DNA from: a virus
Lineage: Duplodnaviria; Caudoviricetes
IMG/VR virus record: IMGVR_UViG_3300033551_000003
Location: 815-64,814 of that record
Direction: 5' to 3' (one strand)
Length of the DNA stretch: 64,000 bases
Part shown: positions 1 to 64,000 of the stretch, piece after piece
Position numbering within the stretch: position 1 is the stretch's first letter
Layout of the letters: every line of letters starts with the position of its first letter
The notes under the pieces: generated by a model
What the model was told of the DNA's origin: nothing
The model's database searches: none
Seen by the model: only the letters and a program-made list of their open reading frames with translations
Program-made: the position numbers and the translations under genes

Positions 1-1991
1 TCTCTACGGGATTCCGGATCCCAGGTTGTAACTGCCTGTATTGCTGTAACTGGAACCTGACCCCAAACTCCACCCCCATCCTTAGCTCGGGGGTCCGTGA
101 AGACATTTAGATTAAATTTAACACTGTCCTTCTCGTCGTAGACACGATCCAACTGGGCATTTAGGCGCGCGTTGGCTTCATACTCTGGTGTGCCTGGCAT
201 CCAAGCGCCTCTTGCAGGTTTGGCTTGCCACAAACGTCTCGACTCATCCATTAATCGTGCTTCCTCCAACTCCAAATCTTTCAGTTTGGCCCGTAACTCT
301 CCTTCGGTTAACCCACCACCCGAGCTAGTCCACTGACCGCTATCGTCCCGGGGCTGGTCGGGATCATAACCGGCCTTCTCTACAGGCTCGTCCTCGTCGC
401 CCATCTCTTCGAGCAGGCGCTGTATCCTTAGCAACACCTCCAGGACCGGGTCGTCCTCCTCAACAGGCCCACCCCCGTTGTGGGCCTTCTTTATGGGTTG
501 CTTGCGTAGGTTGACCAAGGCATCAACACTCCGCTTCAGTAGCTTCTTGGCGTCTGCCTTCGTGACGGCCGCCACCACGCCTATGTTGTTAATCACCTCG
601 TCAATATACTGATTAGTGATATTCTCAGTACCACCCAGATTACCTGAGGCCTGGTCCACAATGGCAGCAATACCTTTTGAGATAGCATCCTTGACCTTCT
701 GGGACTTAGCAATGCTACTCAAGACGTTAACAACATCGTCAGTCCGGGACCAGTCCTTGTACTGGTTGGGTGCGCTACCCCCAGACACTCGTGGGACGCT
801 GCTCCCACTGCTAGCACCACCCCCACCCCCAGACTCCGACCACTGGCCGTCCTCGCCACGGGGTTGGTTGGGGTCGAAGCCTGCTTTGATAACCTGTATC
901 TGATTGCTGCTGTTAAATTTAGGCAGTGGGTTGGGCGTTGTGGGGATCTTAGCCCGCACAATGAATTCATGAAGGGTGTATTCCTTAAGCGTACCCTTCG
1001 CATCTATAGCTACAGTACGCTTGCGAGGGATGTACTTAACTGGTTCCAGGATTGTATTACGGGGTAGGATAATCTCGCTCTCCTCACTGGGCTCCACTTT
1101 ACCCGACACTGCCACCGAAGGGACAGAGTACTTGCCACCACGCGGTACCATAATCTTCAGCAGTATACCGTCCCTAACCTCGTCCGGGGCCTGCTTCATA
1201 ACTCCACCAGTAGCAAAATCCACCGCCACGTCCTTATCCAGTGACGCAGACATGTAGCTACGGTCGAGTATTTGCGCAGAGTTCTTAATATGATCCAGCA
1301 TATCCAAGTCAACACCCCGGAACAGCAGCATTGGCTTGTCAGTTGTTACGAACGACTTATCAATCGCCTTCACCATGCCGTCCTTACCTAAGGAACTGGA
1401 CACCCCGTACCTAAGGTAGTCGTTCACCGAGTCCGACCCTGCTATAGCATAGTCAGCTAGCTCCCCACGCTCTAGCGGGTCGAACCTAAGCATCTTGGAC
1501 CGGTACTCACTAGCCGCGTCCAGGAAGTCCCGGGCATTGGGTATCTCACGCAATAGAGCAATATCCCCGGGCTTAGGACTGACCTCTGGTAGCTCGATCC
1601 TGTTCTCTGGTAGGGAGACCCACACCTTGCGCGTTGGCTCCAGATAAGTCAGGTTCTCCAACTCGTCCTTAATGTCTAAATTGAGCTTGACCTGCTGGTT
1701 CCATTCTGCCAGCATACGCTTATGCTCAGGGTCGTTAATATCCGGGATGGCCTTCATACCGGCACTTAGTTCGTCTATACGAGCACGTATCTTGGGTTGG
1801 TCGGCAATAATCTGCCTGGCCCGGGCTAGTCCCTCGGGAGTCATGATCGTTGCGGCATCTATAGGTTTGCCAGGCTTATAGGAGCCCCCACCCCCAACGA
1901 CCCACTTACCGCCTTCATCACGTGGCTGCTCGGGATTGAAGCCTGCCTTATTGATCAACCCTTCAGGGAGCTTGAGAATCCCTACTGGCAT
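1..1991 (-). CDS. Multidomain (polyvalent-like) protein with a VIP2/Alt-type ADP-ribosyltransferase domain; 3' end runs off the window
   Basis: Manual translation from ATG at 1991 (MPVGILKLPEG...) stays open to the window edge. R-S-E ART motifs: LLFRGV, YMSASLD, EESEIILPRNT (~1050-1330). Three KAG[FY][ND]PxQPRxxxGxW motifs separate the domains. Absent from the ORF track because it is truncated. Confidence 0.8.
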   Translation of the reverse strand, partial: MPVGILKLPEGLINKAGFNPEQPRDEGGKWVVGGGGSYKPGKPIDAATIMTPEGLARARQIIADQPKIRARIDELSAGMKAIPDINDPEHKRMLAEWNQQVKLNLDIKDELENLTYLEPTRKVWVSLPENRIELPEVSPKPGDIALLREIPNARDFLDAASEYRSKMLRFDPLERGELADYAIAGSDSVNDYLRYGVSSSLGKDGMVKAIDKSFVTTDKPMLLFRGVDLDMLDHIKNSAQILDRSYMSASLDKDVAVDFATGGVMKQAPDEVRDGILLKIMVPRGGKYSVPSVAVSGKVEPSEESEIILPRNTILEPVKYIPRKRTVAIDAKGTLKEYTLHEFIVRAKIPTTPNPLPKFNSSNQIQVIKAGFDPNQPRGEDGQWSESGGGGGASSGSSVPRVSGGSAPNQYKDWSRTDDVVNVLSSIAKSQKVKDAISKGIAAIVDQASGNLGGTENITNQYIDEVINNIGVVAAVTKADAKKLLKRSVDALVNLRKQPIKKAHNGGGPVEEDDPVLEVLLRIQRLLEEMGDEDEPVEKAGYDPDQPRDDSGQWTSSGGGLTEGELRAKLKDLELEEARLMDESRRLWQAKPARGAWMPGTPEYEANARLNAQLDRVYDEKDSVKFNLNVFTDPRAKDGGGVWGQVPVTAIQAVTTWDPESRR

Positions 1992-2188
1992 GTTTGCAGC
2001 ACCCGCTCATGGTCGTCGGGTAGTCTACCCGTACCACCGCACACTGGGCAAGGCTTCTGCGCACGCCCAGTACCAGCTTCGTCGTCGGCACCATCATCTA
2101 TCCAGCTGGTGCCGCCGCAGCGCCAGCAGGTAGTCTCATTAGCCATACCCCATCTGCGCATTTTGCGTATCCTCTCCCCTAGCTTCAC
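1982..2188 (-). CDS. Small zinc-finger protein (CxxCxGxG, DnaJ-type repeats)
   Basis: CWRCGGT and CPVCGGTG motifs. Confidence 0.5.
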   Translation of the reverse strand: MKLGERIRKMRRWGMANETTCWRCGGTSWIDDGADDEAGTGRAQKPCPVCGGTGRLPDDHERVLQTCQ

Positions 2189-2363
2189 TAGTTGATGTCG
2201 CCGTTACCCTTGAACACTTCTGCTGCACGCACGATACTCGCAACTGCCTCCCGCAGCAAGGAGGACAGTTGCTCTACCTCACGGACAGTTGCCGGTGAGT
2301 CTGCCTGACGGCGCGAGAGACTACGCTCCAGCTTCCAGCATTCGTCCACAATCTCTCGCAGCG

Positions 2364-2975
2364 TCATTTCTTGCGTTCCTCCTCCAGATGGACTACCGCC
2401 GCAGCACTGTTCTGCCTTTGACGCTCACCTAGTTCTGCTCGCAGTTCTTCTAGCTTGACGACAGTTTTCTGGATGTCAGCCGCCAACGCAGGGCTGGGCT
2501 CCTGTCCCAGCCGCTTAGCAGTATCGGCCATCTCGCGCATGTAGATCAGCTTGGCCTCGACCGCCTCGAACAATGCTACGGTCACCTTGGTCAGGTTGGA
2601 GTTGACAAGCGTATGAACCTCCTTCAGATCGCCCTTCAACCCATCAATCTTTCCAGCCAACTCTGACCTTGCAAGGACTGTCGTGTCGTTTGTTTCCTTG
2701 GCGACCTGTGCGACCTTGTCGTTCGATGCCAGCAGAAGCTCCGCAGCCTCGGAGGTCTTGTCAACCATGTCCTGCTGCTGAGCACCGAGCTTGGCGGCCG
2801 CGTCCCTTGCTTCCTTCTGACTCACTCTGAGTCGCTCGGCGACTAGGTCCTCGCGAGCACGGTCCTCCCGCTTGTCCATCCTGCGGCTGCGCTCCATGAG
2901 CAGCGGAGCGACGAACGACGTGAGCGCTGTCGGAATAGCCACGATCAGCGCCACCCACATTGCCTCGGAGATCAT
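2364..2975 (-). CDS. Membrane-anchored coiled-coil protein
   Basis: N-terminal hydrophobic helix (MWVALIVAIPTALTSFVAPLL) then coiled coil; likely ATG at 2975 overlaps the upstream stop (ATGA). Confidence 0.55.
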   Translation of the reverse strand: MISEAMWVALIVAIPTALTSFVAPLLMERSRRMDKREDRAREDLVAERLRVSQKEARDAAAKLGAQQQDMVDKTSEAAELLLASNDKVAQVAKETNDTTVLARSELAGKIDGLKGDLKEVHTLVNSNLTKVTVALFEAVEAKLIYMREMADTAKRLGQEPSPALAADIQKTVVKLEELRAELGERQRQNSAAAVVHLEEERKK

Positions 2976-3784
2976 CACACGCTCCACGATGTTGGATAGC
3001 CCCACCAGCGATAGCTTGGTGACCACTCGAAGCTGCGGTTGAGCAGCATGGCCCACCACGGCGTACGGAGGTTTAGGCCACCAGCCACCCAGATGGGCTG
3101 CGATCTGAAGTCATATGCGCAGTTGGTTATGCGAATATTGGCATAGGTGCCAGGGCTTCCATTGACACCTATGCAGGAGCCTTCGTTGCCGAAGAACTTG
3201 CATCTGTCTACCAAGACGTTCCTGATAGCCTGCTCGGGAAGATCACACTCCATGTCAATACCATCACCGGGAGGCGTTCCACCCGTATTGGAAAATACAC
3301 AATTCGAAACCAGTAAACCCTCGACCGCAATTGCGCTCAAGCCTTGACGACGGTTGCCATCGGAGATCACGCTATCGATCACCACGTTGGTTGCCTCTTG
3401 GACGTAGAGCCCGTCCGCGAAGCAGCGTGACACATGGGTTCCGAATACCTTGATTGTATGCGCCTTGCGAATATCGATGCCGTGTCCGAATCCACCAACG
3501 TCCCACTTTGTGGACGCCAGGTGCGTGTCGCGCTCTCCTATAATCCTGCCACCGATAATGCTGACGTTATCAACGTCCCAGAGCTTGAAGATACGATAGC
3601 CGAGTTCTGCAGTAGGCAGCGCCCTGACAGTGGCGTCCGTCAGGTCCAGGGTGATGCCCGACTTGAGGGTTATGCCACTGTTGGCGTTGTCATTGGTGAC
3701 GTTGACGTCATACGTCCCAGCTGGGACCTTGACAGTGTCGCCAACTCTGGCGGCGTCGATCATTGCTTGAATAGTCATGTTCAT
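2975..3784 (-). CDS. Right-handed parallel beta-helix (pectate lyase-like) protein, possible depolymerase
   Basis: IQAMIDAA..GDTVKVPAGTY start; repeated beta-helix rungs (DGLYV, GNRRQGLS, PGDGIDME). Confidence 0.8.
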   Translation of the reverse strand: MNMTIQAMIDAARVGDTVKVPAGTYDVNVTNDNANSGITLKSGITLDLTDATVRALPTAELGYRIFKLWDVDNVSIIGGRIIGERDTHLASTKWDVGGFGHGIDIRKAHTIKVFGTHVSRCFADGLYVQEATNVVIDSVISDGNRRQGLSAIAVEGLLVSNCVFSNTGGTPPGDGIDMECDLPEQAIRNVLVDRCKFFGNEGSCIGVNGSPGTYANIRITNCAYDFRSQPIWVAGGLNLRTPWWAMLLNRSFEWSPSYRWWGYPTSWSV

Positions 3785-4145
3785 TCACCCGTTGTGTTTG
3801 ATCGACGCCACCAGCGCTCTGCAAACTACCGCAGTTCTTCGATGGCGTAGTCAGCAGTATTCACCGTACACTTGTTGGCACCCAACCCGAGCCCCAACAA
3901 GCTAGCGATCAGTAGGATCTTAAGCATAAGTAGCCTCCTTTCACTTCGTCTTGTCGCAAATGATGCAGACACTGTAAGGTGTCGCATCAGAGACCGGCGT
4001 GTCCTTCCGTATAGCAGGATACACCGCCCGCCATTCGTGGCCGAGCAGCCAGCACCACCTAGCGCGATCGAAGAAGGCCCTACGCGGTGGTAGTTCCTTC
4101 ATATCACGCCTGTGACGCCTTATCCGCTCTTGCCACTTGTCCATG

Positions 4146-4457
4146 CTATTTAACCGGTACGACCCCGTATTCCGCTGGGTCCATCGCAACCTCCTTGATC
4201 TCGGGCGCTGCGTTGGGGCGGACCTCGATTGTGACGCCGGTCTGCGACCCAGCCTGCTGGGTAACAGCCTTGCCTCTATTCGAAATCCAGTCCAGTGCTG
4301 CCGACCCTAGCATGGGAACTAGCACAACCAGCGTTTCGGTCACAGGACCAGCTAGCTCAACCGGCATGTAGTTCCTGGCAACCAACCAAGCGATCGCGGA
4401 CGGGAGCACAACCCGCATCACGCCCGCGATCTGGTTGGATAGGATAGTGTTGTTCAT
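4146..4457 (-). CDS. Putative holin-like small membrane protein
   Basis: 103 aa with two hydrophobic segments and a hydrophilic C-terminus. Confidence 0.45.
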   Translation of the reverse strand: MNNTILSNQIAGVMRVVLPSAIAWLVARNYMPVELAGPVTETLVVLVPMLGSAALDWISNRGKAVTQQAGSQTGVTIEVRPNAAPEIKEVAMDPAEYGVVPVK

Positions 4458-4874
4458 GCCCGAACAACCTTGAAGCCTCGTGCCACGATGCGGTCGACGA
4501 CATCGGACGCGCCGCGCGCAGTCAGTCTCTCGGTGCGGCTTCCCGATATGCCCTCAACTCCTACGTCGGCCCCGGTCAGGGCTTCGACAACGGACTTGCG
4601 CAGCGCCACCAGTTCAGTCTCGGTAGGGGCTCCATTGCTCATTTTACACTCCTGTTGGTTGGTCTTCGCTTCTGCTTCCTTAAGTCCACGGCCGCATCCC
4701 TGAACATTCTAGCACATGACCACACCCAGTCGTAGTCAGCACCATTTGCAGCACACAGGTCACTAGCTATGCGCTCACAGTCCAAGGCCGCCGTCTCCAT
4801 AGCATCATTCCAAGTCTTATCGACCAGTGATAGCGTACCGTCCAGTTTAGAGTTTACGACCTGCATTACGTAGT

Positions 4875-5198
4875 CTAAGTCCTGAGGCTGTCCGGCACCT
4901 TCCCCCCACTCTCGGCAAGCTTGGTCATGACCTGCTTGTGAAGCCAGATGTTCATTTCCGCAGACCCGTCCAGGTCACCGCTGTAGCCTAGCTCCTTAGC
5001 GAGCTCCTTGCGGGCCGACAGGCTGCTGTCGAGCTTGAGAACCTTCATCAAGTCGACGATAGACTGCCTCCAGTTGAGATTCTCGTCTTGGTCGTCGGCT
5101 AGGTCCTTGATCTTCGCCTCAACCTCACTCCTGGTGATGGGAGTAGGTTTCGACAACGTTCCGAAGATTGCACGTACGATATCGCCTAGGATGCTCAT
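4875..5198 (-). CDS. DUF3597-family protein
   Basis: LNWRQSIVDLMKVLKLDSSLSARKELAKELGYSGD..SAEMNIWLHKQVMTKLAESGGKVP matches the recalled DUF3597 signature. Confidence 0.8.
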   Translation of the reverse strand: MSILGDIVRAIFGTLSKPTPITRSEVEAKIKDLADDQDENLNWRQSIVDLMKVLKLDSSLSARKELAKELGYSGDLDGSAEMNIWLHKQVMTKLAESGGKVPDSLRT

Positions 5199-5577
5199 CT
5201 TAGGTCCCTTATCATGTCATGCGAAGAACCACACGCTGACGAGAACAACCGCCGTCAAACCGACGCCCCACATCATGCCTTTGATGAAGGCAACAGTCTC
5301 GGGTGGTTCAGGGCCACTGCCATGCGGTCCTTCCATCACTCAGACTCCCTTACCCTCCTTGTAGTGCGTAGCCTCACGCACATCGGCAGCTTCACCAGCC
5401 GCTATCGCGTTCTTGATTATCTTGCGCAGTATGGCCTGCCCATCGGGGGATCTCAGTTGACGCATCGCCACGCTCTGCTCGTCGACGAACGGGATGTCTG
5501 GCAGTAGCCGCACCAAGCCATGCGCATCACGCATCGCGGATTCGAAAGCTGCGTTGAGAAAGTGTTCGCTTGCCATC

Positions 5578-5781
5578 TCACGTACCCTTGCCTTCTGCCT
5601 TTTCCTTCGCCGCAGCCTCTGCCGCCCGCCGCACATCCTCGGCGGCCTGCAAGGCGTCCTGCACGACACCGACCAGCTTGTCGTCGGGGATGTACTTGCT
5701 TGCTGGCTGACCGAATACGTGGATTTCGGCAAGCGCCGCCTTTGCGACAGCCACGGCAGCGTCGAGTTCTTTCTGGGTCAT
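5578..5781 (-). CDS. Hypothetical protein
   Basis: ORF coupled to neighbours (overlapping start/stop). Confidence 0.5.
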   Translation of the reverse strand: MTQKELDAAVAVAKAALAEIHVFGQPASKYIPDDKLVGVVQDALQAAEDVRRAAEAAAKEKAEGKGT

Positions 5782-6080
5782 AGGATCAGCGCTCTTCCCG
5801 CATTATGTTGGGTGGACGCGGCGACGGTCCAGGTAAGGGGCAGCACGACTCCTGATCTGCCATAAAAGCTAGGCCCGCGTAATTTTGGGCCACCTCCTGC
5901 CAGGAGGGTTATGACCGCGATAACGACCAGGAGTAGGATGACAAACCAGATGCCCTTTTCGAGCTTGTCGGGGATCTGGTAGACGAAGGTATTGAACCCG
6001 TAGAGCACGAGGTAGACGACGCCACATAGGATTATGACGCCGATCAGTAGCCACAGTACGTCAATGGCGAGAGCTAGCAT
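5778..6080 (-). CDS. Small two-TM membrane protein
   Basis: Two long hydrophobic stretches; GGAGG RBS upstream. Confidence 0.6.
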   Translation of the reverse strand: MLALAIDVLWLLIGVIILCGVVYLVLYGFNTFVYQIPDKLEKGIWFVILLLVVIAVITLLAGGGPKLRGPSFYGRSGVVLPLTWTVAASTQHNAGRALIL

Positions 6081-6185
6081 AGCGAACCTCCCTTATCCCT
6101 TAAAAGGGTGTGTCTAATCGACTACTACTGGGAAACCCAGTGGCTAGCTACTACCCTCTACAGATTGCTTGCCTTAAATCACGTC

Positions 6186-6467
6186 TTACGCTGCCAGGCC
6201 CACAGGGACCATCTTGGCGTAGCCTGCTTCCACCAGGGCGGCGATGCTTTCCAACACTTCGGAAGGGGTCATCTTACGCTTCCAGGTGAAGCGCTTCTCA
6301 CGTCGCCCAACCTCGAGCAGGATCTCAAGTACAGACTGGGGTTTGTTGAAGGACAACGTACAGCCTATCAGGCCGTGGGTCCTCCAGATCTTATCCACCT
6401 TAGCTCCCCGCGTCTCAGGCACCCGGCGTAGGAACTGCCGGTCTAGTACCGGTACGTTGGCACTCAT
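6186..6467 (-). CDS. Hypothetical protein
   Basis: ORF with AAGGA RBS in the minus-strand gene run. Confidence 0.5.
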   Translation of the reverse strand: MSANVPVLDRQFLRRVPETRGAKVDKIWRTHGLIGCTLSFNKPQSVLEILLEVGRREKRFTWKRKMTPSEVLESIAALVEAGYAKMVPVGLAA

Positions 6468-6734
6468 GATCTAGTCCTTTCATGATGTGTTTCACTCTAC
6501 CTGCACAACTCTCCTTTGCTGGTGGGTTGTAAACCTAATCCTGAACGCCATCGTCGACCTCACCGTCCTCCAGCAACGCCTCCTTAGCAGCTGCTAGAGC
6601 AATCCTTCTAATCAACCTATGACCCAGTATCCTACCCAGGCGTGGAGGTGGTGTCATCTGGGAGGATATACCAGTATTCACCCGTAGGCGGGTTAGGCGT
6701 TTTATGACTCTCTCGACAACCTCGTCAGACGGCC

Positions 6735-8531
6735 TCACTTTAGTGCCTTTCCATCTACAAAGACCTTGGGCCCCATCCCCACCATAACGAAGTCACTGGC
6801 CCTGGGCATGGGCCAGTAGGCCATCACAATAGCGTCAGCTAGGTTAGGGCTCCGGGTGCCATCAGGGGACTTATCAACAACTAGCTTCAGGCGCGAGCCT
6901 GTGCTAGCAGTGGCCTGGCACAGTTCCTTAATCACCTTATGTAGCAAAGGTAGGCGACTGTCGATGGAAAAGATGTCATCAGGGTCTGCTGATATCTTGG
7001 TTATTACCCCATTGGCATCAGGGATGCCAACTACAGCTTGGTAGGTTCGTAGTACACGCCCGCGCAAGGCCCACCAGGCTTGTGCCTTCAAGTTGGCGAA
7101 GAAATCCTTATTACGCACTGAGTCCCGATCATCAGCGTTAACCCGCTCCGCAGCATGTAGTACCTTGCCCCCAGCATTCCAGGGTACTACACGTAGCTTG
7201 TCAGGTAGGAGGTTATCATCCTTAAGGCGATTGACCTCACTCTTCACATTGGAGCCTATGGCGACAGCGTCATACTGAAGCTCAGGCACCTTCTGCGCTA
7301 CGCAATTAGCAATAGCCTTGCGCGCCGTCACACCAGGATCCCTTGCCACCCATTCATCAGCGAAGGTCAGTACCACACCGGAGCGAACCACCTGGGCGTT
7401 ACGATCACCATCCTCGCTGTCACCTATGTCTAGTCCCGAAATACGGTTCTGTCCAACATCAAAGCCAAGCTTAAGATGAGCATCAATGCAAGCATCCAAC
7501 CACTCCTTGGGTAGTATTGTACCGGTTAGCGAAGCAGCATAGTTACGCTCAATCTCCTGTGCGTAAATATGTGGCGTACCCTGGCTGAGGTGGTAGGCCT
7601 TCTTCTCCCTATGCCACTCCTCGCCAAACTCTGGGTGCTCATGGGAATCCATGACAAAGATACGGGTAATGCCCCTGGGTATCTGTGCGCCAGGGTACCA
7701 GTCCTGCCCTACCTCACGCTTCCTATGGAACAGATTACCCAGCCCATTCACCGAGGAGATGTCTATGGGCACCTTGGTGGTCTCGGACAGGGAGGCTTCA
7801 ATCAGTTCAGGGCGCTGATAGTGTGCGCTCTCGTCCTTGAAGAACAAACGTGTACGACCACCACGGCCGATCTTATCACCAACCTCACCCACAATAGAGG
7901 AACCAGTAGCCCGGTTATAGCACACGTACTGCTTGATGTCACTGTCGGTTAGGCCCTGTGGCTTAAATATCTCAGGCAGGCGATCAATCAATCCTCGTAT
8001 CTTGAAGAATATACTCTTAGGGTTGCCAATCTGATCCACCGAGTCCGCATCCTGGGATCCCCAACCTATAGCAACACCAGGGTAGAACAGCCATAGCCAG
8101 ACACTGATACAGACACACACCCATGTGGCCCCCATGGTGCGGCACTTCTCGACCAGGCCTGGCTGGTCCGTCTCCAGGCAGTCCTGCACGAAGTGTACAA
8201 GCTCCTCCTGGCGCTTAAAGAGTATAAACGGCATCCACACGGGCTTGGTGGTGCCAGCGTTACGGGGATCATGCGTATCGCACCAGTGGTTAATAAACGA
8301 CACACAGTCCTGCGCGTAGTAGGCCTTGGCCGCAGGTATCAGATGTGGATTAGTCTCCAGCGTAGCCAGCTGCCCCCTACGCCACAGCAACGCATCATCG
8401 TAGTTGGGAGGCCACTCATGGTTAGCCAGGGTACGGGGTGCACGTAAGGCCGAGTTCCGGGCCGAGCGCTGTAGCCGTTCAATACGGACAGCCGCAATCG
8501 CATCAGATACATCAACTGGCGCAGGCAGCAT
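6735..8531 (-). CDS. terL: Terminase large subunit
   Basis: Walker A-like EKCRTMGATW, Walker B FFKDESAH, ISS coupling motif, RNase H-fold GLDIG...D and SPNLADA. Confidence 0.92.
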   Translation of the reverse strand: MLPAPVDVSDAIAAVRIERLQRSARNSALRAPRTLANHEWPPNYDDALLWRRGQLATLETNPHLIPAAKAYYAQDCVSFINHWCDTHDPRNAGTTKPVWMPFILFKRQEELVHFVQDCLETDQPGLVEKCRTMGATWVCVCISVWLWLFYPGVAIGWGSQDADSVDQIGNPKSIFFKIRGLIDRLPEIFKPQGLTDSDIKQYVCYNRATGSSIVGEVGDKIGRGGRTRLFFKDESAHYQRPELIEASLSETTKVPIDISSVNGLGNLFHRKREVGQDWYPGAQIPRGITRIFVMDSHEHPEFGEEWHREKKAYHLSQGTPHIYAQEIERNYAASLTGTILPKEWLDACIDAHLKLGFDVGQNRISGLDIGDSEDGDRNAQVVRSGVVLTFADEWVARDPGVTARKAIANCVAQKVPELQYDAVAIGSNVKSEVNRLKDDNLLPDKLRVVPWNAGGKVLHAAERVNADDRDSVRNKDFFANLKAQAWWALRGRVLRTYQAVVGIPDANGVITKISADPDDIFSIDSRLPLLHKVIKELCQATASTGSRLKLVVDKSPDGTRSPNLADAIVMAYWPMPRASDFVMVGMGPKVFVDGKALK

Positions 8532-8792
8532 CAGCGCTCTACGGTTCTAGTATTGGACCGACAGTTGGCAGAGTACCAGGCCGTAGCCTGTCGCTTGAAT
8601 ACCTTCTGGGAAGGGGTCAGGGATACATTCGCGTATTGTACAGCCAGCTGCTCGAGTTGGGTACAACGTGAATCACGGGCCTGGGCTGGTAGCGACTGTA
8701 AGAATAGCAACAACATCACCAGGATGAGGATGATTATCCAGGTCAGGTAGCCCACTTCCGCCAGGTATCTTAATACGTCAAACTTTGCCATA

Positions 8793-9278
8793 TCAGTGCC
8801 TGGTTCCATCCTTGGGATCAGGGCTCTCGAGCAGGGCAGCATAGGAATTAGCATCAGCCTCCAGTACCGGGGTGCCTGCAGTCAGTAGTCCAGCAGCCAC
8901 CTGGGAGTAGAGGGATTCGAGCAAGGCCAGCTGCTCCTCTGTTGCACCCTTCAGCACAGCAGTGGGTAGGGCCATGATCTTTATAGGTCCATCAGCAGGA
9001 CCAGTCAGCTGGGTAGGCATGCACTTCTCAATCAAGCGCACCATGAGGCCAGTGTCCTCACCAGCAATCTTCAGGAAGTATCCTACAGCACCCATGTAGC
9101 CCTTGCCATCCTTCCCAAAGATATGGATGGCTTCCTCAATGGCAGCACGTAATCCAGCACTCCACCTATTCGGAGTACCCTTCTTGCGACCACCACGCTT
9201 CTTGTGGTTCTTTCTGTACTGCCCAGCATGCGTCTTTGTACGAGGCTTCCAGGGTTTGGTGATTCTTCTCGCAACCAT
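8793..9278 (-). CDS. terS: Terminase small subunit (putative)
   Basis: GGRKKGTPN motif and QLTGPADGPI tail typical of TerS; just upstream of terL. Confidence 0.7.
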   Translation of the reverse strand: MVARRITKPWKPRTKTHAGQYRKNHKKRGGRKKGTPNRWSAGLRAAIEEAIHIFGKDGKGYMGAVGYFLKIAGEDTGLMVRLIEKCMPTQLTGPADGPIKIMALPTAVLKGATEEQLALLESLYSQVAAGLLTAGTPVLEADANSYAALLESPDPKDGTRH

Positions 9279-9572
9279 GTTGGTTCTGTTACTCTCAATT
9301 CTTCACTAGGATGGTGGCATATATAACGAATAATAACAGGGTCGTATAGCCACAATATCAGTTTAATTTAGACATAAAAACAATTAGACAAAAAATCAAA
9401 GAATGCTAAAATCACGACCAGCAATTTTGCCTAGAGCGCGGCACGCATCATCTAGTTCTTTCTCGGTGTATCCAAGCCGATTAAGCGCACGCATAGCAGT
9501 CTCATGATAGCTCTTGCTTTCCAGGGTTTCGATGTAGTCAATCAAGGCATCAGCCTGTTCACTAGTTAGCAT

Positions 9573-10001
9573 CTAACTCTCCACAGTCCACGTCTTCACA
9601 ACCTGGGCAGGCTGGGGCTTGATGATCTCACCCTTGATAATCAGGGTACCGACCGTATACTCGATACCACGCCTATCAATACTATCCAGGAACACCTTGT
9701 CTACCTGATCGGCATAGTTCTCATTCAGGTAGGCTGGAAGGCGGTGTTCCTCGATGACATCCAGGCTGACCTCACCATCCTCAGAGAAGTCAAATACAAA
9801 CACCTGTGGGCCACGAGACATTTCAATCCTCCTCGTCAATTTCCTCACCAGATATGACCGAGCCGTCCGTGCGATTTGCTCGTCCGTCATGCAGGAGATA
9901 CCAAATTCGCTCTCGGCCAACTGCTTCTCGGTAATGAGACAGCGCTCGCAGACGTGAGTCAGCGGCGAAAATTGGTGTCTCGGCGGTTCACTCATCGGCA
10001 T
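9573..10001 (-). CDS. Hypothetical protein
   Basis: 142-aa ORF with AGGAG RBS. Confidence 0.5.
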   Translation of the reverse strand: MPMSEPPRHQFSPLTHVCERCLITEKQLAESEFGISCMTDEQIARTARSYLVRKLTRRIEMSRGPQVFVFDFSEDGEVSLDVIEEHRLPAYLNENYADQVDKVFLDSIDRRGIEYTVGTLIIKGEIIKPQPAQVVKTWTVES

Positions 10002-10185
10002 GACTCCTACGCATGATATCCTTGCCGCTACAGTACTCCGCTGCCAATTGTAGCAGCCGGTTTATCACCCGCTGGTCCCGGGGCTCAAACCTGGTGGCCG
10101 CCGCGCGCAGGAACAGATCAATATCCTGCTTCAGGTGACTCATCTCCATCAGTTCTTCCTTAGTCATTATCATCACTCCCTGTTA

Positions 10186-11070
10186 GAGTACGCTGGTGGT
10201 TATTGGGTTGCTAATTTGTAGTGGCACGCTAACTGGTCCTGGGTTACTATGCTTTAACGGCACGCTGACTTGTCTTGGATTTGGTTAATGGCATGTTGGC
10301 ACGCTTCCTTTCATTGGGTTTCCAATACGTGATGGCGCGCTAGACTTCTCTTGGATTACTGCTTGGAGTTGGCGCGCTGATTTGATCTGGGTTGCTCTTA
10401 CGCGATGGCACACTTGCCTTCTTTGGGTTGCTGTTGGCCGTTGGTACGCTAGTGAGTTCCGGGCTGCTTCTCCTCAACGACACACTACAAGCCTTTGGGT
10501 TATTGGGAGGGTATGGCACACTACGCGGTGTTGGGCTTCTCCTAGCTTTTGGCACACTGATAGTCCTCGGATTGCTAGCTTAGAGTTGGCACACTCGACG
10601 ATATTGGTTTCCTGCCTTTCAGTGGCACGCTGTACAACGTTGGGTTACTGGGCGGGTCTGGCACACTGGATTCTTGTGGATTGAACATCTTCGGCTTCGG
10701 CGCGCTGACTTGTCCTGGATTACTAGAGTTGCCTCTGACACACTGACCTGTCCCGGGTTACTTCTTCAAGAAGGCACGCTCCTTCATAGTGGGCTACTGT
10801 CACATACTGGCCCGCTAGCTTGGTCTGGGCTGCTTGAGGCGACTTGACACGCTCTTTTGTCCTGGGTTGCTGGTTACCAATAGCACGCTACGGCTCTTTG
10901 TACTCCATTCGATGCATTGGCGCGCTGTCCCTAATGGATTACTTGGCTTGTGTGGCTCACTAAACCTCCATGGGTTACTCGCGCTGGTGTGGCACACTAG
11001 TTGCTTTGGGTTTCCTGAGGTTTTGTGGCACGCTTACCCCTCAATGGGTTGCTTACACGGATTGGCTCGG
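10186..11070 (-). ncRNA. TIGR array 1a (~24 units of ~36 nt)
   Basis: On the minus strand AGYGYGCCA and AGYAACCCA repeats alternate, separated by ~9-nt variable spacers; GGCACGCT-type motif recurs at 10223, 10259, 10298, 10334, 10371... to 11027. Confidence 0.88.
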
Positions 11071-11074
11071 GCCG

Positions 11075-11320
11075 CTATGACCTCCGCTTCGTACCGAATA
11101 AGTAATCCACCCACGAGCGCCCGAGCTCCGGACTGACAGCATCGGCGGGGATCACTGCGACCGAATCGTGGTCTGGTGATACGACTACGACAGGGTGCTT
11201 AGGCACCGCGATTTGCAGCACGGTATCAGCCGGTAGCCTGACCTTCTTCATCTTGGTCTTGGTCTTGATCCGGGTCTTGACCTTGCGCTTGCTAGCAGTC
11301 TTACGCTTCTTCTTTGCCAT
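11075..11320 (-). CDS. Small very basic protein located between TIGR array segments
   Basis: MAKKKRKTASKRKVKTRIKTK...; AAGGAG RBS. Confidence 0.65.
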   Translation of the reverse strand: MAKKKRKTASKRKVKTRIKTKTKMKKVRLPADTVLQIAVPKHPVVVVSPDHDSVAVIPADAVSPELGRSWVDYLFGTKRRS

Positions 11321-11337
11321 GATCAGTCTCCTTTGGT

Positions 11338-12115
11338 TAGCACACTGTTAGTGTTTGGGTTACTCAGATTATCTGGCACACTGGCGATCAACGGGTTACT
11401 ATCATAGTGCGGCACACTGTTCCACGTTGGGCTTCTATTACGGCCTGGCACACTTTACCCCTTTGGGCTTATAAATCATACAGGGCTCGCTATCGAACAA
11501 GGGGTTTCTGTTATCCATCGGCTCGCTGGCTACGAGTGGAGGTCTCTCGAACCCTGGCACACTAGGCACTTTTGGGTTGCTTTCCAAAACCTGGCACACT
11601 AGTTCATTTTGGGTTTGCTCATGGCAGATGGCTCGCTGTCAACCTTAGGGTTGCTGGGAATTGACGGCACACTACTCGCATCCGGGCTACTTACGCTGCA
11701 TGGCACGCATCGGCGGCTTGGAGTTCTCACCGGCAGTTGGCACACTGTCACGTTATGGGTTCCTCGCAATCTGATGGCACACTACCGGGCCTTTGGGTTG
11801 CTTCATTGCCGTGGCACGCTATGAGGATTTGGGTTACTGCCTAATTTTGGCCCACTATAGTCCCACGGGATACTGGGAGGTCTTGGCACGCTGAACTTCC
11901 ATGGGCTACTACTAGGGGGTGGTGGCACGCTGGGCTTTCTCGGGTTACTAACCTTAATAGCACGCTTACGCATTTTGGTTTACTGAGTCCCTATAGCACG
12001 CTGCCGGTTCCTGGCTAGTTAGCTTTGTTACCTCGGCACGCTGATCTCTTCTGGATTTGCTGGCTGATCAAAGGCGCGCTCACCTGTTTTGGGTTACTGA
12101 GTTCTTGTGGCACTA
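11338..12115 (-). ncRNA. TIGR array 1b (~21 units)
   Basis: Same dual-repeat ~36-nt period (GGCACACT at 11375, 11411, 11447...). Confidence 0.88.
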
Positions 12116-12467
12116 TTCTCCACCTTCTCCTGGGTCCACCACCATCAATACGATGGCCGCCGCGAGCACCAGCACTAGATATGCCGCCAGGTCAGGCCCT
12201 GTCATCCGATTGGGTTGCTCGCAACTTGGCCGCTATGATCCTGGCCGCTGTGGACTCCGCCTGGTACTTGTTTATCAACGGCTGGGGGGCCTTGATCTTA
12301 CGCATTTGAACGGCTAGCCCCTCATCGGTAGCGGCCTCCTGCTCCAGGTAGGCCGCGAACCGATCCCGTTCCTCCGCCGTCAGCCGTAAACCCACAGCAG
12401 TTCTCCGATTATGTAGATGATCGTCACCACCAACACTAGCGCAACCAGGCCATAGGTCATAACACTG

Positions 12468-12902
12468 TCATTCACGACCGTACACCTTAAATACGCCATT
12501 GGGCCAGAGCACGTAGACGACCTTGCCCACCCTCTTAGCATAACGCACAGTCGCCCAAGTACCCGACCGAAGCTTTTCCTTAAAGCCAGCGGGGGCTGCT
12601 ATCAAGTAATCAACAGCATCCACTATGTCGTGGTTACGCTCCAAGTAGGGTTTTGGGGGCAGTACACGCTTGGCCTGCTTATAGGCACGGGCGCGGGGGT
12701 TATCAGGCGGGTGGATCACTGGCTTTAGACGTAAGGCCGTACAGATATCATGCGCCTCTGCGTCCGCCCCAATACAATCACCGTGATGTAATTCAGTCCC
12801 AACGGAATAGTCATTCAGGCACACACGCAGAGCGTCCAACTGCGCAGCAGTCATTCCGCGCTTGGTACCTGTAAAACCTATCCTATACACGGGGCGATCC
12901 AT
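12468..12902 (-). CDS. SLOG/YspA/DprA-like Rossmann-fold nucleotide-binding protein
   Basis: IGFTGT..., HHGDCIGADAEAH, ERNHDIVD, SGTWATVRYA; likely start MDRPVY at 12902. Confidence 0.75.
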   Translation of the reverse strand: MDRPVYRIGFTGTKRGMTAAQLDALRVCLNDYSVGTELHHGDCIGADAEAHDICTALRLKPVIHPPDNPRARAYKQAKRVLPPKPYLERNHDIVDAVDYLIAAPAGFKEKLRSGTWATVRYAKRVGKVVYVLWPNGVFKVYGRE

Positions 12903-13098
12903 CGGCCTGTCGCGTAATAGCAACATTGGCCCACATCGCAGTCGTACGATGGTTCCTAACCACCCAGGTCTTATCGGGGCCGTCCGGGAGCTCCTTCTCC
13001 AACACCTCACTAAATACCTTAGCAGCTTCCCGTACGCGCTGCATGCGCTCCACCTGCTCAGGGGTCGGTTGAAGATAATCGTAGGCTGACGTATGCAT
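12883..13098 (-). CDS. Acb2/Tad1-like helical-hairpin (cyclic nucleotide sponge family) protein
   Basis: YLQPTPEQVERMQRVREAAK.F...LPDGPDK......TTAMWANVAITR resembles the family consensus. Confidence 0.6.
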   Translation of the reverse strand: MHTSAYDYLQPTPEQVERMQRVREAAKVFSEVLEKELPDGPDKTWVVRNHRTTAMWANVAITRQADGSPRV

Positions 13099-13134
13099 GG
13101 TTTATCTCCCTTTTCCACGCCTATACATACAAAG

Positions 13135-13665
13135 CTAGGCCGCCGATGCAGCCTCCAGATCATTACCGCCAATCAATATTGTGGCCTTACGTCCAAGGTA
13201 ATCCAACAACACTCGTTCCCGATCCTTAGGACCAGTACCATCATAGATACCGACAAACCCTGTCAGGTGACCATTCACTACTCGCACAGTCTCACCCACG
13301 CGGAACCGGCTGTCCTCTCCATTGTACTTGGGAAGGTTAACAAAGCCATCCGACCCCTCTAGCAGGTGTAGCCGCTCAATCTCTGCATCGGGCATGATAG
13401 CGGGTAGGCCGCCCTGTAGTACAACAGTCAATACCCCAAAGGTGCCTAGCAGGAACCGCCAGCGCCCCTCGTTCTTCACAAATATGTAGCCCGGGAACAG
13501 GCTACTGACCTTCTTCTCGGCAACAGCCTTTGCCCGGGCTTTCTTACGCACAGCGATCCGTGGGTAGTAGAACGTACCCCCCTGATTAGCAATATTCTCG
13601 CAGGCCCAGGCCTCCCGCTGACTATGTGTCCGAACAACCAGCCAGCCACGCACCTCTAGAAGCAT
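13135..13665 (-). CDS. NusG/RfaH-family transcription antitermination factor
   Basis: WLVVRT, LFPGYIFV (NGN) and KOW FRVGETVRVVNGHLTGFVG. Confidence 0.88.
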   Translation of the reverse strand: MLLEVRGWLVVRTHSQREAWACENIANQGGTFYYPRIAVRKKARAKAVAEKKVSSLFPGYIFVKNEGRWRFLLGTFGVLTVVLQGGLPAIMPDAEIERLHLLEGSDGFVNLPKYNGEDSRFRVGETVRVVNGHLTGFVGIYDGTGPKDRERVLLDYLGRKATILIGGNDLEAASAA

Positions 13666-13746
13666 GCAGATGGTCCTCACCAGGGATAAAATCCCCAAAT
13701 CCTTAAACCTGGTGAGGATGGAAGTCAACGACCGATAGCAGAATCA

Positions 13747-14115
13747 TTACGTCAGGGTCAGAAACGGTCCCTGGATGATAAGTAAGTCACCATTGTGTAC
13801 AGCGATGGGCTTACCATAATCCCTAGTAATATCAAACCGTAGCAGAAGGCGCTTACCCAGCACCGTTACGTCTAATATCGCATAGGAGACGTCGTAAATC
13901 TCCTCTGTAGTGTTCTCCCACCTAACATCGGCTGCCAGGTCGGTAAGTGGTATAGACACAATCTCCCGGTCGAGCGTGTCGTCGTAGAGATAGAGCCTAG
14001 CCAAGTTCGGATCAGGCAAAGCCGGTGGCTCTAGTGCAGCAATAGCTGGACTAGCAGCAGCAACCCCTGCCGTCACTCCCCCCACCAGCACCGCACGCCG
14101 ATTAATCTCTACCAT
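13747..14115 (-). CDS. Hypothetical protein with twin-arginine (Tat)-like signal peptide
   Basis: INRRAVLVGGVTAGVAAASPAIA. Confidence 0.55.
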   Translation of the reverse strand: MVEINRRAVLVGGVTAGVAAASPAIAALEPPALPDPNLARLYLYDDTLDREIVSIPLTDLAADVRWENTTEEIYDVSYAILDVTVLGKRLLLRFDITRDYGKPIAVHNGDLLIIQGPFLTLT

Positions 14116-14280
14116 GGGCTTCCCTTTCTACCCGCTTGGGCGTATATCGCTCAACCTCATATCTCAGGGCTGCGGTAGCCTGCTGGTAATAGGCTAACTC
14201 CGTCCGCAGCCGCACAATCTCGGCCATCAGATCGTCATACAGCGCCGCCTTGGCGCAGCACTCGCGCTCTATGATATCAG

Positions 14281-14493
14281 TCATGGGCTAAAGTCCTTGG
14301 TCCATCCAACGTGTGCTGGCTCGATAGGCCCACATTTGCTGCACCGTATCTTAGGGAACCTACACATCCCCGACCAATTTTCTTTCCACGTCATTGTCTC
14401 GGGGAATTTTAGGAAGCGGGCACACTGGGGGCACAGCCGCTCGAATGCCGGGCCATCCTCTCCATAGCAAATAAGCGGCGCTTCGCGGCCCAT
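14281..14493 (-). CDS. Small Zn-ribbon protein
   Basis: CPQC and CSKC. Confidence 0.45.
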   Translation of the reverse strand: MGREAPLICYGEDGPAFERLCPQCARFLKFPETMTWKENWSGMCRFPKIRCSKCGPIEPAHVGWTKDFSP

Positions 14494-14496
14494 CGC

Positions 14497-14775
14497 TCAT
14501 GTCCCGCGAGTGCTGAGTTCTACGGCGGCTTCCCGTAGGAGCACTAAAAGTTCAGCGAGGTCCGGGGTGACGTGCGAGCCAATCTCGACGCACACCCGTT
14601 CGCCAGCAGCCCACTCACGTTCCGAGTAGTATCGGACGTGAGTGAACTCGCTGGTCCCGTCACGGTAGTTATGCGGCTGCTTCTCAATTACCCACGGCTC
14701 CGGGTACTTCGCAATCAACTCGCGGATACGGGCCGCTCTGGCTTCTGGGGTCATCTCACTAATCTCCATCGTCAT
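14497..14775 (-). CDS. Hypothetical protein
   Basis: ORF in tightly packed minus-strand run. Confidence 0.5.
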   Translation of the reverse strand: MTMEISEMTPEARAARIRELIAKYPEPWVIEKQPHNYRDGTSEFTHVRYYSEREWAAGERVCVEIGSHVTPDLAELLVLLREAAVELSTRGT

Positions 14776-15496
14776 CGCTCATGTCCTACGATTGCTCAAT
14801 CTCTCCACCAAATCAAACGGTGGGCCTTGCACTCCGTATCTCGCCCCACAGACATCGCAACTCTCGCACCAATCATGACCGCCGTCCTCATAGAACCAAA
14901 TGCCCACCGCTTTGCAGTTTCGGCATCGTGGCTTTCTTGAAAAGAAACCAAGTAGCTTTTTTATCAAACTCATCGCTCGCCTACCACGAGATAGTAGAGA
15001 CGCCGGAAGCTCGCAGCCGCTCTAGCCCTCGGATCAACGCCTGCATCTTGCGAGCGTGGCTATGGAGGTACTTGTCAGGGTTCTTGACCTGTACGTCGGG
15101 AAAGCTCCAGTCGATCGAGCGACGATCCGCCCGCATACGCTTGCGGAAGGTGGAGTCCTTACCGATGGTTATTAAACCCTTAAACGGTCCTGAGCGCATC
15201 ACACCTTTGCCGTACTGTTGATAAAAAACAAGGGCTGGCTCCCCCAATCCCAAGTAATGTCAGCCCCCGCTATTACTGATGTGCTGTAGTGACAAGACCA
15301 GGCTACAATCGGGCCATCGGCTAGTGGCATCCCGTAGATGATCACGGCCTGCTTCGTCACCACCACAGTCTCCTCCGACTCATTGACCCACCGTACCCAG
15401 GGCTTTTTGAGGCTAGCAATCGGTAGCTCAGCAATTATACGATCACCACTCCATAACACGAGGTCGGCGTTTACAACGTAAAGCGACTCGAAGGTA

Positions 15497-16588
15497 TCAG
15501 GTGTACTTGCGTCGTACAGGTTCAAATTGATGCTCGATGTCCGCCCACGCTTTGACAACGACTTGGCGGATCTGTTCCGCGCGCTTGGCGTACTCGGCAT
15601 TGGGGAGGCCTTCCATTTCCTGGATGAACTTAACCACAGCGCTATCAGGCCTAGCATCACCGCCATCTCCCTTACGTTTTAGCTTTTCACCAGCACGCTC
15701 CGCCTTGCTACGCTTAGCAATACCGATGCGGTCACCCAAACCTTGCTCTACCAGGAACTCTACGGACGCCTGGATATCGTCAATGCCGTAGCCGAACCTA
15801 ACCGGGAACATGCACTTGCGAAAGGGCACGCTGACCTTATTTTTCCGACAGTGGGCAAGCACCCGAATACCGGTGGCGCGCTTCTCCCCACGGATGGTCT
15901 GCGTCAGCGTCTTTATGTGCGACAACCACACAATATGCGTGGCGTAGAAGTCCAGGGACTTGCCCCCGGAGCGGCGCTGCTTCTCACCGATGACGTAGCC
16001 TATCTTGTCCCGCACCTGGGACACGATGATAAGGCACAGGTTACCTCGCTTAAAGTCACCAATCATCTGCTCGAATAGCTGCCCCAATATCTTTTGCTTC
16101 TCCAACGCGTAGGAGCCCTCCCCCGGGTCCCGGGCCAGCGCCGCCTTGGAGGTCAGCGCGTCCAGGGAGTCAATTATGTAGAGGCCTTCGGCATCGTTAG
16201 CGGCATGCCACTTACAAACCTTGCGTAGGTCTATAAAGACATCCTCGATGGTACGCCAATGCGTGTCAATGCCCTCCGGACCAAAGTCCACCCGATCCTC
16301 TGGCAGGCCCAGCCGTCCTGCGTAGGGAATGTCAAAGGCGGACTCGGCCTCCCGGTAGTAGATCCGTCCCTTGGGATAGGCCCGGGCAAAGTTAGCACAG
16401 GCCTCTATAGCCACCAGGGTCTTGCCAGTGGACTTATCACCGACGACGTTAGCTACCCGTTGCAGCACCCAACCCCCACCGAGTATACAATCTAGCAATG
16501 TACACCCGGTGGGGATAAACTGCTTGGGCTTACGTTCATCCGGGAAGTAATCACCCCCCACCCGGAGCGGTATGCGGCGCGCAACCAT
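15497..16588 (-). CDS. recA: RecA/UvsX-like recombinase
   Basis: IPTGCTLLDCILGGG, Walker A GDKSTGKT, YIIDSLDAL, SQVRDKIG, SGGKSLDFYA, KNKV. Confidence 0.92.
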   Translation of the reverse strand: MVARRIPLRVGGDYFPDERKPKQFIPTGCTLLDCILGGGWVLQRVANVVGDKSTGKTLVAIEACANFARAYPKGRIYYREAESAFDIPYAGRLGLPEDRVDFGPEGIDTHWRTIEDVFIDLRKVCKWHAANDAEGLYIIDSLDALTSKAALARDPGEGSYALEKQKILGQLFEQMIGDFKRGNLCLIIVSQVRDKIGYVIGEKQRRSGGKSLDFYATHIVWLSHIKTLTQTIRGEKRATGIRVLAHCRKNKVSVPFRKCMFPVRFGYGIDDIQASVEFLVEQGLGDRIGIAKRSKAERAGEKLKRKGDGGDARPDSAVVKFIQEMEGLPNAEYAKRAEQIRQVVVKAWADIEHQFEPVRRKYT

Positions 16589-16596
16589 TATAGGTT

Positions 16597-17976
16597 TTAT
16601 TCCCTACGCAACCGGCCTAAGGCCCGCTGGGCCTGACGGCTAGGGGTTTCCTCGGCGTCAGCGGCCCGCACTGGCCGCCTCACTGTCTTGCCACCCCTAG
16701 CCTCCGCCCGCCTACCCCGGGGGGCGTCTTCCTCGCCCTCATCGTCCTCACGGCCCTTACCGTTGGTGGAAGCCTCGTCCTCCTCGTCGTCGTCCCTAGT
16801 ACGACGGGCCTTAACGGTGCGGTCGCGGCGACCGGCCTCTTCCTCATCGTCATCCACCGGGGCAGCACGCCGTCGGCGAGGAGTGGGCTTCTCGGCCTCT
16901 TCCTCCTCGCCGGTCCCCTCGGTCGCGGCGTCATCATCGGCGTCCTCCTCCCGACGCCTAGCAGACCGGGGCTTATCCACATCAAAAGGGAGCTCCTCCT
17001 CATCGGGCTCCTTGCCCGTGCGCCGCCGCCGCGTGGGAGCAACCTCTTCCTCCTCACTAGCAGCAGAGCGAGGGCCAACTCTATGAAAGCGTGGATTGGG
17101 AGCTTCAGGTTCGTCCTTGGCCCGACGACGCTTCGAAGACGCAACCTCCTCGTCCTCAGCCTCTTCAGACCGGGCACGGCGGGAGCGGGCATCCTCCTCC
17201 TCATCCTCAGCATCCGGGCGAGCACGCCGCCGCTTCGTGGGGGCAACCTCTTCTTCCTCCTCGGTCTCGGTCTTGCGACGGTTCTCCGTCTTGCCTAGCA
17301 GGACCTTCTCGATATGCTCGTACTCGTAGAACTGGAGGATGGACGGCAGGGGGTTCTCCTCAATGTACTCCAGCCATTGGTTCTGCTTCTTCTCGCTCTT
17401 CTCGTTGATAGCCGATGCCTCCCGTGAGACCTCCAGCGCCGTGTACTGTGTCCGCAGGTCCCGGCCCTCGCGGTTGAACATGATATCGTAACCGTCCTCG
17501 GGGTGATCGATCTTGATAACGCCCCCGAGCTTCTTGTCCTGTGCCCGATTGTTGACATCGCGGAACATACGCAGGGGCATGGCCCACCACTGCGGACCGA
17601 TCTGTTCGTTGTCGCGGTCGATGAGCCAGATCAGCCCTCGCCACTTGGGGGAGGCCTCCGCCCACTCATCATCGGTCATCTCGGCGCGCGCATCACACAC
17701 CGGACAGGCCTTCTTCAACATCATCTTGGAGCAGAGATAGGCGCCACCATCCGCGCCCACCCTATAGTGCAGGAAAATGGGGATCTCCCAATTGTTCCCG
17801 TACTTATCCAGGTCGTCCCAGGTGGCCGGTAGGATACGGATCTGGTTCTCACCCTCGCGGGGCTTGAACATTGTAAAGTCCGGCAGCACGTAGCTGTCGT
17901 AGCCCCCACCCGACTGCTTCGCGCGCTTCATAACTGTTTCGACAGTGCGGCTGTTTCCACGGTACTTAAAAGCCAT
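16597..17976 (-). CDS. Single-stranded DNA-binding protein (gp32-like) with long acidic/Arg-rich tail
   Basis: GENQIRILP, CPVC, HPEDGYDIMFNREG..TQY; located between recA and a UvsY-like gene. Confidence 0.75.
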   Translation of the reverse strand: MAFKYRGNSRTVETVMKRAKQSGGGYDSYVLPDFTMFKPREGENQIRILPATWDDLDKYGNNWEIPIFLHYRVGADGGAYLCSKMMLKKACPVCDARAEMTDDEWAEASPKWRGLIWLIDRDNEQIGPQWWAMPLRMFRDVNNRAQDKKLGGVIKIDHPEDGYDIMFNREGRDLRTQYTALEVSREASAINEKSEKKQNQWLEYIEENPLPSILQFYEYEHIEKVLLGKTENRRKTETEEEEEVAPTKRRRARPDAEDEEEDARSRRARSEEAEDEEVASSKRRRAKDEPEAPNPRFHRVGPRSAASEEEEVAPTRRRRTGKEPDEEELPFDVDKPRSARRREEDADDDAATEGTGEEEEAEKPTPRRRRAAPVDDDEEEAGRRDRTVKARRTRDDDEEDEASTNGKGREDDEGEEDAPRGRRAEARGGKTVRRPVRAADAEETPSRQAQRALGRLRRE

Positions 17977-18119
17977 TTTACTTCTCTCCTTCTTTCGACT
18001 CTCTCTTGAACTGGCGCATATACTCGTACTTCGTCCTAAAGTAGGCGAACGAAGCGCTCCTTACAACAGCATACGCGAAGACCACTAGCATCAACCCCAG
18101 CAAAAACAAACGAGCAACC

Positions 18120-18698
18120 TCAGTCAGTTCCATCGTTGTCACCTTCCAAGCGTAGCCGCCGCCGTTCCTCCCCCTCCATCAAGGAGCGTGAGCGCGCAAT
18201 TATCTCATCGCGCGCCCCACCCATCGAACCGCGTGCTGATATACGTGATAGATGCGTACTAACTAATTCCTTAAGCATATAGGACCGTTGCTCGTAGGAC
18301 TCCTTAAGTACACCCCAACGTGCCGCTAATGTCTTAAACTCCAGGTATTCCTGCCCCAGGCGCTTGACCTCCGGGGCCTGCTTTATGGCCCGCTTTATCT
18401 CAGGCTCGGTGATCTTCTCCGCATGCTTGGCAGCTTGCGTACGCAGCCGATCATCCTCAGCGGCCTCAGCCTCCTCCAGCATGAGCTTAGTCGCATCACG
18501 GGAGGCGTTGGCCAGCACCTGGCCCTCCGACACCTGATAGAACAACTCCGGCTGCTCCTGTAGGCACAGGTCCAGGTCATCCCGATCTATGGCTAGCTTC
18601 CGACGGTAACGCTCCAACGCATTCCGATCATAGGCCTGGGCCTGGCCCGCCTTGGCCTGAAGCTGGACGGGTTCGGTAGACATACGTGGCTTAGGCAT
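18120..18698 (-). CDS. UvsY-like recombination mediator (coiled coil)
   Basis: LAIDRDDLD...QPELF, KITEPEIK, ESYEQRSYMLKEL; context. Confidence 0.55.
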   Translation of the reverse strand: MPKPRMSTEPVQLQAKAGQAQAYDRNALERYRRKLAIDRDDLDLCLQEQPELFYQVSEGQVLANASRDATKLMLEEAEAAEDDRLRTQAAKHAEKITEPEIKRAIKQAPEVKRLGQEYLEFKTLAARWGVLKESYEQRSYMLKELVSTHLSRISARGSMGGARDEIIARSRSLMEGEERRRLRLEGDNDGTD

Positions 18699-18699
18699 G

Positions 18700-19629
18700 C
18701 TACTCTCCTCCTAGGCATATTTTACCGCAGGCCATCACCAATGGGCTTACACCATCGGAGGAATGGAAGGGCTGCGAGAAGACATCTAGTATCTCCAGAG
18801 CCCCACCAGCCGCCTGCTCGGTCTTAGCGTTGAGCACCACCGTCGTCATATAGGCACGGATGATGTGCCGCACCGACTCCGGGTTATCCTCCTTCAACCG
18901 CGCCAGCAGGCTTTGTATCTCCTTCCAACCGGCCCGCTTCATCAAGGCCCGGGCCAGCTGAATAGCCTCAGCCGACTCCCCCGCCGACCGTAGCAGCTTG
19001 CGGGCGTCATCAACGGTGGCACTAGCGCACAGCGCCAGGTTGGAGATAGCCTGACGGGGGGAGCCACCAGCCGCCTCCGCACAAAGCACCAGGATGTCGC
19101 TATCGGTCTTGAATTTCTCTTCCTCCGATATAAACGACAATAGCTCTATCAGCTTGCGACTAGTCACAGGCCTCAGGTCGCAATGGACGCAACGGGTCTT
19201 AACGGTGGGTAGTATACGATTGGCCTCTGTAGTACACAGGAACCAATAGACCCAATCCGGGGGCTTCTCGAGGATCTTGAGTAGGGACTGGATGGCCGCC
19301 TTGCTCAAGGCGTGGGCCTCGTCCACGATCACAGCCTTAATAGTACCAGCACCGATAGGACGGTACATGAGCCCACTGGTGACGTTCCGCATGTCCTCTA
19401 TACCGGTATTGGTGGCGGCATCTATGTCCACTAGGTCCCCAGGCAGGCAACCGAGCTCATTCGCCATTATGTAGGCCAGAGTAGTCTTACCCACACCCGA
19501 TGGACCGGTGAATAGGAACGCTCGCGCCAATCCCTTCTTAAGGGCAAGCTGGAGCGCCTGCACCACGGCATCATGACCCACAACCGCGTCGAAGCGGGTC
19601 GGTCGGTACTTATCAATTAATGCAGTCAT
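18700..19629 (-). CDS. dnaX: Clamp loader, DNA pol III gamma/tau-like AAA+ ATPase
   Basis: LIDKYRPTRFDAVVGH, GPSGVGKTT, IVDEAHALS, LLKILEKPP, TVKTRC. Confidence 0.9.
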   Translation of the reverse strand: MTALIDKYRPTRFDAVVGHDAVVQALQLALKKGLARAFLFTGPSGVGKTTLAYIMANELGCLPGDLVDIDAATNTGIEDMRNVTSGLMYRPIGAGTIKAVIVDEAHALSKAAIQSLLKILEKPPDWVYWFLCTTEANRILPTVKTRCVHCDLRPVTSRKLIELLSFISEEEKFKTDSDILVLCAEAAGGSPRQAISNLALCASATVDDARKLLRSAGESAEAIQLARALMKRAGWKEIQSLLARLKEDNPESVRHIIRAYMTTVVLNAKTEQAAGGALEILDVFSQPFHSSDGVSPLVMACGKICLGGE

Positions 19630-22223
19630 TTCCAGGTATCCGATGAGAAGGTTCCGAACTCTTTCATATCCAGCCAGTTATCACCGATGCTCATTTCAGC
19701 GGTAATGGGTACGTTCACCCAACGAAACGGCACGCGTATCATAGCACCGATGATCTTTTCCGCTACATCGTCCACACGCTTCAACGGTACACTAGTGAAC
19801 GTGAGATCGTCGTGTATGTTAATCTCTGGCTGGAGATCCCAGTCCCCCACCTCGCTTAACCTAGACATACCGTCTAGGACTATTTCCGCAGCTGTACCCT
19901 GAACGGGCGTGTTTATTTGCTGGTTAGGCGAGAGTGGCCCCCGGCGACGGCGGCCTGTAAGACACTCCACGTAGTTATGTTCCTGATAGAAGCCCATAAG
20001 GCTTTCTTGCCAGTCCTTGACGCCCGAGAAGACCCTCCAAAACTCCTCGTATTCAGGACGCAGGTCCTCCACGGGTATCTGGAGGTACTCGGACGCCGAC
20101 TCTAGCCGCGCCCCGAAGAACAGTGGGAAGGTCCACTGGTTCTTGATATCGGTGCGGAAGTCCTTCATTACCTTCTTATCGTAGAAGTTCTTCTTACCCC
20201 CGACCCGTGCTGGGTAGGCCCGTGATATACGCTGCGCCCACTCCATATGGACATCGTACTTTTCCCACAGCGCCTTGCAGAACGCTTTGTCCTTGGAGAA
20301 CATCGCAATGACGCGGGCCTCTATCTGGCCGTAGTCAAACGACAACAGCACGCAGCCCGGGGGCGCTATGATCTGCTTACGAACCTCCTTGGCCTCATCG
20401 TCACGCTTGGGGAAGTTCTGAAGGTTTGGTCCTTCGCTAGACAACCTGCCTGTTTCCGCAAAAATCGTATTAAAGATCGTATGAAGCTTCCCATCCTCAA
20501 AGACGACTGAGAACTCGTTGTCCACGTCCAACGGATCAATGTAAGTAGCCTTCTGCTTATTAGTCTCGCGCAGACTAATAAGTAGTGACGCCAACGGATG
20601 GTCTATCTTGTCCAATATCTTCTTGTCAGCCGAATACTTTGCCGTCTTGGAATACTTATCTACCACCCGACACTCGGGGCGGTTAAGCATGTCCCTAAAT
20701 ATGTACATCACATCGGGATTTGAGAACGGCTTGAAGGTATAGCCCCGATTAGCCTTAAATTGACGGATGATTGGTAGCGAGTAGACCCTAGCAATAGTGT
20801 CGCTGTAGCGCGTCTGGTACTTAGTACTTAGTCGTTGATTCTCAACGCCGTCGACCATAACCCCCTTAATCTGACTGAGCACTACGGTGGGAACGCGCCG
20901 CTGCTGTAGTCGGTTAGCCTCCACCAGACCCTGCTGCTGTATCTCGGCCTCCTGCTCCAGACCGAGCAGGCAATGGAACTTCGCATCACCCCCGTTGTAG
21001 CGCAGGACTACGTCCAACGTGGTCTGGGCCAGCCATTTGGTGTCAATCATACTGATCTTTTTAAGATTGAAGCCAAAGTACTGCTGTACCAGGAACTCCA
21101 GGGAGAACGGTCCGGGCTTCTGCTTACCACGCCGCTCGTCTAGGATACAGGCCTGTCCCGCCGTATCCATCCACCGAGCAGCCCGCAGCAAGGACGGATC
21201 ATCAAAGTACACGCCTGTCCACTCCAACTCGAAGGCCAGGTTATGTACCCACAAGCGTCCCTTAGCACGCCGTAAAAAATTTGTGAACCGATCGCGTACA
21301 GTATCCTTCTCCGCCTTGGTCCATTCGGCCTCAGGGTGGTCGATGGGGAAGGCAACCCCCTTCGTACCCGTAGCGACGGCCACTGTTAGCAAGCGTGCGC
21401 TCTTATCATAGGGACGTAGCCGATCAGTCTCGTAGTCCACCCCAACATCTGGCTGCTCAGCCGCCCACGCCAACGCTTCAGTAATTTGGTCAATGCCCTC
21501 CTGACCGAACGTCGTGATACAGTCTATACCCTTGAAGACATCCTTGATGTCGTAGGGTTCGGGCTTGGGTAGACCTTGCGCTACCTCCGCGAAGGCCCGC
21601 TTCAGATCAAACCCGAACAACCGCTCCACCTCGTAGTTACCACGCATCTGCTCGTATAGCAGATAGGCCGGGTGTAGTATCGGGTAGTACCAGCAGGCGT
21701 GCGTCCCAATCCGGACGGGCATCCGCCGCCCTCGCCATAGAGTTATACCCGTAAAGCCGCTCACCCAACGCAGGGCCACGTCCCCCAAGCCGAAGATAGC
21801 CTGGGGCCTAGACTGCTCTATATCACGGATGACGGAGGGGCGGCAGGCCTCGATCTCAATAGGCGCGGGCGTACGATTATCGGGTGGGCGAGTACGGACC
21901 GTGTTATTGAACCGCACCTTGTTCTTAAACTCCCGGGGAATGCGCGCCCGCAATAGCTGCCCACTCTTACCGATGAGTTGTACACCTGCGTCATCCTCCT
22001 CCTCGCCAGGAGCCTCTGCGATGATATACACCAATGGCTTGGTGGCCCCAGTGGGGGCCATATCCGGATGACGGTTGCCAGTGACGTGCGCCAAGGGGCA
22101 AGCCTTACACTCCAGGCGATGGACCTCCCGTATGTCCATGCCTCCAAACTTAGCGCCCTTACGCCGATCGGGCAGGTCACCAAACAACGACATCAGGGAA
22201 CGTCCTTCCCATCTATATCCCAC
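19626..22223 (-). CDS. polA: Family A DNA polymerase with N-terminal uracil-DNA-glycosylase-like domain (SPO1-type)
   Basis: UDG: IAEAPGEEED..G..LIGKSGQLL, HPAYLL; exonuclease VDYET; polymerase TGRLSSEGPNLQN, DYGQIEAR, NTPVQGTAA, IHDDL. Confidence 0.92.
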   Translation of the reverse strand: MGYRWEGRSLMSLFGDLPDRRKGAKFGGMDIREVHRLECKACPLAHVTGNRHPDMAPTGATKPLVYIIAEAPGEEEDDAGVQLIGKSGQLLRARIPREFKNKVRFNNTVRTRPPDNRTPAPIEIEACRPSVIRDIEQSRPQAIFGLGDVALRWVSGFTGITLWRGRRMPVRIGTHACWYYPILHPAYLLYEQMRGNYEVERLFGFDLKRAFAEVAQGLPKPEPYDIKDVFKGIDCITTFGQEGIDQITEALAWAAEQPDVGVDYETDRLRPYDKSARLLTVAVATGTKGVAFPIDHPEAEWTKAEKDTVRDRFTNFLRRAKGRLWVHNLAFELEWTGVYFDDPSLLRAARWMDTAGQACILDERRGKQKPGPFSLEFLVQQYFGFNLKKISMIDTKWLAQTTLDVVLRYNGGDAKFHCLLGLEQEAEIQQQGLVEANRLQQRRVPTVVLSQIKGVMVDGVENQRLSTKYQTRYSDTIARVYSLPIIRQFKANRGYTFKPFSNPDVMYIFRDMLNRPECRVVDKYSKTAKYSADKKILDKIDHPLASLLISLRETNKQKATYIDPLDVDNEFSVVFEDGKLHTIFNTIFAETGRLSSEGPNLQNFPKRDDEAKEVRKQIIAPPGCVLLSFDYGQIEARVIAMFSKDKAFCKALWEKYDVHMEWAQRISRAYPARVGGKKNFYDKKVMKDFRTDIKNQWTFPLFFGARLESASEYLQIPVEDLRPEYEEFWRVFSGVKDWQESLMGFYQEHNYVECLTGRRRRGPLSPNQQINTPVQGTAAEIVLDGMSRLSEVGDWDLQPEINIHDDLTFTSVPLKRVDDVAEKIIGAMIRVPFRWVNVPITAEMSIGDNWLDMKEFGTFSSDTWK

Positions 22224-22407
22224 TCGTTCACTAGTGACTCGGCATCGCGTGGAGCGTACCCAAGCATCTCGAGCCGCGAAACGGCATCAATAAGCTCGAT
22301 CCTGCCGTTGAGGAAGTCCTGCCTGATAGCATCCTCACTGTCCATCATCACTCTCCTTGATCTCTGAGAGGATAGGTGTCTAAAGAGCAATTGCATGTTA
22401 GCTATCT

Positions 22408-23502
22408 TCAACGCGCACCCCCATCCACTGCCGCCACTATATACATAAACCGATCCTCATCACCAAACAGCATGATAGAGGTGGCATCCATCGCGAACCG
22501 ATTAGCCTCCCCAAACCCCCGCATAAGCACTGTAGCATTGTACCTAGCCGCCGCATTGGGGAGCTTACCATTCAACGTAATGTTCCCATTAACCGCACCC
22601 AACCGATACTTACCACTAAGCGTCAAGATGTTGCCCTTACAGGATAGATCACCATTGGCGTCCTCCTCACCCGCCAGGATACTTACACGCTCCAGCAGCG
22701 GACGCAGCCCGGGAGGCAGGTCAGCCCGATCACGGGCCGCCTTTCGGTACTTGCCGGCCAGCACGGCTAGGTCCGGTTCACTCTGCTCCTCAAGTAGGTT
22801 GCTGAAGAGACGAACCCCGTCCCCACCCTCCACCATAAGGTAGTCACCGATATGCAGCGTGGCCCCAGGCTCAACCAGGTCCAGGACGCAACTCACCAAC
22901 CCCCACGGTATGATCACCCGCTCCAGCCCCTTGGGAGGCTCCTCCTCAACGACGGCCTGTGCCAGACTGCGGCTATCGGTGGCATACAACTCCATCTTGT
23001 CCTTCTGAGCCACCAACGTGATCCCGTGGTGCATAGGCTGATCGCCACCGGACTTCCTGACAAAGCGAAGCTTATTGAATGCCCCCACCATAGCCTCGCT
23101 AAGGATGACGCGCGTACCGCCTTTAGGCTTACCCGCGAGGAGGAAAGGCCACAACCCCGCCTTATCCGCCTCACCAACGACCTCACCGAAGAAGATATCG
23201 CCCGGAAGGGAGACGAGGGTGACTTTGGCCTTGCCCATCTGGAGGACGACGTCATCCTTGACCTGGTCCAGGAAGACTTCCTTGAGTGTAGAAGTCTTGA
23301 GTAACTCGAGCAGGGGCTTGCCCGGTAAGCCGCAGTCCAATTCCGTCTTGAGCGGCAGGCGAATTCCCAACCCCCCATCGTAGGCGTAGACGTTCTTGTT
23401 ATCAAACCAGAAGTGCTTGTAGCCCTCCAGCATAGCCGTGCGGGCTACCGCAGGGCTGGCGTCGTTCAGGACGGATAGCAATTCCTCGCGATCGAAGGTC
23501 AT
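22408..23502 (-). CDS. Sliding clamp (DNA pol III beta-like)
   Basis: FDREELLSVL start, MELYATDSRSLA motif, 364 aa, adjacent to polymerase and clamp loader. Confidence 0.7.
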   Translation of the reverse strand: MTFDREELLSVLNDASPAVARTAMLEGYKHFWFDNKNVYAYDGGLGIRLPLKTELDCGLPGKPLLELLKTSTLKEVFLDQVKDDVVLQMGKAKVTLVSLPGDIFFGEVVGEADKAGLWPFLLAGKPKGGTRVILSEAMVGAFNKLRFVRKSGGDQPMHHGITLVAQKDKMELYATDSRSLAQAVVEEEPPKGLERVIIPWGLVSCVLDLVEPGATLHIGDYLMVEGGDGVRLFSNLLEEQSEPDLAVLAGKYRKAARDRADLPPGLRPLLERVSILAGEEDANGDLSCKGNILTLSGKYRLGAVNGNITLNGKLPNAAARYNATVLMRGFGEANRFAMDATSIMLFGDEDRFMYIVAAVDGGAR

Positions 23503-25014
23503 CTATGCACGCTCCGCATGCTTGTTGCTGTCACTAATCGGTACGGGACGGGGCTCCTGCTCCTCTGGATCCTCTGGCTCCTCAGCATCCGGGTCCAACA
23601 GCAGAAGGCGGTCCATAAGCCCCCGGACCTCAATCAGATCGGCCACAGCCGACCACGTGGCTAGCTGAAAGACGATGTCCTCCTCCTCCTTCCACAGCTT
23701 GTTGGCCTGCGCAAAGCTAACTACCTGCTGCGCCACGGCCGCCTCATTCATTGAAGCACGGGGCGGGGCAACAAATTCAACGCTCTCTATCAGCTTATCG
23801 ACGTAGTGCATTGCCTTTTGCAGGTCATCCTTACCGCCCTTCTTACGCCAGCGTGATAGGTACTTCGTTGCGTTGCCCTCGAAGTAGCCCAAGTTAAGCT
23901 GGAGCACCAGGTCCCAGTGCTCGTAAGCTGTCTTGTAGTGCTGACCACCAATCTGGCGCTTGTTGGCCTCCCCATTTATTGGGGCCGCCCTTTCCTCAGG
24001 CTTCATCCGACGCTCCATCCATTCCTGGGCGGCCCGCTTCCAGTCCGGGGATATCTTAGAACCCACAAGCTTGTCCCAGGCCTCCAGACGGTGCTTTGCC
24101 TTCCATAATCGGTTAATAGTAAATAACGGGGCCGCCGTTTCCTCGAACCAGGTGTTCCTTAAGAACGGTAGGGGTCCCCCAGGCAGCTTGGTCCATTCCA
24201 TAAAATCGGCTAGGTCGGAGTCAAACGCCAGGGAGCGATGGATCAAAGGCGTGGGCGTGTAGCCCTCGCTCTCGTACGGCTGAACGAATATTTGGCGGCC
24301 CCCGTTAGCAATCAGCTTGTCGATGATTTCAGTGTAGGCATGGAAGTTGTTGCTGACCTGGTAGTACTTACCTACACCCACACCAATCATTCGCGCCAGG
24401 TACTCCAGTAGCACCGAGAAGTGCACGGCGTTCGCCCCGTACGCCCCCCAGATGGCGTCGTTGGAGCGGCAGCATACGGTTATATCCAGCACGGGACCAG
24501 ACGACTCCTTACGCACCCGTAAGAAAGCCTGTGAGTTACATGGGATGTCCTTCTTGTCCTGCACACCCAGGTCCGAAGCCGGATCCCACATCGTCAACAC
24601 TGCCCGCCGGTCGTTGTTGTTAGTCCTTAGTATACGGATCAGGACCGGTAGCTGATCACTGTAGAAGTGATTCCTCCACCGATAGCCGTACGCCCCATGC
24701 TGCATCCCATCATCCTCAGCAAAGCGCGCCGAGAAGTCACTAACAAACTGGTCAAGCCAAGTAGCGTCGTTACGACCCGAGAGCATCCACAAACTCTCAA
24801 ATAAGTGGAAGAACGGATTGGCGTCCCGCACGGGGTCGAACAACACCCGCTCAGTAGGCTTCTCATAGACGGTCGTCAGTGGATACGGCAGCACAATGAC
24901 CTGGCCCGCCCGCGTGTCCTGCACCTCACCCTCCTTAAGCAGGTGGATCAGACCCTGGTCATAAGCATCGTTAACGTTCCGCGCGTTGATTACGTACATT
25001 TTGCCTCCATCCAT
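23503..25014 (-). CDS. Thymidylate-synthase-family dUMP hydroxymethylase fused to a DUF3310-like C-terminal domain
   Basis: RDANPFFHLFESLWML, GAYGYRWR, RRAVLTMWD, DIPCN, RSNDAIWGAYGAN, NNFHAY; C-terminal QIGGQHYK...EGNATKYLSRWRKKGGKDDLQKAMHY. Confidence 0.85.
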   Translation of the reverse strand: MDGGKMYVINARNVNDAYDQGLIHLLKEGEVQDTRAGQVIVLPYPLTTVYEKPTERVLFDPVRDANPFFHLFESLWMLSGRNDATWLDQFVSDFSARFAEDDGMQHGAYGYRWRNHFYSDQLPVLIRILRTNNNDRRAVLTMWDPASDLGVQDKKDIPCNSQAFLRVRKESSGPVLDITVCCRSNDAIWGAYGANAVHFSVLLEYLARMIGVGVGKYYQVSNNFHAYTEIIDKLIANGGRQIFVQPYESEGYTPTPLIHRSLAFDSDLADFMEWTKLPGGPLPFLRNTWFEETAAPLFTINRLWKAKHRLEAWDKLVGSKISPDWKRAAQEWMERRMKPEERAAPINGEANKRQIGGQHYKTAYEHWDLVLQLNLGYFEGNATKYLSRWRKKGGKDDLQKAMHYVDKLIESVEFVAPPRASMNEAAVAQQVVSFAQANKLWKEEEDIVFQLATWSAVADLIEVRGLMDRLLLLDPDAEEPEDPEEQEPRPVPISDSNKHAERA

Positions 25015-25514
25015 TCAACATAACGCTGGGCGGTTGCCCGATAATACTCTGGTAGCTGCTCGATGATATTCTTGATCACCGGCGCTAGGTCCCTGACAAT
25101 AGGTTCCGCGAAGCGGTTACCCATCGCCACCTCCAACATACCAAACTCCCACATCTCGATATAGTCGCAGAGCTTGGCCCGCACGCAGTCACCGGGACTG
25201 AGCTCCTCCATCCGACCACCCATATCCAACACCGCGTCAGCCTCCAAGTCATCAACCATAGCCTTAAGTTTCGGGTTTTGGCTCTTGACCGGATAGGGCA
25301 GGTCACCGACCACTAACTCACCCGCGTCGTGCCAGATAAAGTGGGTACTCACTCGGGGCGGCAACTCACCCCACATCTGGAACCATATTCGCATAGCGTG
25401 GTAGCTGTGCTCACCGACCGTCTGCTGTCGGAGAATAGGCCACGTGTGGTACCGACGCACCATTCCTGCTACGCGGGGGTTAGTACGTATTTGGTCGCGG
25501 TACATTATAGCCAC
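24990..25514 (-). CDS. HD-domain 5'-deoxynucleotidase-like (YfbR-like) hydrolase
   Basis: VRRYHT, QTVGEHSY, WHDAGELVVGDLPYPVK, KLCDYIE. Confidence 0.85.
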   Translation of the reverse strand: MAIMYRDQIRTNPRVAGMVRRYHTWPILRQQTVGEHSYHAMRIWFQMWGELPPRVSTHFIWHDAGELVVGDLPYPVKSQNPKLKAMVDDLEADAVLDMGGRMEELSPGDCVRAKLCDYIEMWEFGMLEVAMGNRFAEPIVRDLAPVIKNIIEQLPEYYRATAQRYVEWMEAKCT

Positions 25515-25954
25515 CAGAGTCCCGACGAGGGTTTGCGCTTGATCGTACGGGGAGGACTGGTACGGCGCTTGGCACGTTTGTACGCATCCACAGAGCGTTT
25601 AGGCGCGACCTGTAGCGGATGGCTCAACTCCAGAATAACCTTGCCGTCCACCCGCCCAATCCAGGCCTGTAGTTCCTTGATCGGTTGAAAGCGCGGGGCG
25701 GGAGTAATACTAGGATCCTTCAACCGCAGGCGGGACCGCCCCACCAAAGGACCACCAGCAATAGCAGCACGCCGCTTCCACTCTCGACCAAACGGATCAC
25801 GTCGCAACTCCGCAATCAAGAAACCAACCTTCCAGGCCGTCAAAAAGCGCACACCCTCATTGTATCCCAACCGATGCTGTACCCTAAGCGGGACGTATAG
25901 CTCGGGCTTCATATTCCTGTGCACAGTAACTGCACAGTTAGACTTCCTAATCAT
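25505..25954 (-). CDS. Hypothetical basic protein
   Basis: ORF fills the gap in the operon. Confidence 0.4.
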   Translation of the reverse strand: MIRKSNCAVTVHRNMKPELYVPLRVQHRLGYNEGVRFLTAWKVGFLIAELRRDPFGREWKRRAAIAGGPLVGRSRLRLKDPSITPAPRFQPIKELQAWIGRVDGKVILELSHPLQVAPKRSVDAYKRAKRRTSPPRTIKRKPSSGLWWL

Positions 25955-25956
25955 GA

Positions 25957-26844
25957 CTAGTACTCCGTTTCAGGTTTGTAGGTCGCACGAGGGCGGCCCT
26001 CTCCAGCAGCAACGCGCAGCATCTTATCCGTTTCACACAGCGCGTTCTGAACGTCCATAAGCGTCAACGTAACATACTCCGGCCCCAAAGCCCGGATAAT
26101 CTGATGGCGCCAAACCTTAAGCTGGCTACACCACACATCCTCCGGAACGCTTTGCTTGAGCGGGTTACCCATCAGACGATTGTACCCACGGATGGAGCCA
26201 GGCCCCTGTGGAGCCCACGCACACAGGTCACCGGCCCGCTCTAGCATCGGCGTGTAGGTCCAATCGGTGACCACTTGCCCCGCCATGAAGCGGCCCCAGT
26301 ACTTGGCCTTGGTCAGAGCCCCCCACACCAACCGTTGCTGCTTCACCACAATCGCATGCTCCAAGGACCCACGCACACTAGCCAGACCATCCCCGATGAC
26401 AACCTCAGCTACGAAGCGCCCCTTCCCCATCTTGCCGTGCAACGCAGGCTTAGGTGCACGGATCATGTACGCACCAGTCCAGGTCTTTAGATTAGAGGCG
26501 CAGCGCTGGTCTATAAAATCACCGATGGCCCGCAAGTCCAGCTTAGACTGGGGCCACAACCCCTCCTCCATAATAGCCGCGATTGTCGGGGGCCAGTTTA
26601 CCCATCGGCACAAAGCCGTGAACTGCACGAAGCTCCATCCCAGTCTTACAGACTTACTTAGAACGTTGCGTATCAACCACTGACTGACCCGATCATCACG
26701 GCGTCTAAGGTTGGTAAATCTGTACTTAGCCAGGATGGGATCGGTAGTCCAGGGTTCTACACCCTGCTCCTTACGCTTGCGGATGGCCTCCCGCTCCGAC
26801 GCCCAATATATCAATGCAGCACTAGAAGGACGACGGTCAACCAT
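25957..26844 (-). CDS. 5-hmdU DNA kinase helical domain (aGPT-Pplase1-like)
   Basis: EREAIRKRK..G..PWTTDPILAKYRFTNLRRRDDRVS, FMAGQVVTD, GPGSIRG, DVQNALCETDK. Confidence 0.85.
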   Translation of the reverse strand: MVDRRPSSAALIYWASEREAIRKRKEQGVEPWTTDPILAKYRFTNLRRRDDRVSQWLIRNVLSKSVRLGWSFVQFTALCRWVNWPPTIAAIMEEGLWPQSKLDLRAIGDFIDQRCASNLKTWTGAYMIRAPKPALHGKMGKGRFVAEVVIGDGLASVRGSLEHAIVVKQQRLVWGALTKAKYWGRFMAGQVVTDWTYTPMLERAGDLCAWAPQGPGSIRGYNRLMGNPLKQSVPEDVWCSQLKVWRHQIIRALGPEYVTLTLMDVQNALCETDKMLRVAAGEGRPRATYKPETEY

Positions 26845-27409
26845 CGGCTAGGAGCTTCTTGATAAGGGTTGGCGCGTTACCCGCACTAGTCGAGTAGGCC
26901 CGCATGATGCCGTCGGCCAGGACCTTCTTCCTTATCCGCTCGGCAGTCTTGAACTTGAGCGTGACGTTCTTAACCAAACGCTCGTCACGGGAATTGCCAC
27001 TGCGGGCTTCCACCCGCTTAAGGCACGTCTCCAGTGACGTATTCAGGAAGACAAAGACCGAATCCTTCTTGTATTTCTCCATCAACGCCCCAACCCTGCC
27101 GTATACGGATGTAATGATCACCCCCTCGAAGATCACGTGCCCCTTGGGCTCGTACTTCTCCAGCAGTCGCAAGACGGTGTCATACTTGAACCGATCACAC
27201 CCCCCACACTCCGTTAGGTGATACGGTCCAAGTATGAACACCGGTCGGCTCACGCCCCGAACCTCTAGCTGATACGCTTCCGGCAGGCGGCTACCCAACG
27301 CCCCATAGATAGCATGGTTGTGGCAGGAGGCTATAAGCGTACGGATCACCGTACTCTTAGCACTACCGTTAGTTCCTCGAAGAGAGATTAGCATCGACCG
27401 CACCTTCAA
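26837..27409 (-). CDS. P-loop nucleotide kinase
   Basis: LRGTNGSAKST, GGCD, VIFEG, CLKRVEAR. Confidence 0.8.
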   Translation of the reverse strand: MKVRSMLISLRGTNGSAKSTVIRTLIASCHNHAIYGALGSRLPEAYQLEVRGVSRPVFILGPYHLTECGGCDRFKYDTVLRLLEKYEPKGHVIFEGVIITSVYGRVGALMEKYKKDSVFVFLNTSLETCLKRVEARSGNSRDERLVKNVTLKFKTAERIRKKVLADGIMRAYSTSAGNAPTLIKKLLADG

Positions 27410-27989
27410 CGAGCTCTAATAATTTTTCTAGCGCCGCGTCACGGCGAACCTTTATCACCCTAGCACCCTGCGCCTGCATCTTGGTACAATAGTTGGCCGC
27501 CCGCACAAAGTTACCCTTGGTATTTTTCTTATCCAATAGCCGACCCTGCCCGCGCGCCGATCGGCGACTGTTGATAGATGCGACGCACGTCGCGTAGGGC
27601 ACGTCAAGCTGTAGGATAACGAACTCCTTCCCATACTCGGCGGCCAGCTGTGGACCACGAGTATGGTTCATAACAATCAGCCCCTCGTAGATAACATGAT
27701 ACCGTTTAGCCTTCTCCCGGATCAGGTCGAATATCTGGACCACGTCACGGATAGTATCACAGCCCGCCGTGTCAGCATCCTCATACGCCCCCATAAGGAA
27801 GAAGAGCACCCCCTCTATCCCAAAGGTGTACCCGATGGGGGGTTTGCGCCCCGCAATATACTGCGGCTTACAGGTGGCCTCCCCCACCCAGGATAGAAAC
27901 TCGCGGATCAGGTGGGTCTTACCCGATCCGGATGTGCCAGCTATATTGATTATCACTTGATCACGTCCAGCGCGTACCAGAACGACCAT
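27369..27989 (-). CDS. P-loop nucleotide kinase (paralog of the adjacent gene)
   Basis: IAGTSGSGKT, AGCDT, VIYEGL, CVASINSRR. Confidence 0.8.
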   Translation of the reverse strand: MVVLVRAGRDQVIINIAGTSGSGKTHLIREFLSWVGEATCKPQYIAGRKPPIGYTFGIEGVLFFLMGAYEDADTAGCDTIRDVVQIFDLIREKAKRYHVIYEGLIVMNHTRGPQLAAEYGKEFVILQLDVPYATCVASINSRRSARGQGRLLDKKNTKGNFVRAANYCTKMQAQGARVIKVRRDAALEKLLELVEGAVDANLSSRN

Positions 27990-29398
27990 TCGTTAGCGAT
28001 CACCATAGACCAGAACAGCCAGGCCCACAGACCGCAAGCCACCGCGCAGATGCCCCCATAGAGTGGCAACCGGAAGTGGCTCCGTCCACCTAAGGCATAC
28101 AAAACACCAATCGTGCCTGTAGCCGTAGGGGCCATGAAGCTAAAGTCAACGGAGAAGCCTGTCATCATAATCCAGGGCACAGGGTTGAGCCCCACCGATG
28201 GTAATGCTGTCGTCAGCAACGGGATCAGCATGCCGGCCGTTCCAGTATCGGAAGCAACCTGGGCCATACTAATACACAACGCCACCCAGAGACCCACCGA
28301 TACGAAGGGCTCGTAGCTCCAGATATTCCCAACCAGGTCCAGTACCTGCTGGCCCGCCCCGACCACACCAACCAGCGTGGATACACTCATCGCAATCGGC
28401 CACACACTAACCGCGTGGATAGGGAACTGCTTCAAAGCTTTAAGCGGCAGCACCATACCTACCTTTGGGACCCAAAGCGCCAACGTGACAACCAACAAAC
28501 CTACGTATATCCACGGCAGGCTGAATGGCAACCAAGGCCGGACGTAGGGGAGACCAACGGCTAGCGCGAGCAGGACAGCCACCACCTTCTCGTGACGCGA
28601 CCAGGGCTTAGGATGTGCGATCATATTAACCCGATCAGCAAACCTAAAATGCCTCCCACCCAAGGCCAGCACCCAAAATACAGCAGCGATGATTATCAAG
28701 CAGACCGTGGTTGGAAGCAGCATCCTAAGCGTAAATGACAGGGCCGTCACTTCGCCACCTAGCACCTTGTTTAGGCCCGCCCAGGTTATCGCGGCCTGGC
28801 CCCCTGCCATCGGTGTGAGGATGCCCCCTAGGGACGCTCCAATAGCCGTAGCGATAATAAGCAGCATAGCATCCTTGGAGCCTGCCACCGAGTCCAAGTC
28901 GTGATAGCCTGCCCGGTCAAGGATCTTCATAACGATCGGTATCAGTGCTAGGGCCACCACCACGTCCGCCGCGAAGTCCGAGATGATCGTGGAGAACACC
29001 AACCAGAACAGGGTCTGGGCACGCACGCTCGTACCGATCCGGGCAATGAAGAAGAGCGCCATACGCTCCATCAATCCACAGTGGACGGCCGCCACAATAA
29101 CTACAGTTGGACCCACGATCAGCAGCAACGCCGGATGGAAGAAGCTCAGCAGTATTGTCGTTATTGGCACCCCCATCAGACCGAAGCCGATGATGGGAAT
29201 AGCTGCAGTCCAGAGCACAGGCACCGCCCCACTAGCCCAGTAGATTGCTGCCCAAGCCATCACCCCAATAGCCGCGTAGCTAGGAGCAAGGCTCCAGGTC
29301 ATCAGGAACACCGCTGGACCGATGAAGGCTCCTATTATACGACCAGTCTCGAACCTCTGCAGTACGTTCTCAATCATGGGATCCTCACTTACAGCCAA
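27953..29398 (-). CDS. SLC13/DASS-family (divalent anion:Na+ symporter-like) transporter
   Basis: ~13 hydrophobic segments; GASLGGILTPMAG, QVASDTGTAGMLIP, FSFMAPTAT motifs. Confidence 0.8.
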   Translation of the reverse strand: MAVSEDPMIENVLQRFETGRIIGAFIGPAVFLMTWSLAPSYAAIGVMAWAAIYWASGAVPVLWTAAIPIIGFGLMGVPITTILLSFFHPALLLIVGPTVVIVAAVHCGLMERMALFFIARIGTSVRAQTLFWLVFSTIISDFAADVVVALALIPIVMKILDRAGYHDLDSVAGSKDAMLLIIATAIGASLGGILTPMAGGQAAITWAGLNKVLGGEVTALSFTLRMLLPTTVCLIIIAAVFWVLALGGRHFRFADRVNMIAHPKPWSRHEKVVAVLLALAVGLPYVRPWLPFSLPWIYVGLLVVTLALWVPKVGMVLPLKALKQFPIHAVSVWPIAMSVSTLVGVVGAGQQVLDLVGNIWSYEPFVSVGLWVALCISMAQVASDTGTAGMLIPLLTTALPSVGLNPVPWIMMTGFSVDFSFMAPTATGTIGVLYALGGRSHFRLPLYGGICAVACGLWAWLFWSMVIANEWSFWYALDVIK

Positions 29399-30411
29399 AA
29401 GCCTTTGCGAATACGGATAGTCTTGTGATCCGCGATCTCTTTAGTAACCTTATAGTGCTGGAGCGCGTAGTCCTGACGACCATCCCACTTCTGAACCTCT
29501 CCCAGGTAGCGCGGCGCGAACACCCGCCCTCGGGCCTCCCACACCTCACTAAGCGACATACGAATATTCTGAAGCTGTAACAATTCCTCAGCCTGCTTAA
29601 TGCGTTCCTGGTCGCGATCAATATCCCGACCGATGTAGTATCGACCCTTAGTCAGGGAGTTAAAGTCACAAAGTTGGCTCTCCATCATCGCGTAGTCGTA
29701 GTGGCCTTTGGGCAGATACGGAATGCGGGTCTTCATCTTGCCACGCATATACCTAAATAACCGATCCGCCAGCGGGTCCAGGATATCCGGGGTCTGATCC
29801 ACCGCCGCCACCCCGAAGAGCTTCGACAGGCCAGCGGCCGGACCAGTGCTGTCATCGTTCATAATATCACAAGGCCAGACCGGCAGCTTGTTAGCCTTCT
29901 GATATAGTTCCGCCGTCGTGTAGATACTCCAACGCCCATTGCCCCACGGCTCGCTTACGTTGGCCTTAAGCTGCGTCCAATCCTTCTTAGGGTCACCGAT
30001 GAACCCCTTGGTCAAGAAGGCATATGCAGACCCATACAGACGTGTGAGGCGGATAAAATCATCCAGGTGGTGGAGCACCTTACCCCCACGTAGATTACGG
30101 CGCTGCACCCCCACCGGCAGGACGCCTGTCCAGGCCGGGAGCTCCCGCCAGGGCGGGGACGCTTGAAAAGCCGCGTAGGCGCTACCGATATTGTAGAAGG
30201 CCATGTAGAGGGTTGACAGCCAAAGCCCTTCCTCCATAGGAAGACCCCTCCCCAAGTCCACAATCATAGGATGGAACGGATCGTAGTCCAGGCAGTCATA
30301 CTGCTGTTGGGAGAAGCTTACAAAGTCCCGCAGGAGTATTTCATCAAACTCATGTGATTGGTGGGCCACCGATAGTGACCCACCAACCTGCACACCCCAC
30401 CGGGCGACCAC
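29389..30411 (-). CDS. Amino acid:DNA transferase (aGPT-Pplase2-like) for thymidine hypermodification
   Basis: DYDPFHP, QRRNLRG, GNGRWSIY, MESQLCDFNSLTKGRYYIGRDID; cluster context. Confidence 0.75.
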   Translation of the reverse strand: MVARWGVQVGGSLSVAHQSHEFDEILLRDFVSFSQQQYDCLDYDPFHPMIVDLGRGLPMEEGLWLSTLYMAFYNIGSAYAAFQASPPWRELPAWTGVLPVGVQRRNLRGGKVLHHLDDFIRLTRLYGSAYAFLTKGFIGDPKKDWTQLKANVSEPWGNGRWSIYTTAELYQKANKLPVWPCDIMNDDSTGPAAGLSKLFGVAAVDQTPDILDPLADRLFRYMRGKMKTRIPYLPKGHYDYAMMESQLCDFNSLTKGRYYIGRDIDRDQERIKQAEELLQLQNIRMSLSEVWEARGRVFAPRYLGEVQKWDGRQDYALQHYKVTKEIADHKTIRIRKGFWL

Positions 30412-30415
30412 GTTG

Positions 30416-31048
30416 CTAGGCCAACGTGAGCACGCCCCGCTTCATATGCCGGTAAAGCTTCGCCCGAGGCACCCCCGCCTCAATGATCTGATCGACGGTC
30501 CGACCCACCTTGTACTGGGCAAAACATTTTGCCGCCTTGGAGCCCTCCCGGAACGGGCACTCCTTTGCCACCTTCGCCACCTTAGCGGTGGGCTCGAAGG
30601 AGCCCTTCCGGCCACGCTTGCCGGTCGATGCGCCGTTGCCTTTTGCAGCCTTGGCGGCCTTCCCATTCTTTGCCTTTTTCGTCGCACGCACAACCTTCTC
30701 CTTCTTTTCGACTGTTGACGTTTTGGCCTTCTTTTTCTTAGCGGTGGGTTCGGTCTCCGCCTTCGACTTCTTGGCCTCCTTCTCCGCGTCGTACTCTGCC
30801 ATCTCGACCAAGAGCTTCTTGACGGCAGAGGCATCGGACGGCTCAGGAATATCCTGGCCGGTCTGGCCGCAGTAGTTGGCCACGTTCACCCAATTCTGAG
30901 AGGCTTCGCTCAGATTGCCCCAATCTTCCTCAGGCACACGCCCCGCCGCCTGGGCCAGTGAGATCAGAAAGTCCTGGTCTTCCTGGTCCTCGGCCTGTTC
31001 GAGTTCGGTCAACTCAGTAAGTTCCTTCAACACCTTATCGTTCGGCAT
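30416..31048 (-). CDS. Acidic/lysine-rich putative DNA-binding protein
   Basis: Acidic N-terminus, K/A-rich linker, small C-terminal domain shared with 45415-45765. Confidence 0.55.
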   Translation of the reverse strand: MPNDKVLKELTELTELEQAEDQEDQDFLISLAQAAGRVPEEDWGNLSEASQNWVNVANYCGQTGQDIPEPSDASAVKKLLVEMAEYDAEKEAKKSKAETEPTAKKKKAKTSTVEKKEKVVRATKKAKNGKAAKAAKGNGASTGKRGRKGSFEPTAKVAKVAKECPFREGSKAAKCFAQYKVGRTVDQIIEAGVPRAKLYRHMKRGVLTLA

Positions 31049-31135
31049 AGCTTATCACTCCGACCGTTTCACCCGGGTAGGCACGGCTCATTCCGGGCCC
31101 ACCTATATAACTACATACATAACCCATGCAAAGCA

Positions 31136-31783
31136 CTATTTGGACAGGAAGTGGGATTCCACAAGCTCCCGGATTGGCGTGTCTTCTATCCCTAATAGCC
31201 GGCAAAACATCTGGTTTGTAGTCTCCCGGCGCGCAAAGGGAGTTCGACCTAGCCGCCGATGCCCGGTTAGCTCCAGCGCATCGTCTATCAGCAGGGTGAA
31301 CAACCGGGTAATTTCCTTGGGAGCCGACCGTAGCAGTACCACCGCCGTCATAACCTCCTGGACCGGGGGCAACACTGCCTCAAACGCCTGCTCGATTGTC
31401 TGGTCCCCCGCCAGGTCCGTCCCCAAAACCTCTAACCGGCGCGGGTAACGCAAGGCGAGGGTTTCTATCCGATTGAAGAACGCCCGCTTCACCAGCATCA
31501 TAAAATGCCTGTGGGCCACCGCATCAGGGTCGGTGGCCGGTAGGAAGCGTCTCAAGGAACCATCCGGGCGACGGGTCGGGGGTTGCCCCACGTAACGCCG
31601 CCTACAGTTGCAGTAGCAGATAAGTCCCTCCTGGACTAGATCCTCAATCTCAAACCCAGCGATCCGTCTATAGTGCTTGCTTGCCGTTTTGTAGATATAA
31701 CCACGCATACCTTTGTCTAGATACGGGTCCTCGTGCTTCATTGGCATACCCTTCCGTGTTGGATTCCCAGCGAAGAGACGCAC
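31136..31783 (-). CDS. Sigma-factor-like protein (region 2)
   Basis: FEIEDLVQEGLI...F..LVKRAFFNRI resembles sigma70 region 2. Confidence 0.6.
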   Translation of the reverse strand: MRLFAGNPTRKGMPMKHEDPYLDKGMRGYIYKTASKHYRRIAGFEIEDLVQEGLICYCNCRRRYVGQPPTRRPDGSLRRFLPATDPDAVAHRHFMMLVKRAFFNRIETLALRYPRRLEVLGTDLAGDQTIEQAFEAVLPPVQEVMTAVVLLRSAPKEITRLFTLLIDDALELTGHRRLGRTPFARRETTNQMFCRLLGIEDTPIRELVESHFLSK

Positions 31784-31839
31784 AACTAACTATCTGGAAC
31801 ATAAAAACCCTACCCCCGCTGCGCTACACGATCAAGCTT

Positions 31840-32832
31840 TTAATTAGCTAGTCTAACGCACATGTCTATTACATCCTGGGCTGGCATCTCACCAGGATCC
31901 TTGATACTGGTCGGCAGGTATTCGATCTCCAAGTCCAGGCCCGCGTGAGCCATACTGAACGCCTGAAACGAGGCCTCCGCGTCTAGCAGCAAAACCTGTC
32001 GGGGGAACCGGGCACGAAGCTCTGCCAACAGGTTCATCTGAGAGGACTGTAGGCTCAACCCGAATAGGCAGGTGCCGTACACACCGAAGAACCGTCCAAA
32101 GGTCGTGACCCGCATCGCGTCGAACGGACCCTCACAGATCACGAGAACCTGCGGGTCCTCGCACTCCCACAGCAACGGCAACCCTAGCAAAGTCTCCTTC
32201 GGGGCGCAGACCTGCTCGCGCTTACTTAGCGTCAAATAGCGGACCTCCTCCTTGGCTAGGATCGTGCGTGCCGTCCACGTCAGGAGCACCCCCTTCCGCG
32301 AGTACACCGGCACGATGACCCGATAGCGGAAGCGCCCCTGGGTGGCGTAGCGCAGGTCGTAGGCCTCACACAACCATTCCGCCTGTAGCTGGCGGTAGCC
32401 CCGCCCCCGCAGGTAGCGCTGGAACTGCTCCGCAAAGCGTGAGGCCCCTAGCAGGGGCTTGAACTCTTTAGGCATCCGCAACGCCTTAGGAGCAGATGGG
32501 CTGGCGTCCAACCCTAGCTGCGCCCGCACCCGATCAAATAGTTCCGCGTCCGTGGGGATGTCTGTACCCCCGCCCTCCCCGAGCAGGCGTTGGGCCTCAT
32601 CCTCCGTACAGTGTAGCAGCAATTGGATTAGTCGCAGCCCCGTATGAGGAATGCCCCGATGGGCACTACGCCAGCAGTTCCACTTTCCAGTACGAAGGTA
32701 GACCCCCAGATGCTGGCTAGGGTCCGCCGGACCGCAGAGCGGACAGTGTAGGCTCACCCAGCCACGCGCAATAGGCCGGGTGCCGTACTCGATACGGTGC
32801 TGGCGTAGGAACTTTTGCCAGTCAAGCGCCAT
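31840..32832 (-). CDS. DNA primase (Zn finger + Toprim)
   Basis: CPLC...WNCWR, RVIVPV, VICEGPFDAM, LLD, KDPGEM. Confidence 0.88.
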   Translation of the reverse strand: MALDWQKFLRQHRIEYGTRPIARGWVSLHCPLCGPADPSQHLGVYLRTGKWNCWRSAHRGIPHTGLRLIQLLLHCTEDEAQRLLGEGGGTDIPTDAELFDRVRAQLGLDASPSAPKALRMPKEFKPLLGASRFAEQFQRYLRGRGYRQLQAEWLCEAYDLRYATQGRFRYRVIVPVYSRKGVLLTWTARTILAKEEVRYLTLSKREQVCAPKETLLGLPLLWECEDPQVLVICEGPFDAMRVTTFGRFFGVYGTCLFGLSLQSSQMNLLAELRARFPRQVLLLDAEASFQAFSMAHAGLDLEIEYLPTSIKDPGEMPAQDVIDMCVRLAN

Positions 32833-33085
32833 TCGACTTTTTCTTCCTCTTCTTACTCGGCTTCCTATCCCGTAGCAAAAACTCCGGTATGCCCCCAAGC
32901 GCCTGGTGCTCCTCCTCCGTCATAAAAGTCTTACGATAATTCAGCTGGAAACCCCGGGGCCAGCCCTCGTCGCTGATTAGCGTCTGATCCTTAGCCGCAG
33001 CCGCCAAGACACGCGGTTCGACCTCAGCAAAATCCTGGGTCATAAGCGTAGGCGTGGGAGCCGGAATTGGACGACGAGCAACCAT
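32822..33085 (-). CDS. Hypothetical protein
   Basis: ORF between helicase and primase; IPEFLLR motif. Confidence 0.5.
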   Translation of the reverse strand: MVARRPIPAPTPTLMTQDFAEVEPRVLAAAAKDQTLISDEGWPRGFQLNYRKTFMTEEEHQALGGIPEFLLRDRKPSKKRKKKSNGA

Positions 33086-33087
33086 GA

Positions 33088-34665
33088 TTACATTCCTTTC
33101 AGCACCGATTGAGGATCACGCAGCAGGGCTTTCATCATATCCTCGCCCTCCTGGTGGTAGTATAGTATACGGGCATCCATAGACCCCCGTACGACTAGAT
33201 CAAATTGAAACACTCGACGGGTTTGGCCCTGGCGGCGCAATCGCTTCTCAGCCTGCTCGCGATCAATCACCGATACCGGGCTCTCGTAGAAGAAGCAGTA
33301 GTTAGCAACCTTGAGCTCATCCAGCGAGTAGGCCCCCACCTTGTTCTGGACCACGGCCAGGCGGCACTGCGGTTTCGTCTCAAAGTTGTGGATATCGGTG
33401 CGGTAGTCCTTGGTCCCGGCCCATACCCAGATAGGGTTAAGGCCCATCTCCTTCGCCCTAGCTGCGATCAATCGCCCCGACCAGGTGAAATCATAGAACA
33501 CCACCGCCTTGCGATCCACCGGGAGCTCCTCCAATAGCTCCAATAACCGATCCAGCTTAGGGTTCTCCTCAAACTCCACCTGCGCCTTCTCCCCGGTATC
33601 GTCATCCATGAAGCCCATGAAGCCCGACGACAGCTGTCGCATCCGTAGGAAGATGTTACTGACCGCCCGGGCGTTGCCCTTGGACTCGATGATGGTCTTG
33701 ATGGCCCGTTGGTAATAGGCCGCTGCCTCCTCCGGGAAGGAGACCTCCTCCAGTATGGACGTGAACTTGGGAACGTCCAGGCACTCCTTCTCCTCATAGG
33801 CGATAGACCGATGCTGTAGCATACGGCGCAGGATAGGCTCCTTGCGCCGGTCAAAGACGTACTCGCGTATGTATTTTTGCCTGTGTACTGGCACGAAGGG
33901 GTTAGGCTTATCGGTGAAGAAGGCCGCCCTAAACATACCCAACGTCGGCCCCAAGCTCGCCCCACCATCCACCAGGTAGTGCTGCGCCCACAACAGCGTG
34001 GGGTCCCGCCCGAACGGCCGCCCCGCTAGCGCGTAGCGTATCTTGGCGTGGTTACCTAGCTTCTCCACCAACCAATGGGCTAGCGAACCGTGGCCCGCCA
34101 CGGAGGTGCTCTCATCCAGGACGATAGCATCGACATCCTTAGCTAGCCGCGCCACCCGGTCCGGGTCCAGCGTCCATTTATTCTTACGCTTCTTACGTAC
34201 GGTTTTGCTAACCAAGGCCACCGCCCCAGGGTAGGTTAGGATCACAATACCGTGGACGAACTCATCTAGCTGCTGCCACTTATGCGTCGAGGACCCGTCC
34301 AGCATCACGTACGGTACGCCGATATCGTAGCGCTTGATCTGCTTCTCCCAGGTAGTGAATGCCTTGTCCGATCGCACGAAGACCAACACCCGCCGCATCC
34401 GTCCACACTTCCACCAGTACTTAATCAACTCCAGGGTTATCAGGGTCTTGCCCAGACCCATATCCAACCAGAAGCAGAACTGTGGGTAGCTCACGCCTAG
34501 CAGGAAGCAGGCCAGCTGGTGGTTGTGCAGCTTTGGGAAGAGCTCCGGCTTGGGCTTCAGCCGATCGATGGCGGCCTGAAGCTCCTCCCGATCCAGGCTC
34601 TTCATCCAAAGGTGATTGTCGCGCTTCTGCGCGATATATTTCTTAACTGCGCCGCTAGGTATCAT
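33088..34665 (-). CDS. SNF2-family helicase
   Basis: LHNHQ, LDMGLGKT, IVLDES, LRMRQLSSG, QAEKRLRRQGQ. Confidence 0.88.
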   Translation of the reverse strand: MIPSGAVKKYIAQKRDNHLWMKSLDREELQAAIDRLKPKPELFPKLHNHQLACFLLGVSYPQFCFWLDMGLGKTLITLELIKYWWKCGRMRRVLVFVRSDKAFTTWEKQIKRYDIGVPYVMLDGSSTHKWQQLDEFVHGIVILTYPGAVALVSKTVRKKRKNKWTLDPDRVARLAKDVDAIVLDESTSVAGHGSLAHWLVEKLGNHAKIRYALAGRPFGRDPTLLWAQHYLVDGGASLGPTLGMFRAAFFTDKPNPFVPVHRQKYIREYVFDRRKEPILRRMLQHRSIAYEEKECLDVPKFTSILEEVSFPEEAAAYYQRAIKTIIESKGNARAVSNIFLRMRQLSSGFMGFMDDDTGEKAQVEFEENPKLDRLLELLEELPVDRKAVVFYDFTWSGRLIAARAKEMGLNPIWVWAGTKDYRTDIHNFETKPQCRLAVVQNKVGAYSLDELKVANYCFFYESPVSVIDREQAEKRLRRQGQTRRVFQFDLVVRGSMDARILYYHQEGEDMMKALLRDPQSVLKGM

Positions 34666-36085
34666 CCGCTGAAAGCTCTTCACGCTTGGCGTCGTCAGGC
34701 AACAGGTCCCAGTAATTCTTAGGCAGGGGGTAGCTATCCAATACATACTGCCCGGTTTCATATGATTGCGTTAAAAGCAAAGTCAAACCCGCACGAGTTG
34801 TACGGCTGTGCTCAACGCTTAGACGCCCCAGCCCCTTGCGCTCCTCGGCCTCCGTCTGCGAGTAGGCCAACACCAAATCCGCCGTCTGGATGACACTAAT
34901 ATCCTCCGAGGCCATACTGGACCGCACACGCCGCGCCCCAATGGAGGCCCGGGTGCCCTGGTGCGGACACACCAAGGCTAGCCCACGCGCCGCCGCGATG
35001 CCTCGAAGCTCCTCCATATTACGCCCGATGCTGATACGGGGGTCCCGTCGATCTAGCTTCATGAGCTTGGGGTAGTCCACAATAAGCAGATTAGGCGTGA
35101 AGCCCTCCACCAACTCCAGGTAGTCCAGGTAGCCGATCAGCTGGTCTATTGTCAGGGAGCCCGTCGGGAAGTCCTTCACGACCAGCCGCCCCAAACGCAG
35201 CCCCCACTCCCCGATCTTGTTCTTAAGGATATTCCTGATGTTGGGGTGCTCAAAGTTTATGCGGGGCTTCACAGACTCACTCGGCAGGCCAACCAACTTA
35301 TCGGTTATGATCTTGTCGAACTTAAGCGCCGTGATATCCACCGACCCCTTCTCGGTAGCCGCCCCGAACAGGGCCTGGAAGTAACGCCCCATCACTTCCT
35401 CGGTGGGCATCTCCAGGCTGACGTGGGCTACACTCATACGCTGTAGCAGAGCCTGCTTCCCACAGTGGACGGCAAACCATGACTTGCCCGAACCCTTAGC
35501 AGCGACGTACAGCAACAACGTCTTGGGCACCAACCCGATGCGCTTGGCGTCCAATTCCTTTATACCGAGCGGTATAAAGTCCACGTTACTGCGATCCAGG
35601 AACCGCAGGGCCTTGGAATCAGTCAGGAACGTACCAGCGTCCAGCACCGTCTGGCGTGCAGTTAGAACCTCGTGGAAGATATGGTCCAGGTCCTCCAGCA
35701 GCTTCTCGTCGTCCTGCTGGTAACGCTCCCCGGCCTCCGCAATAGCACGCTTGTAGGTCTGGCGACGGATGAACTCGTTTACACGCTGCGCGACGTACTC
35801 GGCATTGACGGTAGGCCCCTCCGCCAGCAGCGTTGGTACCAGACGCTTTAGGACCAGGGAGTCCTCCCGCGCCCCGGTCTGGATTGCCAGATCCTCTACA
35901 TGATTGACACCCGGAGGGCGGTGGTGCTTGCGCCGATAGTTCAGGACCCTAGCCGCAAAGTCCCGGAATACCGCATCAAAATGGTCGGGCTGGACCTGGG
36001 CGGCGATCACCGCACCCCATGTATCATCGAAGCACAGCGCAGACAGCACTGATTGCTGTAGCGACGACGCTAACCGATCCGCCAT
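34655..36085 (-). CDS. dnaB: Replicative DnaB-like helicase
   Basis: AAKGSGKS, HVSLEM, LLIVDYPKLM, SEDISVIQTAD. Confidence 0.88.
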   Translation of the reverse strand: MADRLASSLQQSVLSALCFDDTWGAVIAAQVQPDHFDAVFRDFAARVLNYRRKHHRPPGVNHVEDLAIQTGAREDSLVLKRLVPTLLAEGPTVNAEYVAQRVNEFIRRQTYKRAIAEAGERYQQDDEKLLEDLDHIFHEVLTARQTVLDAGTFLTDSKALRFLDRSNVDFIPLGIKELDAKRIGLVPKTLLLYVAAKGSGKSWFAVHCGKQALLQRMSVAHVSLEMPTEEVMGRYFQALFGAATEKGSVDITALKFDKIITDKLVGLPSESVKPRINFEHPNIRNILKNKIGEWGLRLGRLVVKDFPTGSLTIDQLIGYLDYLELVEGFTPNLLIVDYPKLMKLDRRDPRISIGRNMEELRGIAAARGLALVCPHQGTRASIGARRVRSSMASEDISVIQTADLVLAYSQTEAEERKGLGRLSVEHSRTTRAGLTLLLTQSYETGQYVLDSYPLPKNYWDLLPDDAKREELSADDT

Positions 36086-36092
36086 GAGCTAG

Positions 36093-36593
36093 CTACTTAG
36101 GTTTGAACCAGCATAGAGACAGTAAGCCTGCCGCCAGGTAGCCTGGGAAGGAATGGTCTAGGCCCACCGGTATATTGCCTACGTTCAGCAACATAATCCG
36201 GGGGGTTATGACAATGGGGTTGTTACGGCTCTCCAGCCAGTGCGCCAACGCCCATGCCGATAGCTGACCGAGTGCGGCCTGCTCCTCGGACCGTAGTCTT
36301 GGCAGGTAGCGCGCAAACAGCGCCCGGACCTCCAAGGATGTACGTTGGTAGTTCGGTGGAAAGATCCGCTTCGGCAGGCGGTAGGCTGTCCCTAGCAAGC
36401 CCCGCCGCCGGAGCTCAGTGTGGATACCCTCCAGGAGGTAGTCGTAGGCCTGCGCTGTAGTATCGAGGGCCTCCGTATCCCCCAGGGGAAGAGTTCCCAG
36501 GAGGGACTTAATACGGAGCGCCACCGCCTGGAGATCGTTATTATCTAGTACCGGTAGGACCTTTAGAACGGCGTGAACGTCCCTAGACGCCAT
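36093..36593 (-). CDS. Hypothetical protein
   Basis: 166-aa ORF upstream of dnaB. Confidence 0.55.
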   Translation of the reverse strand: MASRDVHAVLKVLPVLDNNDLQAVALRIKSLLGTLPLGDTEALDTTAQAYDYLLEGIHTELRRRGLLGTAYRLPKRIFPPNYQRTSLEVRALFARYLPRLRSEEQAALGQLSAWALAHWLESRNNPIVITPRIMLLNVGNIPVGLDHSFPGYLAAGLLSLCWFKPK

Positions 36594-37038
36594 GATAAAC
36601 CCCGCAAGGTTTTTCTAAGGTTATTATTAGCCTGATAACGAACCATACACGCTGGGTCTTACCCTAACAAGAGGGCCAACCCATCTTCATTGTCGATCTA
36701 GGAGGTCGCTTTTCCGCGACCACGCCTTCAACAAGTTTAACGCCTTTCCATACGCCTTGTATTTAATAAGTGTCCGAACCGAATGCTCTACGTACGTATA
36801 GGAACCAGTCAACCAATACTCGTAACGCACTCCGTCTATCATCACAGTGATCGTGTGATCCTGGTTATCAACGGCAACGAGCTTTAGATTTTTAACCACA
36901 GGTCTACCCCGCATGATTGGTGGTCCTTCAGCACGCACGAGGATGAACGCCGAAGGACCACCGGGAGGTAACGGAAGGGCAGCGACCAACCGCTGGGAGA
37001 AGTCAGCCCCGGCCCAACACCCGTTACATACTAGACGA

Positions 37039-37467
37039 CTATTTACCTGTAAAGGACGCCTTAGCGATAGCGGCGCGGGCTTCCTTGCGCCAAACATCCA
37101 GCACGGTGATGCCACCGTCAGCAGCCAGTTCATTCGGATCATTTTCTAGCAGGGTACAAATTAACCCACGCAGCCGCTCCTCTGCACCTTGAGCCTCCGC
37201 CAACTTGGCGCGAAGCTCCTCCACCTCATCACGAAACTCCCTCCGCAGATTTGCCTCCACCTTGACGTTATCTTGTAATCGCTCTACCTGCGCTTTCAGC
37301 CGCTCGATCTCGGCCATCAGTTCCTTGTTCTCGTCATTGATATCGTGTCCCATGGAAATAATACGGCGGTTTTCGCTCTCCAGCCGCTCGATCTCGTCTG
37401 CGGCCTCTGCGCGCTCATGACGAATGCGCCGTTGAAGGGTGCGCAGCCGCTCTTCGATGTCAGTCAT
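37039..37467 (-). CDS. Coiled-coil phage protein
   Basis: MTDIEERLR...AADEIERL repeats; start inferred at the internal Met. Confidence 0.5.
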   Translation of the reverse strand: MTDIEERLRTLQRRIRHERAEAADEIERLESENRRIISMGHDINDENKELMAEIERLKAQVERLQDNVKVEANLRREFRDEVEELRAKLAEAQGAEERLRGLICTLLENDPNELAADGGITVLDVWRKEARAAIAKASFTGK

Positions 37468-37684
37468 CGGCCCCCCACACCATGCGCTTGATCTCGGCCC
37501 GTAGCCGCTTGATCTCGGCCTCTGCGCCCGCAATGAACTCGGCATTCGCCACGTCCGTCTCATGCGTATTGCCGTAGTAGCCGTGCAACTCCGGCCTAGC
37601 ACACCAGCAGATCGCATGCCCGGTCGATTGTTGGCGAACCACTGTATCATCCACTATCCAAGGTCCTGGTGTTCGTTCTGTCAT
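37460..37684 (-). CDS. Small phage protein (TPGPW family)
   Basis: MTERTPGPW...ANAEFIA; AAGGAG RBS. Confidence 0.6.
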   Translation of the reverse strand: MTERTPGPWIVDDTVVRQQSTGHAICWCARPELHGYYGNTHETDVANAEFIAGAEAEIKRLRAEIKRMVWGADD

Positions 37685-37703
37685 TGCTAATCTCCTTCCA
37701 CCG

Positions 37704-38025
37704 ATGGCACGCTTTCGAGCAAGGGGTTACTATTCTGATAAGGCACGCTTCACCGTTTTAGGATTCCTGTAACGTCGTGGCACGCTTTCGAGAAGGGGGT
37801 TACTAGACCGTTGAGGCACGCTTTCCCGTTTTGGGTTACTAGCAATCTCATGACACACTCGATTCCTGTGGATTTGTTTTGGTTTTGTGGCTCGCTATCC
37901 CGTTGTTGGGTTACTGACTGGTACCGGCGCGCTTCCTTTCGATGGTGTACTATTCCTGAACGGCACGCTGACGGACCTCGGTTTTGCTAACGAATGCTGA
38001 CACGCTGGTGGCTTCTGGGTTTCTA
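37704..38025 (-). ncRNA. TIGR array 2 (~9 units)
   Basis: GGCACGCT/GGGTTACT motifs alternating with ~36-37 nt period (37706, 37742, 37779, 37816...). Confidence 0.85.
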
Positions 38026-38449
38026 CATCGAATCATGGCGTGTACCTTCATTCTCCGGGATTATCATGTAGTCGTCACCATTCACCTCCCCCGCAAACGC
38101 TCCGGGCTCCATGCTAAACAACCGCATCAACTCGGTCGCCGCATCACCCTTGCAGTATACGCAGTCATCGGTGGCGAACACCCTTAGCCGTGCCGCCAAC
38201 AGGTCGCGGGCCGCCCACCAGGACAGTCCCGTGACCCGCAGACTCTCAGAGGCTGGATTACCGATGTACACCAGGTAGGTCATGACACCCCAGCGGGCTT
38301 CTCCACGAGCTCTATGCACTTAGCACGCACCATCGGGCCGTGTCCGGCCTCCACTGCGACAACCGCGCGCCGACAACCAGCCTCTGTCTCAAACGAAAAG
38401 CTCGCATCTAACTGACCAGTGGCTACCCAAAGTACAAGCATAACCCATT

Positions 38450-38746
38450 TCATGATTCCACTCCTCTGTCCCCATCCTCTACATCGTCAGGGTCGTTGTC
38501 CTCTGCCCACTGGCGGGCCAGTTCCTCGCTCTCTAGGGGTTCCGACGAGAAGGCCACGATGGCAGACTTACGGCGCGTCTTCCAACCTGTACCGTCCCAG
38601 TACGTCGCCCCCGGGAAGCGCCCCTCCAGGGGTTCCCAGCAGGTCAGCGTAGCGTACCAGCCCACTTCCACCGGATTGTACTGATACAGCCAGCGCTTCG
38701 AGTCGAAGGGCCGTATAACGACAATCGGTGGGAAGGTTCTAGTCAC
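38450..38746 (-). CDS. Hypothetical protein
   Basis: ORF in the small-gene region. Confidence 0.45.
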   Translation of the reverse strand: MTRTFPPIVVIRPFDSKRWLYQYNPVEVGWYATLTCWEPLEGRFPGATYWDGTGWKTRRKSAIVAFSSEPLESEELARQWAEDNDPDDVEDGDRGVES

Positions 38747-40905
38747 CCTAAGGCTATCCTAGCGGACCCCCCTCATCTAGGTACTGCTTGATGACCCTCC
38801 AGCGCTGCCACATATTGCTGCTTACCCAGCCAATAGCGAAACCCACAACGCAGCAGGCAATGATCCAAACCACGATCCAGTTAACCCCCGACAGTACAAA
38901 CTCGATAGCGTCCATAGGGATCACCCCATCCTGCTCGCGACCAACTCACGCTTGTACACATTGCAGCGCGAGCACTGATGCTGCTCGATCCACCAGCCCT
39001 TTGGTGCTTCCTCGTAAGGAAGCTGCACCCAGACGTGCCCGCGCAACCAGCATATTAGTCGTTTCATTAGTGCCAAGCTCCACAACTACACGGACCGGAA
39101 TTTGTGTCGCAGACTATTCCGCCGTTACGTCCATAATCTCGGTGTCCCTGTACAGTGTCAGCTACTTCCCTACACACAGGACATTTCTCATCAGCAAGCT
39201 GGGCGCGGAACGCCACGGTGCCTTCCCCCTTATTGTAGCCTTCGGTGGCAAAGTTGATCCTCATCCGCTTGCCGTTGCGGAACGTGGCCATGCCAAACGG
39301 GTGGGAGATCAGGTTCACTTGCATTTCGGCAGCTCCATCTTGGGAGCAATAAGCGCTGCAGTGAAAAGCGCTGGCCACACGGCAACGGCCGCGACCAACA
39401 CGAAAGGGTCAATCTCATTGCCGGGGCACCGCTTGAGCTGCGCGCCGAACGCGCCGCCAGCGATCAGACATCCCATGATCCAGTAGAGGAGCAGCCCGCG
39501 CATCCCTCACTCCAGCGTCAAGATCGGCCTTGCATGCGGTTGAGTAGCGCCGCAACCGCTTCGGCTTGTTCCTTGGTAAACTTGACGCCTTGCACATCGG
39601 CTACAAAAGGCCCTACGTGCCAGTCCTGGCAGGCGCGATGGCCGCAGTTACACCGGATAGCCTGGTAGTGGGTTGTGGTCATGGCGGCGCGCTCCATGTT
39701 ATACATACGCGCCGCCACCCAGTAGCTTAAGTGGCCATTCGGATCATGGCGTCGACACCAATTGATAAAATCCAACATGGTGGAGGCTGAGACCGCCATA
39801 TCACTTCCGTGTCATCTTGATGCGGAAGGCTTCTTCCTCTTCGGTCAGCTGCCTGCGCTTGCAAGGGGCGTACTTGATTAGCCTGTAGAGTGCGAGCAGC
39901 AGTACTGGTGTAGCTATCATCAGGTAGACCATAAAGATGCCTGTGCTCAGCGCCATGGACCCTGACCCTTCGGCTGTTGTATTGGACGCCGTGTAGCGGC
40001 ATCCCGCCATGTTGGCAGCAACCAACGCCGACATAGTGGCGCCTTAGTCTTGCCACGCGGGCGCTTGATCTTTACATGGATTTGCCTATGGGTCATTGCG
40101 GCGGCAACTCCGTGCTAGGCAACCGTACCACCCACTCTAGGATACGCTGTGCCACCCGCTCCAACTGGGACTGCCTGATTGCCAACTCGGGATCTTGCGA
40201 TGCCAGCAAGGCGACTGCTGCCTCCATGCATCGCATCCGCAGTTCTTGCTCGGGCATGACATCTCCTTCCCTAGATACGTTGTAGTGCTGCTACGAGCCC
40301 CTGACTTTCCATCCGTCCTCCGTTCCACCTAGCCACTACAACTAAAGCATACTGGGGCCAGGTCAAAGGCTATTTTGGTTCCATCATCTTCGGATAGACT
40401 GAAATAATCAAATTTTACCTGCAAGTATATCCTGGAATATCAATCATAGAATCTCATGAGAATCTTCATAGAATCCTTGAAATCATCTATTCTTCTCTAT
40501 TCCTCTTTGGTTCCTTATTCCTGAACCTGGGGTTAATTATGTCTCGGAGCATAGTGAGGCCTCCCCAGTGTGCTGCAAAAGCACAACTAGGGATCCTCAC
40601 TATGTGGAAGGAGTTAACCACGCCCCGTCACACAGTGTCGCTACATTTAATGTACACCCCGGAGGGTGTCCACCGCCGCGCAGGTCGTAGCGATTCGGCC
40701 GACCCTGCCTTGTGCGCAGCCTGCCCTTCGGTAGGCATTTCAACGCTGAGCCCCCAAGGTTACGAACCCCCAAGCTAGCTTCAGCGTCACCCTGCGTAGG
40801 ACCGATCAGTGCGTCAGTGCAAGAGTGGCAATCCGCCTATATGCTAAGTGCGCTATGGTCCTAGCCGCCTATTACATACTAGAGGGCTTTTGGGGGTACA
40901 AACCC

Positions 40906-40933
40906 TTGATTTCTTGCCGAAAATCACTATATT
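40906..40933 (+). promoter_or_regulatory. Sigma70-like promoter (TTGATT-N16-TATATT)
   Basis: Upstream of the AGGAG RBS and ORF at 40977; same pattern at 41319. Confidence 0.5.
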
Positions 40934-40976
40934 ATATGAGGCTAGCATCCCGCTAGCTAACTTAGGAGATTTGCCT

Positions 40977-41129
40977 ATGGAAAAGCGTTCTTGGCCGAGT
41001 GAGCGCGGCGTCGAAGATGCCGTTTATAAGCTCGTTACGGTGACCCCTCTTGATGAGGAAGAAATGCTGAACCTACTAAAGCGAGTGGCGGCGCGGGTCG
41101 CCGCTATCCCTAAGGTTAAAATCCGCTAG
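40977..41129 (+). CDS. Small hypothetical protein
   Basis: TTAGGAG RBS, ATG at 40977, followed by a terminator-like hairpin. Confidence 0.6.
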   Translation: MEKRSWPSERGVEDAVYKLVTVTPLDEEEMLNLLKRVAARVAAIPKVKIR

Positions 41130-41135
41130 TTAGCT

Positions 41136-41170
41136 CGGCCCCCGGCCTCGTGCTGGGGGCTTGGCTTTTA
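41136..41170 (+). terminator. Probable intrinsic terminator
   Basis: GCCCCCGGC-loop-GCTGGGGGC hairpin followed by TTGGCTTTT. Confidence 0.5.
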
Positions 41171-41318
41171 AGGTCCTCTGGACCCCTCCAGGGGGCCTTT
41201 TCACACACCCGCCCGTGTATGACTAGGTGAAGGGGGTCAGGACGGTGAAAATGGAGAAAATGCCCTAAAATGTGGGGTTTTTTGAAACATTTTTCTGTCT
41301 AAATCGACTAATATATAC

Positions 41319-41346
41319 TTGTTTTTTATCCAAAAAATCATATATT
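41319..41346 (+). promoter_or_regulatory. Sigma70-like promoter for the plus-strand arm (TTGTTT-N16-TATATT)
   Basis: AT-rich island at the start of the long plus-strand gene run. Confidence 0.5.
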
Positions 41347-41797
41347 AGGTGTATTAAAATCGTGGCAGGCACCCACGTTAAAAACATAGCCCAAGGCCCC
41401 TGTGAGGGGGCTACGCCCCTGATCTACAGGGGTGGGCGGCCCCCGCCCGGTTTAAGTGTTATTAGTTAGCGTACAGCGGGGGCAGGCGGGCGGTTCCCGT
41501 GAGCGTCCCACCTGATCCAGGGTGCGTTTCGCCGGTCGTCCCGGAAGAGAAACGGTCCCGGGCGTTGCCAAGAGAAGAAAAACAGTGTGACTAGAACGGT
41601 TTTGGATAGTGTAAACCGATTATCTGAAGCCGCGAGGGTCAGGCGATAGGACACCGAGAGGTGCACGCAAGATAGCGTGTTCTAGGCTGGACTGAAATAT
41701 CCAGGCCGACAACTATCTTGGGCCAGTGTGTTGGTAGGTGGTCCGCGATTTCTCTCTATACCTAGAGGGACGTGTGGACAAGCACACCCTTTAGGTA

Positions 41798-41862
41798 GCG
41801 AAACCGGGATAAAACCCGGTCTGCCGGTAAAGACCCTAGTCCGGCACCGATGAGCAAGGGTC
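41798..41862 (+). ncRNA. Type II hammerhead ribozyme HH1 (core CCGAUGA variant)
   Basis: GC-GAAA-CCGGG/CCCGG-UC-stem I-CCGAUGA-GC; GACCCU/AGGGUC pseudoknot. Confidence 0.8.
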
Positions 41863-41878
41863 AATTAGGAGCAAAATC

Positions 41879-42121
41879 ATGACTACCAAATCTGATGACG
41901 TTTACGGCCTCATTACCTGGGGCGTGGACGTGAAGGAATTCAATACCTTGAAAGCCGCCCAAAAGGCACTCGCTACCAGCGAGTATTCGGCGGCGATCTT
42001 CAAAGGTCCGCGTGGCGAAGTCTGCGGTGGCGAGCAAATCGCCGAGAACGACAAGCCCGAGGCCCCTTGGGAACTGACGAGGAAGACCATCGCGAAGAAC
42101 CTCAAGGTCGAGCGAATCTGA
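41879..42121 (+). CDS. Hypothetical early protein
   Basis: AGGAG RBS directly after HH1. Confidence 0.7.
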   Translation: MTTKSDDVYGLITWGVDVKEFNTLKAAQKALATSEYSAAIFKGPRGEVCGGEQIAENDKPEAPWELTRKTIAKNLKVERI

Positions 42122-42135
42122 CCTCGCCCCAAGAA

Positions 42136-42201
42136 GCGAAACCGGGGTACGCCCCGGTCTGCCGGTAATGATCCTAGTCCGGCACTGATGAGCACGGATC
42201 A
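42136..42201 (+). ncRNA. Type II hammerhead ribozyme HH2
   Basis: GAAA, GUC, CUGAUGA; UGAUCC/GGAUCA pseudoknot. Confidence 0.9.
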
Positions 42202-42216
42202 ATTAGGAGAATACCA

Positions 42217-42414
42217 ATGAAAGTCGTTCTATTTAACGCAACAAAGACGTTGATGACTGAACTTCATATACCAGTCAACAGAAAGGCTGAGATAATTGTC
42301 TATGATGGAGCAGTATTTGTGCTCGCTGAGACTCCGGCAGAGATTAAGGAAATCTGCTACGTCCAAGAGTCCAACACTGTATTCGTAGACCCTTATGAGC
42401 AGCCTGTACATTGA
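42217..42414 (+). CDS. Hypothetical early protein
   Basis: RBS after HH2. Confidence 0.7.
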   Translation: MKVVLFNATKTLMTELHIPVNRKAEIIVYDGAVFVLAETPAEIKEICYVQESNTVFVDPYEQPVH

Positions 42415-42480
42415 GCGAAACCGGGGTAAAACCCGGTCTGCCGGTAATGATCCTAGTCCGGCACTGATGAGCACGGATCA
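42415..42480 (+). ncRNA. Type II hammerhead ribozyme HH3
   Basis: Near-identical to HH2. Confidence 0.9.
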
Positions 42481-42495
42481 ATTAGGAGAATTAAA

Positions 42496-42753
42496 ATGAC
42501 TTATTATCCAAGATTGAGTGTTACCACACCAATTAGTCTTGAGTACCTCAACAACCACGTACCCCAAAAGGTCGTGAAGGAGGTCCTCAAAAAGTTCGGA
42601 ATAAGCGATCAGGTGATAAGCCTGGTCGACTGGAACAAATCGCGATTCCCCGGAGTCGCGTTTGAGCAGGCCTGCCCACGCTTGAAGAACGTGTGGGACT
42701 GGCCGACCTATGACACACCATTTATGAGCAGCCTGAAGCGAAACCGGGTTTAA
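42496..42753 (+). CDS. Hypothetical early protein
   Basis: RBS after HH3; stop in the stem III hairpin of HH4. Confidence 0.7.
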   Translation: MTYYPRLSVTTPISLEYLNNHVPQKVVKEVLKKFGISDQVISLVDWNKSRFPGVAFEQACPRLKNVWDWPTYDTPFMSSLKRNRV

Positions 42754-42802
42754 CCCGGTCGCCAGAGAAACTGATCCCACCCTGGCCTGATGAGCAGGGA
42801 TC
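42738..42802 (+). ncRNA. Type II hammerhead ribozyme HH4
   Basis: GAAA/GUC/CUGAUGA; GAUCCC/GGGAUC pseudoknot. Confidence 0.88.
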
Positions 42803-42821
42803 GTTTTAGGAGAAGAAAACC

Positions 42822-42965
42822 ATGACTACGAAGGAAAAGGTTGTTACCGCGTCCACCGCTCTGGGCGGATTCCTGGCCTACATCATCGTGGCGACCACCA
42901 TCAATCAGGTCATCGCGAGTGTGGTCAACGGAGCCGTCCAGAAGTACGTGTTCAAGACGAGCTAA
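42822..42965 (+). CDS. Small membrane protein (47 aa)
   Basis: MTTKEKVVTASTALGGFLAYIIVATT...; RBS after HH4; below the ORF-track cutoff. Confidence 0.6.
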   Translation: MTTKEKVVTASTALGGFLAYIIVATTINQVIASVVNGAVQKYVFKTS

Positions 42966-42986
42966 CAACGGGGCCAGGAGGCCCCC

Positions 42987-43051
42987 GGCCACAATGATCC
43001 ACCTCTACGCGGTGTGGCTAGAAACGGTTCAAGGGAACCGGCTAACGGATC
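42987..43051 (+). ncRNA. HDV-like ribozyme 1
   Basis: P1 GGCCAC/GUGGCU with G.U at position 1, P2 GAUCC/GGAUC, P3 ACC/GGU, L3 UCUACGC, P4 CGGUUC/GAACCG, J4/2 GCUAA. Confidence 0.8.
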
Positions 43052-43068
43052 AATTTAGGAGAAGTAAA

Positions 43069-43341
43069 ATGTGCAATACACACTTAACGCAGTTTAAGCT
43101 GCGTTGCACCCGAGGGGATGTTGATATTTTTGACGGCCCCGATGGAGTGTACTGGCAGAGTATCATCTACCGAGAGGAAGACGGGTACTTCTGCGAGCCG
43201 TGCAACGGCCCCTTCAAAACGGCGGCCGAAGCACTAATGCATGCCTACCCCATCTTGGAGCATACCAGATGGCTGTTGGCAAACGATGTTTTCGAATTCA
43301 AAGCCTACAATGAAGTGGGCACAACCAAAATGGGGGAATAA
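43069..43341 (+). CDS. Hypothetical early protein
   Basis: AGGAG RBS after the HDV-like ribozyme; start MCNTHL. Confidence 0.65.
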   Translation: MCNTHLTQFKLRCTRGDVDIFDGPDGVYWQSIIYREEDGYFCEPCNGPFKTAAEALMHAYPILEHTRWLLANDVFEFKAYNEVGTTKMGE

Positions 43342-43348
43342 ACCCCCT

Positions 43349-43413
43349 GGCAGCAACGATCCACCTCTACGTGGTGTGGCTAGAAACGGTTCAAGGGAAC
43401 CGGCTAACGGATC
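43349..43413 (+). ncRNA. HDV-like ribozyme 2
   Basis: Near-identical copy; P1 5' strand GGCAGC has one mismatch. Confidence 0.7.
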
Positions 43414-43430
43414 AATTTAGGAGAAACCAG

Positions 43431-43583
43431 ATGACTAAGAATAGTCGTGAGACCAAGCCGCAGAAGCGGGAGGATCTCAAACTGGAAAGACCAGATTACA
43501 CGCTTTCGGTGAAGGAAGAGCAAAAAAGCCCAACCGAGATATGGATGAGGCTTACATTCAAACCAAAGCGAAACCCGCAGTAA
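43431..43583 (+). CDS. Small hypothetical protein
   Basis: RBS after ribozyme; stop within HH5 stem III. Confidence 0.6.
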   Translation: MTKNSRETKPQKREDLKLERPDYTLSVKEEQKSPTEIWMRLTFKPKRNPQ

Positions 43584-43632
43584 GCGGGTCTGCCGGTAAA
43601 GACCCTAGTCCGGCACTGATGAGCAAGGGGTC
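43568..43632 (+). ncRNA. Type II hammerhead ribozyme HH5
   Basis: Stem III CCCGC/GCGGG covaries; CUGAUGA. Confidence 0.9.
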
Positions 43633-43647
43633 AATTAGGAGAAACCA

Positions 43648-43911
43648 ATGCCTACAGAAATCGAAGTTGAGTTCGACTGTGACAGCGAACTGGTGACCAG
43701 AGCCAAGGCTGTCGTTGGAGCCTTCGGAGGTGTGGTTTTGGACGTATTCCACGTTACCGCTGATAATGAGATCGTTGACGATCAGCCAGCGGATGATGGG
43801 TGGACTTTTATGTCCTTTAACATTTCCGACGACCAGGCCCATAACGCCGCCGTAGCTTTGAGCGCTGCCGGGTACGACGTGGTCGTCCACGTGTACCCAG
43901 CTGAGCACTAA
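43648..43911 (+). CDS. Small acidic alpha/beta protein
   Basis: RBS after HH5. Confidence 0.7.
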   Translation: MPTEIEVEFDCDSELVTRAKAVVGAFGGVVLDVFHVTADNEIVDDQPADDGWTFMSFNISDDQAHNAAVALSAAGYDVVVHVYPAEH

Positions 43912-43912
43912 A

Positions 43913-43972
43913 AGTCGAAACCGGGAACCAACCCGGTCGCCTGGTTAGAACCAGGCCTGATGAGACTTAACC
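43913..43972 (+). ncRNA. Type II hammerhead ribozyme HH6
   Basis: GUC-GAAA...GUC-GCCUGG/CCAGGC-CUGAUGA-GAC. Confidence 0.9.
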
Positions 43973-43992
43973 CAAATTTAGGAGAATGAAAC

Positions 43993-44241
43993 ATGACAAA
44001 ACGATCAACCGTTGAACTTACCTTCCAGGGTTACGACCCTAAGAAGGACGACAAGGCGATTAAGATCGCCGAGAAGTTCGGTGGGGAGCTTCTGGGAACC
44101 GGCGTGTGGATCAATGGTCCGCAAGCCGACCTACGGGACATGGAGTTTGCATTTCCAACCACGAAGGCCAAGGCAGCAGCCAAGGCCCTTAAGGAGGCAG
44201 GCTTCAAAGTCGAGGCTCCCCGGACTTACGAAGACGACTGA
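43993..44241 (+). CDS. Small alpha/beta protein, paralog of 44331-44582
   Basis: GGELLGTG...RDMEFAF vs ELGSGAGFGFRDHDFSF; both end in YE(E)DD. Confidence 0.7.
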   Translation: MTKRSTVELTFQGYDPKKDDKAIKIAEKFGGELLGTGVWINGPQADLRDMEFAFPTTKAKAAAKALKEAGFKVEAPRTYEDD

Positions 44242-44247
44242 AAAATC

Positions 44248-44316
44248 GTCGAAACCGGGATAAAACCCGGTCTGCCGGTGAGAGACCCTATTCCGGCACT
44301 GATGAGACACGGGTCT
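44248..44316 (+). ncRNA. Type II hammerhead ribozyme HH7
   Basis: Full core; AGACCC/GGGUCU pseudoknot. Confidence 0.9.
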
Positions 44317-44330
44317 TTTAGGAGAATACC

Positions 44331-44582
44331 ATGAAAAGCAAACGAAAGACTATTGACGTGTCATACCCTCTTCCGCTTAACGAGGAATACGATGATGCTG
44401 TCTGTGACGTGGCCAAGGACCACTACGGACAGGAGCTTGGAAGCGGTGCAGGTTTTGGATTTCGAGATCACGATTTTTCGTTCTCGGCCAAACGCGCCGA
44501 CCAGGCTTACAAAGCCTTCAAAGCGCTGCCCATCAAGGGCATCGAGGTTTCCGAACCTTATGAAGAAGAGGATGATGACTAA
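44331..44582 (+). CDS. Small alpha/beta protein, paralog of 43993-44241
   Basis: See paralog; RBS after HH7. Confidence 0.7.
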   Translation: MKSKRKTIDVSYPLPLNEEYDDAVCDVAKDHYGQELGSGAGFGFRDHDFSFSAKRADQAYKAFKALPIKGIEVSEPYEEEDDD

Positions 44583-44584
44583 AA

Positions 44585-44646
44585 GTCGAAACCGGGCTAG
44601 TCCCGGTCGCGTGGAGATGGTCTCCCACGCCTGATGAGACAGACCA
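44585..44646 (+). ncRNA. Type II hammerhead ribozyme HH8
   Basis: Stem I GCGUGG/CCACGC; UGGUCU/AGACCA pseudoknot. Confidence 0.9.
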
Positions 44647-44664
44647 ATTTAGGAGAACACAAAC

Positions 44665-45315
44665 ATGAAAATAATACACGTTAGATTCGTCTACACGCCC
44701 ACCGAGAGAAGGCCCGAAAAAGAACGCGAAGTTCTGAAAGCCATCAAGCAACTCGGGGGCAAGGACATCAAACAGGAAACCGAAGAAATTAGCCTCGTGT
44801 ACTCCCACGAAATTCGCTTCTCCATCGAGGACGAGGCGAGTGAGGTGGCAACTGCTGCTATGCGGCAGTTCGTAACCAAGGAGAGTAGAGGGGGTTGGGG
44901 TAACTACAAGTCGTTTAGTATTGTTGTATTCGGCCCCTACTCCCCAGAAGAGGACCCTGACGCTCCTGCCCGGCTCCCGCCAAAGGTTGCGCTGGCTCTT
45001 GAAGCCACTGCGCGCTACGAGGCGCGTGACGGGTCGGAGGAGGAGCTTAAATCCTGGATGGACAGCCTAACCAACGGCGACATCCCGAAGCACCAGGGTT
45101 CCAATCCCAAGAACGCGGTGATTGACTATCAACGCGCCGAGCGGTTTTTACAGACCCTCACCGATGAGCAAATCTCGACGATGGCACTAGGCGTTTACGA
45201 CTACTCCGAAGGGGAGCGTTGGAAACGCGCCTTGCCTCTGTTCGAGCATTCGGAAGAGGGTGTGTATGCTGCTTGGGCGCTACACGCCATGTTCTGGGAA
45301 GTTTGGGGCTCCTAA
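44665..45315 (+). CDS. Hypothetical protein
   Basis: RBS after HH8. Confidence 0.7.
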   Translation: MKIIHVRFVYTPTERRPEKEREVLKAIKQLGGKDIKQETEEISLVYSHEIRFSIEDEASEVATAAMRQFVTKESRGGWGNYKSFSIVVFGPYSPEEDPDAPARLPPKVALALEATARYEARDGSEEELKSWMDSLTNGDIPKHQGSNPKNAVIDYQRAERFLQTLTDEQISTMALGVYDYSEGERWKRALPLFEHSEEGVYAAWALHAMFWEVWGS

Positions 45316-45325
45316 AGCCCCAAAT

Positions 45326-45391
45326 GTCGAAACCGGGCTTAGTCCCGGTCGTCGGGAACCTGATCCTACCCGGCTTGAAAAGACAGGATCA
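45326..45391 (+). ncRNA. Type II hammerhead ribozyme HH9 (core UUGAAAA, U3-A8)
   Basis: Stems and pseudoknot intact; compensatory 3-8 pair. Confidence 0.8.
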
Positions 45392-45414
45392 TAACCTCCA
45401 CTTAGGAGAGAACT

Positions 45415-45765
45415 ATGTCTAATATCGAAAGCACGACCACGAAGCCGACCAAGAAGGCCTCGCCCCCGAAGAAGGTGAAGGACGTGGCTCCGGTCCCCCA
45501 GACCGAGCCCAAGGCAACGCCCCCCAAGGCTGAGCCCAAGGTGTCGCCCCCCAAGGCCGAGACCAAGGCCGACGGCAAGGCCGCTCCGAAGAGCCCCAAG
45601 ATCACGCTCCTCGCGAAGGAGTGCCCCTCCAAGAAGGGCACCAATCGTGCGAAGCGCTGGTCCAAGCTCGAGAACGGCATGACCGTCGCCGAGGCTCGCG
45701 AGGAGGGCGTTCCGTCCAGCTACCTTAATCGTATGGCGGATGCCGGCCACCTCAAGATCGGCTGA
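45415..45765 (+). CDS. Pro/Lys-rich protein with C-terminal domain shared with 30416-31048
   Basis: PPK repeats; AKECPSKKGT...GMTVAEAREEGVP. Confidence 0.7.
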   Translation: MSNIESTTTKPTKKASPPKKVKDVAPVPQTEPKATPPKAEPKVSPPKAETKADGKAAPKSPKITLLAKECPSKKGTNRAKRWSKLENGMTVAEAREEGVPSSYLNRMADAGHLKIG

Positions 45766-45769
45766 GCGT

Positions 45770-45849
45770 GTCGAAACCCTGGGAGGGGGCAATCCCCCTC
45801 CCTTGGTTTGCTGGAACCTGGTCCTACCAGCACTGATGAGACAGGACCA
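45770..45849 (+). ncRNA. Type II hammerhead ribozyme HH10 (GUU site, long stem III)
   Basis: CUGAUGA core; UGGUCCU/AGGACCA pseudoknot. Confidence 0.8.
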
Positions 45850-45864
45850 ATTTAGGAGTTTCAC

Positions 45865-46233
45865 ATGAAACAGGAAGTTGCCGAAGCGTGGGTCAAGGAC
45901 CTACGCGAAACTACTGCAAAGCAAACCTCGGGCATGCTATTCGACGGTGTAGGCTATTGTTGCCTGGGCCGTTTGTGCGTCGTGCTCGGCGTTGGGTTCA
46001 CACGTGCCCCCGATGACTCCGAGTGGTATTGGCTAATCGACGACGGCTCTGGAAAGGGCGACGTTTTGTCCCAGTCCGTTACAGACGAGGCCGGGATGAA
46101 GTCGAAGACTGGAATATTCTGCGAGCCTGATAAGCCGGAATACCAGCCATTCGACCTTGCCCAGCTTAACGACCAGGGCAAGACGTTCAAAGAGATTGCC
46201 GACATCATCGAAAAGTATTGGGAGCAGATATGA
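45865..46233 (+). CDS. Conserved-type phage protein (YCCLG...LND.G.TF.EIAD.IE)
   Basis: Recognisable phage hypothetical motif; RBS. Confidence 0.75.
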   Translation: MKQEVAEAWVKDLRETTAKQTSGMLFDGVGYCCLGRLCVVLGVGFTRAPDDSEWYWLIDDGSGKGDVLSQSVTDEAGMKSKTGIFCEPDKPEYQPFDLAQLNDQGKTFKEIADIIEKYWEQI

Positions 46234-46236
46234 ACC

Positions 46237-46302
46237 GTCGAAACCGGGGTACACCCCGGTCTGCTGGAACCTGGTCCTACCAGCACTGAGGAGACAGGAC
46301 CA
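46237..46302 (+). ncRNA. Type II hammerhead ribozyme HH11 (CUGAGGA)
   Basis: Full core and pseudoknot. Confidence 0.9.
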
Positions 46303-46573
46303 ATTTAGGGGATACACAATGATTCGTGATATCGTAACTGAACTGGCCGCGTTGTGCTACATCGTGGCCATCACTGGCGCCATCGTACTAACGGTGGTTG
46401 CCTTCCTCGGACAATAGAGGAGAAGACAAAATGGAAATTCGAATGAGCCCTGCGGACTTGGAGATGGTAATTGATGCACTGGCGTATGCACGTTGGTACT
46501 CTGCCACTAGCAAAGAGGAAGAGGACGGCTACTCCGTGCTTATCGAACATCTCAAGCTCCAACAGGACAACCA

Positions 46574-46639
46574 GTCGAAACCGGGGGAATAACCCCGGTC
46601 TGTCAGGAATGAGCGCCCTGGCACCGATGAGACAGCTCA
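46574..46639 (+). ncRNA. Type II hammerhead ribozyme HH12 (CCGAUGA variant)
   Basis: UGAGC/GCUCA pseudoknot. Confidence 0.8.
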
Positions 46640-46657
46640 AAATTAGGAGAATGAAAC

Positions 46658-47152
46658 ATGAATACCGCTGTACAAGACAGCACACCAAACACAATAGCCA
46701 CCATCACAAAGTGGTGGCAAGGCATAATCGAGGCGAGTACTGCGTGTCTGTTCGGCTGGGCGTTCAGATTCCCAGACGTGCAGGAAGCAGTACTCATTCG
46801 CATCAAGTGTGGGACACCGTTGGGCGAGGCCCTTGACAGCTTTGTCGAAGACAAGCTCGTCGACCTCGACGCTCGCGACATCAACGGGTTCGAGGAGTCC
46901 GTCGAAAAGATAGTCGATTCGGCTGTCGACGACGCTCTCAAGAACCTGGACGACGACATCGACACCGCCGTGGCAAACGCGCTCGGCGATATTGATGAGA
47001 AGGTCGAAGATGCTGTCGAGGAAGCATTCAATAAACTGGCTATCACCGATACGGTGACACGGATTATTGAAGGCATGGCCGCGAATAAGGACCACGACCT
47101 GGTCCGGCTGATCGCCCACCGTGTCTCTGAATTGTCGAAACCGGGGGAGTAA
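46658..47152 (+). CDS. Acidic helical-repeat protein
   Basis: Repeats (AVDDAL, AVANAL, AVEEAF); stop in HH13 stem III. Confidence 0.7.
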   Translation: MNTAVQDSTPNTIATITKWWQGIIEASTACLFGWAFRFPDVQEAVLIRIKCGTPLGEALDSFVEDKLVDLDARDINGFEESVEKIVDSAVDDALKNLDDDIDTAVANALGDIDEKVEDAVEEAFNKLAITDTVTRIIEGMAANKDHDLVRLIAHRVSELSKPGE

Positions 47153-47198
47153 CCCCGGTCTGCCAGAGATGAGCGCCTGGTACTGATGAGACTGCTCA
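47134..47198 (+). ncRNA. Type II hammerhead ribozyme HH13
   Basis: Full core. Confidence 0.88.
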
Positions 47199-47216
47199 AA
47201 TTAGGAGGTAAGACCA

Positions 47217-47648
47217 ATGGCAAAGACTAAGCCAGCTTACATCACTCGTAAGCTAACGGTCGCCGACGCGGTTAGCGAAGCCTACTCAATTCTAGAGGAG
47301 CTCGCTGGCGAAATGCGGGAGGCCTTTGATAACACTCCCGAGAGTCTTCAGCAGAGTGCCGTGGGCGAAGCCCGCGAAGCTGCTGCCGATGCTCTCGAGG
47401 GGTTGTCAGAGCCCAACGTACTTGATGAATTGGGCCGACTGGAGTTCGAATACACCGAACCCCCACCCAAGCGCAAGCAGTCCCGCCGCGATCGTCGTGA
47501 TCAAGCCACCGCCTTGTTGGGTGCCGTTATAGCGGTAGTTGACAATGTCGATGACGAGAACGCCGATGACGCCGTCGAGCTCCGCGATGAATTGGATGAC
47601 TTGACGTCAGAAGCAGATGCCGTCGAGTTTCCAGGCATGTACGGCTAA
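47217..47648 (+). CDS. Acidic helical phage protein
   Basis: DNTPESLQQS; C-terminal VEFPGMYG. Confidence 0.75.
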   Translation: MAKTKPAYITRKLTVADAVSEAYSILEELAGEMREAFDNTPESLQQSAVGEAREAAADALEGLSEPNVLDELGRLEFEYTEPPPKRKQSRRDRRDQATALLGAVIAVVDNVDDENADDAVELRDELDDLTSEADAVEFPGMYG

Positions 47649-47651
47649 CCA

Positions 47652-47719
47652 GTCGAAACCGGGGTAAGTCCCCCGGTCACCTGGAAACCGGTCCTACCAG
47701 GTCTGAGGAGACAGGACCG
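47652..47719 (+). ncRNA. Type II hammerhead ribozyme HH14 (CUGAGGA)
   Basis: Stem I ACCUGG/CCAGGU; CGGUCCU/AGGACCG pseudoknot. Confidence 0.88.
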
Positions 47720-47728
47720 ATTAGGAGA

Positions 47729-48241
47729 ATGAAAATGAAACTATGGACCGCCGGAGGCTGGCACAGAAAGCCAACCAACTGGCAAGAAGTCGGGATGCCA
47801 ATCCCAAATGAGGAACTGGAGGCTCTGCCCCAGTACACCTCCAAGGAATTGGGGATCGAGCGGCATATTTCTGCCGCTTTCAAGATCCCCGTAGAACATA
47901 ACTACTTCCTGGTCGCCCACGAGGGTGGCCTGTACGTGGTTAACACTGAGGGTGCTACGTACGCACGTTACGTGCGGTATGTGGGCACGGGTTTGCCGAT
48001 CGAGGGACTTAAGCACGAGTCCTTCCGGTCCGGCGACGATACCACCAAGTATGTCCGAGATGTTCTAAAGCAATCGGGGTACGATCCAGAAGAGATTATG
48101 GCGGCCTCGTTTGTTCACATGAACCAGACCGGCAAGGAAGTGCATATGATTGCCTTCCCCAACCCGGAGGACGAAGATTTATTCGATCACGGGTATGTCT
48201 ATATCTGGGAGGAAGATGGTCGCAAGCGCGCAGATTTCTAG
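47729..48241 (+). CDS. Hypothetical protein
   Basis: RBS after HH14. Confidence 0.7.
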   Translation: MKMKLWTAGGWHRKPTNWQEVGMPIPNEELEALPQYTSKELGIERHISAAFKIPVEHNYFLVAHEGGLYVVNTEGATYARYVRYVGTGLPIEGLKHESFRSGDDTTKYVRDVLKQSGYDPEEIMAASFVHMNQTGKEVHMIAFPNPEDEDLFDHGYVYIWEEDGRKRADF

Positions 48242-48252
48242 ACTTTCTTGAC

Positions 48253-48513
48253 CACGCCGACGTGCATAAGTAACCCTATCAACGCCAGCGTGTCAGAACT
48301 ATACAGAAGTCCAAGGAATTCTAGCGCGTCAATACACACCAGAAACCCAAACAGCCCGAGCGTGTCAGGACGTACCACAAAACCCGTGGAATGAGAGCGT
48401 GCCGTCTATACGAAGTAACCCTGAGTGGTTTAGTGCGCTAAGAGAGGGGAGCAATCCATGACACAGGAGCGCGCCGTTAGGAATAAGCAACCCAAACTTC
48501 AGTAGCGCGCCAA
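48253..48513 (+). ncRNA. TIGR array 3 (~7 units)
   Basis: AGCGYGYCA-N9-AG(T/A/C)AACCCA-N9 units; ends at HH15. Confidence 0.85.
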
Positions 48514-48520
48514 ACAAAAA

Positions 48521-48584
48521 GTCGAAACCGGGGTACGCCCCGGTCTGCTGGATTGAGCATTCCAGCACCGATGAGACTGCTCAA
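48521..48584 (+). ncRNA. Type II hammerhead ribozyme HH15 (CCGAUGA variant)
   Basis: UUGAGCA/UGCUCAA pseudoknot. Confidence 0.8.
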
Positions 48585-48598
48585 ATTAGGAGAATGAA

Positions 48599-49129
48599 AT
48601 GACAATAACTGGTAAAGCACCAGAACTAGCCAACCTCAATGATGAGGTAGACTTAAGAGATGCTACAATATTCTGCGACAGCGCGGCTGGGGTCTATATC
48701 CCGCAGCGCTTCGCACGAGAAGTGAGACGTGAGCTCGTTACCGGTGTGAGCAGCAAGGACTATGAAGTCCTTGAGGCCGGACCGGATCACGAGCACTACT
48801 GGGACGCCTGGGCAGACGTCCTGGATAACGCTTTGATTAACGACCCAGTCCGGGGCGAGTGCCACCTGCACCAAGACCAGGACCTTTGGGTCGTGCCCAC
48901 CGAGAATCGAAGGATCATGGGTTATTGGTTCCACCCGATGACCCAGGAGGACTGGGATGGTTTTGCCGGAGCAGACGCAGGAAGTTGGATACATCACTGC
49001 TCGGACGGCCGGACCATTCTGATCTACTCGCCGCAGTCCGGCCTGCTGTCTGAGATCGTTGTCAAGGATGACGGTCTCAGCGCAGAGATCCTATGGACGC
49101 CCCAACAGATAACCTCTCAAGGGCGGTGA
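48599..49129 (+). CDS. Hypothetical protein
   Basis: DSAAGVYIPQRF, GPDHEHYWDAW; RBS. Confidence 0.7.
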   Translation: MTITGKAPELANLNDEVDLRDATIFCDSAAGVYIPQRFAREVRRELVTGVSSKDYEVLEAGPDHEHYWDAWADVLDNALINDPVRGECHLHQDQDLWVVPTENRRIMGYWFHPMTQEDWDGFAGADAGSWIHHCSDGRTILIYSPQSGLLSEIVVKDDGLSAEILWTPQQITSQGR

Positions 49130-49194
49130 GTCGAAACCGGGATAAAACCCGGTCTGCCGGATTGAGCATTCCGGCACTGATGAGACTGCTCAAT
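49130..49194 (+). ncRNA. Type II hammerhead ribozyme HH16
   Basis: Full core and pseudoknot. Confidence 0.9.
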
Positions 49195-49208
49195 TTAGGA
49201 GACAAAAC

Positions 49209-49490
49209 ATGATGCAATTGAGAGTGACCTTAAACGGCACCGATCGCAACCCTTGGCATAGGTGGGGGTTAACGCAAAACCCGTTCCCCCAGCTGGGCAA
49301 GGCAGAGTACGACGCCCATTGCTTAAGGCTTCAGTCCTTAGGCGGGGACCCAATTCCCGACACCGATTACATTCGTAAGGTGTTGGAGGGTTGGAGCCCG
49401 GAGTTTGTTGAACTCTGCTGCCAACGCTTTAAGAAGGGTGCGATCGTACAGTTCCACGTGGCGTTTAACGAGTCGAAACTGGGGGTGTAG
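49209..49490 (+). CDS. Hypothetical protein
   Basis: RBS; stop in HH17 stem III. Confidence 0.7.
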   Translation: MMQLRVTLNGTDRNPWHRWGLTQNPFPQLGKAEYDAHCLRLQSLGGDPIPDTDYIRKVLEGWSPEFVELCCQRFKKGAIVQFHVAFNESKLGV

Positions 49491-49536
49491 CCCCCAGTCT
49501 GCCGGATTGAGCATTCCGGCACTGATGAGACTGCTC
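49472..49536 (+). ncRNA. Type II hammerhead ribozyme HH17
   Basis: Stem III CUGGGGG/CCCCCAG covaries. Confidence 0.9.
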
Positions 49537-49555
49537 CAACTTAGGAGATTAAAAC

Positions 49556-49777
49556 ATGACTGTTAAGGAGTTGATCGAACTGCTCCAACAGGAGGACCCC
49601 GAAGCTCAAGTCCACATCACCTACAACTACGGTGATTATTGGAGGACAATCGTTGCCCCTCGCGTTAACCACGTCGAGGAGGGCAGCGTGGCCTTTTCCA
49701 AATATCACAATATGCCAAAGGTGAGTGAAGGTGGGGACGAATCCCCAATTGAGATCGTGGTCCTACTGGGAGCATAG
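49556..49777 (+). CDS. Small phage protein (MTVKELIELL family)
   Basis: Typical N-terminus; RBS. Confidence 0.7.
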   Translation: MTVKELIELLQQEDPEAQVHITYNYGDYWRTIVAPRVNHVEEGSVAFSKYHNMPKVSEGGDESPIEIVVLLGA

Positions 49778-49791
49778 GAGGCTCCAAAGCC

Positions 49792-49962
49792 ATGGAAGTC
49801 AGAGAGCATACCTGCTTAACCTGCGAGCACCAATGGGTGAGCCCCGTGGTGTTCTCGCAGTATACGCAGAACCTGAGCGGTGAACGCACAGAGTTCTGCC
49901 CAAAATGCAACGGCCGGACCGTGTGGTCTGGCCCAGCCAAAACTGTCGAAACCGGGGATTAA
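49792..49962 (+). CDS. Small Zn-ribbon protein (56 aa)
   Basis: CLTC...CPKC; GGAGG RBS; stop in HH18 stem III. Confidence 0.55.
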   Translation: MEVREHTCLTCEHQWVSPVVFSQYTQNLSGERTEFCPKCNGRTVWSGPAKTVETGD

Positions 49963-50010
49963 CCCGGTCTGCTGGAACCCGGTCCTACCAGCACTGATGA
50001 GACAGGACCG
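49945..50010 (+). ncRNA. Type II hammerhead ribozyme HH18
   Basis: Full core and pseudoknot. Confidence 0.9.
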
Positions 50011-50019
50011 ATTAGGAGA

Positions 50020-50637
50020 ATGGAAATGAAAACAGTGAGATTAGGTTTTGATGTACGACTCGCATGCGCGCGGGCCTGGGAGCTCATTTGGGCTTCCAAG
50101 CTCGAGGCACGTGCCAAGGAGAAACATCCACGATGGGCAGGGGCGACGTACTACACCACTGCCAACGACATGGTCAATCAGGTACGAGCCTTCGCGTCAT
50201 GTCACGCCGAGGGCAAGCCCTGGACCGACAAGGTCGTGTACGGCAAGTGGTTTGGGTCTCCCGTAAGATTGCCCTTCAGACTGGAGACAGTCGTTCGCGA
50301 CTGGCTCTTCGAGCAGGCCAGAAACGGCAAGCTCGAGTATCACAATTTTGGACGGGGCCACATCAGTGGTGCCCGCTTCCGCCCGTACGGTGAGCCGATG
50401 GGGCCATCAGAGATAAAGACGATGGTCAACAATCTAAAGCAGCGTACCGATCCCAAACCCAAACCCAAGCATTATAGTAAGCAGGGGATACATGGTCGCC
50501 CGCTTTGCACCGCCCGTCAGCGCAGCGGGTTCTATAGTCGTCCGGACCCCCACGTTCGGACTACCAAGGACCTCCAAGAAGTGACGTGCCCGCGCTGCCA
50601 GAAGGCGCTGGCCTTAATCGCAGAAACCGGGAGGTAA
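50020..50637 (+). CDS. Hypothetical protein with C-terminal Zn-binding motif
   Basis: H...C...VTCPRC; stop in HH19 stem III. Confidence 0.7.
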   Translation: MEMKTVRLGFDVRLACARAWELIWASKLEARAKEKHPRWAGATYYTTANDMVNQVRAFASCHAEGKPWTDKVVYGKWFGSPVRLPFRLETVVRDWLFEQARNGKLEYHNFGRGHISGARFRPYGEPMGPSEIKTMVNNLKQRTDPKPKPKHYSKQGIHGRPLCTARQRSGFYSRPDPHVRTTKDLQEVTCPRCQKALALIAETGR

Positions 50638-50685
50638 TCCCGGTCTGCCGGATTGAGCATTCCGGCACTGATGAAGCTGCTCAAT
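50620..50685 (+). ncRNA. Type II hammerhead ribozyme HH19
   Basis: Core intact, stem II weak. Confidence 0.8.
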
Positions 50686-50700
50686 TTAGGAGAACCACAA

Positions 50701-50994
50701 ATGGCTAAAGCAAAGAAGAGATTCCCCGTGATCACCGAAGCGATCCGGGATCTATGTACCGACAGCGGCTGTTGCTTGGAGTTCCAAACCATAGTCCGCT
50801 GGCTACCACAACTTGCAAGAGTAGAGGCACAGCTGAAAAGGCTATCGCGTAAGCAGGACGGAACTGGCTTTTCCGAATTCAACCACTTTGTATTTGGTGA
50901 TGAGGAAGACCAGAAGCGTCTGCGCACCAAATACAAAATTCAGCTTGCCCACAAGTTCCTCAACGACGTGTTCCATGGCCGGTGGGTGGCATGA
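50701..50994 (+). CDS. Hypothetical protein
   Basis: RBS then ATG (MAKAKKRF). Confidence 0.65.
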   Translation: MAKAKKRFPVITEAIRDLCTDSGCCLEFQTIVRWLPQLARVEAQLKRLSRKQDGTGFSEFNHFVFGDEEDQKRLRTKYKIQLAHKFLNDVFHGRWVA

Positions 50995-51368
50995 AGCGAA
51001 CCAAGCTAGGCGTGGAAATCCCGGTCCAACGGGATCACCGCCGCAACACCATAAATAAACTGGCCAGAACCGAAGTGAGGGGCCAGGACAACCCCCCTAG
51101 CCCGAGCTACGGCCCGGGTTTTAGGCGGATGAAGGCGCGTTTGGGAGCCTCTAAGATGGAGGACATGCGCCAGGATACCATCGCGCAGCAATTCAAGAAG
51201 CGCGAGGAGGTGTCTGGCGAGTCCGTTCCCGAGCGTGACCGCTCATCCTACAAGGATTATCCAACCCCGCGCCAGCGCGCCGTACGCCGAATGGCTGAAG
51301 AAGCTATCGGCAAGGTGCTTGGTACGGTTGAGCCCCATACTGACAAAAAGTCGAAACGCCGCAAGTGA
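50991..51368 (+). CDS. Basic hypothetical protein
   Basis: ATGA coupling; stop in HH20 stem III. Confidence 0.6.
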   Translation: MKRTKLGVEIPVQRDHRRNTINKLARTEVRGQDNPPSPSYGPGFRRMKARLGASKMEDMRQDTIAQQFKKREEVSGESVPERDRSSYKDYPTPRQRAVRRMAEEAIGKVLGTVEPHTDKKSKRRK

Positions 51369-51417
51369 GCGGCGTCGCCTGGAACCCGGTCCTACCAGGC
51401 CTGACGCGACAGGACCG
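51350..51417 (+). ncRNA. Type II hammerhead ribozyme HH20 (CUGACGC; A9C, possibly impaired)
   Basis: Stems intact, core deviates. Confidence 0.65.
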
Positions 51418-51431
51418 ATTAGGAGACAAGC

Positions 51432-52007
51432 ATGACTCAAGAAGAGAAATTCAAACTACACATGTCCAAACTAGACGTACCGGAGGGCTTCTCCGGGGAG
51501 TTCCGGAGGGATATGCCGGAGTGTCTTCACACCGTGAATTACCTTCTCAAGAAGGAGGGCGTGGAGATAATGTTCGACATAACCGGCTCCGGCCACACCC
51601 GGTTCAAGGCCAACGGCGAATGGTACACCTTTGACAGGTTGGGAGTGGAGGATTCGTTCTACCACCTCCCGATGTACAAGGGTCAGAAGGTACCGAGCCT
51701 GAACGAAATCGTCGCCGAGCAGCTTGCGCGTGTCGAGAACCGCATCGCCTACCACAAGACGGCGGTGAAGGTGCCCGGTCTGCCGGGCACCTGGACGGTG
51801 GCACACGATAAGGTGCAGGAGTTGAAGGACCAGCTGAAGGCCAATGGCCATATTACCTTCACTCCGGCCGGTTTCGGAACCGGATACTGCGTCACCAGAA
51901 GGCGGCCGGCAGGCCCCCTGAAGTACGGGCGCAGTCGTGCCAAGCCGGAGCTCGAGGAGTTCCTGGAGTTCAGCCCCCTCTACGTCGAGAACATGGACTG
52001 CGACTGA
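51432..52007 (+). CDS. Hypothetical protein
   Basis: RBS after HH20. Confidence 0.7.
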   Translation: MTQEEKFKLHMSKLDVPEGFSGEFRRDMPECLHTVNYLLKKEGVEIMFDITGSGHTRFKANGEWYTFDRLGVEDSFYHLPMYKGQKVPSLNEIVAEQLARVENRIAYHKTAVKVPGLPGTWTVAHDKVQELKDQLKANGHITFTPAGFGTGYCVTRRRPAGPLKYGRSRAKPELEEFLEFSPLYVENMDCD

Positions 52008-52010
52008 AAA

Positions 52011-52073
52011 GTCGAAACCGGGGTACGCCCCGGTCTGCCAGAGATGAGCTACTGGCACTGATGAGATAGCTCA
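52011..52073 (+). ncRNA. Type II hammerhead ribozyme HH21
   Basis: UGAGCUA/UAGCUCA pseudoknot. Confidence 0.9.
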
Positions 52074-52088
52074 AATAGGAGAAACAAA

Positions 52089-52361
52089 ATGCCAAAGAAG
52101 AAGGAGAAAGACTACAGTATACCAAAACTCAATGATCCTCGCATAATTGGCTATTACCCCAGCCTCAATAAATTAAGTACCGAGGAGTTGGGAGTAATCA
52201 GATTAGACGAATCACAGAAATTCTATAGACGATTAGCAGCCGCCCAAATACGTGCAAAAAGACTGGGCGAGGACCCACGTAAGTGCATGTGGGGATTGGC
52301 CTGGACTGGCACGCCTGCCGAGCAGGCAGCGTTAGCCGATAGGCTGCAATGGAGCAAATAA
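52089..52361 (+). CDS. Hypothetical protein
   Basis: RBS after HH21. Confidence 0.7.
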   Translation: MPKKKEKDYSIPKLNDPRIIGYYPSLNKLSTEELGVIRLDESQKFYRRLAAAQIRAKRLGEDPRKCMWGLAWTGTPAEQAALADRLQWSK

Positions 52362-52363
52362 CC

Positions 52364-52427
52364 GTCGAAACCGGGAACCAACCCGGTCTGCTGGATTGAG
52401 CATTCCAGCACCGATGAGACTGCTCAA
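52364..52427 (+). ncRNA. Type II hammerhead ribozyme HH22 (CCGAUGA variant)
   Basis: Stems and pseudoknot intact. Confidence 0.8.
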
Positions 52428-52442
52428 CTTAGGAGAACTAAC

Positions 52443-52877
52443 ATGAGACAATTAGGTACAAAAGTTTATCTACTTAATCACCCAAAGCTGTCAATGGAAC
52501 TACAACACGGCAGCGAGGGGCCACAATATGACCCCTACTCCTTTCAGGAGATTATCGTCAGGACCCCACAGGGTCGTACGGTACTCCACGAGGGGTTGGG
52601 GTCATGGCTTAAGTTCAATGGCAAGGAGGTCAAGCGCCTACCTGGGCAGGACTATGACGCCTACGAGCGTATGCTAAGGGACGAAGCGTTCCCTAGCTGC
52701 ACGGGCTTCACCGTCACCCAGTTACACCGTATCGCGCGCAAGCTACGCTCGCGTTGCGCTCAGTGTGGTAGCCGAGACTTTCATTATGAGTCCGGCTTCC
52801 CAGGCGAGACCTTTGAGGTTTGCAGTCGGTGCAACCATATCGTTTCCACCAGCTTCAACATCTCTGCCATAGAATGA
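52443..52877 (+). CDS. Hypothetical protein with C-terminal Zn ribbon
   Basis: CAQC...CSRC. Confidence 0.7.
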   Translation: MRQLGTKVYLLNHPKLSMELQHGSEGPQYDPYSFQEIIVRTPQGRTVLHEGLGSWLKFNGKEVKRLPGQDYDAYERMLRDEAFPSCTGFTVTQLHRIARKLRSRCAQCGSRDFHYESGFPGETFEVCSRCNHIVSTSFNISAIE

Positions 52878-52880
52878 AGA

Positions 52881-52946
52881 GTCGAAACCGGGCTCAAACC
52901 CGGTCTGCTGGAAACCGGTCCTACCAGCACTGATGAGACAGGACCG
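52881..52946 (+). ncRNA. Type II hammerhead ribozyme HH23
   Basis: Full core and pseudoknot. Confidence 0.9.
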
Positions 52947-52961
52947 ATTAGGAGATAGAAA

Positions 52962-53240
52962 ATGGCAAAAGAGGTAAGATACTATACTGCAGGGGCCGCC
53001 ATAAAGGCGGTTCTACTGCAAGTTGACTTATACTCACTGGAGCAGTGTAACCCTAACGAGGTTGGGGACTACCTGCAGTTCGAGTACGACGACTATGGAA
53101 AATGCTATACCGTAACTGAGCAAATCGAAGGTATGGCCTTCGCAACAAGTCACGCGTATGGACCTGAATTCGACAGGAAGTTCGTCGTACGCTCTATTGT
53201 TGGTGCCCTTATGGCAGAATACATGGGCATCTACAACTGA
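52962..53240 (+). CDS. Hypothetical protein
   Basis: RBS after HH23. Confidence 0.7.
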   Translation: MAKEVRYYTAGAAIKAVLLQVDLYSLEQCNPNEVGDYLQFEYDDYGKCYTVTEQIEGMAFATSHAYGPEFDRKFVVRSIVGALMAEYMGIYN

Positions 53241-53306
53241 GTCGAAACCGGGCTGAGTCCCGGTCGTCGGGAACCTGATCCTACCCGGCTTGAAGAGACA
53301 GGATCA
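53241..53306 (+). ncRNA. Type II hammerhead ribozyme HH24 (UUGAAGA variant)
   Basis: Close relative of HH9. Confidence 0.75.
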
Positions 53307-53329
53307 TAAATCTTAGGAGAATCAAAATA

Positions 53330-54214
53330 ATGGCAAATAACAATCCACTAAAGGACGTGGCCGTTATAGCGTCTGTAAGTATCAGTCGCTGGACCGGCCG
53401 CAAACTCGATCGGGAAGTTACCGACGAGGTAAACGAGCGTTACGGTGCCGAGATGGATGCCGGACGCTACAACAAGCAACTGATCGCGAAGAAAGCCTTC
53501 GCGGATATCAACAAGATCACCAGGGAAGCGCGCACGCTCCACAAGATCATGACGCAGCCCTGGGTAGGTGACAAGCGTCTGCTCGCCAATAAGCTGATTG
53601 AGAAGTTCACGAAGCGGATGGGCGAGTTGAGGCTGGGCTTCGAAGATGCCGCAGACGAGTTCGACACGAAGTACACAACCTTCATGGAGAACTCGAGGAC
53701 GTCCCGCTTGAAGAAGATGTTCAAGGCCGAGGACTATCCGGATCCGCGCATCGTTCGCAAGAAGTTCTCGTTCCACTGCGCCATCGACTCCATCACCGAT
53801 AACGAAGACCTGCGCCCGAGTGCGTTGCAGGAGTTGTCGGATGATTGGTTGAAGGCGGCCGAGCGGGACTTCAAGGCGGGCCTCGAAGACGCCATGCGCG
53901 ACCCAGTCGAGCGGATCATCGCGGTAGCCACCAAGATGTCCAATCGACTGAAGGAATACAAACCGGCCGTCAACGGCAGCATGGCCGAGAACACGTTCCG
54001 CGACTCCCTGGTCAACAATATCAGGGACCTCGCGGATATGTTGCCGGCGTTCAACCTCACGGGTGATAAGAAGCTCGAGGCTCTCATTGATCGCGTGTCC
54101 CGCGACCTGTGTGAGATCGACGCTGACATCCTGCGGGAGAACGACGGGACTCGTGCCAAGGTTGCCAAGGCCGCCGATGATATCCTCAAGCAGGCCCACG
54201 CCTTAATGGCTTGA
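53330..54214 (+). CDS. DUF3150-like helical phage protein
   Basis: SVSISRWTGRKLD, AGRYNKQL, EDYP, FRDSLVNN, FNLTGD; recalled as often co-occurring with AAA/VWA genes. Confidence 0.6.
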   Translation: MANNNPLKDVAVIASVSISRWTGRKLDREVTDEVNERYGAEMDAGRYNKQLIAKKAFADINKITREARTLHKIMTQPWVGDKRLLANKLIEKFTKRMGELRLGFEDAADEFDTKYTTFMENSRTSRLKKMFKAEDYPDPRIVRKKFSFHCAIDSITDNEDLRPSALQELSDDWLKAAERDFKAGLEDAMRDPVERIIAVATKMSNRLKEYKPAVNGSMAENTFRDSLVNNIRDLADMLPAFNLTGDKKLEALIDRVSRDLCEIDADILRENDGTRAKVAKAADDILKQAHALMA

Positions 54215-54218
54215 GGCT

Positions 54219-54290
54219 GTCGAAACCAAAGGGGGGTATACTCCCTTTGGTCGGTGGGAACTGACCTACCCACCCTGATGAGACAGGTCA
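54219..54290 (+). ncRNA. Type II hammerhead ribozyme HH25
   Basis: Stem III CCAAAGGG/CCCUUUGG; UGACCU/AGGUCA pseudoknot. Confidence 0.9.
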
Positions 54291-54304
54291 TTTAGGAGAT
54301 GTAA

Positions 54305-54664
54305 ATGGCTGGAAACCCCAACAGCGCCCGTGCTCGCTTCAAAGCCTATTTGAAGGAGCATGGAGAGGAGGCCGCCCTAAAGTTCGGGGCGGAAATAGGG
54401 ATGCAACCTGCCCGCATAAAGCGGCTTATTCGCGTATTCACCGGCCAGGCCCCGATCAAGCAGAAACCCTCCACCGTGGAGGTGACTGTGGAACCCGTTA
54501 GGTTTGGTCGGTTTAAGCCGCAGGTTTACCTATTTGGAGACAAGACCTTGGTTGCTCGGTATGTAGCTAAAGGCCCCGAGCAGAGTGAGGTTAAGTTCCC
54601 GAATGGTAACGTGCAGACGGTTGACAATGATTGGCTAACGCCTTTCGAAACCGAGGAGGAGTAA
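54305..54664 (+). CDS. Hypothetical protein (C-terminal SH3/KOW-like strands)
   Basis: RBS; stop in HH26 stem III. Confidence 0.65.
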   Translation: MAGNPNSARARFKAYLKEHGEEAALKFGAEIGMQPARIKRLIRVFTGQAPIKQKPSTVEVTVEPVRFGRFKPQVYLFGDKTLVARYVAKGPEQSEVKFPNGNVQTVDNDWLTPFETEEE

Positions 54665-54715
54665 CTCCTCGGTCACTGGGGTGCTGATCCGACCCCGGTC
54701 TGACGAGATAGGATC
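54644..54715 (+). ncRNA. Type II hammerhead ribozyme HH26 (CUGACGA), 5' of tasA
   Basis: Stem III CCGAGGAG/CUCCUCGG; GAUCC/GGAUC pseudoknot. Confidence 0.85.
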
Positions 54716-54733
54716 CTTAGGAGACAAAGAAAG

Positions 54734-55750
54734 ATGGCTACAATAGACGATGTTGCTGCCTTGCGCCTGATGTGCAAGGGAGCGTATGACCTGCAAAAGC
54801 TGAGAATGCAATGCGGGTTGAGACTTTGGGCGAACTTTAACGCCAAGCTCAAGCAGCAGGCCAACCCCGCTGCCGAAGACACAGAAACCGATGCCGACGA
54901 GATGTCGGAGGAGGCCGAGAAGCTGATCGCTCAGCTAAAGGCCTCCTACGTGCGCCTTACCGATGGTATCGCGCGCAACCGCACACTCCCGGCCCAGAAG
55001 GGCTTCAATGGAGACGAGTTGATCTCGACCTTCACGGAGCTCACACTGGTGGACCAATATATCCAACTGGAGAAGCAGGAGGCCCGCCACTTTCGCCAGA
55101 TGACCCCGCTGCTGGAAGAGATACCGATCTACTCGACGTATCTCAAGCAGGAGCGTGGCATCGGCCCCGCGATGGCGTCCGTCCTTATAAGCTACCTCGA
55201 CCCCGCCAAAGCCGACCACATTTCCGCCTTCTGGCGGTATGCTGGCCTGGACGTGGGGCCGGATGGCATGGGCCGGTCGCGCCGCGAGGAGCACCTGGTC
55301 GAGCGAACCTACATCGACAAGAACGGACAGCAGAAGACGCGAATGGGCGTCACCTACAATCCGTTCCTGAAGACCAAGCTCGCCGGAGTGCTGGCGTCGT
55401 CCTTTCTGCGGCAAAAGTCGCGGTGGAGTGATGTGTACGGAAACTACAAGCATCGCATCACCACCGACCCGAACCGCACGAAGGTTACGGTCACGGAATG
55501 GAAGCGTATGCACAAGGCAGGCGGCATGGACGCCGTCCGTGGGGTTTGGACCCCCGGGCGTATCCACAACGCCTCGTCTCGGTATATGCTGAAGATGTTC
55601 CTGGCCGAACTCTGGACGAAGTGGCGCACGTTGGAAGGACTGCCCCTGACGCCCACGTATCACGAGGCCGTCATGGGTCACGTCCACACGCCATCCGCGC
55701 AGGAGCAGCGCCGTAGCGCCGAGGGTGATGGGGCCACAACCCACACCTAA
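54734..55750 (+). CDS. tasA: TIGR-associated Nop-domain protein (TasA-like, no RuvC or HNH)
   Basis: N-terminal YDLQKLRMQ coiled coil; IS110/Nop motifs RGIGPAMASVLI, SAFWRYAGL, YNPFLKTKL, RIHNASSRYMLKMFLAELW..WR.LEGL; directly followed by a TIGR array; no DEDD RuvC domain. Confidence 0.88.
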   Translation: MATIDDVAALRLMCKGAYDLQKLRMQCGLRLWANFNAKLKQQANPAAEDTETDADEMSEEAEKLIAQLKASYVRLTDGIARNRTLPAQKGFNGDELISTFTELTLVDQYIQLEKQEARHFRQMTPLLEEIPIYSTYLKQERGIGPAMASVLISYLDPAKADHISAFWRYAGLDVGPDGMGRSRREEHLVERTYIDKNGQQKTRMGVTYNPFLKTKLAGVLASSFLRQKSRWSDVYGNYKHRITTDPNRTKVTVTEWKRMHKAGGMDAVRGVWTPGRIHNASSRYMLKMFLAELWTKWRTLEGLPLTPTYHEAVMGHVHTPSAQEQRRSAEGDGATTHT

Positions 55751-55758
55751 GGCAAAAC

Positions 55759-56068
55759 GGCTCGCCACGGGAGCAAAGTAACCCATCGCACCTCAGCGAG
55801 CCATATGTCGCATGTACTCCACAACTGGTTAGCGTGCCGATACAAGCACTAGCAACCCAGAGGATGCTAGCGTGCCAAAGCCACTTAGTAGCTCAGGCAC
55901 TTTCAGCGTGTCATCTAGGTCCAGCAACCCAGGTGAGATCAGCGTGCCGTCAGGAGGAAAGTAACCCAAGATCGAAGAGCGCGCCAGCCTCTCACAGTAA
56001 CCCGTGGCACGATAGCGTGCTAGGAATTGGGAGTAACCCAGATTTCCTCAGCGCGCCAGACCACCAGT
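55759..56068 (+). ncRNA. TIGR array 4a (~8 units) directly downstream of tasA
   Basis: e.g. AGCGTGTCA-TCTAGGTCC-AGCAACCCA-GGTGAGATC; AGCGCGCCA-GCCTCTCAC-AGTAACCCG-TGGCACGAT. Confidence 0.92.
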
Positions 56069-56070
56069 GT

Positions 56071-56137
56071 GTCGAAACCGGAGGTACGCCTCCGGTCACC
56101 GGGAACCTGATCCTACCCGGTATGATTAGACAGGATC
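56071..56137 (+). ncRNA. Type II hammerhead ribozyme HH27 (AUGAUUA, A3-U8) inside the TIGR array, no RBS
   Basis: Stem III CCGGAG/CUCCGG, stem I ACCGGG/CCCGGU, GAUCCU/AGGAUC pseudoknot. Confidence 0.8.
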
Positions 56138-56151
56138 TGGCCTACCCGTTT

Positions 56152-56754
56152 TAGAAACCCAATGGCCAAAAGCGCACCGTGAAAGGATAGTAAACCCTGT
56201 CCGTCTAGTGCGCCAAAAGATTTTAGCAACCCATTAAGAAACAGCGCACCGATAGGAGTTAGTAACCCAACGTCCTTACAGTGCGCCGTTAGGAATAAGC
56301 AACCCAAACTTCAGTAGCGCGCCATATTGGATTAGTAATCCAAACCCTCGTAGCGCGCCAACAAAACGAAGTAATCCATGTCACGCCAGCGTGCCAAAGG
56401 AAACTAGCAACCCATTGCGCAAGCCAGCGTGCCAGTCTGTGATAGTAACCCACAACAGAAAAGTGTACCGTGAAAGCAGAAGCTAAACCCAATGACGCAT
56501 AGTGGGCCATGAGTACGCAGTAACCCATGTGTACAAAGCTTGTCATAGAAAACAAGAAACCCGTCGCGCGACAGCGCGCCGTAGAACACGAGAAATCCGT
56601 CAATCGACAGCGTGCCAGAAGTACGAAAGTAAACCAAAAAAGCATAGCGCGCCGAGAAGTCTTAGTTACCCACGGAAACGGAGCGCGCCAAAATTTCACA
56701 GTAACCCACAACAGAAAAGCGCGCCATAGCCATGTAGTAACCCACTAGCTCATA
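56152..56754 (+). ncRNA. TIGR array 4b (~16 units)
   Basis: 36-nt dual-repeat units continuing to HH28. Confidence 0.92.
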
Positions 56755-56756
56755 GT

Positions 56757-56823
56757 GTCGAAACCGGGGTACGCCCCGGTCGTCGGGAACCCGATCCTAC
56801 CCGACCTGATGAAGACAGGATCG
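56757..56823 (+). ncRNA. Type II hammerhead ribozyme HH28
   Basis: GUCGGG/CCCGAC stem I; CGAUCCU/AGGAUCG pseudoknot. Confidence 0.88.
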
Positions 56824-56853
56824 CAACTTAGGAGATAAACAAGGAAAACCACA

Positions 56854-57900
56854 ATGGCATCAATCAACATGGTTGAAGCAAGACAGATGCTGATAGACAT
56901 GTACGAGGCCAACGAGCCTTTCATGTTTCTCGGCAAGCCCGGAATGGGTAAGACCTCTATGGTCGAGGACGTCTGTCACTGCCTCGGCATCGGCTTCATC
57001 GACTTCCGCCTGACCCTTAAGGATCCGGTGGAGGTTGGTGGTATGCGCGTGCCGGACGTTAAGACGGGGATGCTCCGGCATTTTGTGCCGGAGGATATAC
57101 CCGATGTAAAGCGCCACGGTCCCAAGGGGATCTTCTTGTTCGACGAAATCAATGTAGTTTCTATGCTACTCCAGTCCACGGCTTATGGAATCATCCAGGA
57201 GCGCCGGATTGGGTCGTACAAGATTGATCTTGGTTGGGTACCGATGGCGTCGGGCAACCTCGTCACCGATCGGGCAGCGGCCCAACGCCTATCCACGGCG
57301 CTGGCAAACCGCTTCAATGTCCAGGTCGTCGAGCCACACCTGCCGTCATGGCTGAAGCAATACGGGTCTGAGCACGTGGATTCGCGGGGAACTGCGTTTC
57401 TGCGGTTTAGGCCAGCGTTGTTCAGCTGCATGCCGGGCCAGGTCATAACGATCGACGACAAGACCCAGACCCCGGTCTCCAAGGACGAGACGGCCTTTCC
57501 GTCGGCCCGCTCCTGGACCAAGGCGTTCAAGTTCATCGATAAGCCCCCGACCTATCGGCGCAAGATATTCGCTGGCTATGTTGGCGAAGTCCCGGCCGAT
57601 GAGTTCGAGGCCTATTGGCGAATCATGGAGAACGCCGTGTCCGTCGAGCAGGTTATCGCCGACCCGAAGGGTGCGCCAATACCCAAGGAGGAGGATGCCG
57701 GCACCTACTATGCGGTGACCGGCATGCTGTCGAGGGCGATGGACTTGAAGAACATCAACCCGATCATGACCTACGTCGGCCGTATGCACAAGGACTACCA
57801 AGTCGTTTGTGTCACCGATGCGATGCGGCGTGATGAAGCGCTGCGTAACACGCGGGCGTACGGCAACTGGGCGGTCAACAACCAGGACGTCATGATGTGA
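56854..57900 (+). CDS. MoxR-like AAA+ ATPase
   Basis: GKPGMGKTS, FLFDEIN, ASGN, ALANRF, PSARSW. Confidence 0.88.
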   Translation: MASINMVEARQMLIDMYEANEPFMFLGKPGMGKTSMVEDVCHCLGIGFIDFRLTLKDPVEVGGMRVPDVKTGMLRHFVPEDIPDVKRHGPKGIFLFDEINVVSMLLQSTAYGIIQERRIGSYKIDLGWVPMASGNLVTDRAAAQRLSTALANRFNVQVVEPHLPSWLKQYGSEHVDSRGTAFLRFRPALFSCMPGQVITIDDKTQTPVSKDETAFPSARSWTKAFKFIDKPPTYRRKIFAGYVGEVPADEFEAYWRIMENAVSVEQVIADPKGAPIPKEEDAGTYYAVTGMLSRAMDLKNINPIMTYVGRMHKDYQVVCVTDAMRRDEALRNTRAYGNWAVNNQDVMM

Positions 57901-57915
57901 CAAATCCCTGACCAT

Positions 57916-57980
57916 GTCGAAACCGGGGTACGCCCCGGTCGCCTGGAACCCGGTCCTACCAGGCCTGATGAGACAGGACC
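57916..57980 (+). ncRNA. Type II hammerhead ribozyme HH29
   Basis: Full core and pseudoknot. Confidence 0.9.
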
Positions 57981-57996
57981 AATTAGGAGAACCAAT

Positions 57997-58170
57997 ATGC
58001 CGACACTTCGCTTCAACGATGGCGTTAGCATCAACACGGATGGACACCTTCGCATCATTCACCTGAAGGACGGCTACTACGTGGTGGGCGAGGGCTTGTG
58101 CATGCCCGTCGACACCCGGGCCGAGGGCGAGGAGTTCATCGCCGAGGAGAAGAAGCGCAACGCCAAGTGA
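57997..58170 (+). CDS. Small hypothetical protein (57 aa)
   Basis: MPTLRFNDGVSINTDG...; RBS after HH29. Confidence 0.65.
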   Translation: MPTLRFNDGVSINTDGHLRIIHLKDGYYVVGEGLCMPVDTRAEGEEFIAEEKKRNAK

Positions 58171-58177
58171 AACGTAT

Positions 58178-58251
58178 GTCGAAACTAGGGGGCCGAAAGG
58201 CCTCCTAGTCGGTGAGGAACTGACCGGCCTCGCCCTGATGAAGACAGGTCA
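58178..58251 (+). ncRNA. Type II hammerhead ribozyme HH30
   Basis: Stem III CUAGGGGGCC-GAAA-GGCCUCCUAG; UGACC/GGUCA pseudoknot. Confidence 0.88.
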
Positions 58252-58265
58252 TTTAGGAGAATAGA

Positions 58266-59771
58266 ATGCAGACAATCGAGATAAACAACCCCTTATTGGC
58301 ACGAGTAGTACGCGCGAGAGCGTTCCTACTCCGTAGCCACCCGTTCTTTGGAAACCTGGCCATGCGGCTAAGGATCCGGGAACACAATGAGCTTAGAGTC
58401 AAAACCATGGCAACGGACGGGACATTCCTGTACTGGTGCCGTGAGTTCTTGGAGAAAGTTAGCGACAGCATGCTTTTGTTTGCTGTCGCCCACGAGGTAC
58501 TCCACTGCGCGCTGTGCCATCATACCCGTCGTGGTACGAGGGACCCGCTGCTGTGGAATATCGCGTGCGATCACGTCGTTAACCTGCTGCTAAGGGCCGC
58601 AGGGTTCCGTCCACCGGACTGGGCCTACTGCGACCCCAAGTATACTGGTCTGAATGCGGAACAAGTTTACCGCCTTCTGTACGAGGAACGTAAGCAGCAG
58701 CAACAGCAACAACCGGAGCCAACGCCCCAACCTGGTCAGGACGACCAGCAGGCGACCGGCTCCGGCGACCAAGACCCCGATCAGGAGGCCGACCCCAAGG
58801 GCGGCTCCCCCGGGGATGACGATGAAGAAGGTGACGAAGGAGAAGAGCAATGCGGTTCCAACGGTGGAGCTTCATCCGACCAGGATTCCAAGTCTGGTTC
58901 GGACAGCGAGGATGGGACGTCCGGTACCTCAACAGAGGACGATGCGCCCCAGGATGCTGGCTCTTCTTCCGAGGGCGGGTCTGCGGGGAGTCCCACATCC
59001 GACTCTTCGGATGGGACGCCTGGCCGATCTGGTCTCCCCCAATCCCATGGCGATCCTGGCGGATGCGGCGAAGTTCTAGACGCCGCGCCGTCCTATGATG
59101 ACACCAAATTGTCAGAAGCCGAGGGTGAGTGGCAGACCTACGTCCGTCAAGCTATCAACGTTGCCCGCAAAGCGGGGGAAGGCCGGTTACCGGGCTTCCT
59201 CGAGGAAGTAATCGACACGTTGAACGACCCCCGCACCGATTGGCGTCAAGCCCTTCGGGAGTGGGTGGACTACTCTAATACCAAGGACTACACCTGGACG
59301 ACACCGAACCGCCGTATGTTCGCGTTGGGGTACATAACCCCCGGCATGGTCAGCGATGGACTTAACAAGGTGGCGTTTATCATCGACTCCTCGGGGTCTG
59401 TTCACACCGAGTGGTTGAAGAAGTTCGGCGGTGAAGCCCAAGCCGCCCTCGACGATGGGGCAATCGACAACGCAATTGTAATCTTTGCCGATGATGGCAT
59501 CCACCGTATTGAAGAATACAGTAAGGGTGACATCATCGACTGGACTGTCCAGGGGCGCGGCGGAACTAGCTTCAGCCCCGCCCTGGGTTGGCTGATGGAG
59601 AACGTTCCCGATCTGTCGGGGGCGGTCTACTTTACCGACCTGGACAGCACGGACTTTGGACCGCAGCCGACCTTCCCACTTCTGTGGGCGGCCTATGGTC
59701 CCGATCCGAATGAACTGCAGAGGTTAATTGCGCGGTTGCCGTTCGGCGAGTGTATCGAACTGGTCGACTAA
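58266..59771 (+). CDS. DUF2201-type metallopeptidase-VWA protein
   Basis: PFFG, TMATDG, AHEVLH, WNIACD, acidic linker, IDSSGS MIDAS, GRGGTSF, YFTD. Confidence 0.88.
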   Translation: MQTIEINNPLLARVVRARAFLLRSHPFFGNLAMRLRIREHNELRVKTMATDGTFLYWCREFLEKVSDSMLLFAVAHEVLHCALCHHTRRGTRDPLLWNIACDHVVNLLLRAAGFRPPDWAYCDPKYTGLNAEQVYRLLYEERKQQQQQQPEPTPQPGQDDQQATGSGDQDPDQEADPKGGSPGDDDEEGDEGEEQCGSNGGASSDQDSKSGSDSEDGTSGTSTEDDAPQDAGSSSEGGSAGSPTSDSSDGTPGRSGLPQSHGDPGGCGEVLDAAPSYDDTKLSEAEGEWQTYVRQAINVARKAGEGRLPGFLEEVIDTLNDPRTDWRQALREWVDYSNTKDYTWTTPNRRMFALGYITPGMVSDGLNKVAFIIDSSGSVHTEWLKKFGGEAQAALDDGAIDNAIVIFADDGIHRIEEYSKGDIIDWTVQGRGGTSFSPALGWLMENVPDLSGAVYFTDLDSTDFGPQPTFPLLWAAYGPDPNELQRLIARLPFGECIELVD

Positions 59772-59778
59772 TGGGTGA

Positions 59779-59843
59779 GTCGAAACCGGGGTACGCCCCG
59801 GTCTGCTGGAACCTGGTCCTACCAGCACTGAGGAGACAGGACC
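59779..59843 (+). ncRNA. Type II hammerhead ribozyme HH31 (CUGAGGA)
   Basis: Near-identical to HH11. Confidence 0.9.
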
Positions 59844-59858
59844 GATTAGGAGAATGAA

Positions 59859-60140
59859 ATGAACAAGAGCAAAGACAAGGAGCGGGTAGCTTGGATGCAC
59901 GCCGCCATCGAACTAAACGCCAAGCGTGAAGGCTGGTCGTTATTCGAGTGCGATGACGGTCGCCTACGCATCCAACGCCTGGATTTTCCATACGACTCTA
60001 CGGGACGCCCCATCGATCCACTATTTGACAGCGACGAGTCCGCCGTGCAATTCGTCAAGGACCTCGCTGATACAGGGTCGTCCTTTCACCAAGTTACGCT
60101 TCGTCTGCACGGGATGAAGGTGTCGAAATCTGGAGAGTAA
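59859..60140 (+). CDS. Hypothetical protein
   Basis: AKREGWSLFEC..IQRLD..FDSDESAVQFV; RBS. Confidence 0.7.
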   Translation: MNKSKDKERVAWMHAAIELNAKREGWSLFECDDGRLRIQRLDFPYDSTGRPIDPLFDSDESAVQFVKDLADTGSSFHQVTLRLHGMKVSKSGE

Positions 60141-60142
60141 AA

Positions 60143-60364
60143 ATGCACACGTACCGACATTCCTTCGATGCGTTAGAAGAGTTCCCAAGTAAATGGGAAA
60201 CCGGCCTTTGGATTACCCACAAGGACGGTAATTATTGGCGTACGGTCGCCAGCTTTGACGCCGAGTGGAAGGCAGCGTTGTACGCCTCCTTCCTCAACGG
60301 CGGTAAGCCACCCATCGGTGTGCTGAACGAGCTCTTCGCAGGCGCCAATATCAGCTTCGAATGA
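60143..60364 (+). CDS. Small phage protein
   Basis: AALYASFLNGG motif; GGAG RBS. Confidence 0.6.
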   Translation: MHTYRHSFDALEEFPSKWETGLWITHKDGNYWRTVASFDAEWKAALYASFLNGGKPPIGVLNELFAGANISFE

Positions 60365-60366
60365 AA

Positions 60367-60434
60367 GTCGAAACCGGGGGTGTAACCCCGGTCACGGATG
60401 GGGTGGTTCCCCACCGTCTGATGAAGACAAACCA
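60367..60434 (+). ncRNA. Type II hammerhead ribozyme HH32
   Basis: Core CUGAUGA; UGGUU/AACCA pseudoknot. Confidence 0.82.
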
Positions 60435-60451
60435 ACTTAGGAGAATGAAAA

Positions 60452-60943
60452 ATGAAAACAAACGACCAAGACCGGAGCTCTGCTCCGGAGGAGAAATACG
60501 TCACTGAGTACATCCACGGCCGCGAGGTCAGGATGCATGAAGAGGACCACCGCGAGTACCTCGACCACTTGGCCGAGCGTGAGCTGTGGGACACGTTCAT
60601 CGAATCTTTAGTAGGAGAACCGATGACACCAGACTATCTAGCCGTCGTCCTTATTGGCGGCGGTAGTTCCTGGGGCCGCGCCCCAGACAAGGAAGCAGCA
60701 ATCCAGAGGGCGATGAAAGCCCTCAAGGATTGGACGATCTACTTCGACCTCTCCAACACAGAGGTCGAGATAAACGTGATTGACGTGGCCGGTTACAGTG
60801 ACTGCAACTGGGGTGGGAACCCTGGTGGGTGGTTACACGGTACTAACATAAAAACCGGCCAGGATGAGGCGATCAAGCGCCCCATCGAGATTGTCAAGCG
60901 CAGGACCCCCCGGTGGCGAATAAAGCGTCGGGGGCACCGATGA
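60452..60943 (+). CDS. Hypothetical protein
   Basis: RBS after HH32. Confidence 0.65.
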   Translation: MKTNDQDRSSAPEEKYVTEYIHGREVRMHEEDHREYLDHLAERELWDTFIESLVGEPMTPDYLAVVLIGGGSSWGRAPDKEAAIQRAMKALKDWTIYFDLSNTEVEINVIDVAGYSDCNWGGNPGGWLHGTNIKTGQDEAIKRPIEIVKRRTPRWRIKRRGHR

Positions 60944-61425
60944 CTGCGCAAGAGGAGCTAATTCAATATCTGAAGCAGATGGTGGACTTCTTCGAAGCCC
61001 CCATGTGCCCCCTGGAACGTTTTATCCTCGAGTGCGGGCAGGACTTTAAGCCCGCCAAGCGGCCCAAGGGTCTACGGAAGATGACCGATAAGCAATGCTA
61101 CCGGAACGCCACCGTGCTAAGCCGGGAGCGGGGACTACATTATGCTGAGGGCTTCGCCACCAGCATCATCCCCGTACTCCATGCCTGGTGCGTGGACGAT
61201 AACGGTACGGTCGTCGACCCGACCTGGAGACATCCTGAGACTGCCGCCTATCGAGGATTCATCATTCCTCAGGAGATTCTAGCTAGGGAAATCCTACGGA
61301 ACGGCTACTACGGAGTGCTCGGACAGGACATAATCGATATCAAGCTAATCGAGCGACTCCGCAAGTTCCACTTGGCTAATCAGCCAAAGTTGGCTAAAGC
61401 GGCCAGCGGCGGTATGACTAGCTGA
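60940..61425 (+). CDS. Papain/transglutaminase-like fold protein (C..N, HAW, D.T)
   Basis: KQCYRNA, YAEGFA, LHAWCV, VVDPTW. Confidence 0.6.
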   Translation: MTAQEELIQYLKQMVDFFEAPMCPLERFILECGQDFKPAKRPKGLRKMTDKQCYRNATVLSRERGLHYAEGFATSIIPVLHAWCVDDNGTVVDPTWRHPETAAYRGFIIPQEILAREILRNGYYGVLGQDIIDIKLIERLRKFHLANQPKLAKAASGGMTS

Positions 61426-61826
61426 GGCTAGGCAAGGGCGGTGCTTAGGGATGCGTTCTGGTAACAGCTTACGCGTCCCGATCTCCTAACCGTGTTGCAG
61501 GGTCCACGGTCCGCTCAGACCCTGCGGCTAATTCGCTACTAGAGAGAAATCGCGGACCACCTACCAACACACTGGCCCAATCACATGACCAACATAAGCA
61601 ACCAACTAACCGAACGTATTATTAAACGCATAAGCACCATCCCGGCCAGTAACCCGATGATGATAGAAGCTATACCTGGTACTTTGAGTTCTGTACTTAG
61701 CCGCACGCTCATTCGTAAGATCGCCGAGGAGGTTGTTGAGGAGACTGGGGAGTATCTTAAGGAAATCACCGAAGCGTTGGTGAGAAAATCGCAGAGTGAG
61801 ACGCCCTCTAACTAAGGAGAACAACG

Positions 61827-62135
61827 ATGCTACACAACCCAAATTGGGACAAGCCCTCACTTGCAGGGTTCCTAGCTTTTTGTCGATCCAAGTCAGAGGA
61901 GGTTTACTACTGGGGGAGCAACGACTCTTGCGCTTGCGCTCAGTACTACAAGTCTATTGGTATGTTTGCGCAATGGGAGCATCGCATGGCACCTTCTTTG
62001 TTTAGCATCCCCGATGCAGAGCTACAACTAATGCACAATCTTGACAAGCTGGCATTCAAGACAGCGTGTGAAGGTATTTTTCTCGAGACCGTGACTTTTG
62101 GTAACCTTGCCGATTATATCGAGGCAAATACATGA
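61827..62135 (+). CDS. Hypothetical protein
   Basis: AAGGAG RBS; CACAQY, TFGNL. Confidence 0.6.
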   Translation: MLHNPNWDKPSLAGFLAFCRSKSEEVYYWGSNDSCACAQYYKSIGMFAQWEHRMAPSLFSIPDAELQLMHNLDKLAFKTACEGIFLETVTFGNLADYIEANT

Positions 62136-62650
62136 GACGTGGTGGTGGCAAGAACAAGGGTTCTGCGTTCGAACGCAAAATCTGTAAACAGTTATCGCTC
62201 TGGGTGTCCTTCGGGAAGCAGTCAGATTGCTTCTGGAGGAGTGCCATTAGCGGGGGGCGTGCCACCGTCCAGCACCGCAAGGGTGTCAAGGTGCGCCAAA
62301 GCGGGGATATTGTATCGGTGAGTCCGGAGGGCCACGTCCTCACGAACTCATGGTACGTGGAGTGTAAGCACGTTCGTAGCCTAGACCTAGCATCCTTCAT
62401 CCTTAAGCGGAAGGGCAAGCTCGCTAAGTTCTGGCAGACCGCAACGCGCGAAGCTGAAAAGCACGACAAGGATGCCTTGCTGATTGCCAAGCAGAACAAC
62501 CAGCCTGTCCTCGTAATGGCAACTGTCTTTCCCAGTGGCGTATGTCGTCTTGTTGCCACCGTTTATATCGGACGCGAGGAAGTCCACATCGCCCTGTTCG
62601 ATGATATGATAAAGGCCCACGACCCCCCGGGGTGGAAGAGGGAAATCTAG
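62132..62650 (+). CDS. PD-(D/E)xK Holliday junction resolvase-like nuclease
   Basis: KNKGSAFERKI, GDI, VECKH, FWQTA, LIAKQN. Confidence 0.8.
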   Translation: MRRGGGKNKGSAFERKICKQLSLWVSFGKQSDCFWRSAISGGRATVQHRKGVKVRQSGDIVSVSPEGHVLTNSWYVECKHVRSLDLASFILKRKGKLAKFWQTATREAEKHDKDALLIAKQNNQPVLVMATVFPSGVCRLVATVYIGREEVHIALFDDMIKAHDPPGWKREI

Positions 62651-62651
62651 G

Positions 62652-63671
62652 ATGTCCTTCCTGGTTACAGGTGACCTGCACCTCAACACCAATCCCCGGG
62701 ACCGATACCGCCACGAGTTTCAGAAGCAGCTTAACACCCTCGCACGTCAATTCGATGTCGAGGGTATCATAATTCTAGGAGACCTAACGGACGACGCTGA
62801 CTGGCACCCGGCCGTGCTGGTTAACCAGGTCGTAGAGTACCTTTACCAATTAAGCAAGCACTGCCCGGTTATTATACCGATGGGGAACCATGATTATACA
62901 TCGCTAGCCGGGTCCGACACCCCCTACTTTTCGTTTGTCAGCCGATTGCAGCGCGTATTTTGGCTAGGGAGCCCCCGGGCTACCCCCGCCCCCAAGGACC
63001 CACTGAGCGACGTTGTGAGGGGGCTAGGCAAGGTGCTCTGGCTCCCCCATACCCCTAATTATAAGCGGGACTGGGCTGGGGTCGCTCCTAAGGGGGACTG
63101 GGACTGGATATTCACCCATAATACCTTTACGGGCGCTAGGGATCACGGGCACGTCCTGGAGGGCATTCCCACCGATGTATTCAAGCCTAAGGCCCGGGTA
63201 ATCTCCGGGGATGTCCACGTGCCCCAGACCGTTGGACCCGTCACCTATTGTGGGGCACCGTACCTGATCAAGTTCGGGGACGACTACACCCCAAGGGTGC
63301 TTATGCTGGAGGATGACCGGATGCGCTCGATTGAGTGCACCGGAGCGCAGAAGCGATTGGTCTCCTTGATCTACAAAAAGGCACCAAAGCGGGTCCCTGC
63401 TAATCCCGGCGACATTGTCAAGATCGAGGTTGTCCTTGAACCGGATGAGGTTGCGCGTTGGAGTGAGATAAAAGACCACATTAGGTCCTTGGCTGAAGAG
63501 CAGGGCTTAAATGTCTACCTAATCCAGCCTGTGGTTAACACCCCGGAGCGGCGTATGTCTAAGCGCGTTATGCAATCCCCCAGGTCCGACAAGGAACTCG
63601 TGGAGGCCTACGCCCGCGCCAGTAAGATAGACGACCACACCCTCAAGGTTGGATTAGAGCTCCTAAAATGA
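62652..63671 (+). CDS. SbcD/Mre11-like metallophosphoesterase (gp47-like)
   Basis: GDLH, LGDLTD, GNHD, THN, SGDVH. Confidence 0.88.
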   Translation: MSFLVTGDLHLNTNPRDRYRHEFQKQLNTLARQFDVEGIIILGDLTDDADWHPAVLVNQVVEYLYQLSKHCPVIIPMGNHDYTSLAGSDTPYFSFVSRLQRVFWLGSPRATPAPKDPLSDVVRGLGKVLWLPHTPNYKRDWAGVAPKGDWDWIFTHNTFTGARDHGHVLEGIPTDVFKPKARVISGDVHVPQTVGPVTYCGAPYLIKFGDDYTPRVLMLEDDRMRSIECTGAQKRLVSLIYKKAPKRVPANPGDIVKIEVVLEPDEVARWSEIKDHIRSLAEEQGLNVYLIQPVVNTPERRMSKRVMQSPRSDKELVEAYARASKIDDHTLKVGLELLK

Positions 63672-64000
63672 TTGACCTGCAATTCCAGCAGCTAACTGTC
63701 GGTAACTTTAAGTCCTTTATCGGTAAGCCCTCAACCGTTGATCTAGCGGGGCGTGGGCTGGTCTTTGTGCGCGGGCGCAATGACCTGGAACCCCGCCTGG
63801 GGGCCAACGATGTTGGCAAGACCACCCTATTCGATGCTATCACCTGGTGCCTGTACGGCCGCACCGTGGACAACCAGCGCAACCCGGACATCGCCCCCTG
63901 GACGGGGAACTCCGGTAATCCATCGGTGCGGGTGGCACTCCAGCGTGACGGGGAGGCGAGTACCATCGCACGCTCCACCAGCCCTAACCGCCTGACGATC
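63668..64000 (+). CDS. SbcC/Rad50-like ATPase (gp46-like), truncated at window end
   Basis: MIDLQFQQLTVGNFKSF...GANDVGKTTLFDAITWCLYGRT. Confidence 0.85.
   Translation, partial: MIDLQFQQLTVGNFKSFIGKPSTVDLAGRGLVFVRGRNDLEPRLGANDVGKTTLFDAITWCLYGRTVDNQRNPDIAPWTGNSGNPSVRVALQRDGEASTIARSTSPNRLTI

Follow-up and report, generated by a model that had tools for sequence, protein, structure and literature searches.

TIGR-Tas systems were described in 2025, and published accounts still treat their natural targets, expression timing and array dynamics as open questions. As described by Faure et al. (2025, PMC12045711), a TIGR array alternates 9-nt edge and loop repeats with spacers of approximately 9 nt in a 36-nt unit, typically has a terminator and most often counts 5 to 15 units; the box motifs of the edge repeats covary with those of the loop repeats. 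The FpTasA systems of Flavonifractor plautii, presented in the same source, have alternating repeats whose ends are box D and box C, tandem spacers of 9 nt, a unit length of 36 nt and truncated edge repeats at the array ends, together with a nuclease-free Nop-domain protein in the same genome. In the published assays, Tas and array also work when supplied separately, with pArray and with separate plasmids in human cells (PMC12045711). For SpTasH, Y289 and H296 are reported as the catalytic residues of metal-ion-free pre-tigRNA processing (PMC13421893; preprint 10.64898/2026.09.09.750476), and a fixed 36-nt geometry is said in the published work to matter for processing. In addition, the bioRxiv preprint (10.64898/2026.09.09.750476) describes TasA as an RNA-guided repressor, with nuclease-free Tas repressing transcription.

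The window, meaning the whole stretch of DNA that was analyzed, comprises 64,000 nt of IMG/VR record IMGVR_UViG_3300033551_000003 (positions 815 to 64,814). It represents nearly all of the source contig, a linear sequence of 64,814 bp from a soil phage, with a CheckV completeness of 63%. A two-block array of TIGR repeats, here called the distal array, is located on the minus strand of this contig, in the arm opposite to the tas gene. The distal array and its surroundings contain the following features, given in the direction of transcription.

13135-13728, minus strand: NusG-like gene with an NGN domain (PF02357, E 1.3e-12), in the gene run of block 1 and 1 kb upstream of it
11338-12116, minus strand: distal TIGR array, block 1, with 21 guide units (21 loop and 22 edge repeats in the chain parse)
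11075-11320, minus strand: ORF81, 81 aa, with a lysine-rich N-terminus, its own Shine-Dalgarno sequence and an array block on each side
10186-11071, minus strand: distal TIGR array, block 2, with 24 guide units (24 loop and 25 edge repeats in the chain parse)
9279-9395, minus strand: AT-rich intergenic stretch with a 16-nt tandem repeat, separating the array-bearing run from the terminase run
6735-8531, minus strand: TerL (large terminase; phrog_2, E 1.7e-13), downstream of the array in the direction of transcription

Across 10186-12116 of the minus strand, the motif AGYAACCCA alternates with AGYGTGCCA at a spacing of 18 nt. Both repeats start with AG and finish with CCA. Based on the published description of TIGR arrays and the covariation rule for box D and box C, AGYGTGCCA can be assigned as the edge repeat and the A-rich AGYAACCCA as the loop repeat. 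The preliminary description had noted two repeats with a period of 36-39 nt in blocks of about 24 and 21 units and had proposed that the units be parsed computationally. The chain parse confirms this organization, with coordinates exact to 1 nt: the two blocks together hold 45 guide units, each composed of edge, spacer A, loop and spacer B, with unit lengths of 35-40 nt. The modal length of 36 nt is found in 25/45 units, leaving 20/45 units of 35 or 37-40 nt, compared to 12/41 off-length units in the other four arrays of the contig. Spacers measure 9+9 nt in 50/83 parsed units and 8-13 nt in the others. All distal spacers are unique (90/90), and none is common to the other arrays.

The blocks open with a 5'-truncated copy of the edge repeat, ATAGTGCCA in block 1 and CCCGAGCCA in block 2, and finish with a degenerate one, AGTGTGCTA in block 1 (3'-degenerate) and AGCGTACTC in block 2. 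Loop repeats are degenerate at several distal sites, for example TGGAGTACA and TTCAATCCA. The edge variant AGTGTGCCA accounts for 12/45 distal edges and 0/32 edges of the plus-arm arrays, a bias that points to arrays with separate histories and speaks against a recent copy. To judge the repeats statistically, a three-motif pattern was searched across the window, giving 10 matches, five of which fall inside the distal array, and 0 matches in 100 shuffles. A generic box pattern (AG-N4-CC, three times, spaced by N10, with at most one mismatch) matched 42 times in the two distal blocks and 0 times on the two strands of the contig read backwards as a control. Given the absence of matches in both the shuffles and the backward strands, the distal array is not a product of chance.

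The anatomy of the locus matches the published definition of a dual-repeat TIGR array, with alternating distinct repeats, spacers of approximately 9 nt, a 36-nt unit, covarying boxes and edge repeats at the array ends, as the preliminary description had held in calling it a TIGR array. The rho-independent terminator described as typical has no counterpart here, as no terminator-like site was found at either end of the two distal blocks. Adjacency to tas is likewise absent, with the nearest tas gene 42.6 kb away on the opposite strand. The distal array is a genuine dual-repeat TIGR array. The kind of system is known, and its arrangement in the genome is unusual. It resembles the FpTasA systems as presented in PMC12045711 in each of the features listed above, including the truncated edge repeats and the nuclease-free Nop-domain protein. 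However, it differs from them in its distance from tas and its position on the other strand and in the other transcription arm. Moreover, in contrast to those systems, the distal array lacks a terminator, is interrupted by an ORF and sits between ORFs that are translated. The unit count of each block is also well above the 5 to 15 units given as most frequent in that source. The box D of the studied phage is AG, unlike the UG described for TasR arrays.

Reading leftward on the minus strand from approximately 38 kb, a 9-unit array is followed by replication genes encoding a DnaB-like helicase, a second helicase, thymidylate synthase, DNA polymerase, an SSB-like protein and a UvsX-like protein. 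These are followed by the NusG-like gene, four small overlapping ORFs, block 1, ORF81 and block 2. Downstream of block 2, three small ORFs and the AT-rich gap at 9279-9395 precede the terminase-bearing run. The distal array is co-oriented with this tight replication-to-packaging gene run. The preliminary description had placed the array in the opposite arm about 43 kb from tasA, upstream of the terminase genes and with no Tas gene nearby. All three points hold, with a measured distance of 42.6 kb on the other strand, TerL downstream in the direction of transcription, and 0/8 ORFs scanned at 6.7-13.7 kb matching the Tas, Nop or IS110 family.

ORF81 has no homologues outside its own cluster and no Pfam or PHROG match. 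The NusG-like protein may help RNA polymerase traverse the untranslated array. In nine other TIGR phage contigs, tblastn gave no match to it (E up to 1e-5), and it is therefore no conserved partner. A sigma-70-like promoter on the array strand was not found near the distal array, and an E. coli-type boxA gave 0 matches at two or fewer mismatches, compared to 3.09 expected. The AT-rich stretch at 9279-9395 is a possible promoter region. No Rfam matches were obtained in 9000-13000 at E values up to 1. In addition, none of the 37 ORFs scanned encodes a portal or capsid protein. Together with the linear state and estimated completeness of the contig, this suggests that the genome probably continues beyond the contig, and a second tas gene or more arrays may exist outside it.

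The remaining arrays and the tas gene are located as follows.

37705-38042, minus strand: 9-unit array with the same repeat pair, at the head of the minus arm
48251-48521, plus strand: 7-unit array with the same repeat pair, followed by a hammerhead-II-like element at 48517-48592
54734-55750, plus strand: the contig's only Tas gene, tasA (338 aa)
55759-56067, plus strand: 8-unit array with the same repeat pair, beginning 9 nt past the tasA stop and followed by a hammerhead-II-like element
56135-56771, plus strand: 17-unit array with the same repeat pair, followed by a hammerhead-II-like element whose CUGAUGA core is intact

The guide repertoire of the contig amounts to 86 (45 distal + 9 + 7 + 8 + 17), close to the 85 or so first estimated for the window. 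The distal and tasA-adjacent arrays have the same repeat pair, as had been noted earlier, with box positions and an overall consensus that are alike. All six arrays share the orientation of the genes in their own arm. The arrays end in two different ways within this one genome, either in a hammerhead-like element or straight in an ORF. Each of the three plus-arm arrays is followed by an element that aligns with the genome's own hammerhead type II ribozymes, of which at least seven lie between plus-arm genes; seven copies reach the Rfam gathering score. The elements after the 55.8-kb and 56.1-kb arrays were not called by Rfam at E values up to 10, nor was the element after the 48-kb array matched at E values up to 1, and their likeness to hammerheads rests on alignment to the Rfam-scored copies of the same genome. 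After each minus-arm array (block 1, block 2 and the 38-kb array), the Shine-Dalgarno sequence and start codon of the following ORF come within approximately 10 to 25 nt. The degenerate edge repeat that closes block 2 is separated by approximately 10 nt from the Shine-Dalgarno sequence and start of the ORF downstream.

Searching the whole contig in six frames, once with the TasA protein and once with a profile of 20 sequences, revealed one Tas locus only. This bears out the single TasA reported earlier, and answers the call to check for further tas genes, for this 64.8-kb contig at 63% CheckV completeness. In phmmer comparisons with the solved Tas proteins, TasA matched TasH (E 1.2e-8) and TasR (E 2.9e-8). 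Its AlphaFold model has a pLDDT of 78.9. TasH or TasR chains make up the first 10 matches listed by Foldseek for this model, with E values from 1.5e-9 to 6.4e-8, and are followed by the IS621 recombinase. In the model, residues 1-128 form three long helices with disordered linkers and adopt neither an HNH nor a RuvC fold. A Pfam scan of the protein gave no matches at E values up to 0.01, to a nuclease or otherwise. Given the Tas matches in sequence and fold and the nuclease-free N-terminus, the protein encoded at 54734-55750 is identified as TasA, with a predicted Nop-domain fold of the Tas family.

The best match of TasA in both fold and sequence is SpTasH of Salicola phage CGphi29 (solved structures 9w03, 9w04 and 21kl). 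The two proteins share the Nop fold and a C-terminal Tyr-x6-His motif, with Y309-x6-H316 of TasA aligning to Y289/H296 of SpTasH. However, SpTasH carries an N-terminal HNH nuclease where the studied TasA has only helices. Y309 and H318 are invariant in 20/20 TasA homologues. These alignments suggest that TasA keeps the predicted Tyr/His processing loop of dual-repeat Tas proteins.

The integrity of the repeats was compared between arrays and between strains. The AG..CC box is intact in 72/88 distal repeats and in 63/78 repeats of the other four arrays (Fisher p = 1.0), and the distal array is therefore not more decayed than the others. A strain variant of ORF81 and block 2 is present on a 1,936-nt metagenome contig, L169, with 98.06% identity over 1,133 nt. 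The nine repeat substitutions in this variant are confined to positions 3, 5, 6 and 9 and spare positions 1, 2, 4, 7 and 8; under a uniform spread, the probability of this pattern is (4/9)^9, or approximately 7e-4. ORF81 differs by two substitutions in 246 nt, both synonymous (codons read by eye). L169 has one complete 37-nt unit that the studied phage lacks. Off-length units and degenerate repeats are unchanged. Four of the L169 changes recur in contigs of one soil run. Such a pattern would be expected if the array were kept under selection for the positions that bind protein, with whole units gained or lost. Hypermutation specific to spacers was also considered, as variant letters were clustered in the spacers in one soil run. 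It was rejected, given that L169 has 8 substitutions in 445 nt of spacer, compared to 9 in 196 nt of variable repeat positions.

Taken together, it is probable that the 45-guide distal blocks are functional, that they are transcribed with the leftward run and that their guides are loaded by the distant TasA, which would block its targets rather than cut them. The direct observations in favor of this proposal are the array anatomy, the shared repeats, the constraint on box positions, and TasA's identity and domain composition. Against it stand target searches that did not rise above control level, a contig of 63% estimated completeness, the 20/45 units that deviate from 36 nt, block ends that have no terminator or hammerhead-like element, and a search for a sigma-70-like promoter that found none. 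In the proposed mechanism, the distal blocks would be transcribed within the leftward run passing from replication to packaging genes, and TasA, made from the opposite arm, would bind each edge-spacer A-loop-spacer B-edge unit. Its Tyr/His loop may then cut within the edge repeats to release tigRNAs of approximately 36 nt. TasA dimers carrying these guides in trans would bind double-stranded DNA, where spacer A would pair with one strand and spacer B with the other. Since TasA has no nuclease, it would block or repress the target instead of cutting it.

That Tas and arrays were supplied separately in the published assays makes loading in trans plausible in principle. These assays, the shared box positions and the retained Tyr/His motif make guide supply in trans to the TasA encoded at 54.7 kb, as the preliminary description had proposed, probable and the most economical reading. 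Orphan or isolated CRISPR arrays are used in trans by a distant cas locus. The analogy lies in guide arrays that are found at a distance from the effector gene but have the repeat type that goes with it. However, orphan CRISPR arrays have a different RNA architecture and protein family, and the system studied here has no adaptation genes and carries both elements on a phage genome.

Several other explanations were weighed against this proposal. The distal array could instead serve a second Tas, encoded in the missing part of the genome. The incomplete linear contig with no portal or capsid gene among the scanned ORFs leaves room for such a gene, and the preference of distal edges for AGTGTGCCA, a variant absent from the plus-arm edges, would fit a different partner. 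Nevertheless, the box positions and consensus do not differ between the distal and tasA-adjacent arrays, and the T/C edge difference sits at a position that also varies between strains. A single tas locus was present in 10/10 other TIGR phage contigs searched and, by tblastn of the phage collection, in phiRSL1, and we consider a second Tas unlikely. Decay offers another explanation, in which the distal array would be a relic of a translocated or duplicated array that no longer makes usable guides. The distance from tas, the missing terminal element, the off-length units (20/45) and degenerate loop repeats such as TGGAGTACA and TTCAATCCA all fit a relic. On the other hand, box integrity equals that of the tasA-adjacent arrays, strain substitutions spare the box positions, and the very units and repeats that look degenerate are unchanged in the strain variant. 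Moreover, the array shares no spacers with other arrays and is therefore no recent copy, which makes a relic very improbable. A coding repeat in which the motifs read S-N-P and S-V-P was also weighed. The 36-nt period does correspond to 12 codons, and sense-strand ORFs within the array, up to 71 aa long, read ..SNP..SVP.., but no frame stays open: 71 aa is the longest sense ORF in 1.9 kb and 20/45 units shift the frame, so that a coding origin is practically out of the question.

Another possibility is a role chiefly in cis, in which the array punctuates RNA. By cleaving at the 45 or more edge repeats, TasA would then cut the polycistronic transcript, free the ORF81 message and uncouple the cistrons, with guide supply being secondary. 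The bracketing of ORF81 by two arrays is in line with such a role, as is the way in which all three minus-arm arrays pass straight into the Shine-Dalgarno sequence and start codon of the following ORF, neither terminator nor ribozyme intervening. In addition, cutting of transcripts between genes appears to be habitual for this phage, given the hammerhead-II ribozymes (at least seven) between its plus-arm genes. However, 45 unique spacer pairs far exceed what punctuation needs, and the divergence of the spacers between strains (8 substitutions in 445 nt) resembles that of neutral sequence. A primary role in punctuation is hence quite unlikely. A combined scheme, which we regard as doubtful, would divide the guide program between the two arms. 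Arrays of the tasA arm would end in hammerhead-type elements, and the arrays embedded in the replication/packaging arm, which have no end element, would be cut by TasA itself. The distal array would then provide a second, differently timed set of guides along with TasA-dependent punctuation that frees the ORF81 message and separates the upstream genes from the packaging genes, while the NusG-like protein carries the polymerase through approximately 1.7 kb of untranslated repeats.

Potential targets of the guides were searched using a geometry of spacer A, 0-2 nt and the reverse complement of spacer B, derived from the published 8-nt 3' overhangs and the "C-5 rule." When the 86 guides were compared to the 64.8-kb contig, there were 0 matches at one or no mismatch, 2 at two mismatches (one of them inside an array) and 12 at three, and controls with shuffled A/B pairing gave 0 and 16.0 matches. 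Three other target geometries on the phage's own contig were alike, at control level. Self-targeting was rejected on these results, with the best own-contig matches having two mismatches and numbers similar to those of the controls. In 166 other viral loci (2.02 Mb), one match with a single mismatch was found, compared to 0.4 in controls, and none was exact. For a search space of 596 Gb, the number of chance matches was estimated at approximately 50 per 18-mer.

Published surveys sought arrays within 5 kb (PMC12045711) or, in a second survey, up to 10 kb of tas. Applied to this contig, a flank search of 5-10 kb captures 32/86 guides and therefore misses both the 45-unit array and the 9-unit 38-kb array, which hold over half of the repertoire. 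The two surveys and a literature search contain no mention of orphan or tas-distal TIGR arrays that we could find, and the supplements and the TIGRSafari resource announced in the preprint may list such arrays. What is unusual here is that more than half of the guides lie far from tas, between translated ORFs; the system itself is of a kind already known. Should TasA load the distal guides in trans, whole genomes would be the proper basis for counting repertoires and searching for targets. The locus also provides material for the questions that are open in the field: the gain or loss of one unit between strains with box positions spared, two kinds of array end per genome, and a gene bracketed by arrays.

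Finally, the arrangement was compared to that of ten other phages, namely nine other TIGR phage contigs of this repeat type, which have only TasA in common with the studied phage, and the complete phiRSL1 genome. A scan of viral contigs with the TasA protein alone confirmed no relative of the phage, and TerL relatives reach at most 54% identity, with 0/80 of their loci (1.02 Mb) carrying the studied array type. The closest cultured relative of TasA is ORF034 of Ralstonia phage phiRSL1, annotated as "transposase" (34.8% identity). Similar to the studied phage, phiRSL1 has an array of the AG..CC repeat type, approximately 1.3 kb long and downstream of the TasA homologue. It differs in having no distal array: across its complete 231-kb genome, 34/36 pattern matches lie in one array directly after the gene, and the other 2 are single, at control level. 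The bulk of the array adjoins tas in 10/10 comparators, and none of them shows a large distal array in an intergenic position. In three comparators (G001, G002 and G007), small sets of approximately 2 to 5 units lie 14 to 48 kb from tas, all of them inside long ORFs. Array size alone is not exceptional, since comparator G004 holds approximately 93 units beside tas.

The gene run that carries the distal TIGR array on the minus strand also encodes a phage NusG-like protein, 1 kb upstream of the array. A short ORF with a lysine-rich N-terminus lies between the two array blocks, and an AT-rich gap containing a tandem repeat separates this gene run from the terminase run. In addition, a long ORF with matches to ADP-ribosyltransferase families is cut by the end of the window.

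13135-13728, minus strand: NusG-like protein gene (PF02357, E = 1.3e-12; phrog_6386, "transcription antiterminator")
11075-11320, minus strand: 81-aa ORF bracketed by both distal array blocks
9368-9399: 16-nt tandem repeat, two copies
3-1991, minus strand: 663-aa ORF (PF03496, E = 3.8e-5; phrog_802, "Alt-like RNA polymerase ADP-ribosyltransferase", E = 3e-5)

The NusG-like protein had no tblastn match across nine other TIGR phage contigs, and homologues of the 81-aa ORF were found in its own cluster only. The 16-nt repeat may serve as a promoter or as a regulatory site. The strain variant L169, a metagenome contig, retains the 81-aa ORF with two changes, both synonymous. When L169 (1132-1530) is compared to the window (10222-10007), the ORF directly 3' of block 2 is swapped for a different sequence, and past this replaced ORF the identity falls to 92.9%. 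This alignment indicates that the downstream border of the distal array is mosaic between strains.

Among the plus-arm arrays, an entire guide, with spacers TTAGGAATA and AACTTCAGT, is common to the 48-kb array (48468-48503, plus strand) and the 56.1-kb array (56280-56315, plus strand). The spacer CAACAGAAA is present twice in the latter (56453-56461 and 56709-56717). Units have therefore been copied both between and within arrays.

Each of the three plus-arm arrays ends in an element that resembles a hammerhead type II ribozyme, as identified by alignment with the genome's own hammerhead-II copies. Seven hammerhead type II ribozymes in the genome reached the Rfam gathering score, all plus-stranded and located in the plus arm (42134-52075); the Rfam scan found none in the minus arm. 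A narrower Rfam scan added one more (37.4 bits, cutoff of 37), together with three further candidates that remained sub-threshold.

44584-44648, 46573-46641, 47133-47200, 49129-49194, 50619-50685 and 52010-52075, plus strand: examples of hammerhead type II ribozymes (Rfam)
49471-49539: hammerhead type II ribozyme from the narrower scan
48517-48592, 56062-56140 and 56750-56828, plus strand: array-terminal hammerhead-II-like elements

The array-terminal elements, none of which was called by Rfam, share GTCGAAACCGG..CCGGTC and their general layout with the genome's hammerhead-II copies. Their cores read CUGAUGA (56.1-kb array), CCGAUGA (48-kb array) and AUGAUUA (55.8-kb array). These elements may substitute for the terminator described for TIGR arrays.

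TIGR-type units were also observed inside non-tas genes of three other viral contigs (G001, G002 and G007), as short runs of approximately 2 to 5 units located 14 to 48 kb from the tas gene of the respective phage. The frames that hold them span 453, 423 and 641 codons stop-to-stop, respectively. Longer arrays are found in the phage contig G004, which is complete at 62 kb and has terminal repeats, and in Ralstonia phage phiRSL1 (L170).

G001:3774-3835, G002:48847-48926 and G007:20807-20977, strand of the frame: TIGR-type unit runs within long open frames
G004:12776-16180, minus strand: TIGR array of ~93 units (187 repeat motifs), directly adjoining the G004 tasA
L170 record 14258-15578: TIGR array of ~37 units with degenerate AG..CC repeats

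The phiRSL1 array lies in an unannotated gap of ~1.4 kb 3' of ORF034, a TasA homologue that is annotated in the record as "transposase."

What the first reader, a model, noticed from the sequence alone, without database searches (positions are those of the whole stretch)
41798..60434. A ~19-kb phage operon punctuated by 32 hammerhead ribozymes, one in front of almost every gene
Seen: 32 copies of GUC-GAAA-[stem III]-GUC-[stem I]-CUGAUGA-GAC-[pseudoknot strand], usually followed by (A/U)UUAGGAG and an ATG. Stems I and III and the loop-I pseudoknot differ in sequence between copies but keep their pairing (e.g. CCGGG/CCCGG, CCCGC/GCGGG, CCAAAGGG/CCCUUUGG; GGUCCU/AGGACC, UGAGCA/UGCUCA, GAUCC/GGAUC). 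Established: this is the conserved core and type II topology of hammerhead ribozymes. Inference: the phage cuts one long early transcript into monocistronic mRNAs without protein factors. Each product would start with a 5'-OH hairpin and end in a hairpin, like T7 RNase III sites but host-independent. I know of isolated phage hammerheads but not of genome-scale gene-by-gene punctuation like this.
Basis: partly seen in the sequence, partly recalled or inferred. Interest (0 to 1): 0.95.

Follow-up and report, generated by a model that had tools for sequence, protein, structure and literature searches.

The report
Phage operon cut by 34 ribozymes
An uncultured soil phage places a small self-cutting RNA in front of almost every gene of a 19-kb operon, the largest example I could find of an arrangement described in phages in 2011 and still unexplained.

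Summary
There are exactly 32 type II hammerhead motifs, all on the + strand between 41796 and 60437. Their stems I, II and III and the loop-I/tail pseudoknot covary. Thirty-one are followed directly by UAGGRG and an ATG.

Two probable HDV-like ribozymes fill the same slot at two further gene boundaries. By my ORF calls, 33 of 37 ORFs are preceded by a ribozyme. No ORF crosses a cleavage site. Nine ORFs stop inside the stem III loop.

The reading that ribozymes process a long transcript into gene-sized RNAs with hairpin ends is well supported by anatomy. It is not shown: no RNA run was listed.

The arrangement is not new in kind. Perreault et al. 2011 (PMC3088659) described multiple hammerheads flanking single phage genes and proposed this processing. 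Other IMG/VR phages carry arrays of about 3-10 with the same stop-ribozyme-RBS-ATG design. This scan has already noted arrays of 7-22 on other DNA (unchecked notes).

New here are the scale, the two ribozyme classes sharing one slot, and a perfect 41-nt inverted repeat bracketing the operon.

The parts
41796..41865 (+). Hammerhead 1. Cut after 41821. Core CCGAUGA (U4C). Lies before the first ORF (41879).
   Evidence: Parse. R1 69.7 bits. Rfam 29.5 bits.
42134..42203 (+). Hammerhead 2. Cut after 42159. Core CUGAUGA.
   Evidence: R1 76.1 bits. Rfam 38.3 bits.
42413..42482 (+). Hammerhead 3. Cut after 42438. Core CUGAUGA.
   Evidence: R1 75.5 bits. Rfam 35.8 bits.
42736..42806 (+). Hammerhead 4. 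Cut after 42760. The upstream ORF stops in the stem III loop.
   Evidence: R1 61.4 bits. Rfam 32.7 bits.
42970..42985 (+). GC hairpin (6 bp, 4-nt loop) ending 1-2 nt before the predicted cut of HDV-like ribozyme A.
   Evidence: Read from the sequence. Inferred to stand in for stem III as the 3' hairpin of the upstream RNA.
42987..43052 (+). HDV-like ribozyme A. The cut is predicted just 5' of G42987 or G42988. It is followed by AAUUUAGGAG and ATG 43069.
   Evidence: RF02682 34.3 bits (gathering score 44), E 1e-4 in a 501-nt search and 5.4e-3 in a 26-kb search. A 6-bp P2 (42995-43000 with 43047-43052) is seen by eye and is not scored by the model.
43332..43347 (+). GC hairpin (5 bp) with the upstream stop codon in its loop. 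It ends 1-2 nt before the cut of HDV-like ribozyme B.
   Evidence: Read from the sequence. ORF 43069-43341.
43349..43414 (+). HDV-like ribozyme B. It has one mismatch in P1. It is followed by AAUUUAGGAG and ATG 43431.
   Evidence: RF02682 28.1 bits, E 0.0028.
43566..43635 (+). Hammerhead 5. Cut after 43590. The upstream ORF stops in the stem III loop.
   Evidence: R1 54.4 bits. Rfam 36.0 bits.
43913..43978 (+). Hammerhead 6. Cut after 43938. Stem I is a long perfect hairpin. My parse found no pseudoknot of 5 bp or more; a 6-bp alternative is seen by eye only.
   Evidence: R1 59.1 bits. No Rfam hit.
44247..44318 (+). Hammerhead 7. Cut after 44272.
   Evidence: R1 66.2 bits. Rfam 28.4 bits.
44584..44649 (+). 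Hammerhead 8. Cut after 44608. Best Rfam match.
   Evidence: Rfam 48.0 bits. R1 64.9 bits.
45325..45402 (+). Hammerhead 9. Cut after 45350. Core UUGAAAA, in which the C3-G8 pair is replaced by U3-A8.
   Evidence: R1 73.8 bits. No Rfam hit. U3-A8 covariation in nature is reported in PMC3088659 (section read).
45769..45852 (+). Hammerhead 10. Cut after 45808. GUU site. Long stem III with an internal mismatch.
   Evidence: R1 66.4 bits. No Rfam hit.
46236..46305 (+). Hammerhead 11. Cut after 46261. Core CUGAGGA. Followed by UAGGGG.
   Evidence: R1 85.6 bits. Rfam 30.5 bits.
46573..46643 (+). Hammerhead 12. Cut after 46600. Core CCGAUGA. The upstream ORF stops in the stem III loop.
   Evidence: Rfam 42.1 bits.
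47133..47201 (+). Hammerhead 13. Cut after 47160. The upstream ORF stops in the stem III loop.
   Evidence: Rfam 40.0 bits.
47651..47721 (+). Hammerhead 14. Cut after 47678. Core CUGAGGA.
   Evidence: R1 79.7 bits. No Rfam hit.
48520..48586 (+). Hammerhead 15. Cut after 48545. Core CCGAUGA. Follows a 279-nt ORF-free spacer that holds a short repeat array.
   Evidence: R1 74.8 bits.
49129..49195 (+). Hammerhead 16. Cut after 49154.
   Evidence: Rfam 43.1 bits. R1 77.9 bits.
49471..49541 (+). Hammerhead 17. Cut after 49499. The upstream ORF stops in the stem III loop.
   Evidence: Rfam 37.4 bits.
49944..50012 (+). Hammerhead 18. Cut after 49969. The upstream ORF stops in the stem III loop.
   Evidence: Rfam 33.0 bits.
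50619..50686 (+). Hammerhead 19. Cut after 50645. Stem II is irregular (an extra or mismatched A). The upstream stop lies in the stem III loop.
   Evidence: Rfam 38.2 bits.
51349..51419 (+). Hammerhead 20. Cut after 51376. Core CUGACGC (A9 replaced by C), so activity is doubtful.
   Evidence: Rfam 28.8 bits. R1 64.3 bits.
52010..52075 (+). Hammerhead 21. Cut after 52035.
   Evidence: Rfam 45.2 bits.
52363..52429 (+). Hammerhead 22. Cut after 52388. Core CCGAUGA.
   Evidence: R1 68.9 bits. No Rfam hit.
52880..52948 (+). Hammerhead 23. Cut after 52905.
   Evidence: Rfam 36.8 bits. R1 85.1 bits.
53240..53313 (+). Hammerhead 24. Cut after 53265. Core UUGAAGA (U3.G8 wobble).
   Evidence: R1 77.5 bits. 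No Rfam hit.
54218..54292 (+). Hammerhead 25. Cut after 54252. 10-bp stem III.
   Evidence: R1 60.7 bits.
54643..54717 (+). Hammerhead 26. Cut after 54674. Core CUGACGA. The upstream stop lies in the stem III loop. Precedes the 338-aa ORF.
   Evidence: Rfam 26.1 bits.
56070..56144 (+). Hammerhead 27. Cut after 56097. Core AUGAUUA (A3-U8). This is the only copy with no SD or ORF behind it. It sits inside the 36-nt repeat array.
   Evidence: R1 67.5 bits. No Rfam hit.
56756..56828 (+). Hammerhead 28. Cut after 56781. Extra A after A9. Lies at the 3' end of the repeat array and before the MoxR-like ATPase ORF.
   Evidence: R1 75.5 bits.
57915..57983 (+). Hammerhead 29. Cut after 57940.
   Evidence: R1 86.4 bits. 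Rfam 33.3 bits.
58177..58253 (+). Hammerhead 30. Cut after 58210. Extra A after A9. Precedes the DUF2201 ORF.
   Evidence: R1 56.6 bits.
59778..59846 (+). Hammerhead 31. Cut after 59803. Core CUGAGGA.
   Evidence: Rfam 32.4 bits. R1 84.7 bits.
60366..60437 (+). Hammerhead 32. Cut after 60393. Extra A after A9. It is 100% identical in a strain whose downstream gene differs by about 15%.
   Evidence: R1 48.6 bits.
41718..41758 (.). Left arm of a perfect 41-nt inverted repeat. It ends 38 nt before hammerhead 1. Whether it belongs to the system is not established.
61540..61580 (.). Right arm of the 41-nt inverted repeat. It starts 115 nt after the stop at 61425. It is also present, unchanged, in three metagenome contigs.

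Best explanation
The + strand region 41.8-60.9 kb is transcribed as one or a few long RNAs. As each intergenic ribozyme emerges from the polymerase it folds and cuts itself.

A type II hammerhead is open at stem II, and this fixes the shape of the products. The upstream product ends in the stem III hairpin with GUC and a 2',3'-cyclic phosphate. The downstream product begins with a 5'-OH at the base of the stem I hairpin. That hairpin is locked to the 3' tail by a pseudoknot, and the Shine-Dalgarno sequence follows 2-5 nt later.

The result would be about 34 RNA units. Most carry one ORF. Four carry two tightly coupled ORFs. Two or three carry, or consist of, a 36-nt repeat array.

Each unit would have a defined, structured 5' end without triphosphate, a hairpin 3' end, and a ribosome-binding site insulated from upstream sequence. 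All of this would happen without host RNases. At two junctions an HDV-like ribozyme does the same job. Because it leaves nothing on the upstream product, a separate GC hairpin sits just before its cut site.

Shown: the motifs, their covariation, and their placement relative to stops and starts. Inferred from established hammerhead chemistry: the product ends. Inferred: cleavage in vivo, a single transcription unit, and the effect on stability and translation.
For: - There are 32 hammerhead motifs, all on one strand and confined to this operon. Twenty of the 32 are seen by the independent Rfam model.
- All four helices covary. 15 of 22 pairs change on both sides, 0 of 500 shuffles reach the observed value, and slid controls score far lower. 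Stem I positions 1, 2 and 4 each show 4-5 pair types, mostly Watson-Crick with some G-U.
- GAAA, G5 and A6 are invariant. The C3-G8 pair is replaced by U-A in one copy and A-U in another.
- Thirty-one of 32 copies are followed by UAGGRG. The ATG lies 6-10 nt beyond it in 30 of these and 19 nt beyond in one.
- In 0 of 37 ORFs does the reading frame cross a cleavage site. Nine ORFs stop 7-10 nt before the cut, in the stem III loop.
- The four ORFs without a ribozyme start within 14 nt of, or overlap, the preceding stop.
- The hammerheads occupy 2,272 of 18,642 nt, or 12% of the operon.
- A different ribozyme class plus an added hairpin sits in the same slot.
- There is no excess of sigma-70-like promoters (8 found against 10.2 expected). 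I saw no convincing + strand terminator inside the operon.
- Six other arrays printed from unrelated phages show the same stop-hammerhead-RBS-ATG design with different RBS motifs.
- A hammerhead lies directly upstream of MoxR-like ATPase homologues of only 23-28% identity in 4 loci.
- Hammerhead 32 is unchanged in a strain whose next 452 nt differ at 69 positions.
- Published tandem phage hammerheads cleave in vitro and in E. coli (PMC3088659, passages read).
Against: - No RNA data exist for this phage. No RNA holder was listed, so nothing can be said either way on expression.
- Eight of 32 cores are non-consensus: four with U4C, one with A9C, one with a U3.G8 wobble, and two with a compensated 3-8 pair. 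Some of these may be slow or dead.
- Twelve of 32 copies are not recognised by the Rfam model at the thresholds used.
- Nested-only folding recovers stems I and III in the minimum-free-energy structure for only 20 of 32 copies.
- Predicted SD accessibility rises only slightly on cleavage, from 0.43 to 0.50 (Wilcoxon p 0.008, no pseudoknots modelled).
- Whether a 5'-OH end stabilises or destabilises RNA depends on the unknown host's RNases.
- The promoter and the 'early' timing are not established.
- The zero-difference block around hammerhead 32 could be a recombination block.
Confidence: 0.7

Rival explanations
1. The ribozymes act as tuned or regulated decay and timing elements. Cleavage exposes 5'-OH and unprotected ends that shorten RNA life, as in glmS, or weak-core copies cut slowly. 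Ribozyme strength would then set the relative level or timing of each gene product rather than simply protecting it.
For: Eight of 32 cores deviate from the consensus in different ways, which would give a spread of rates. Perreault et al. suggest that slower phage variants may be regulated (PMC3088659 discussion). Nine upstream ORFs end inside stem III, so a terminating ribosome could compete with folding.
Against: Both product ends are built as stable hairpins. An extra hairpin is added where the HDV-like ribozyme would leave none. This looks like protection, not exposure. Twenty-four of 32 cores are canonical.
Confidence: 0.12
2. The repeats are mainly DNA-level elements. They would be selfish, or would serve as ~70-nt recombination linkers that shuffle, duplicate and delete gene cassettes. 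Ribozyme activity would then be incidental or lost.
For: Stem III and stem I/pseudoknot variants are combined mosaically. There are 24 stem III and 23 stem I variants in 32 distinct copies, and one stem III variant occurs with six different stems I. Neighbouring copies are often alike. Assemblies break at the copies.
Against: Catalytic residues are invariant and the helices covary. All copies lie on one strand. Placement between stop and SD is exact to a few nucleotides. An unrelated ribozyme class occupies the same slot. Recombination may well occur in addition.
Confidence: 0.07
3. Cleavage is followed by ligation. Each excised unit carries the 3' half of one hammerhead at its 5' end and the 5' half of the next at its 3' end. 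Because nearly all copies share the same stem II, the two ends could rebuild a complete hammerhead. They could then be joined by the ribozyme itself or by a host RtcB-type ligase, giving circular or end-joined mRNAs.
For: Stem II is GUC/GAC in 22 of 32 copies by the column counts and GC/GC in the first five copies. The ends have the chemistry needed for ligation. The possibility was raised in PMC3088659.
Against: The authors of PMC3088659 looked for spliced or circular products in their systems and found none. Uniform stem II is also explained by the conserved G10.1-C11.1 requirement and by duplication. A 3-bp stem II closed by a whole ORF is weak.
Confidence: 0.06
4. Most copies are inactive relics, and the stretches work simply as intergenic hairpins plus a conserved RBS leader.
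For: No activity data exist. Twelve of 32 copies are not seen by Rfam.
Against: Hairpins alone would not keep GAAA, G5, A6, the GUH triplet and a covarying pseudoknot in 32 diverged copies.
Confidence: 0.05

Closest known systems
Clustered hammerhead ribozymes flanking single genes or short gene blocks in prophages (Perreault et al. 2011, PMC3088659; restated in the 2017 review PMC6155905)
   Same: The ribozyme type is the same: type II with a loop-I/tail pseudoknot and a 2-3 bp stem II. The copies lie on one strand, between small non-conserved phage ORFs. The proposed role is the same, namely processing long phage transcripts into operon- or gene-length mRNAs. Natural U3-A8 core covariation is also shared.
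   Different: The text I read describes triple arrangements that were tested. I could not see the figures or supplements, so I do not know the largest published array. Here there are 32 hammerheads plus 2 HDV-like ribozymes covering 33 of 37 ORFs over 19 kb. The coupling to the SD is fixed, and some stops lie inside stem III.
RiboJ-type synthetic ribozyme insulators (original paper recalled, not retrieved; use of RiboJ seen only in the search listing)
   Same: A self-cleaving hammerhead is placed between upstream sequence and the RBS. The mRNA then starts at a fixed, structured 5' end whatever lies upstream.
   Different: RiboJ is engineered, derives from a satellite-RNA hammerhead and has an added hairpin. 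The copies here are natural type II ribozymes with a pseudoknot, used serially inside an operon. They also supply the 3' hairpin of the preceding RNA.
RNase III processing sites between phage T7 early genes (recalled from general knowledge, no call)
   Same: Intergenic structured sites cut a long early transcript into gene-sized mRNAs that end in hairpins.
   Different: T7 depends on a host protein enzyme and leaves 5'-phosphate and 3'-OH ends. Here the RNA would cut itself and leave 5'-OH and 2',3'-cyclic phosphate ends.
tRNA punctuation of mitochondrial polycistronic transcripts (recalled, no call)
   Same: Almost every gene boundary carries a structured RNA that marks where the precursor is cut.
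   Different: The punctuation marks there are functional tRNAs cut by RNase P and RNase Z. Here they are self-cleaving and have no other known role.
HDV-like ribozymes: drz-Fpra (Rfam RF02682), and theta ribozymes of gut phages (PMC10879173; search listing and start of abstract only)
   Same: The two elements at 42987 and 43349 align over the whole RF02682 model, with conserved L3 and J4/2. Phage HDV-like ribozymes are already known to process RNAs.
   Different: Both score below the Rfam gathering threshold. By the title and abstract I saw, theta ribozymes are linked to phage tRNAs. The two here sit between protein genes, directly before an SD.

Membership tests
Hammerhead ribozyme, type II (Rfam RF02276) | Conserved catalytic core: C3 U4 G5 A6 N7 G8 A9, G12 A13 A14, the A15.1-U16.1 pair, and an H17 cleavage nucleotide | tested here: met
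   GAAA, U16.1, G5 and A6 are present in 32 of 32 copies. H17 is C in 31 and U in 1. The full heptamer consensus is met in 24 of 32. Eight are variants: 4 with U4C, 1 with A9C, and 3 with a changed 3-8 pair, of which 2 are compensated.
Hammerhead ribozyme, type II (Rfam RF02276) | Three-way junction with closed stems I and III and an open stem II (type II topology) | tested here: met
   Stem III positions 1-5 pair in 31-32 of 32 copies. Stem I positions 1-6 pair in 30-32 of 32. Stem II has 2-3 bp. There are changes on both sides in 4 of 6 stem III pairs and 5 of 6 stem I pairs.
Hammerhead ribozyme, type II (Rfam RF02276) | Tertiary contact: a pseudoknot between loop I and the 3' tail | tested here: met
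   At least 5 bp in 31 of 32 copies, against a mode of 3-4 bp with shuffled tails. Five of 7 pseudoknot pairs change on both sides.
Hammerhead ribozyme, type II (Rfam RF02276) | Score at or above Rfam's gathering threshold (37 bits) | tested here: inconclusive
   Seven of 32 in the whole-window search and 8 of 32 in the 26-kb search. Twenty of 32 are detected at looser thresholds. Twelve of 32 are not detected.
Hammerhead ribozyme, type II (Rfam RF02276) | Mg2+-dependent self-cleavage 3' of H17 | not testable with these tools
   No RNA run was listed. Needs a bench assay.
HDV-like ribozyme (Rfam RF02682, drz-Fpra type) | Nested double pseudoknot (P1, P1.1, P2, P3, P4) with cleavage at the 5' end of P1 | tested here: inconclusive
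   P1, P3 and P4 are in the cmscan alignment. A 6-bp P2 is seen by eye in both copies. P1.1 was not assessed. Copy B has a mismatch in P1.
HDV-like ribozyme (Rfam RF02682, drz-Fpra type) | Conserved L3 and J4/2 with the catalytic C | tested here: met
   UCUACG in L3 and GCUAA in J4/2 align to the consensus in both copies.
HDV-like ribozyme (Rfam RF02682, drz-Fpra type) | Score at or above Rfam's gathering threshold (44 bits) | tested here: not met
   34.3 and 28.1 bits. I therefore call them 'probable HDV-like' and do not file them as members.
Clustered gene-flanking phage hammerheads (Perreault et al. 2011) | Several hammerheads on one strand flanking individual genes in phage DNA | tested here: met
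   Thirty-one of 37 ORFs are directly preceded by a hammerhead. The record is an IMG/VR virus record with phage replication genes.
Clustered gene-flanking phage hammerheads (Perreault et al. 2011) | Cleavage of the native polycistronic RNA at every copy | not testable with these tools
   Shown for three other arrangements in the paper, not for this one.

The most novel reading that the evidence does not exclude
Every excised unit carries complementary halves of two neighbouring hammerheads at its ends, and nearly all copies share one stem II. Each unit could therefore rebuild a complete hammerhead across its own ends and be closed into a circle, or held end-to-end. The operon would then produce a set of circular or closed-loop mRNAs and guide-array RNAs. 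The 41-nt leader/trailer complement would close the outermost pair of ends.
Probability: 0.06. Interest if true: 0.9.

Novelty: new member of a known kind. Interest (0 to 1): 0.55.

Why it matters
The role of the many self-cleaving ribozymes in bacteria and phages is still called an open question (PMC6155905, 2017; PMC10085705, 2023; passages read). This operon is the densest and most regular natural case I could find. It has 34 ribozymes in 19 kb.

Each ribozyme is welded to a ribosome-binding site. Upstream stops never pass the cut. A second ribozyme class, with an added hairpin, sits in the same slot. That anatomy points specifically to self-made, hairpin-ended, insulated mRNA units, and it gives testable predictions for every junction.

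The operon also offers 32 mutually distinct natural hammerhead/pseudoknot variants from one genome, including rare core variants. This is a ready-made panel for studying ribozyme rate and orthogonality.

Tried and rejected
RNA evidence. The look-up of sequencing runs listed 17 runs, none on record as RNA (no RNA holder listed). Cleavage in vivo therefore could not be examined. Logan DNA contigs laid on the stretch confirm the sequence in pieces. They break at the hammerhead repeats, so their ends say nothing about RNA ends.

Folding.
- Nested-only minimum-free-energy folds recover at least 90% of the stem I and III pairs in 20 of 32 copies, with a mean z of -2.5. In the rest the stem I + III pairs are only partly recovered; I assume, without having inspected the folds, that the pseudoknot strands pair instead.
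- SD accessibility, cleaved against uncleaved, gave only a small shift. I treat that as inconclusive.

Relatives.
- The DNA polymerase has no isolate relative above 36% identity.
- One hammerhead used as a BLAST query found nothing in isolate phages.
- Single-protein searches of viral contigs with the MoxR-like ATPase and with the 338-aa protein found no close relatives.

Other ribozyme classes in other arrays. None was found at the gathering threshold in 14 loci, nor at E <= 0.05 in 5 loci, where 29 of 29 hits were Hammerhead_II.

Flanking inverted repeats in other phages. Zero of 4 records have a comparable repeat around their arrays.

Inversion of the bracketed segment. Three metagenome contigs show only the window's orientation at the right arm, but all three start at hammerhead 32, so this is weak.

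Papers. Searches found no paper describing an operon-wide array of this size.

Full report
**What the window is.** The window is bases 815-64814 of a 64,814-bp IMG/VR virus record, classed as linear and about 63% complete. Large ORFs on the minus strand (1-40 kb) include:
- a family A DNA polymerase with a UDG domain,
- a DnaB-like helicase, a primase-like protein and an SNF2 helicase,
- a thymidylate-synthase-like protein and an amino-acid:DNA transferase.

The finding lies in a + strand block of small ORFs. Only two of ten tested ORFs there have clear Pfam families: a weak MoxR/AAA hit at 56854 and DUF2201 at 58266. The best isolate relative of the polymerase is 36% identical. This is an uncultured phage far from any studied one.

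- A strict pattern (CGAAAC, stem, GUC, stem, YGAUGA) matches 22 times against 0.12 expected, and 0 of 100 shuffles reach 22.
- I parsed copies by anchoring on the conserved core only, then read the stems from those anchors. This gave 32 copies, all on the + strand, from 41796 to 60437.
- A covariance model built from the 32 (which therefore match it by construction) was run without filters over the whole window on both strands. It finds those 32 at 48.6-86.4 bits and nothing else above 12.7 bits. The element is confined to this one operon and strand.
- The independent Rfam model RF02276 scores 7 copies above its gathering score. It scores 18 at looser thresholds in each of two searches, 20 distinct copies in all.
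- The remaining 12 rest on my parse. Several of them have long stems, an extra A after A9, or core variants.

**Structure and covariation.** Counting from the core anchors:
- Stem III positions 1-5 pair in 31-32 of 32 copies.
- Stem I positions 1-6 pair in 30-32 of 32, with 4-5 pair types (mostly Watson-Crick, some G-U) at positions 1, 2 and 4.
- The loop-I/tail pseudoknot has at least 5 bp in 31 of 32 copies. Shuffled tails mostly give 3-4 bp.

On a MAFFT alignment made without any structure input, the four helices pair in 88.8% of cells against 72.8% after shuffling. Fifteen of 22 pairs show changes on both sides, and 0 of 500 shuffles reach the observed values. Sliding the partners by 1-3 columns drops pairing to 25-51%. 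The copies are paralogues, so cells are not independent events. The slid controls keep relatedness and still fail.

GAAA, G5 and A6 are invariant. The core heptamer is canonical in 24 of 32 copies. Four copies have U4C, one has A9C, and three have a changed C3-G8 pair (U-A, A-U, U.G). U3-A8 covariation in natural hammerheads is already published (PMC3088659, section read).

**Placement.**
- Thirty-one of 32 copies are followed within 0-2 nt of the parsed tail by UAGGAG (UAGGGG once). The ATG follows 6-10 nt later in 30 cases and 19 nt later in one.
- With my ORF calls, which include unverified short ORFs, 37 ORFs lie between 41879 and 60943. Thirty-one are preceded by a hammerhead, 2 by an HDV-like element and 4 by nothing.
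- Those four start 2-14 nt after, or overlap, the preceding stop. They look translationally coupled.
- The stop of the upstream ORF lies 2-15 nt before the ribozyme in 16 cases and abuts its first bases in 3.
- It lies inside the stem III loop, 7-10 nt before the scissile bond, in 9 cases.
- It is far away in 3 cases where an ORF-free repeat array intervenes.
- One copy, the first, has no upstream ORF.
- No ORF crosses a cut site.
- The hammerheads take up 2,272 of 18,642 nt, or 12%. That is a large investment for a phage genome.

**The two HDV-like elements.** At 42988-43052 and 43350-43414, Rfam's RF02682 model aligns end to end at 34.3 and 28.1 bits. These are below its threshold of 44, with E of 1e-4 and 0.0028 in a 501-nt search. 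L3 and J4/2 match the consensus.

A 6-bp P2 pseudoknot, which the model does not score, is present in both copies (by eye). Both are followed by AAUUUAGGAG and an ATG, exactly as the hammerheads are. An HDV-type ribozyme cuts at its own 5' edge and so leaves no structure on the upstream RNA. In both cases a separate GC hairpin ends 1-2 nt before the predicted cut, and in one case the upstream stop codon lies in its loop.

This is the most informative detail for function. The slot appears to require a self-cleaver of any class plus a hairpin at the end of the upstream product. I call these elements probable, not proven. In five other phage arrays no second ribozyme class was seen (29 of 29 hits were Hammerhead_II).

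**One transcription unit?**
- The promoter/terminator scan shows no excess of sigma-70-like sites (8 against 10.2 +/- 3.0).
- Many of the terminator-like hits are minus-strand matches lying on hammerhead stem III. I saw no convincing + strand terminator inside the operon.
- An AT-rich, promoter-like stretch lies near 41280-41350 (by eye).
- The whole block is bracketed by a perfect 41-nt inverted repeat, at 41718-41758 and 61540-61580. If both arms are transcribed they would form a leader/trailer duplex, as in rRNA operons. That would fit a single ~20-kb precursor.
- The repeat could equally be a DNA-level feature, such as inversion sites, cassette ends or operators.
- Three metagenome contigs, two of them from a strain about 87-95% identical, keep the right arm unchanged and in the same orientation. 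They all begin at hammerhead 32, so they cannot test inversion.
- Zero of 4 other phage records have such a repeat around their arrays. I leave the repeat unexplained.

**Mechanism.** Given established hammerhead chemistry, each cut leaves a 2',3'-cyclic phosphate after C17 (U17 in copy 10) and a 5'-OH on the next base. In a type II ribozyme this means two things.
- The upstream RNA ends in the stem III hairpin.
- The downstream RNA starts with the stem I hairpin, tied by the pseudoknot, with the SD a few bases beyond.

Even the first gene has a ribozyme in front of it (hammerhead 1). The function is therefore not only to separate cistrons but also to define the 5' end. The design resembles the engineered RiboJ insulator and, in outcome, the RNase III sites of T7 (both recalled, not retrieved). 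I put 0.7 on 'self-processing into insulated, hairpin-ended units'. Whether the ends stabilise or destabilise the RNAs depends on the unknown host.

**How new is it?**
- Perreault et al. 2011 state that multiple hammerheads often flank individual genes or short gene blocks in prophages. [quoted passage not shown]
- A 2017 review repeats this and calls the role an open question. A 2023 paper says the reason for the association is still unknown.
- Running my model over 132 fetched loci gave at most about 9-10 copies per locus.
- Five whole records gave 4, 8, 8, 8 and 6 copies with my model. With Rfam they gave 3, 8, 5, 7 and 6, against 18 for this record at the same threshold. These five were chosen because they had many hits.
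- Their copies show the same stop-hammerhead-RBS-ATG layout with other RBS motifs.
- Four loci have a hammerhead directly before a MoxR-like ATPase only 23-28% identical to the one here.
- Earlier notes of this scan report arrays of 7, 9, 10, at least 12 and 22 in other phages. One note mentions up to about 25 (I did not check these).

This is therefore a further member of a known kind, and the largest I could find. It has three features not mentioned in the text I read: a second ribozyme class in the same slot, ribozymes at the edges of and inside a 36-nt repeat array, and the bracketing inverted repeat.

**Limits.**
- There are no RNA data.
- The phage is uncultured and its host unknown.
- The short ORFs are unverified.
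- My covariance model is circular for the window's own copies and biased when counting in other phages.
- Figures and supplements of the key paper were not visible to me.

Noticed in passing
window 41718-41758 and 61540-61580: A perfect 41-nt inverted repeat brackets the whole ribozyme operon, with 19,781 nt between the arms. There are only these two copies in the window. The right arm is unchanged in three metagenome contigs. No comparable repeat surrounds hammerhead arrays in 4 other phage records. It could be an RNA leader/trailer duplex, inversion sites or cassette ends; this is undecided.
   Followed up: partly
window 55750-56755 and 48241-48520 (+ strand); about 10-12 kb (- strand): Arrays of two alternating 8-9-nt repeat words with a modal 36-nt period. 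There are 19 strict AGYGYRCC matches in 55.7-56.8 kb. Similar clusters lie on the minus strand at 10-12 kb. The array follows a 338-aa ORF (54734-55750). That ORF has no Pfam hit itself, but it has 595 homologues, some carrying PF02371 (IS110-type transposase domain). Earlier notes read this as a TIGR-Tas-like guide system. Hammerhead 27 lies inside the array, and hammerheads 15 and 28 lie at array ends.
   Followed up: partly
L176 and L177 (metagenome contigs), equivalent to window 60352-64000: These come from a related strain 87-95% identical to the window. It has about 275 extra bases near window position 60930. Hammerhead 32, the SD and the first codons (127 nt) are identical, while the next 452 nt differ at 69 positions.
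   Followed up: partly
window 45415-45765: A 116-aa Lys/Pro/Ala-rich ORF containing a 27-nt tandem repeat at 45495-45569. Many foreign contigs lay partly on this low-complexity stretch.
   Followed up: no
window 23503-30411 (- strand): A thymidylate-synthase-like protein with DUF3310, an amino-acid:DNA transferase (PF18724) and a CitMHS/SLC13-type transporter lie close together. This suggests a thymidine hypermodification module with an unusual phage-borne transporter.
   Followed up: no
window 3-1991 (- strand): A 663-aa ORF that is open at the window edge has an ADP-ribosyltransferase domain hit (PF03496, 23.6 bits, just over the cut-off).
   Followed up: no
window 19626-22223 (- strand): A family A DNA polymerase fused to an N-terminal uracil-DNA-glycosylase-superfamily domain and a 3'-5' exonuclease domain.
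   Followed up: no
L038:1828-1919: In another phage locus that has four hammerheads, Rfam reports a short tmRNA-model hit (50.7 bits, threshold 47) between the hammerheads. It may be a tRNA-like element in the same kind of slot.
   Followed up: no
L008 (IMG/VR locus), 9146-13226: A nine-hammerhead array whose downstream leaders carry CACACA-rich sequence and AAAGGCACACACAUG instead of a classical SD. This suggests a host with a different translation-initiation signal.
   Followed up: no

Follow-up and report, generated by a model that had tools for sequence, protein, structure and literature searches.

HDV-like ribozyme elements within the hammerhead array of a soil phage

Two 65-nt elements with the double-pseudoknot layout of HDV-like ribozymes lie between small genes of a soil phage, in the slot that type II hammerheads fill at neighboring gene boundaries. 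Helices P1, P2, and P4 covary among relatives, and the sequences that flank the elements are shared with the hammerheads of the same array. The elements are genuine; they add a divergent member to a known ribozyme family, and their type of arrangement is known as well. Judged from sequence, the family closest to them is the F. prausnitzii-type HDV-like ribozyme. We consider it likely that both copies are self-cleaving ribozymes of this type that act within a long polycistronic transcript of the phage.

The window analyzed here, 64,000 nucleotides in length, comprises bases 815 to 64814 of a 64.8-kb IMG/VR viral record whose completeness is put at about 63% by CheckV. Phage genes occupy the minus strand in bases 1 to 40000, including those for a family A DNA polymerase, a DnaB-like helicase, a primase, a thymidylate synthase, and a large terminase. 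Plus-strand genes begin at about 40.9 kb, and the strand composition flips at the same point. This plus-strand block carries about 40 genes, most of them small and of unknown function, together with genes for a transposase-like protein, an ATPase, and an HNH-family protein. The window sequence is present in 19 listed sequencing runs, all of soil or landfill DNA and none of RNA.

Structure and family relationship of the two elements

The two copies (Table 1) are identical at 61 of 65 bases and are contained within a 97-nt direct repeat (88% identity, spacing 362 nt). The layout of P1, P1.1, P2, P3, P4, and the J4/2 cytosine is drawable on both. In copy 1, all six P1 pairs form between GGCCAC (42987-42992) and GUGGCU (43014-43019), the first being a G-U pair, and P2 joins GAUCC (42996-43000) to GGAUC (43047-43051). 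P3 (ACC with GGU) encloses the L3 sequence UCUACGC, which is joined to the AG after P1 by the two pairs of P1.1 (C43005-G43021 and U43006-A43020). P4 is a 6-bp stem (CGGUUC with GAACCG) with the tetraloop AAGG, and J4/2 reads G-C-U-A-A, wherein C43042 is the candidate catalytic nucleotide. Copy 2 has the same layout, with C43404 as the corresponding candidate.

Table 1. Coordinates of the two HDV-like elements and of neighboring features in the window
Feature	Positions	Strand	Basis or remark
Upstream gene, 47 aa	42822-42965	+	ORF with UAGGAG and ATG; no Pfam match; start 100% identical to L204 over 126 nt
Hairpin 1, GGGGCC / loop AGGA / GGCCCC	42970-42985	+	1 nt before predicted cut; present in MFE fold
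Predicted cleavage site of copy 1, C42986/G42987	42986-42987	+	Inferred from HDV-like rule
HDV-like ribozyme copy 1, all helices intact	42987-43051	+	RF02682 34.3 bits; R2 40.2 bits, E 1.6e-7
Candidate catalytic cytosine, J4/2 of copy 1 (HDV C75 equivalent)	43042	+	C of GGCUAA
UAGGAG Shine-Dalgarno and ATG (43069) of 90-aa gene	43056-43071	+	Sequence
Gene between the copies, 90 aa	43069-43341	+	No family match
Hairpin 2, GGGGG / loop AAUAAA / CCCCC	43332-43347	+	Stop codon of 90-aa gene in loop; 1 nt before predicted cut
HDV-like ribozyme copy 2, P1 weakened	43349-43413	+	RF02682 28.1 bits; R2 38.1 bits, E 4.8e-7
UAGGAG, ATG (43431), and downstream 50-aa gene	43418-43583	+	ORF
Type II hammerhead, preceding slot	42736-42803	+	RF02276 32.7 bits
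Type II hammerhead, following slot	43566-43628	+	RF02276 36 bits
Ribozyme-punctuated array of small genes, about 30 type II hammerheads and 2 HDV-like elements	41796-60437	+	Rfam and own parse

The Rfam model RF02682 (HDV-F-prausnitzii) matches both copies from end to end, with E-values of 1.2e-4 and 3.3e-3 in a 601-nt search. When this model alone was run over the 64.8-kb record, the values were 3.1e-6 for copy 1 and 8.6e-5 for copy 2. Both scores fall under the gathering cut-off of 44 bits, while relatives with the same core exceed it (for example, 51 bits for L108 and 70.3 bits for L188). Therefore, the window copies are divergent relatives of RF02682 and not formal Rfam members. The features held in common with this family are the L3 sequence CCUCUACGNGG, a J1/4 that ends in AACGG, a P4 closed by CCGG, the J4/2 sequence GCUAA, and the double-pseudoknot layout itself. 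The window elements differ from most of the family in having a 6-bp P1 that starts with G-U rather than a 7-bp P1 that starts with G-C. They also differ in their shorter J1/2 and J1/4 and in an extra unpaired C between GCUAA and P2, as well as in their scores, in the soil-phage host, and in having hammerheads in the neighboring slots.

Relatives were gathered with a pattern derived from the core common to the window and the Rfam consensus, which yielded 9 stretches from viruses, 106 from metagenomes, and 4 from genomes. The scans gave 126 matches in 120 loci; 67 of the matches were distinct, and 2 ran off the end of a locus. L109, whose sequence is the same in L013 and L018, was dropped because its P1 and P2 could not be drawn (5 of 6 and 2 of 4 pairs), and L109 and L013 gave no match to the covariance model R1. 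L129 was also left out of the alignment, being identical to the window. A search with R1, which covered 70 of the approximately 120 loci, returned 94 matches (83 distinct) in these 70 loci, about 19 of which the pattern had missed.

In the resulting alignment of 83 distinct relatives (A2), 94.5% of the cells in paired columns hold standard pairs, compared with 74.3% in shuffled alignments, and none of 500 shuffles reached as high a value; these counts are inflated by the many rows that are close kin from gut sequences, and the alignment was fitted to P1, P3, and P4. Sliding the partners by one to three columns lowers pairing to 31-51%. Changes on both sides of a pair occur at all seven pairs of P1, all five of P2, four of the five of P4, and one of the three of P3, and the pairs of P1.1 and two P3 pairs are conserved without covariation. 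Because the model behind the alignment lacks the pseudoknot helix P2, the covariation of P2 is the most independent support for the fold. The J4/2 cytosine is present in all 83 rows, where the pattern forced it in the seed rows and not in the rows contributed by the model only. Conservation of L3 and J4/2 is likewise partly forced in seed rows, since the pattern comes from the window and the Rfam consensus.

A leave-out covariance model, R2, was used to search the 64 kb. Its alignment (A3) has 52 rows and excludes the window, the identical twin L129, and the relative L204. It also excludes a further 13 rows of alignment A1 (L110, L117, L127, L130, L138, L145, L146, L147, L152, L173, L188, L202, and L209) and adds three matches found by model only. 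R2 retrieves just these two elements (Table 1), the next best match having an E-value of 3.7. Nested-only folding with RNAfold is no better than for shuffled sequences (z-scores of -1.2 and -0.5 for the elements, and -0.5 to -1.4 with and without flanks), as is expected because the fold is pseudoknotted.

These data bear on the possibility that the elements reflect chance resemblance or a misassembled spacer repeat. Both scores do fall short of the Rfam cut-off, and Logan contigs from runs X4, X13, X14, and X15 break inside the repeats around copy 2, such that 43057-43395 is nearly uncovered. However, two independent models (RF02682 and R2) return significant E-values, which together with the covariation contradict this explanation. 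In addition, the copy 2 sequence recurs in the separate metagenome contig L129, and compensatory P1 changes are evident in a relative (GGCAGC with GCUGCU). We regard such an origin as very improbable. The original prediction described two near-identical 65-nt elements with an HDV-like fold in a nested double pseudoknot, each with a hairpin just 5′ of the predicted cut and an ATG after it, and it proposed an HDV-like motif search as a check. Each of these points is borne out by the helices, the models, and the covariation in relatives, with the qualification that the RF02682 matches lie below the cut-off.

A slot shared with hammerheads

Both HDV-like slots have the same order of parts, namely a gene stop, a hairpin, the predicted cut, the ribozyme, UAGGAG, and AUG. 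AAUU-UAGGAG follows each copy directly, and the ATG is located 7-8 nt farther on. There are 35 plus-strand UAGGAG sites in 41866-60612, and they are preceded by about 30 type II hammerheads, by the two HDV-like elements, or, in three cases, by neither. In our own parse, 29 of the sites follow a hammerhead of the form GAAA-stem III-GUC, and one more (45853) follows a core with a longer stem III. With the Rfam model RF02276, 20 hammerheads are recognized at E<=1, none of them on the minus strand, and seven to eight of these score above its cut-off. Rfam as a whole, run on the window at gathering cut-offs, reports seven type II hammerheads and nothing else. By our parse, hammerheads are present at a density of about 30 in 19 kb, or almost one per gene. 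Successive genes are thus separated by sense-strand ribozymes, in a viral record that carries phage replication and packaging genes. As originally predicted, the HDV-like elements fill the hammerhead slot.

The closing pseudoknot strand, GGAUC, is located 3-4 nt before UAGGAG in both classes. In hammerheads, the stem I loop pairs with a tail after stem II that ends 3 nt before UAGGAG, and in the HDV-like elements the 3′ strand of P2 ends 4 nt before it. Moreover, 7 of the 30 hammerheads, among them the three nearest on the upstream side, form their pseudoknot with the very helix that serves as P2 in the HDV-like elements (GAUCC with GGAUC). Together with adjoining bases, the P2 strands make up AAUGAUCC and ACGGAUCAAU, which recur without change in the stem I loop and tail strands of the hammerheads at 42134-42203 and 42413-42482. 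This sharing of AAUGAUCC and ACGGAUCAAU suggests exchange between neighboring elements, and it hints that recombination inside this common helix might have exchanged the core of one class for that of the other.

Upstream of the array, the plus strand has a single promoter-like site (40906-40935, TTGATT-16-TATATT), which lies in the divergent region between the minus- and plus-strand gene blocks. Promoter-like sites are no more common than in shuffled sequences. On this basis, we infer that the array is a single transcription unit.

HDV-like ribozymes cut directly 5′ of the first nucleotide of P1. Each of the two elements would accordingly fold during transcription and cut immediately 5′ of its own first G. 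The upstream message would then end in the G+C-rich hairpin plus one nucleotide bearing a 2′,3′-cyclic phosphate. The downstream message would start with a 5′-hydroxyl and a compact ribozyme fold, with 4 nt separating this fold from an exposed UAGGAG that is followed by the start codon. Type II hammerheads would give the same two products, with stem III remaining upstream as the terminal hairpin and stem I and the pseudoknot remaining downstream. The likely purpose would be to convert one long transcript into single-gene messages that could be separately stabilized and translated. The cleavage, end chemistry, and effects on stability and translation proposed here are what we infer from the placement and fold of the elements. 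At intercistronic RNase III sites of T7 and at synthetic ribozyme insulators such as RiboJ, a long transcript is likewise cut between genes, so that the upstream RNA keeps a protective hairpin at its 3′ end and the downstream RNA has a defined 5′ start ahead of the ribosome-binding site. Unlike the T7 sites, which depend on a host protein enzyme, and RiboJ, which is engineered, the cut predicted for the window would be natural and made by the RNA itself.

A type II hammerhead leaves its stem III on the upstream product, whereas an HDV-like ribozyme cuts at its own 5′ edge and leaves nothing upstream. A separate hairpin ends 1 nt before P1 at both copies, and such a hairpin is a regular feature of the family. 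Among 82 distinct members, 70 have a stem of 5 bp or more whose end lies 0-4 nt ahead of P1, whereas such a stem occurs at 83 of 410 random control positions; with a minimum of 6 bp, the numbers are 64 members and 34 control positions. The sequences of these hairpins vary between subgroups of the family. Because a ribozyme that cuts on its 5′ side cannot itself supply a terminal hairpin, the presence of a separate one fits selection for a hairpin-capped 3′ end. We found no published description of a hairpin upstream of drz-Fpra in a literature search that reached part of the key papers.

The array offers a clean natural comparison of why phages place self-cutting RNAs between genes, as two unrelated folds are followed by the same downstream flank. 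Given the frequency of the separate hairpin among family members, the selected traits may be a 3′ end capped by a hairpin on the upstream product and, on the downstream product, a structured 5′-hydroxyl end beside the ribosome-binding site. The locus is of value as an example and for the hairpin observation, as the general principle of interchangeable folds has been published before. In the accessible text of Weinberg, Weinberg and Hammann 2019 (PMC6765202), this argument is made for twister and hammerhead ribozymes: the presence of two unrelated classes in the same locations suggests a need for efficient self-cleavage in which the exact motif is unimportant.

The original prediction held that cleavage itself is selected. 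This is a reasonable inference, but it was overstated, in view of the P1 mismatch in copy 2 and the 7 of about 30 hammerheads whose cores depart from CUGANGA. Specifically, 23 of the 30 cores fit this consensus, and the others read CCGAUGA (before 41866, 46644, 48587, and 52430), CUUGAA(A/G)AGA (before 45403 and 53314), or CUGACGC (before 51420). Because of this mismatch and these cores, some slots may retain structure without efficient cutting.

In its strongest form, this possibility would mean that the elements are kept mainly as folded RNAs, each a compact pseudoknot next to the ribosome-binding site that shields the translation start from sequence lying upstream or blocks 5′-to-3′ decay, with cutting dispensable or lost at some slots. 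It would account for the retention of all other features by copy 2 despite its mismatched P1, for the intact stems and pseudoknot of the seven hammerheads with nonconsensus cores, and for the fixed distance of 3-4 nt between the closing helix and UAGGAG in both classes. However, both copies and the family as a whole retain the catalytic cytosine and the L3 and J4/2 core, and the slot is filled by two unrelated folds whose sole known common property is self-cleavage. Furthermore, related clustered hammerheads cut in vitro, according to the accessible text of PMC3088659. We thus consider it unlikely that structure is what is mainly maintained, and we favor self-cleavage by both classes.

Copy 2, relative L204, and exchange of genes

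In copy 2, P1 is formed by GGCAGC and GUGGCU, which make five of six pairs, with a mismatch between A43352 and G43378 and a G43353-U43377 wobble. The mismatched pair, which the original prediction does not mention, is flagged by both RF02682 and R2. Copy 1 is predicted to be active, whereas the P1 mismatch is expected to make copy 2 cleave more slowly or not at all. The metagenome contig L204 (1282 nt) carries two HDV-like copies in which GGCAGC is perfectly paired to GCUGCU. The first 27 nt of copy 2 are common to the L204 type, while its P1 3′ strand and P4 are common to copy 1. Because of this combination, copy 2 looks like a recombinant between neighboring copies. The intact and P1-mismatched copies, only 362 nt apart, provide built-in material for comparison, as do the relative with a compensatory P1 and the cyclic-phosphodiesterase gene that L204 carries between its ribozymes.

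L129, which is identical to the window, and L204 are the sole relatives found for the window phage, and both came from the pattern scan. A blastn search of a phage collection with 41500-47500 gave no match, and no relative was found among the viral contigs searched with the 216-aa and 348-aa proteins. L204 is 84% identical to window positions 42414-42814 and 100% identical to 42806-42931, and between these two matching parts it contains a 740-nt block that is absent from the window. This block comprises gene X, a hairpin, an HDV-like element, gene Y, a hairpin, and a second HDV-like element, and its edges and junction are located within UAGGAGAA, which both sequences have. The element just before the 47-aa gene is therefore a hammerhead in the window (the preceding slot of Table 1) and an HDV-like element in L204. 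This difference can be read equally well as gain or loss of a cassette in which each gene keeps its downstream ribozyme.

Gene Y (128 aa, L204:213-599, minus strand) matches the Pfam family PF08302 (E 1.1e-8, 35.4 bits, cut-off 23), which is the 2H-type cyclic phosphodiesterase domain of fungal tRNA ligase. Enzymes of this activity act on 2′,3′-cyclic phosphates such as those left by self-cleavage. By tblastn, genes X and Y have no homolog in the window or in any of the 212 loci apart from L204 itself.

In run X15, a contig of 115 nt and low depth connects the hammerhead at 42413 directly with the one at 42737, skipping the 85-aa gene between them. This join may represent a natural cassette deletion through recombination between ribozyme repeats.

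It is conceivable, if doubtful, that the unit of Shine-Dalgarno sequence, small gene, hairpin or stem III, and ribozyme is a mobile cassette along with which the ribozyme class travels, and that some members of the lineage tidy the ribozyme-made ends enzymatically. The ribozyme tail and UAGGAGAA would then serve both as an RNA-processing signal and as a DNA crossover point. Were this so, phages of the lineage could shuffle their early genes freely, with each gene keeping its own mRNA ends.

A different proposal is that the ribozyme tail and UAGGAGAA are mainly a DNA recombination site for small-gene cassettes, such that the class present at a slot reflects whichever cassette arrived. The edges of the L204 block within UAGGAGAA, the X15 join that removes a gene between two hammerheads, and the chimera-like makeup of copy 2 (L204-type 5′ part and copy-1-type 3′ part) agree with it. 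However, recombination is expected at any repeats without selection, and the proposal leaves the covarying helices and conserved catalytic nucleotides unexplained. The evidence in its favor consists of one 1.3-kb contig and the 115-nt contig. We therefore judge a mainly DNA-level role to be quite unlikely and retain the reading of the two elements as ribozymes.

Comparison with known systems and distribution

The closest family corresponds to drz-Fpra-1, the HDV-like ribozyme of F. prausnitzii (Webb et al. 2009, as cited in PMC6765202). A literature search found the term "HDV-F-prausnitzii" in none of the papers covered. Likewise, no description of HDV-like elements inside a phage hammerhead array was found in the literature searched, and the supplementary tables of Perreault et al. 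and Kienbeck et al. may list such cases.

In the accessible part of Perreault et al. 2011 (PMC3088659), prophage hammerheads are described that flank genes and cut polycistronic RNAs of about 2 kb in vitro, and processing into gene-length mRNAs is proposed. The window resembles that system in that self-cleaving ribozymes border individual genes, or short runs of genes, in a long phage transcript. In contrast to the hammerheads reported there, which occur in groups of about three, the window holds about 30 hammerheads and two HDV-like elements in 19 kb. As far as the accessible text of PMC6765202 goes, twister and hammerhead ribozymes occur in common neighborhoods, an observation that later served as the basis for finding pistol, hatchet, and twister-sister. 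The HDV-like class is unnamed in that comparison, and the F. prausnitzii ribozyme is mentioned in a glmM context alone. Unlike the twister and hammerhead case, the two classes in the window replace each other slot for slot within a single array and between identical flanking sequences.

Theta ribozymes are minimal HDV-like ribozymes of phages that are associated with tRNAs and have their catalytic C at the first J4/2 position, according to the accessible text of Kienbeck et al. 2024 (PMC10879173). The window elements share with them an HDV-like fold in a phage and a C at that position. They differ from theta ribozymes in their full-length P4 (6 bp with a 4-nt loop), in their mRNA flanks, and in the absence of a tRNA. 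The comparison with theta ribozymes drawn in the original prediction consequently fails, given the full 6-bp P4 stem with its tetraloop and the lack of tRNA genes in the window.

Members of the family do adjoin tRNAs elsewhere. In L175:2476-2712, the HDV-like element begins at the last base of a tRNA-Leu(gag), and in L143:5620-5795 a tRNA-Ser begins 16 nt after the element. One HDV-like family therefore serves tRNA and mRNA junctions alike. It could be argued from them that the window copies trim tRNA 3′ ends as theta-like ribozymes do in recoded gut phages. This idea is contradicted for the window, where ARAGORN detects no tRNA in 64 kb and where both elements, with P4 at full length, lie between protein genes that each have their own Shine-Dalgarno sequence and ATG. 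Its probability is negligible, and self-cleavage between messages remains our preferred reading of the two elements.

Mixed arrays are sparse among the loci searched. Model R1 gave no HDV-like match at E<=0.1 in 83 hammerhead-bearing viral loci (726 kb). Conversely, 16 HDV-like-bearing loci (143 kb) contain RF02682 matches and tRNAs alone, with no hammerhead or other self-cleaving class at the Rfam gathering cut-off. As these records are partial, the counts show only that mixing of classes is not common.

Arrays with HDV-like elements alone occur in metagenome and viral contigs (L148, L108, L012, L014, L104, L140, and L162), and L148 has three copies in 1466 nt. Each copy in such contigs is arranged as a GC hairpin, an A, the ribozyme, AGGAGG, and ATG. 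No other ribozyme class scores above the Rfam cut-off in L108, L012, L014, L104, L140, or L162.

The window elements also share with RF02682 members an intergenic operon placement with a hairpin just upstream, as exemplified by L188. In this locus (L188:7486-12528), three HDV-like copies are distributed through a bacterial operon for sugar-nucleotide and cell-envelope functions, and one of them directly precedes a phosphoglucosamine-mutase-like gene. The published F. prausnitzii ribozyme linked to glmM may thus be one of several intercistronic copies rather than a gene-specific regulator.
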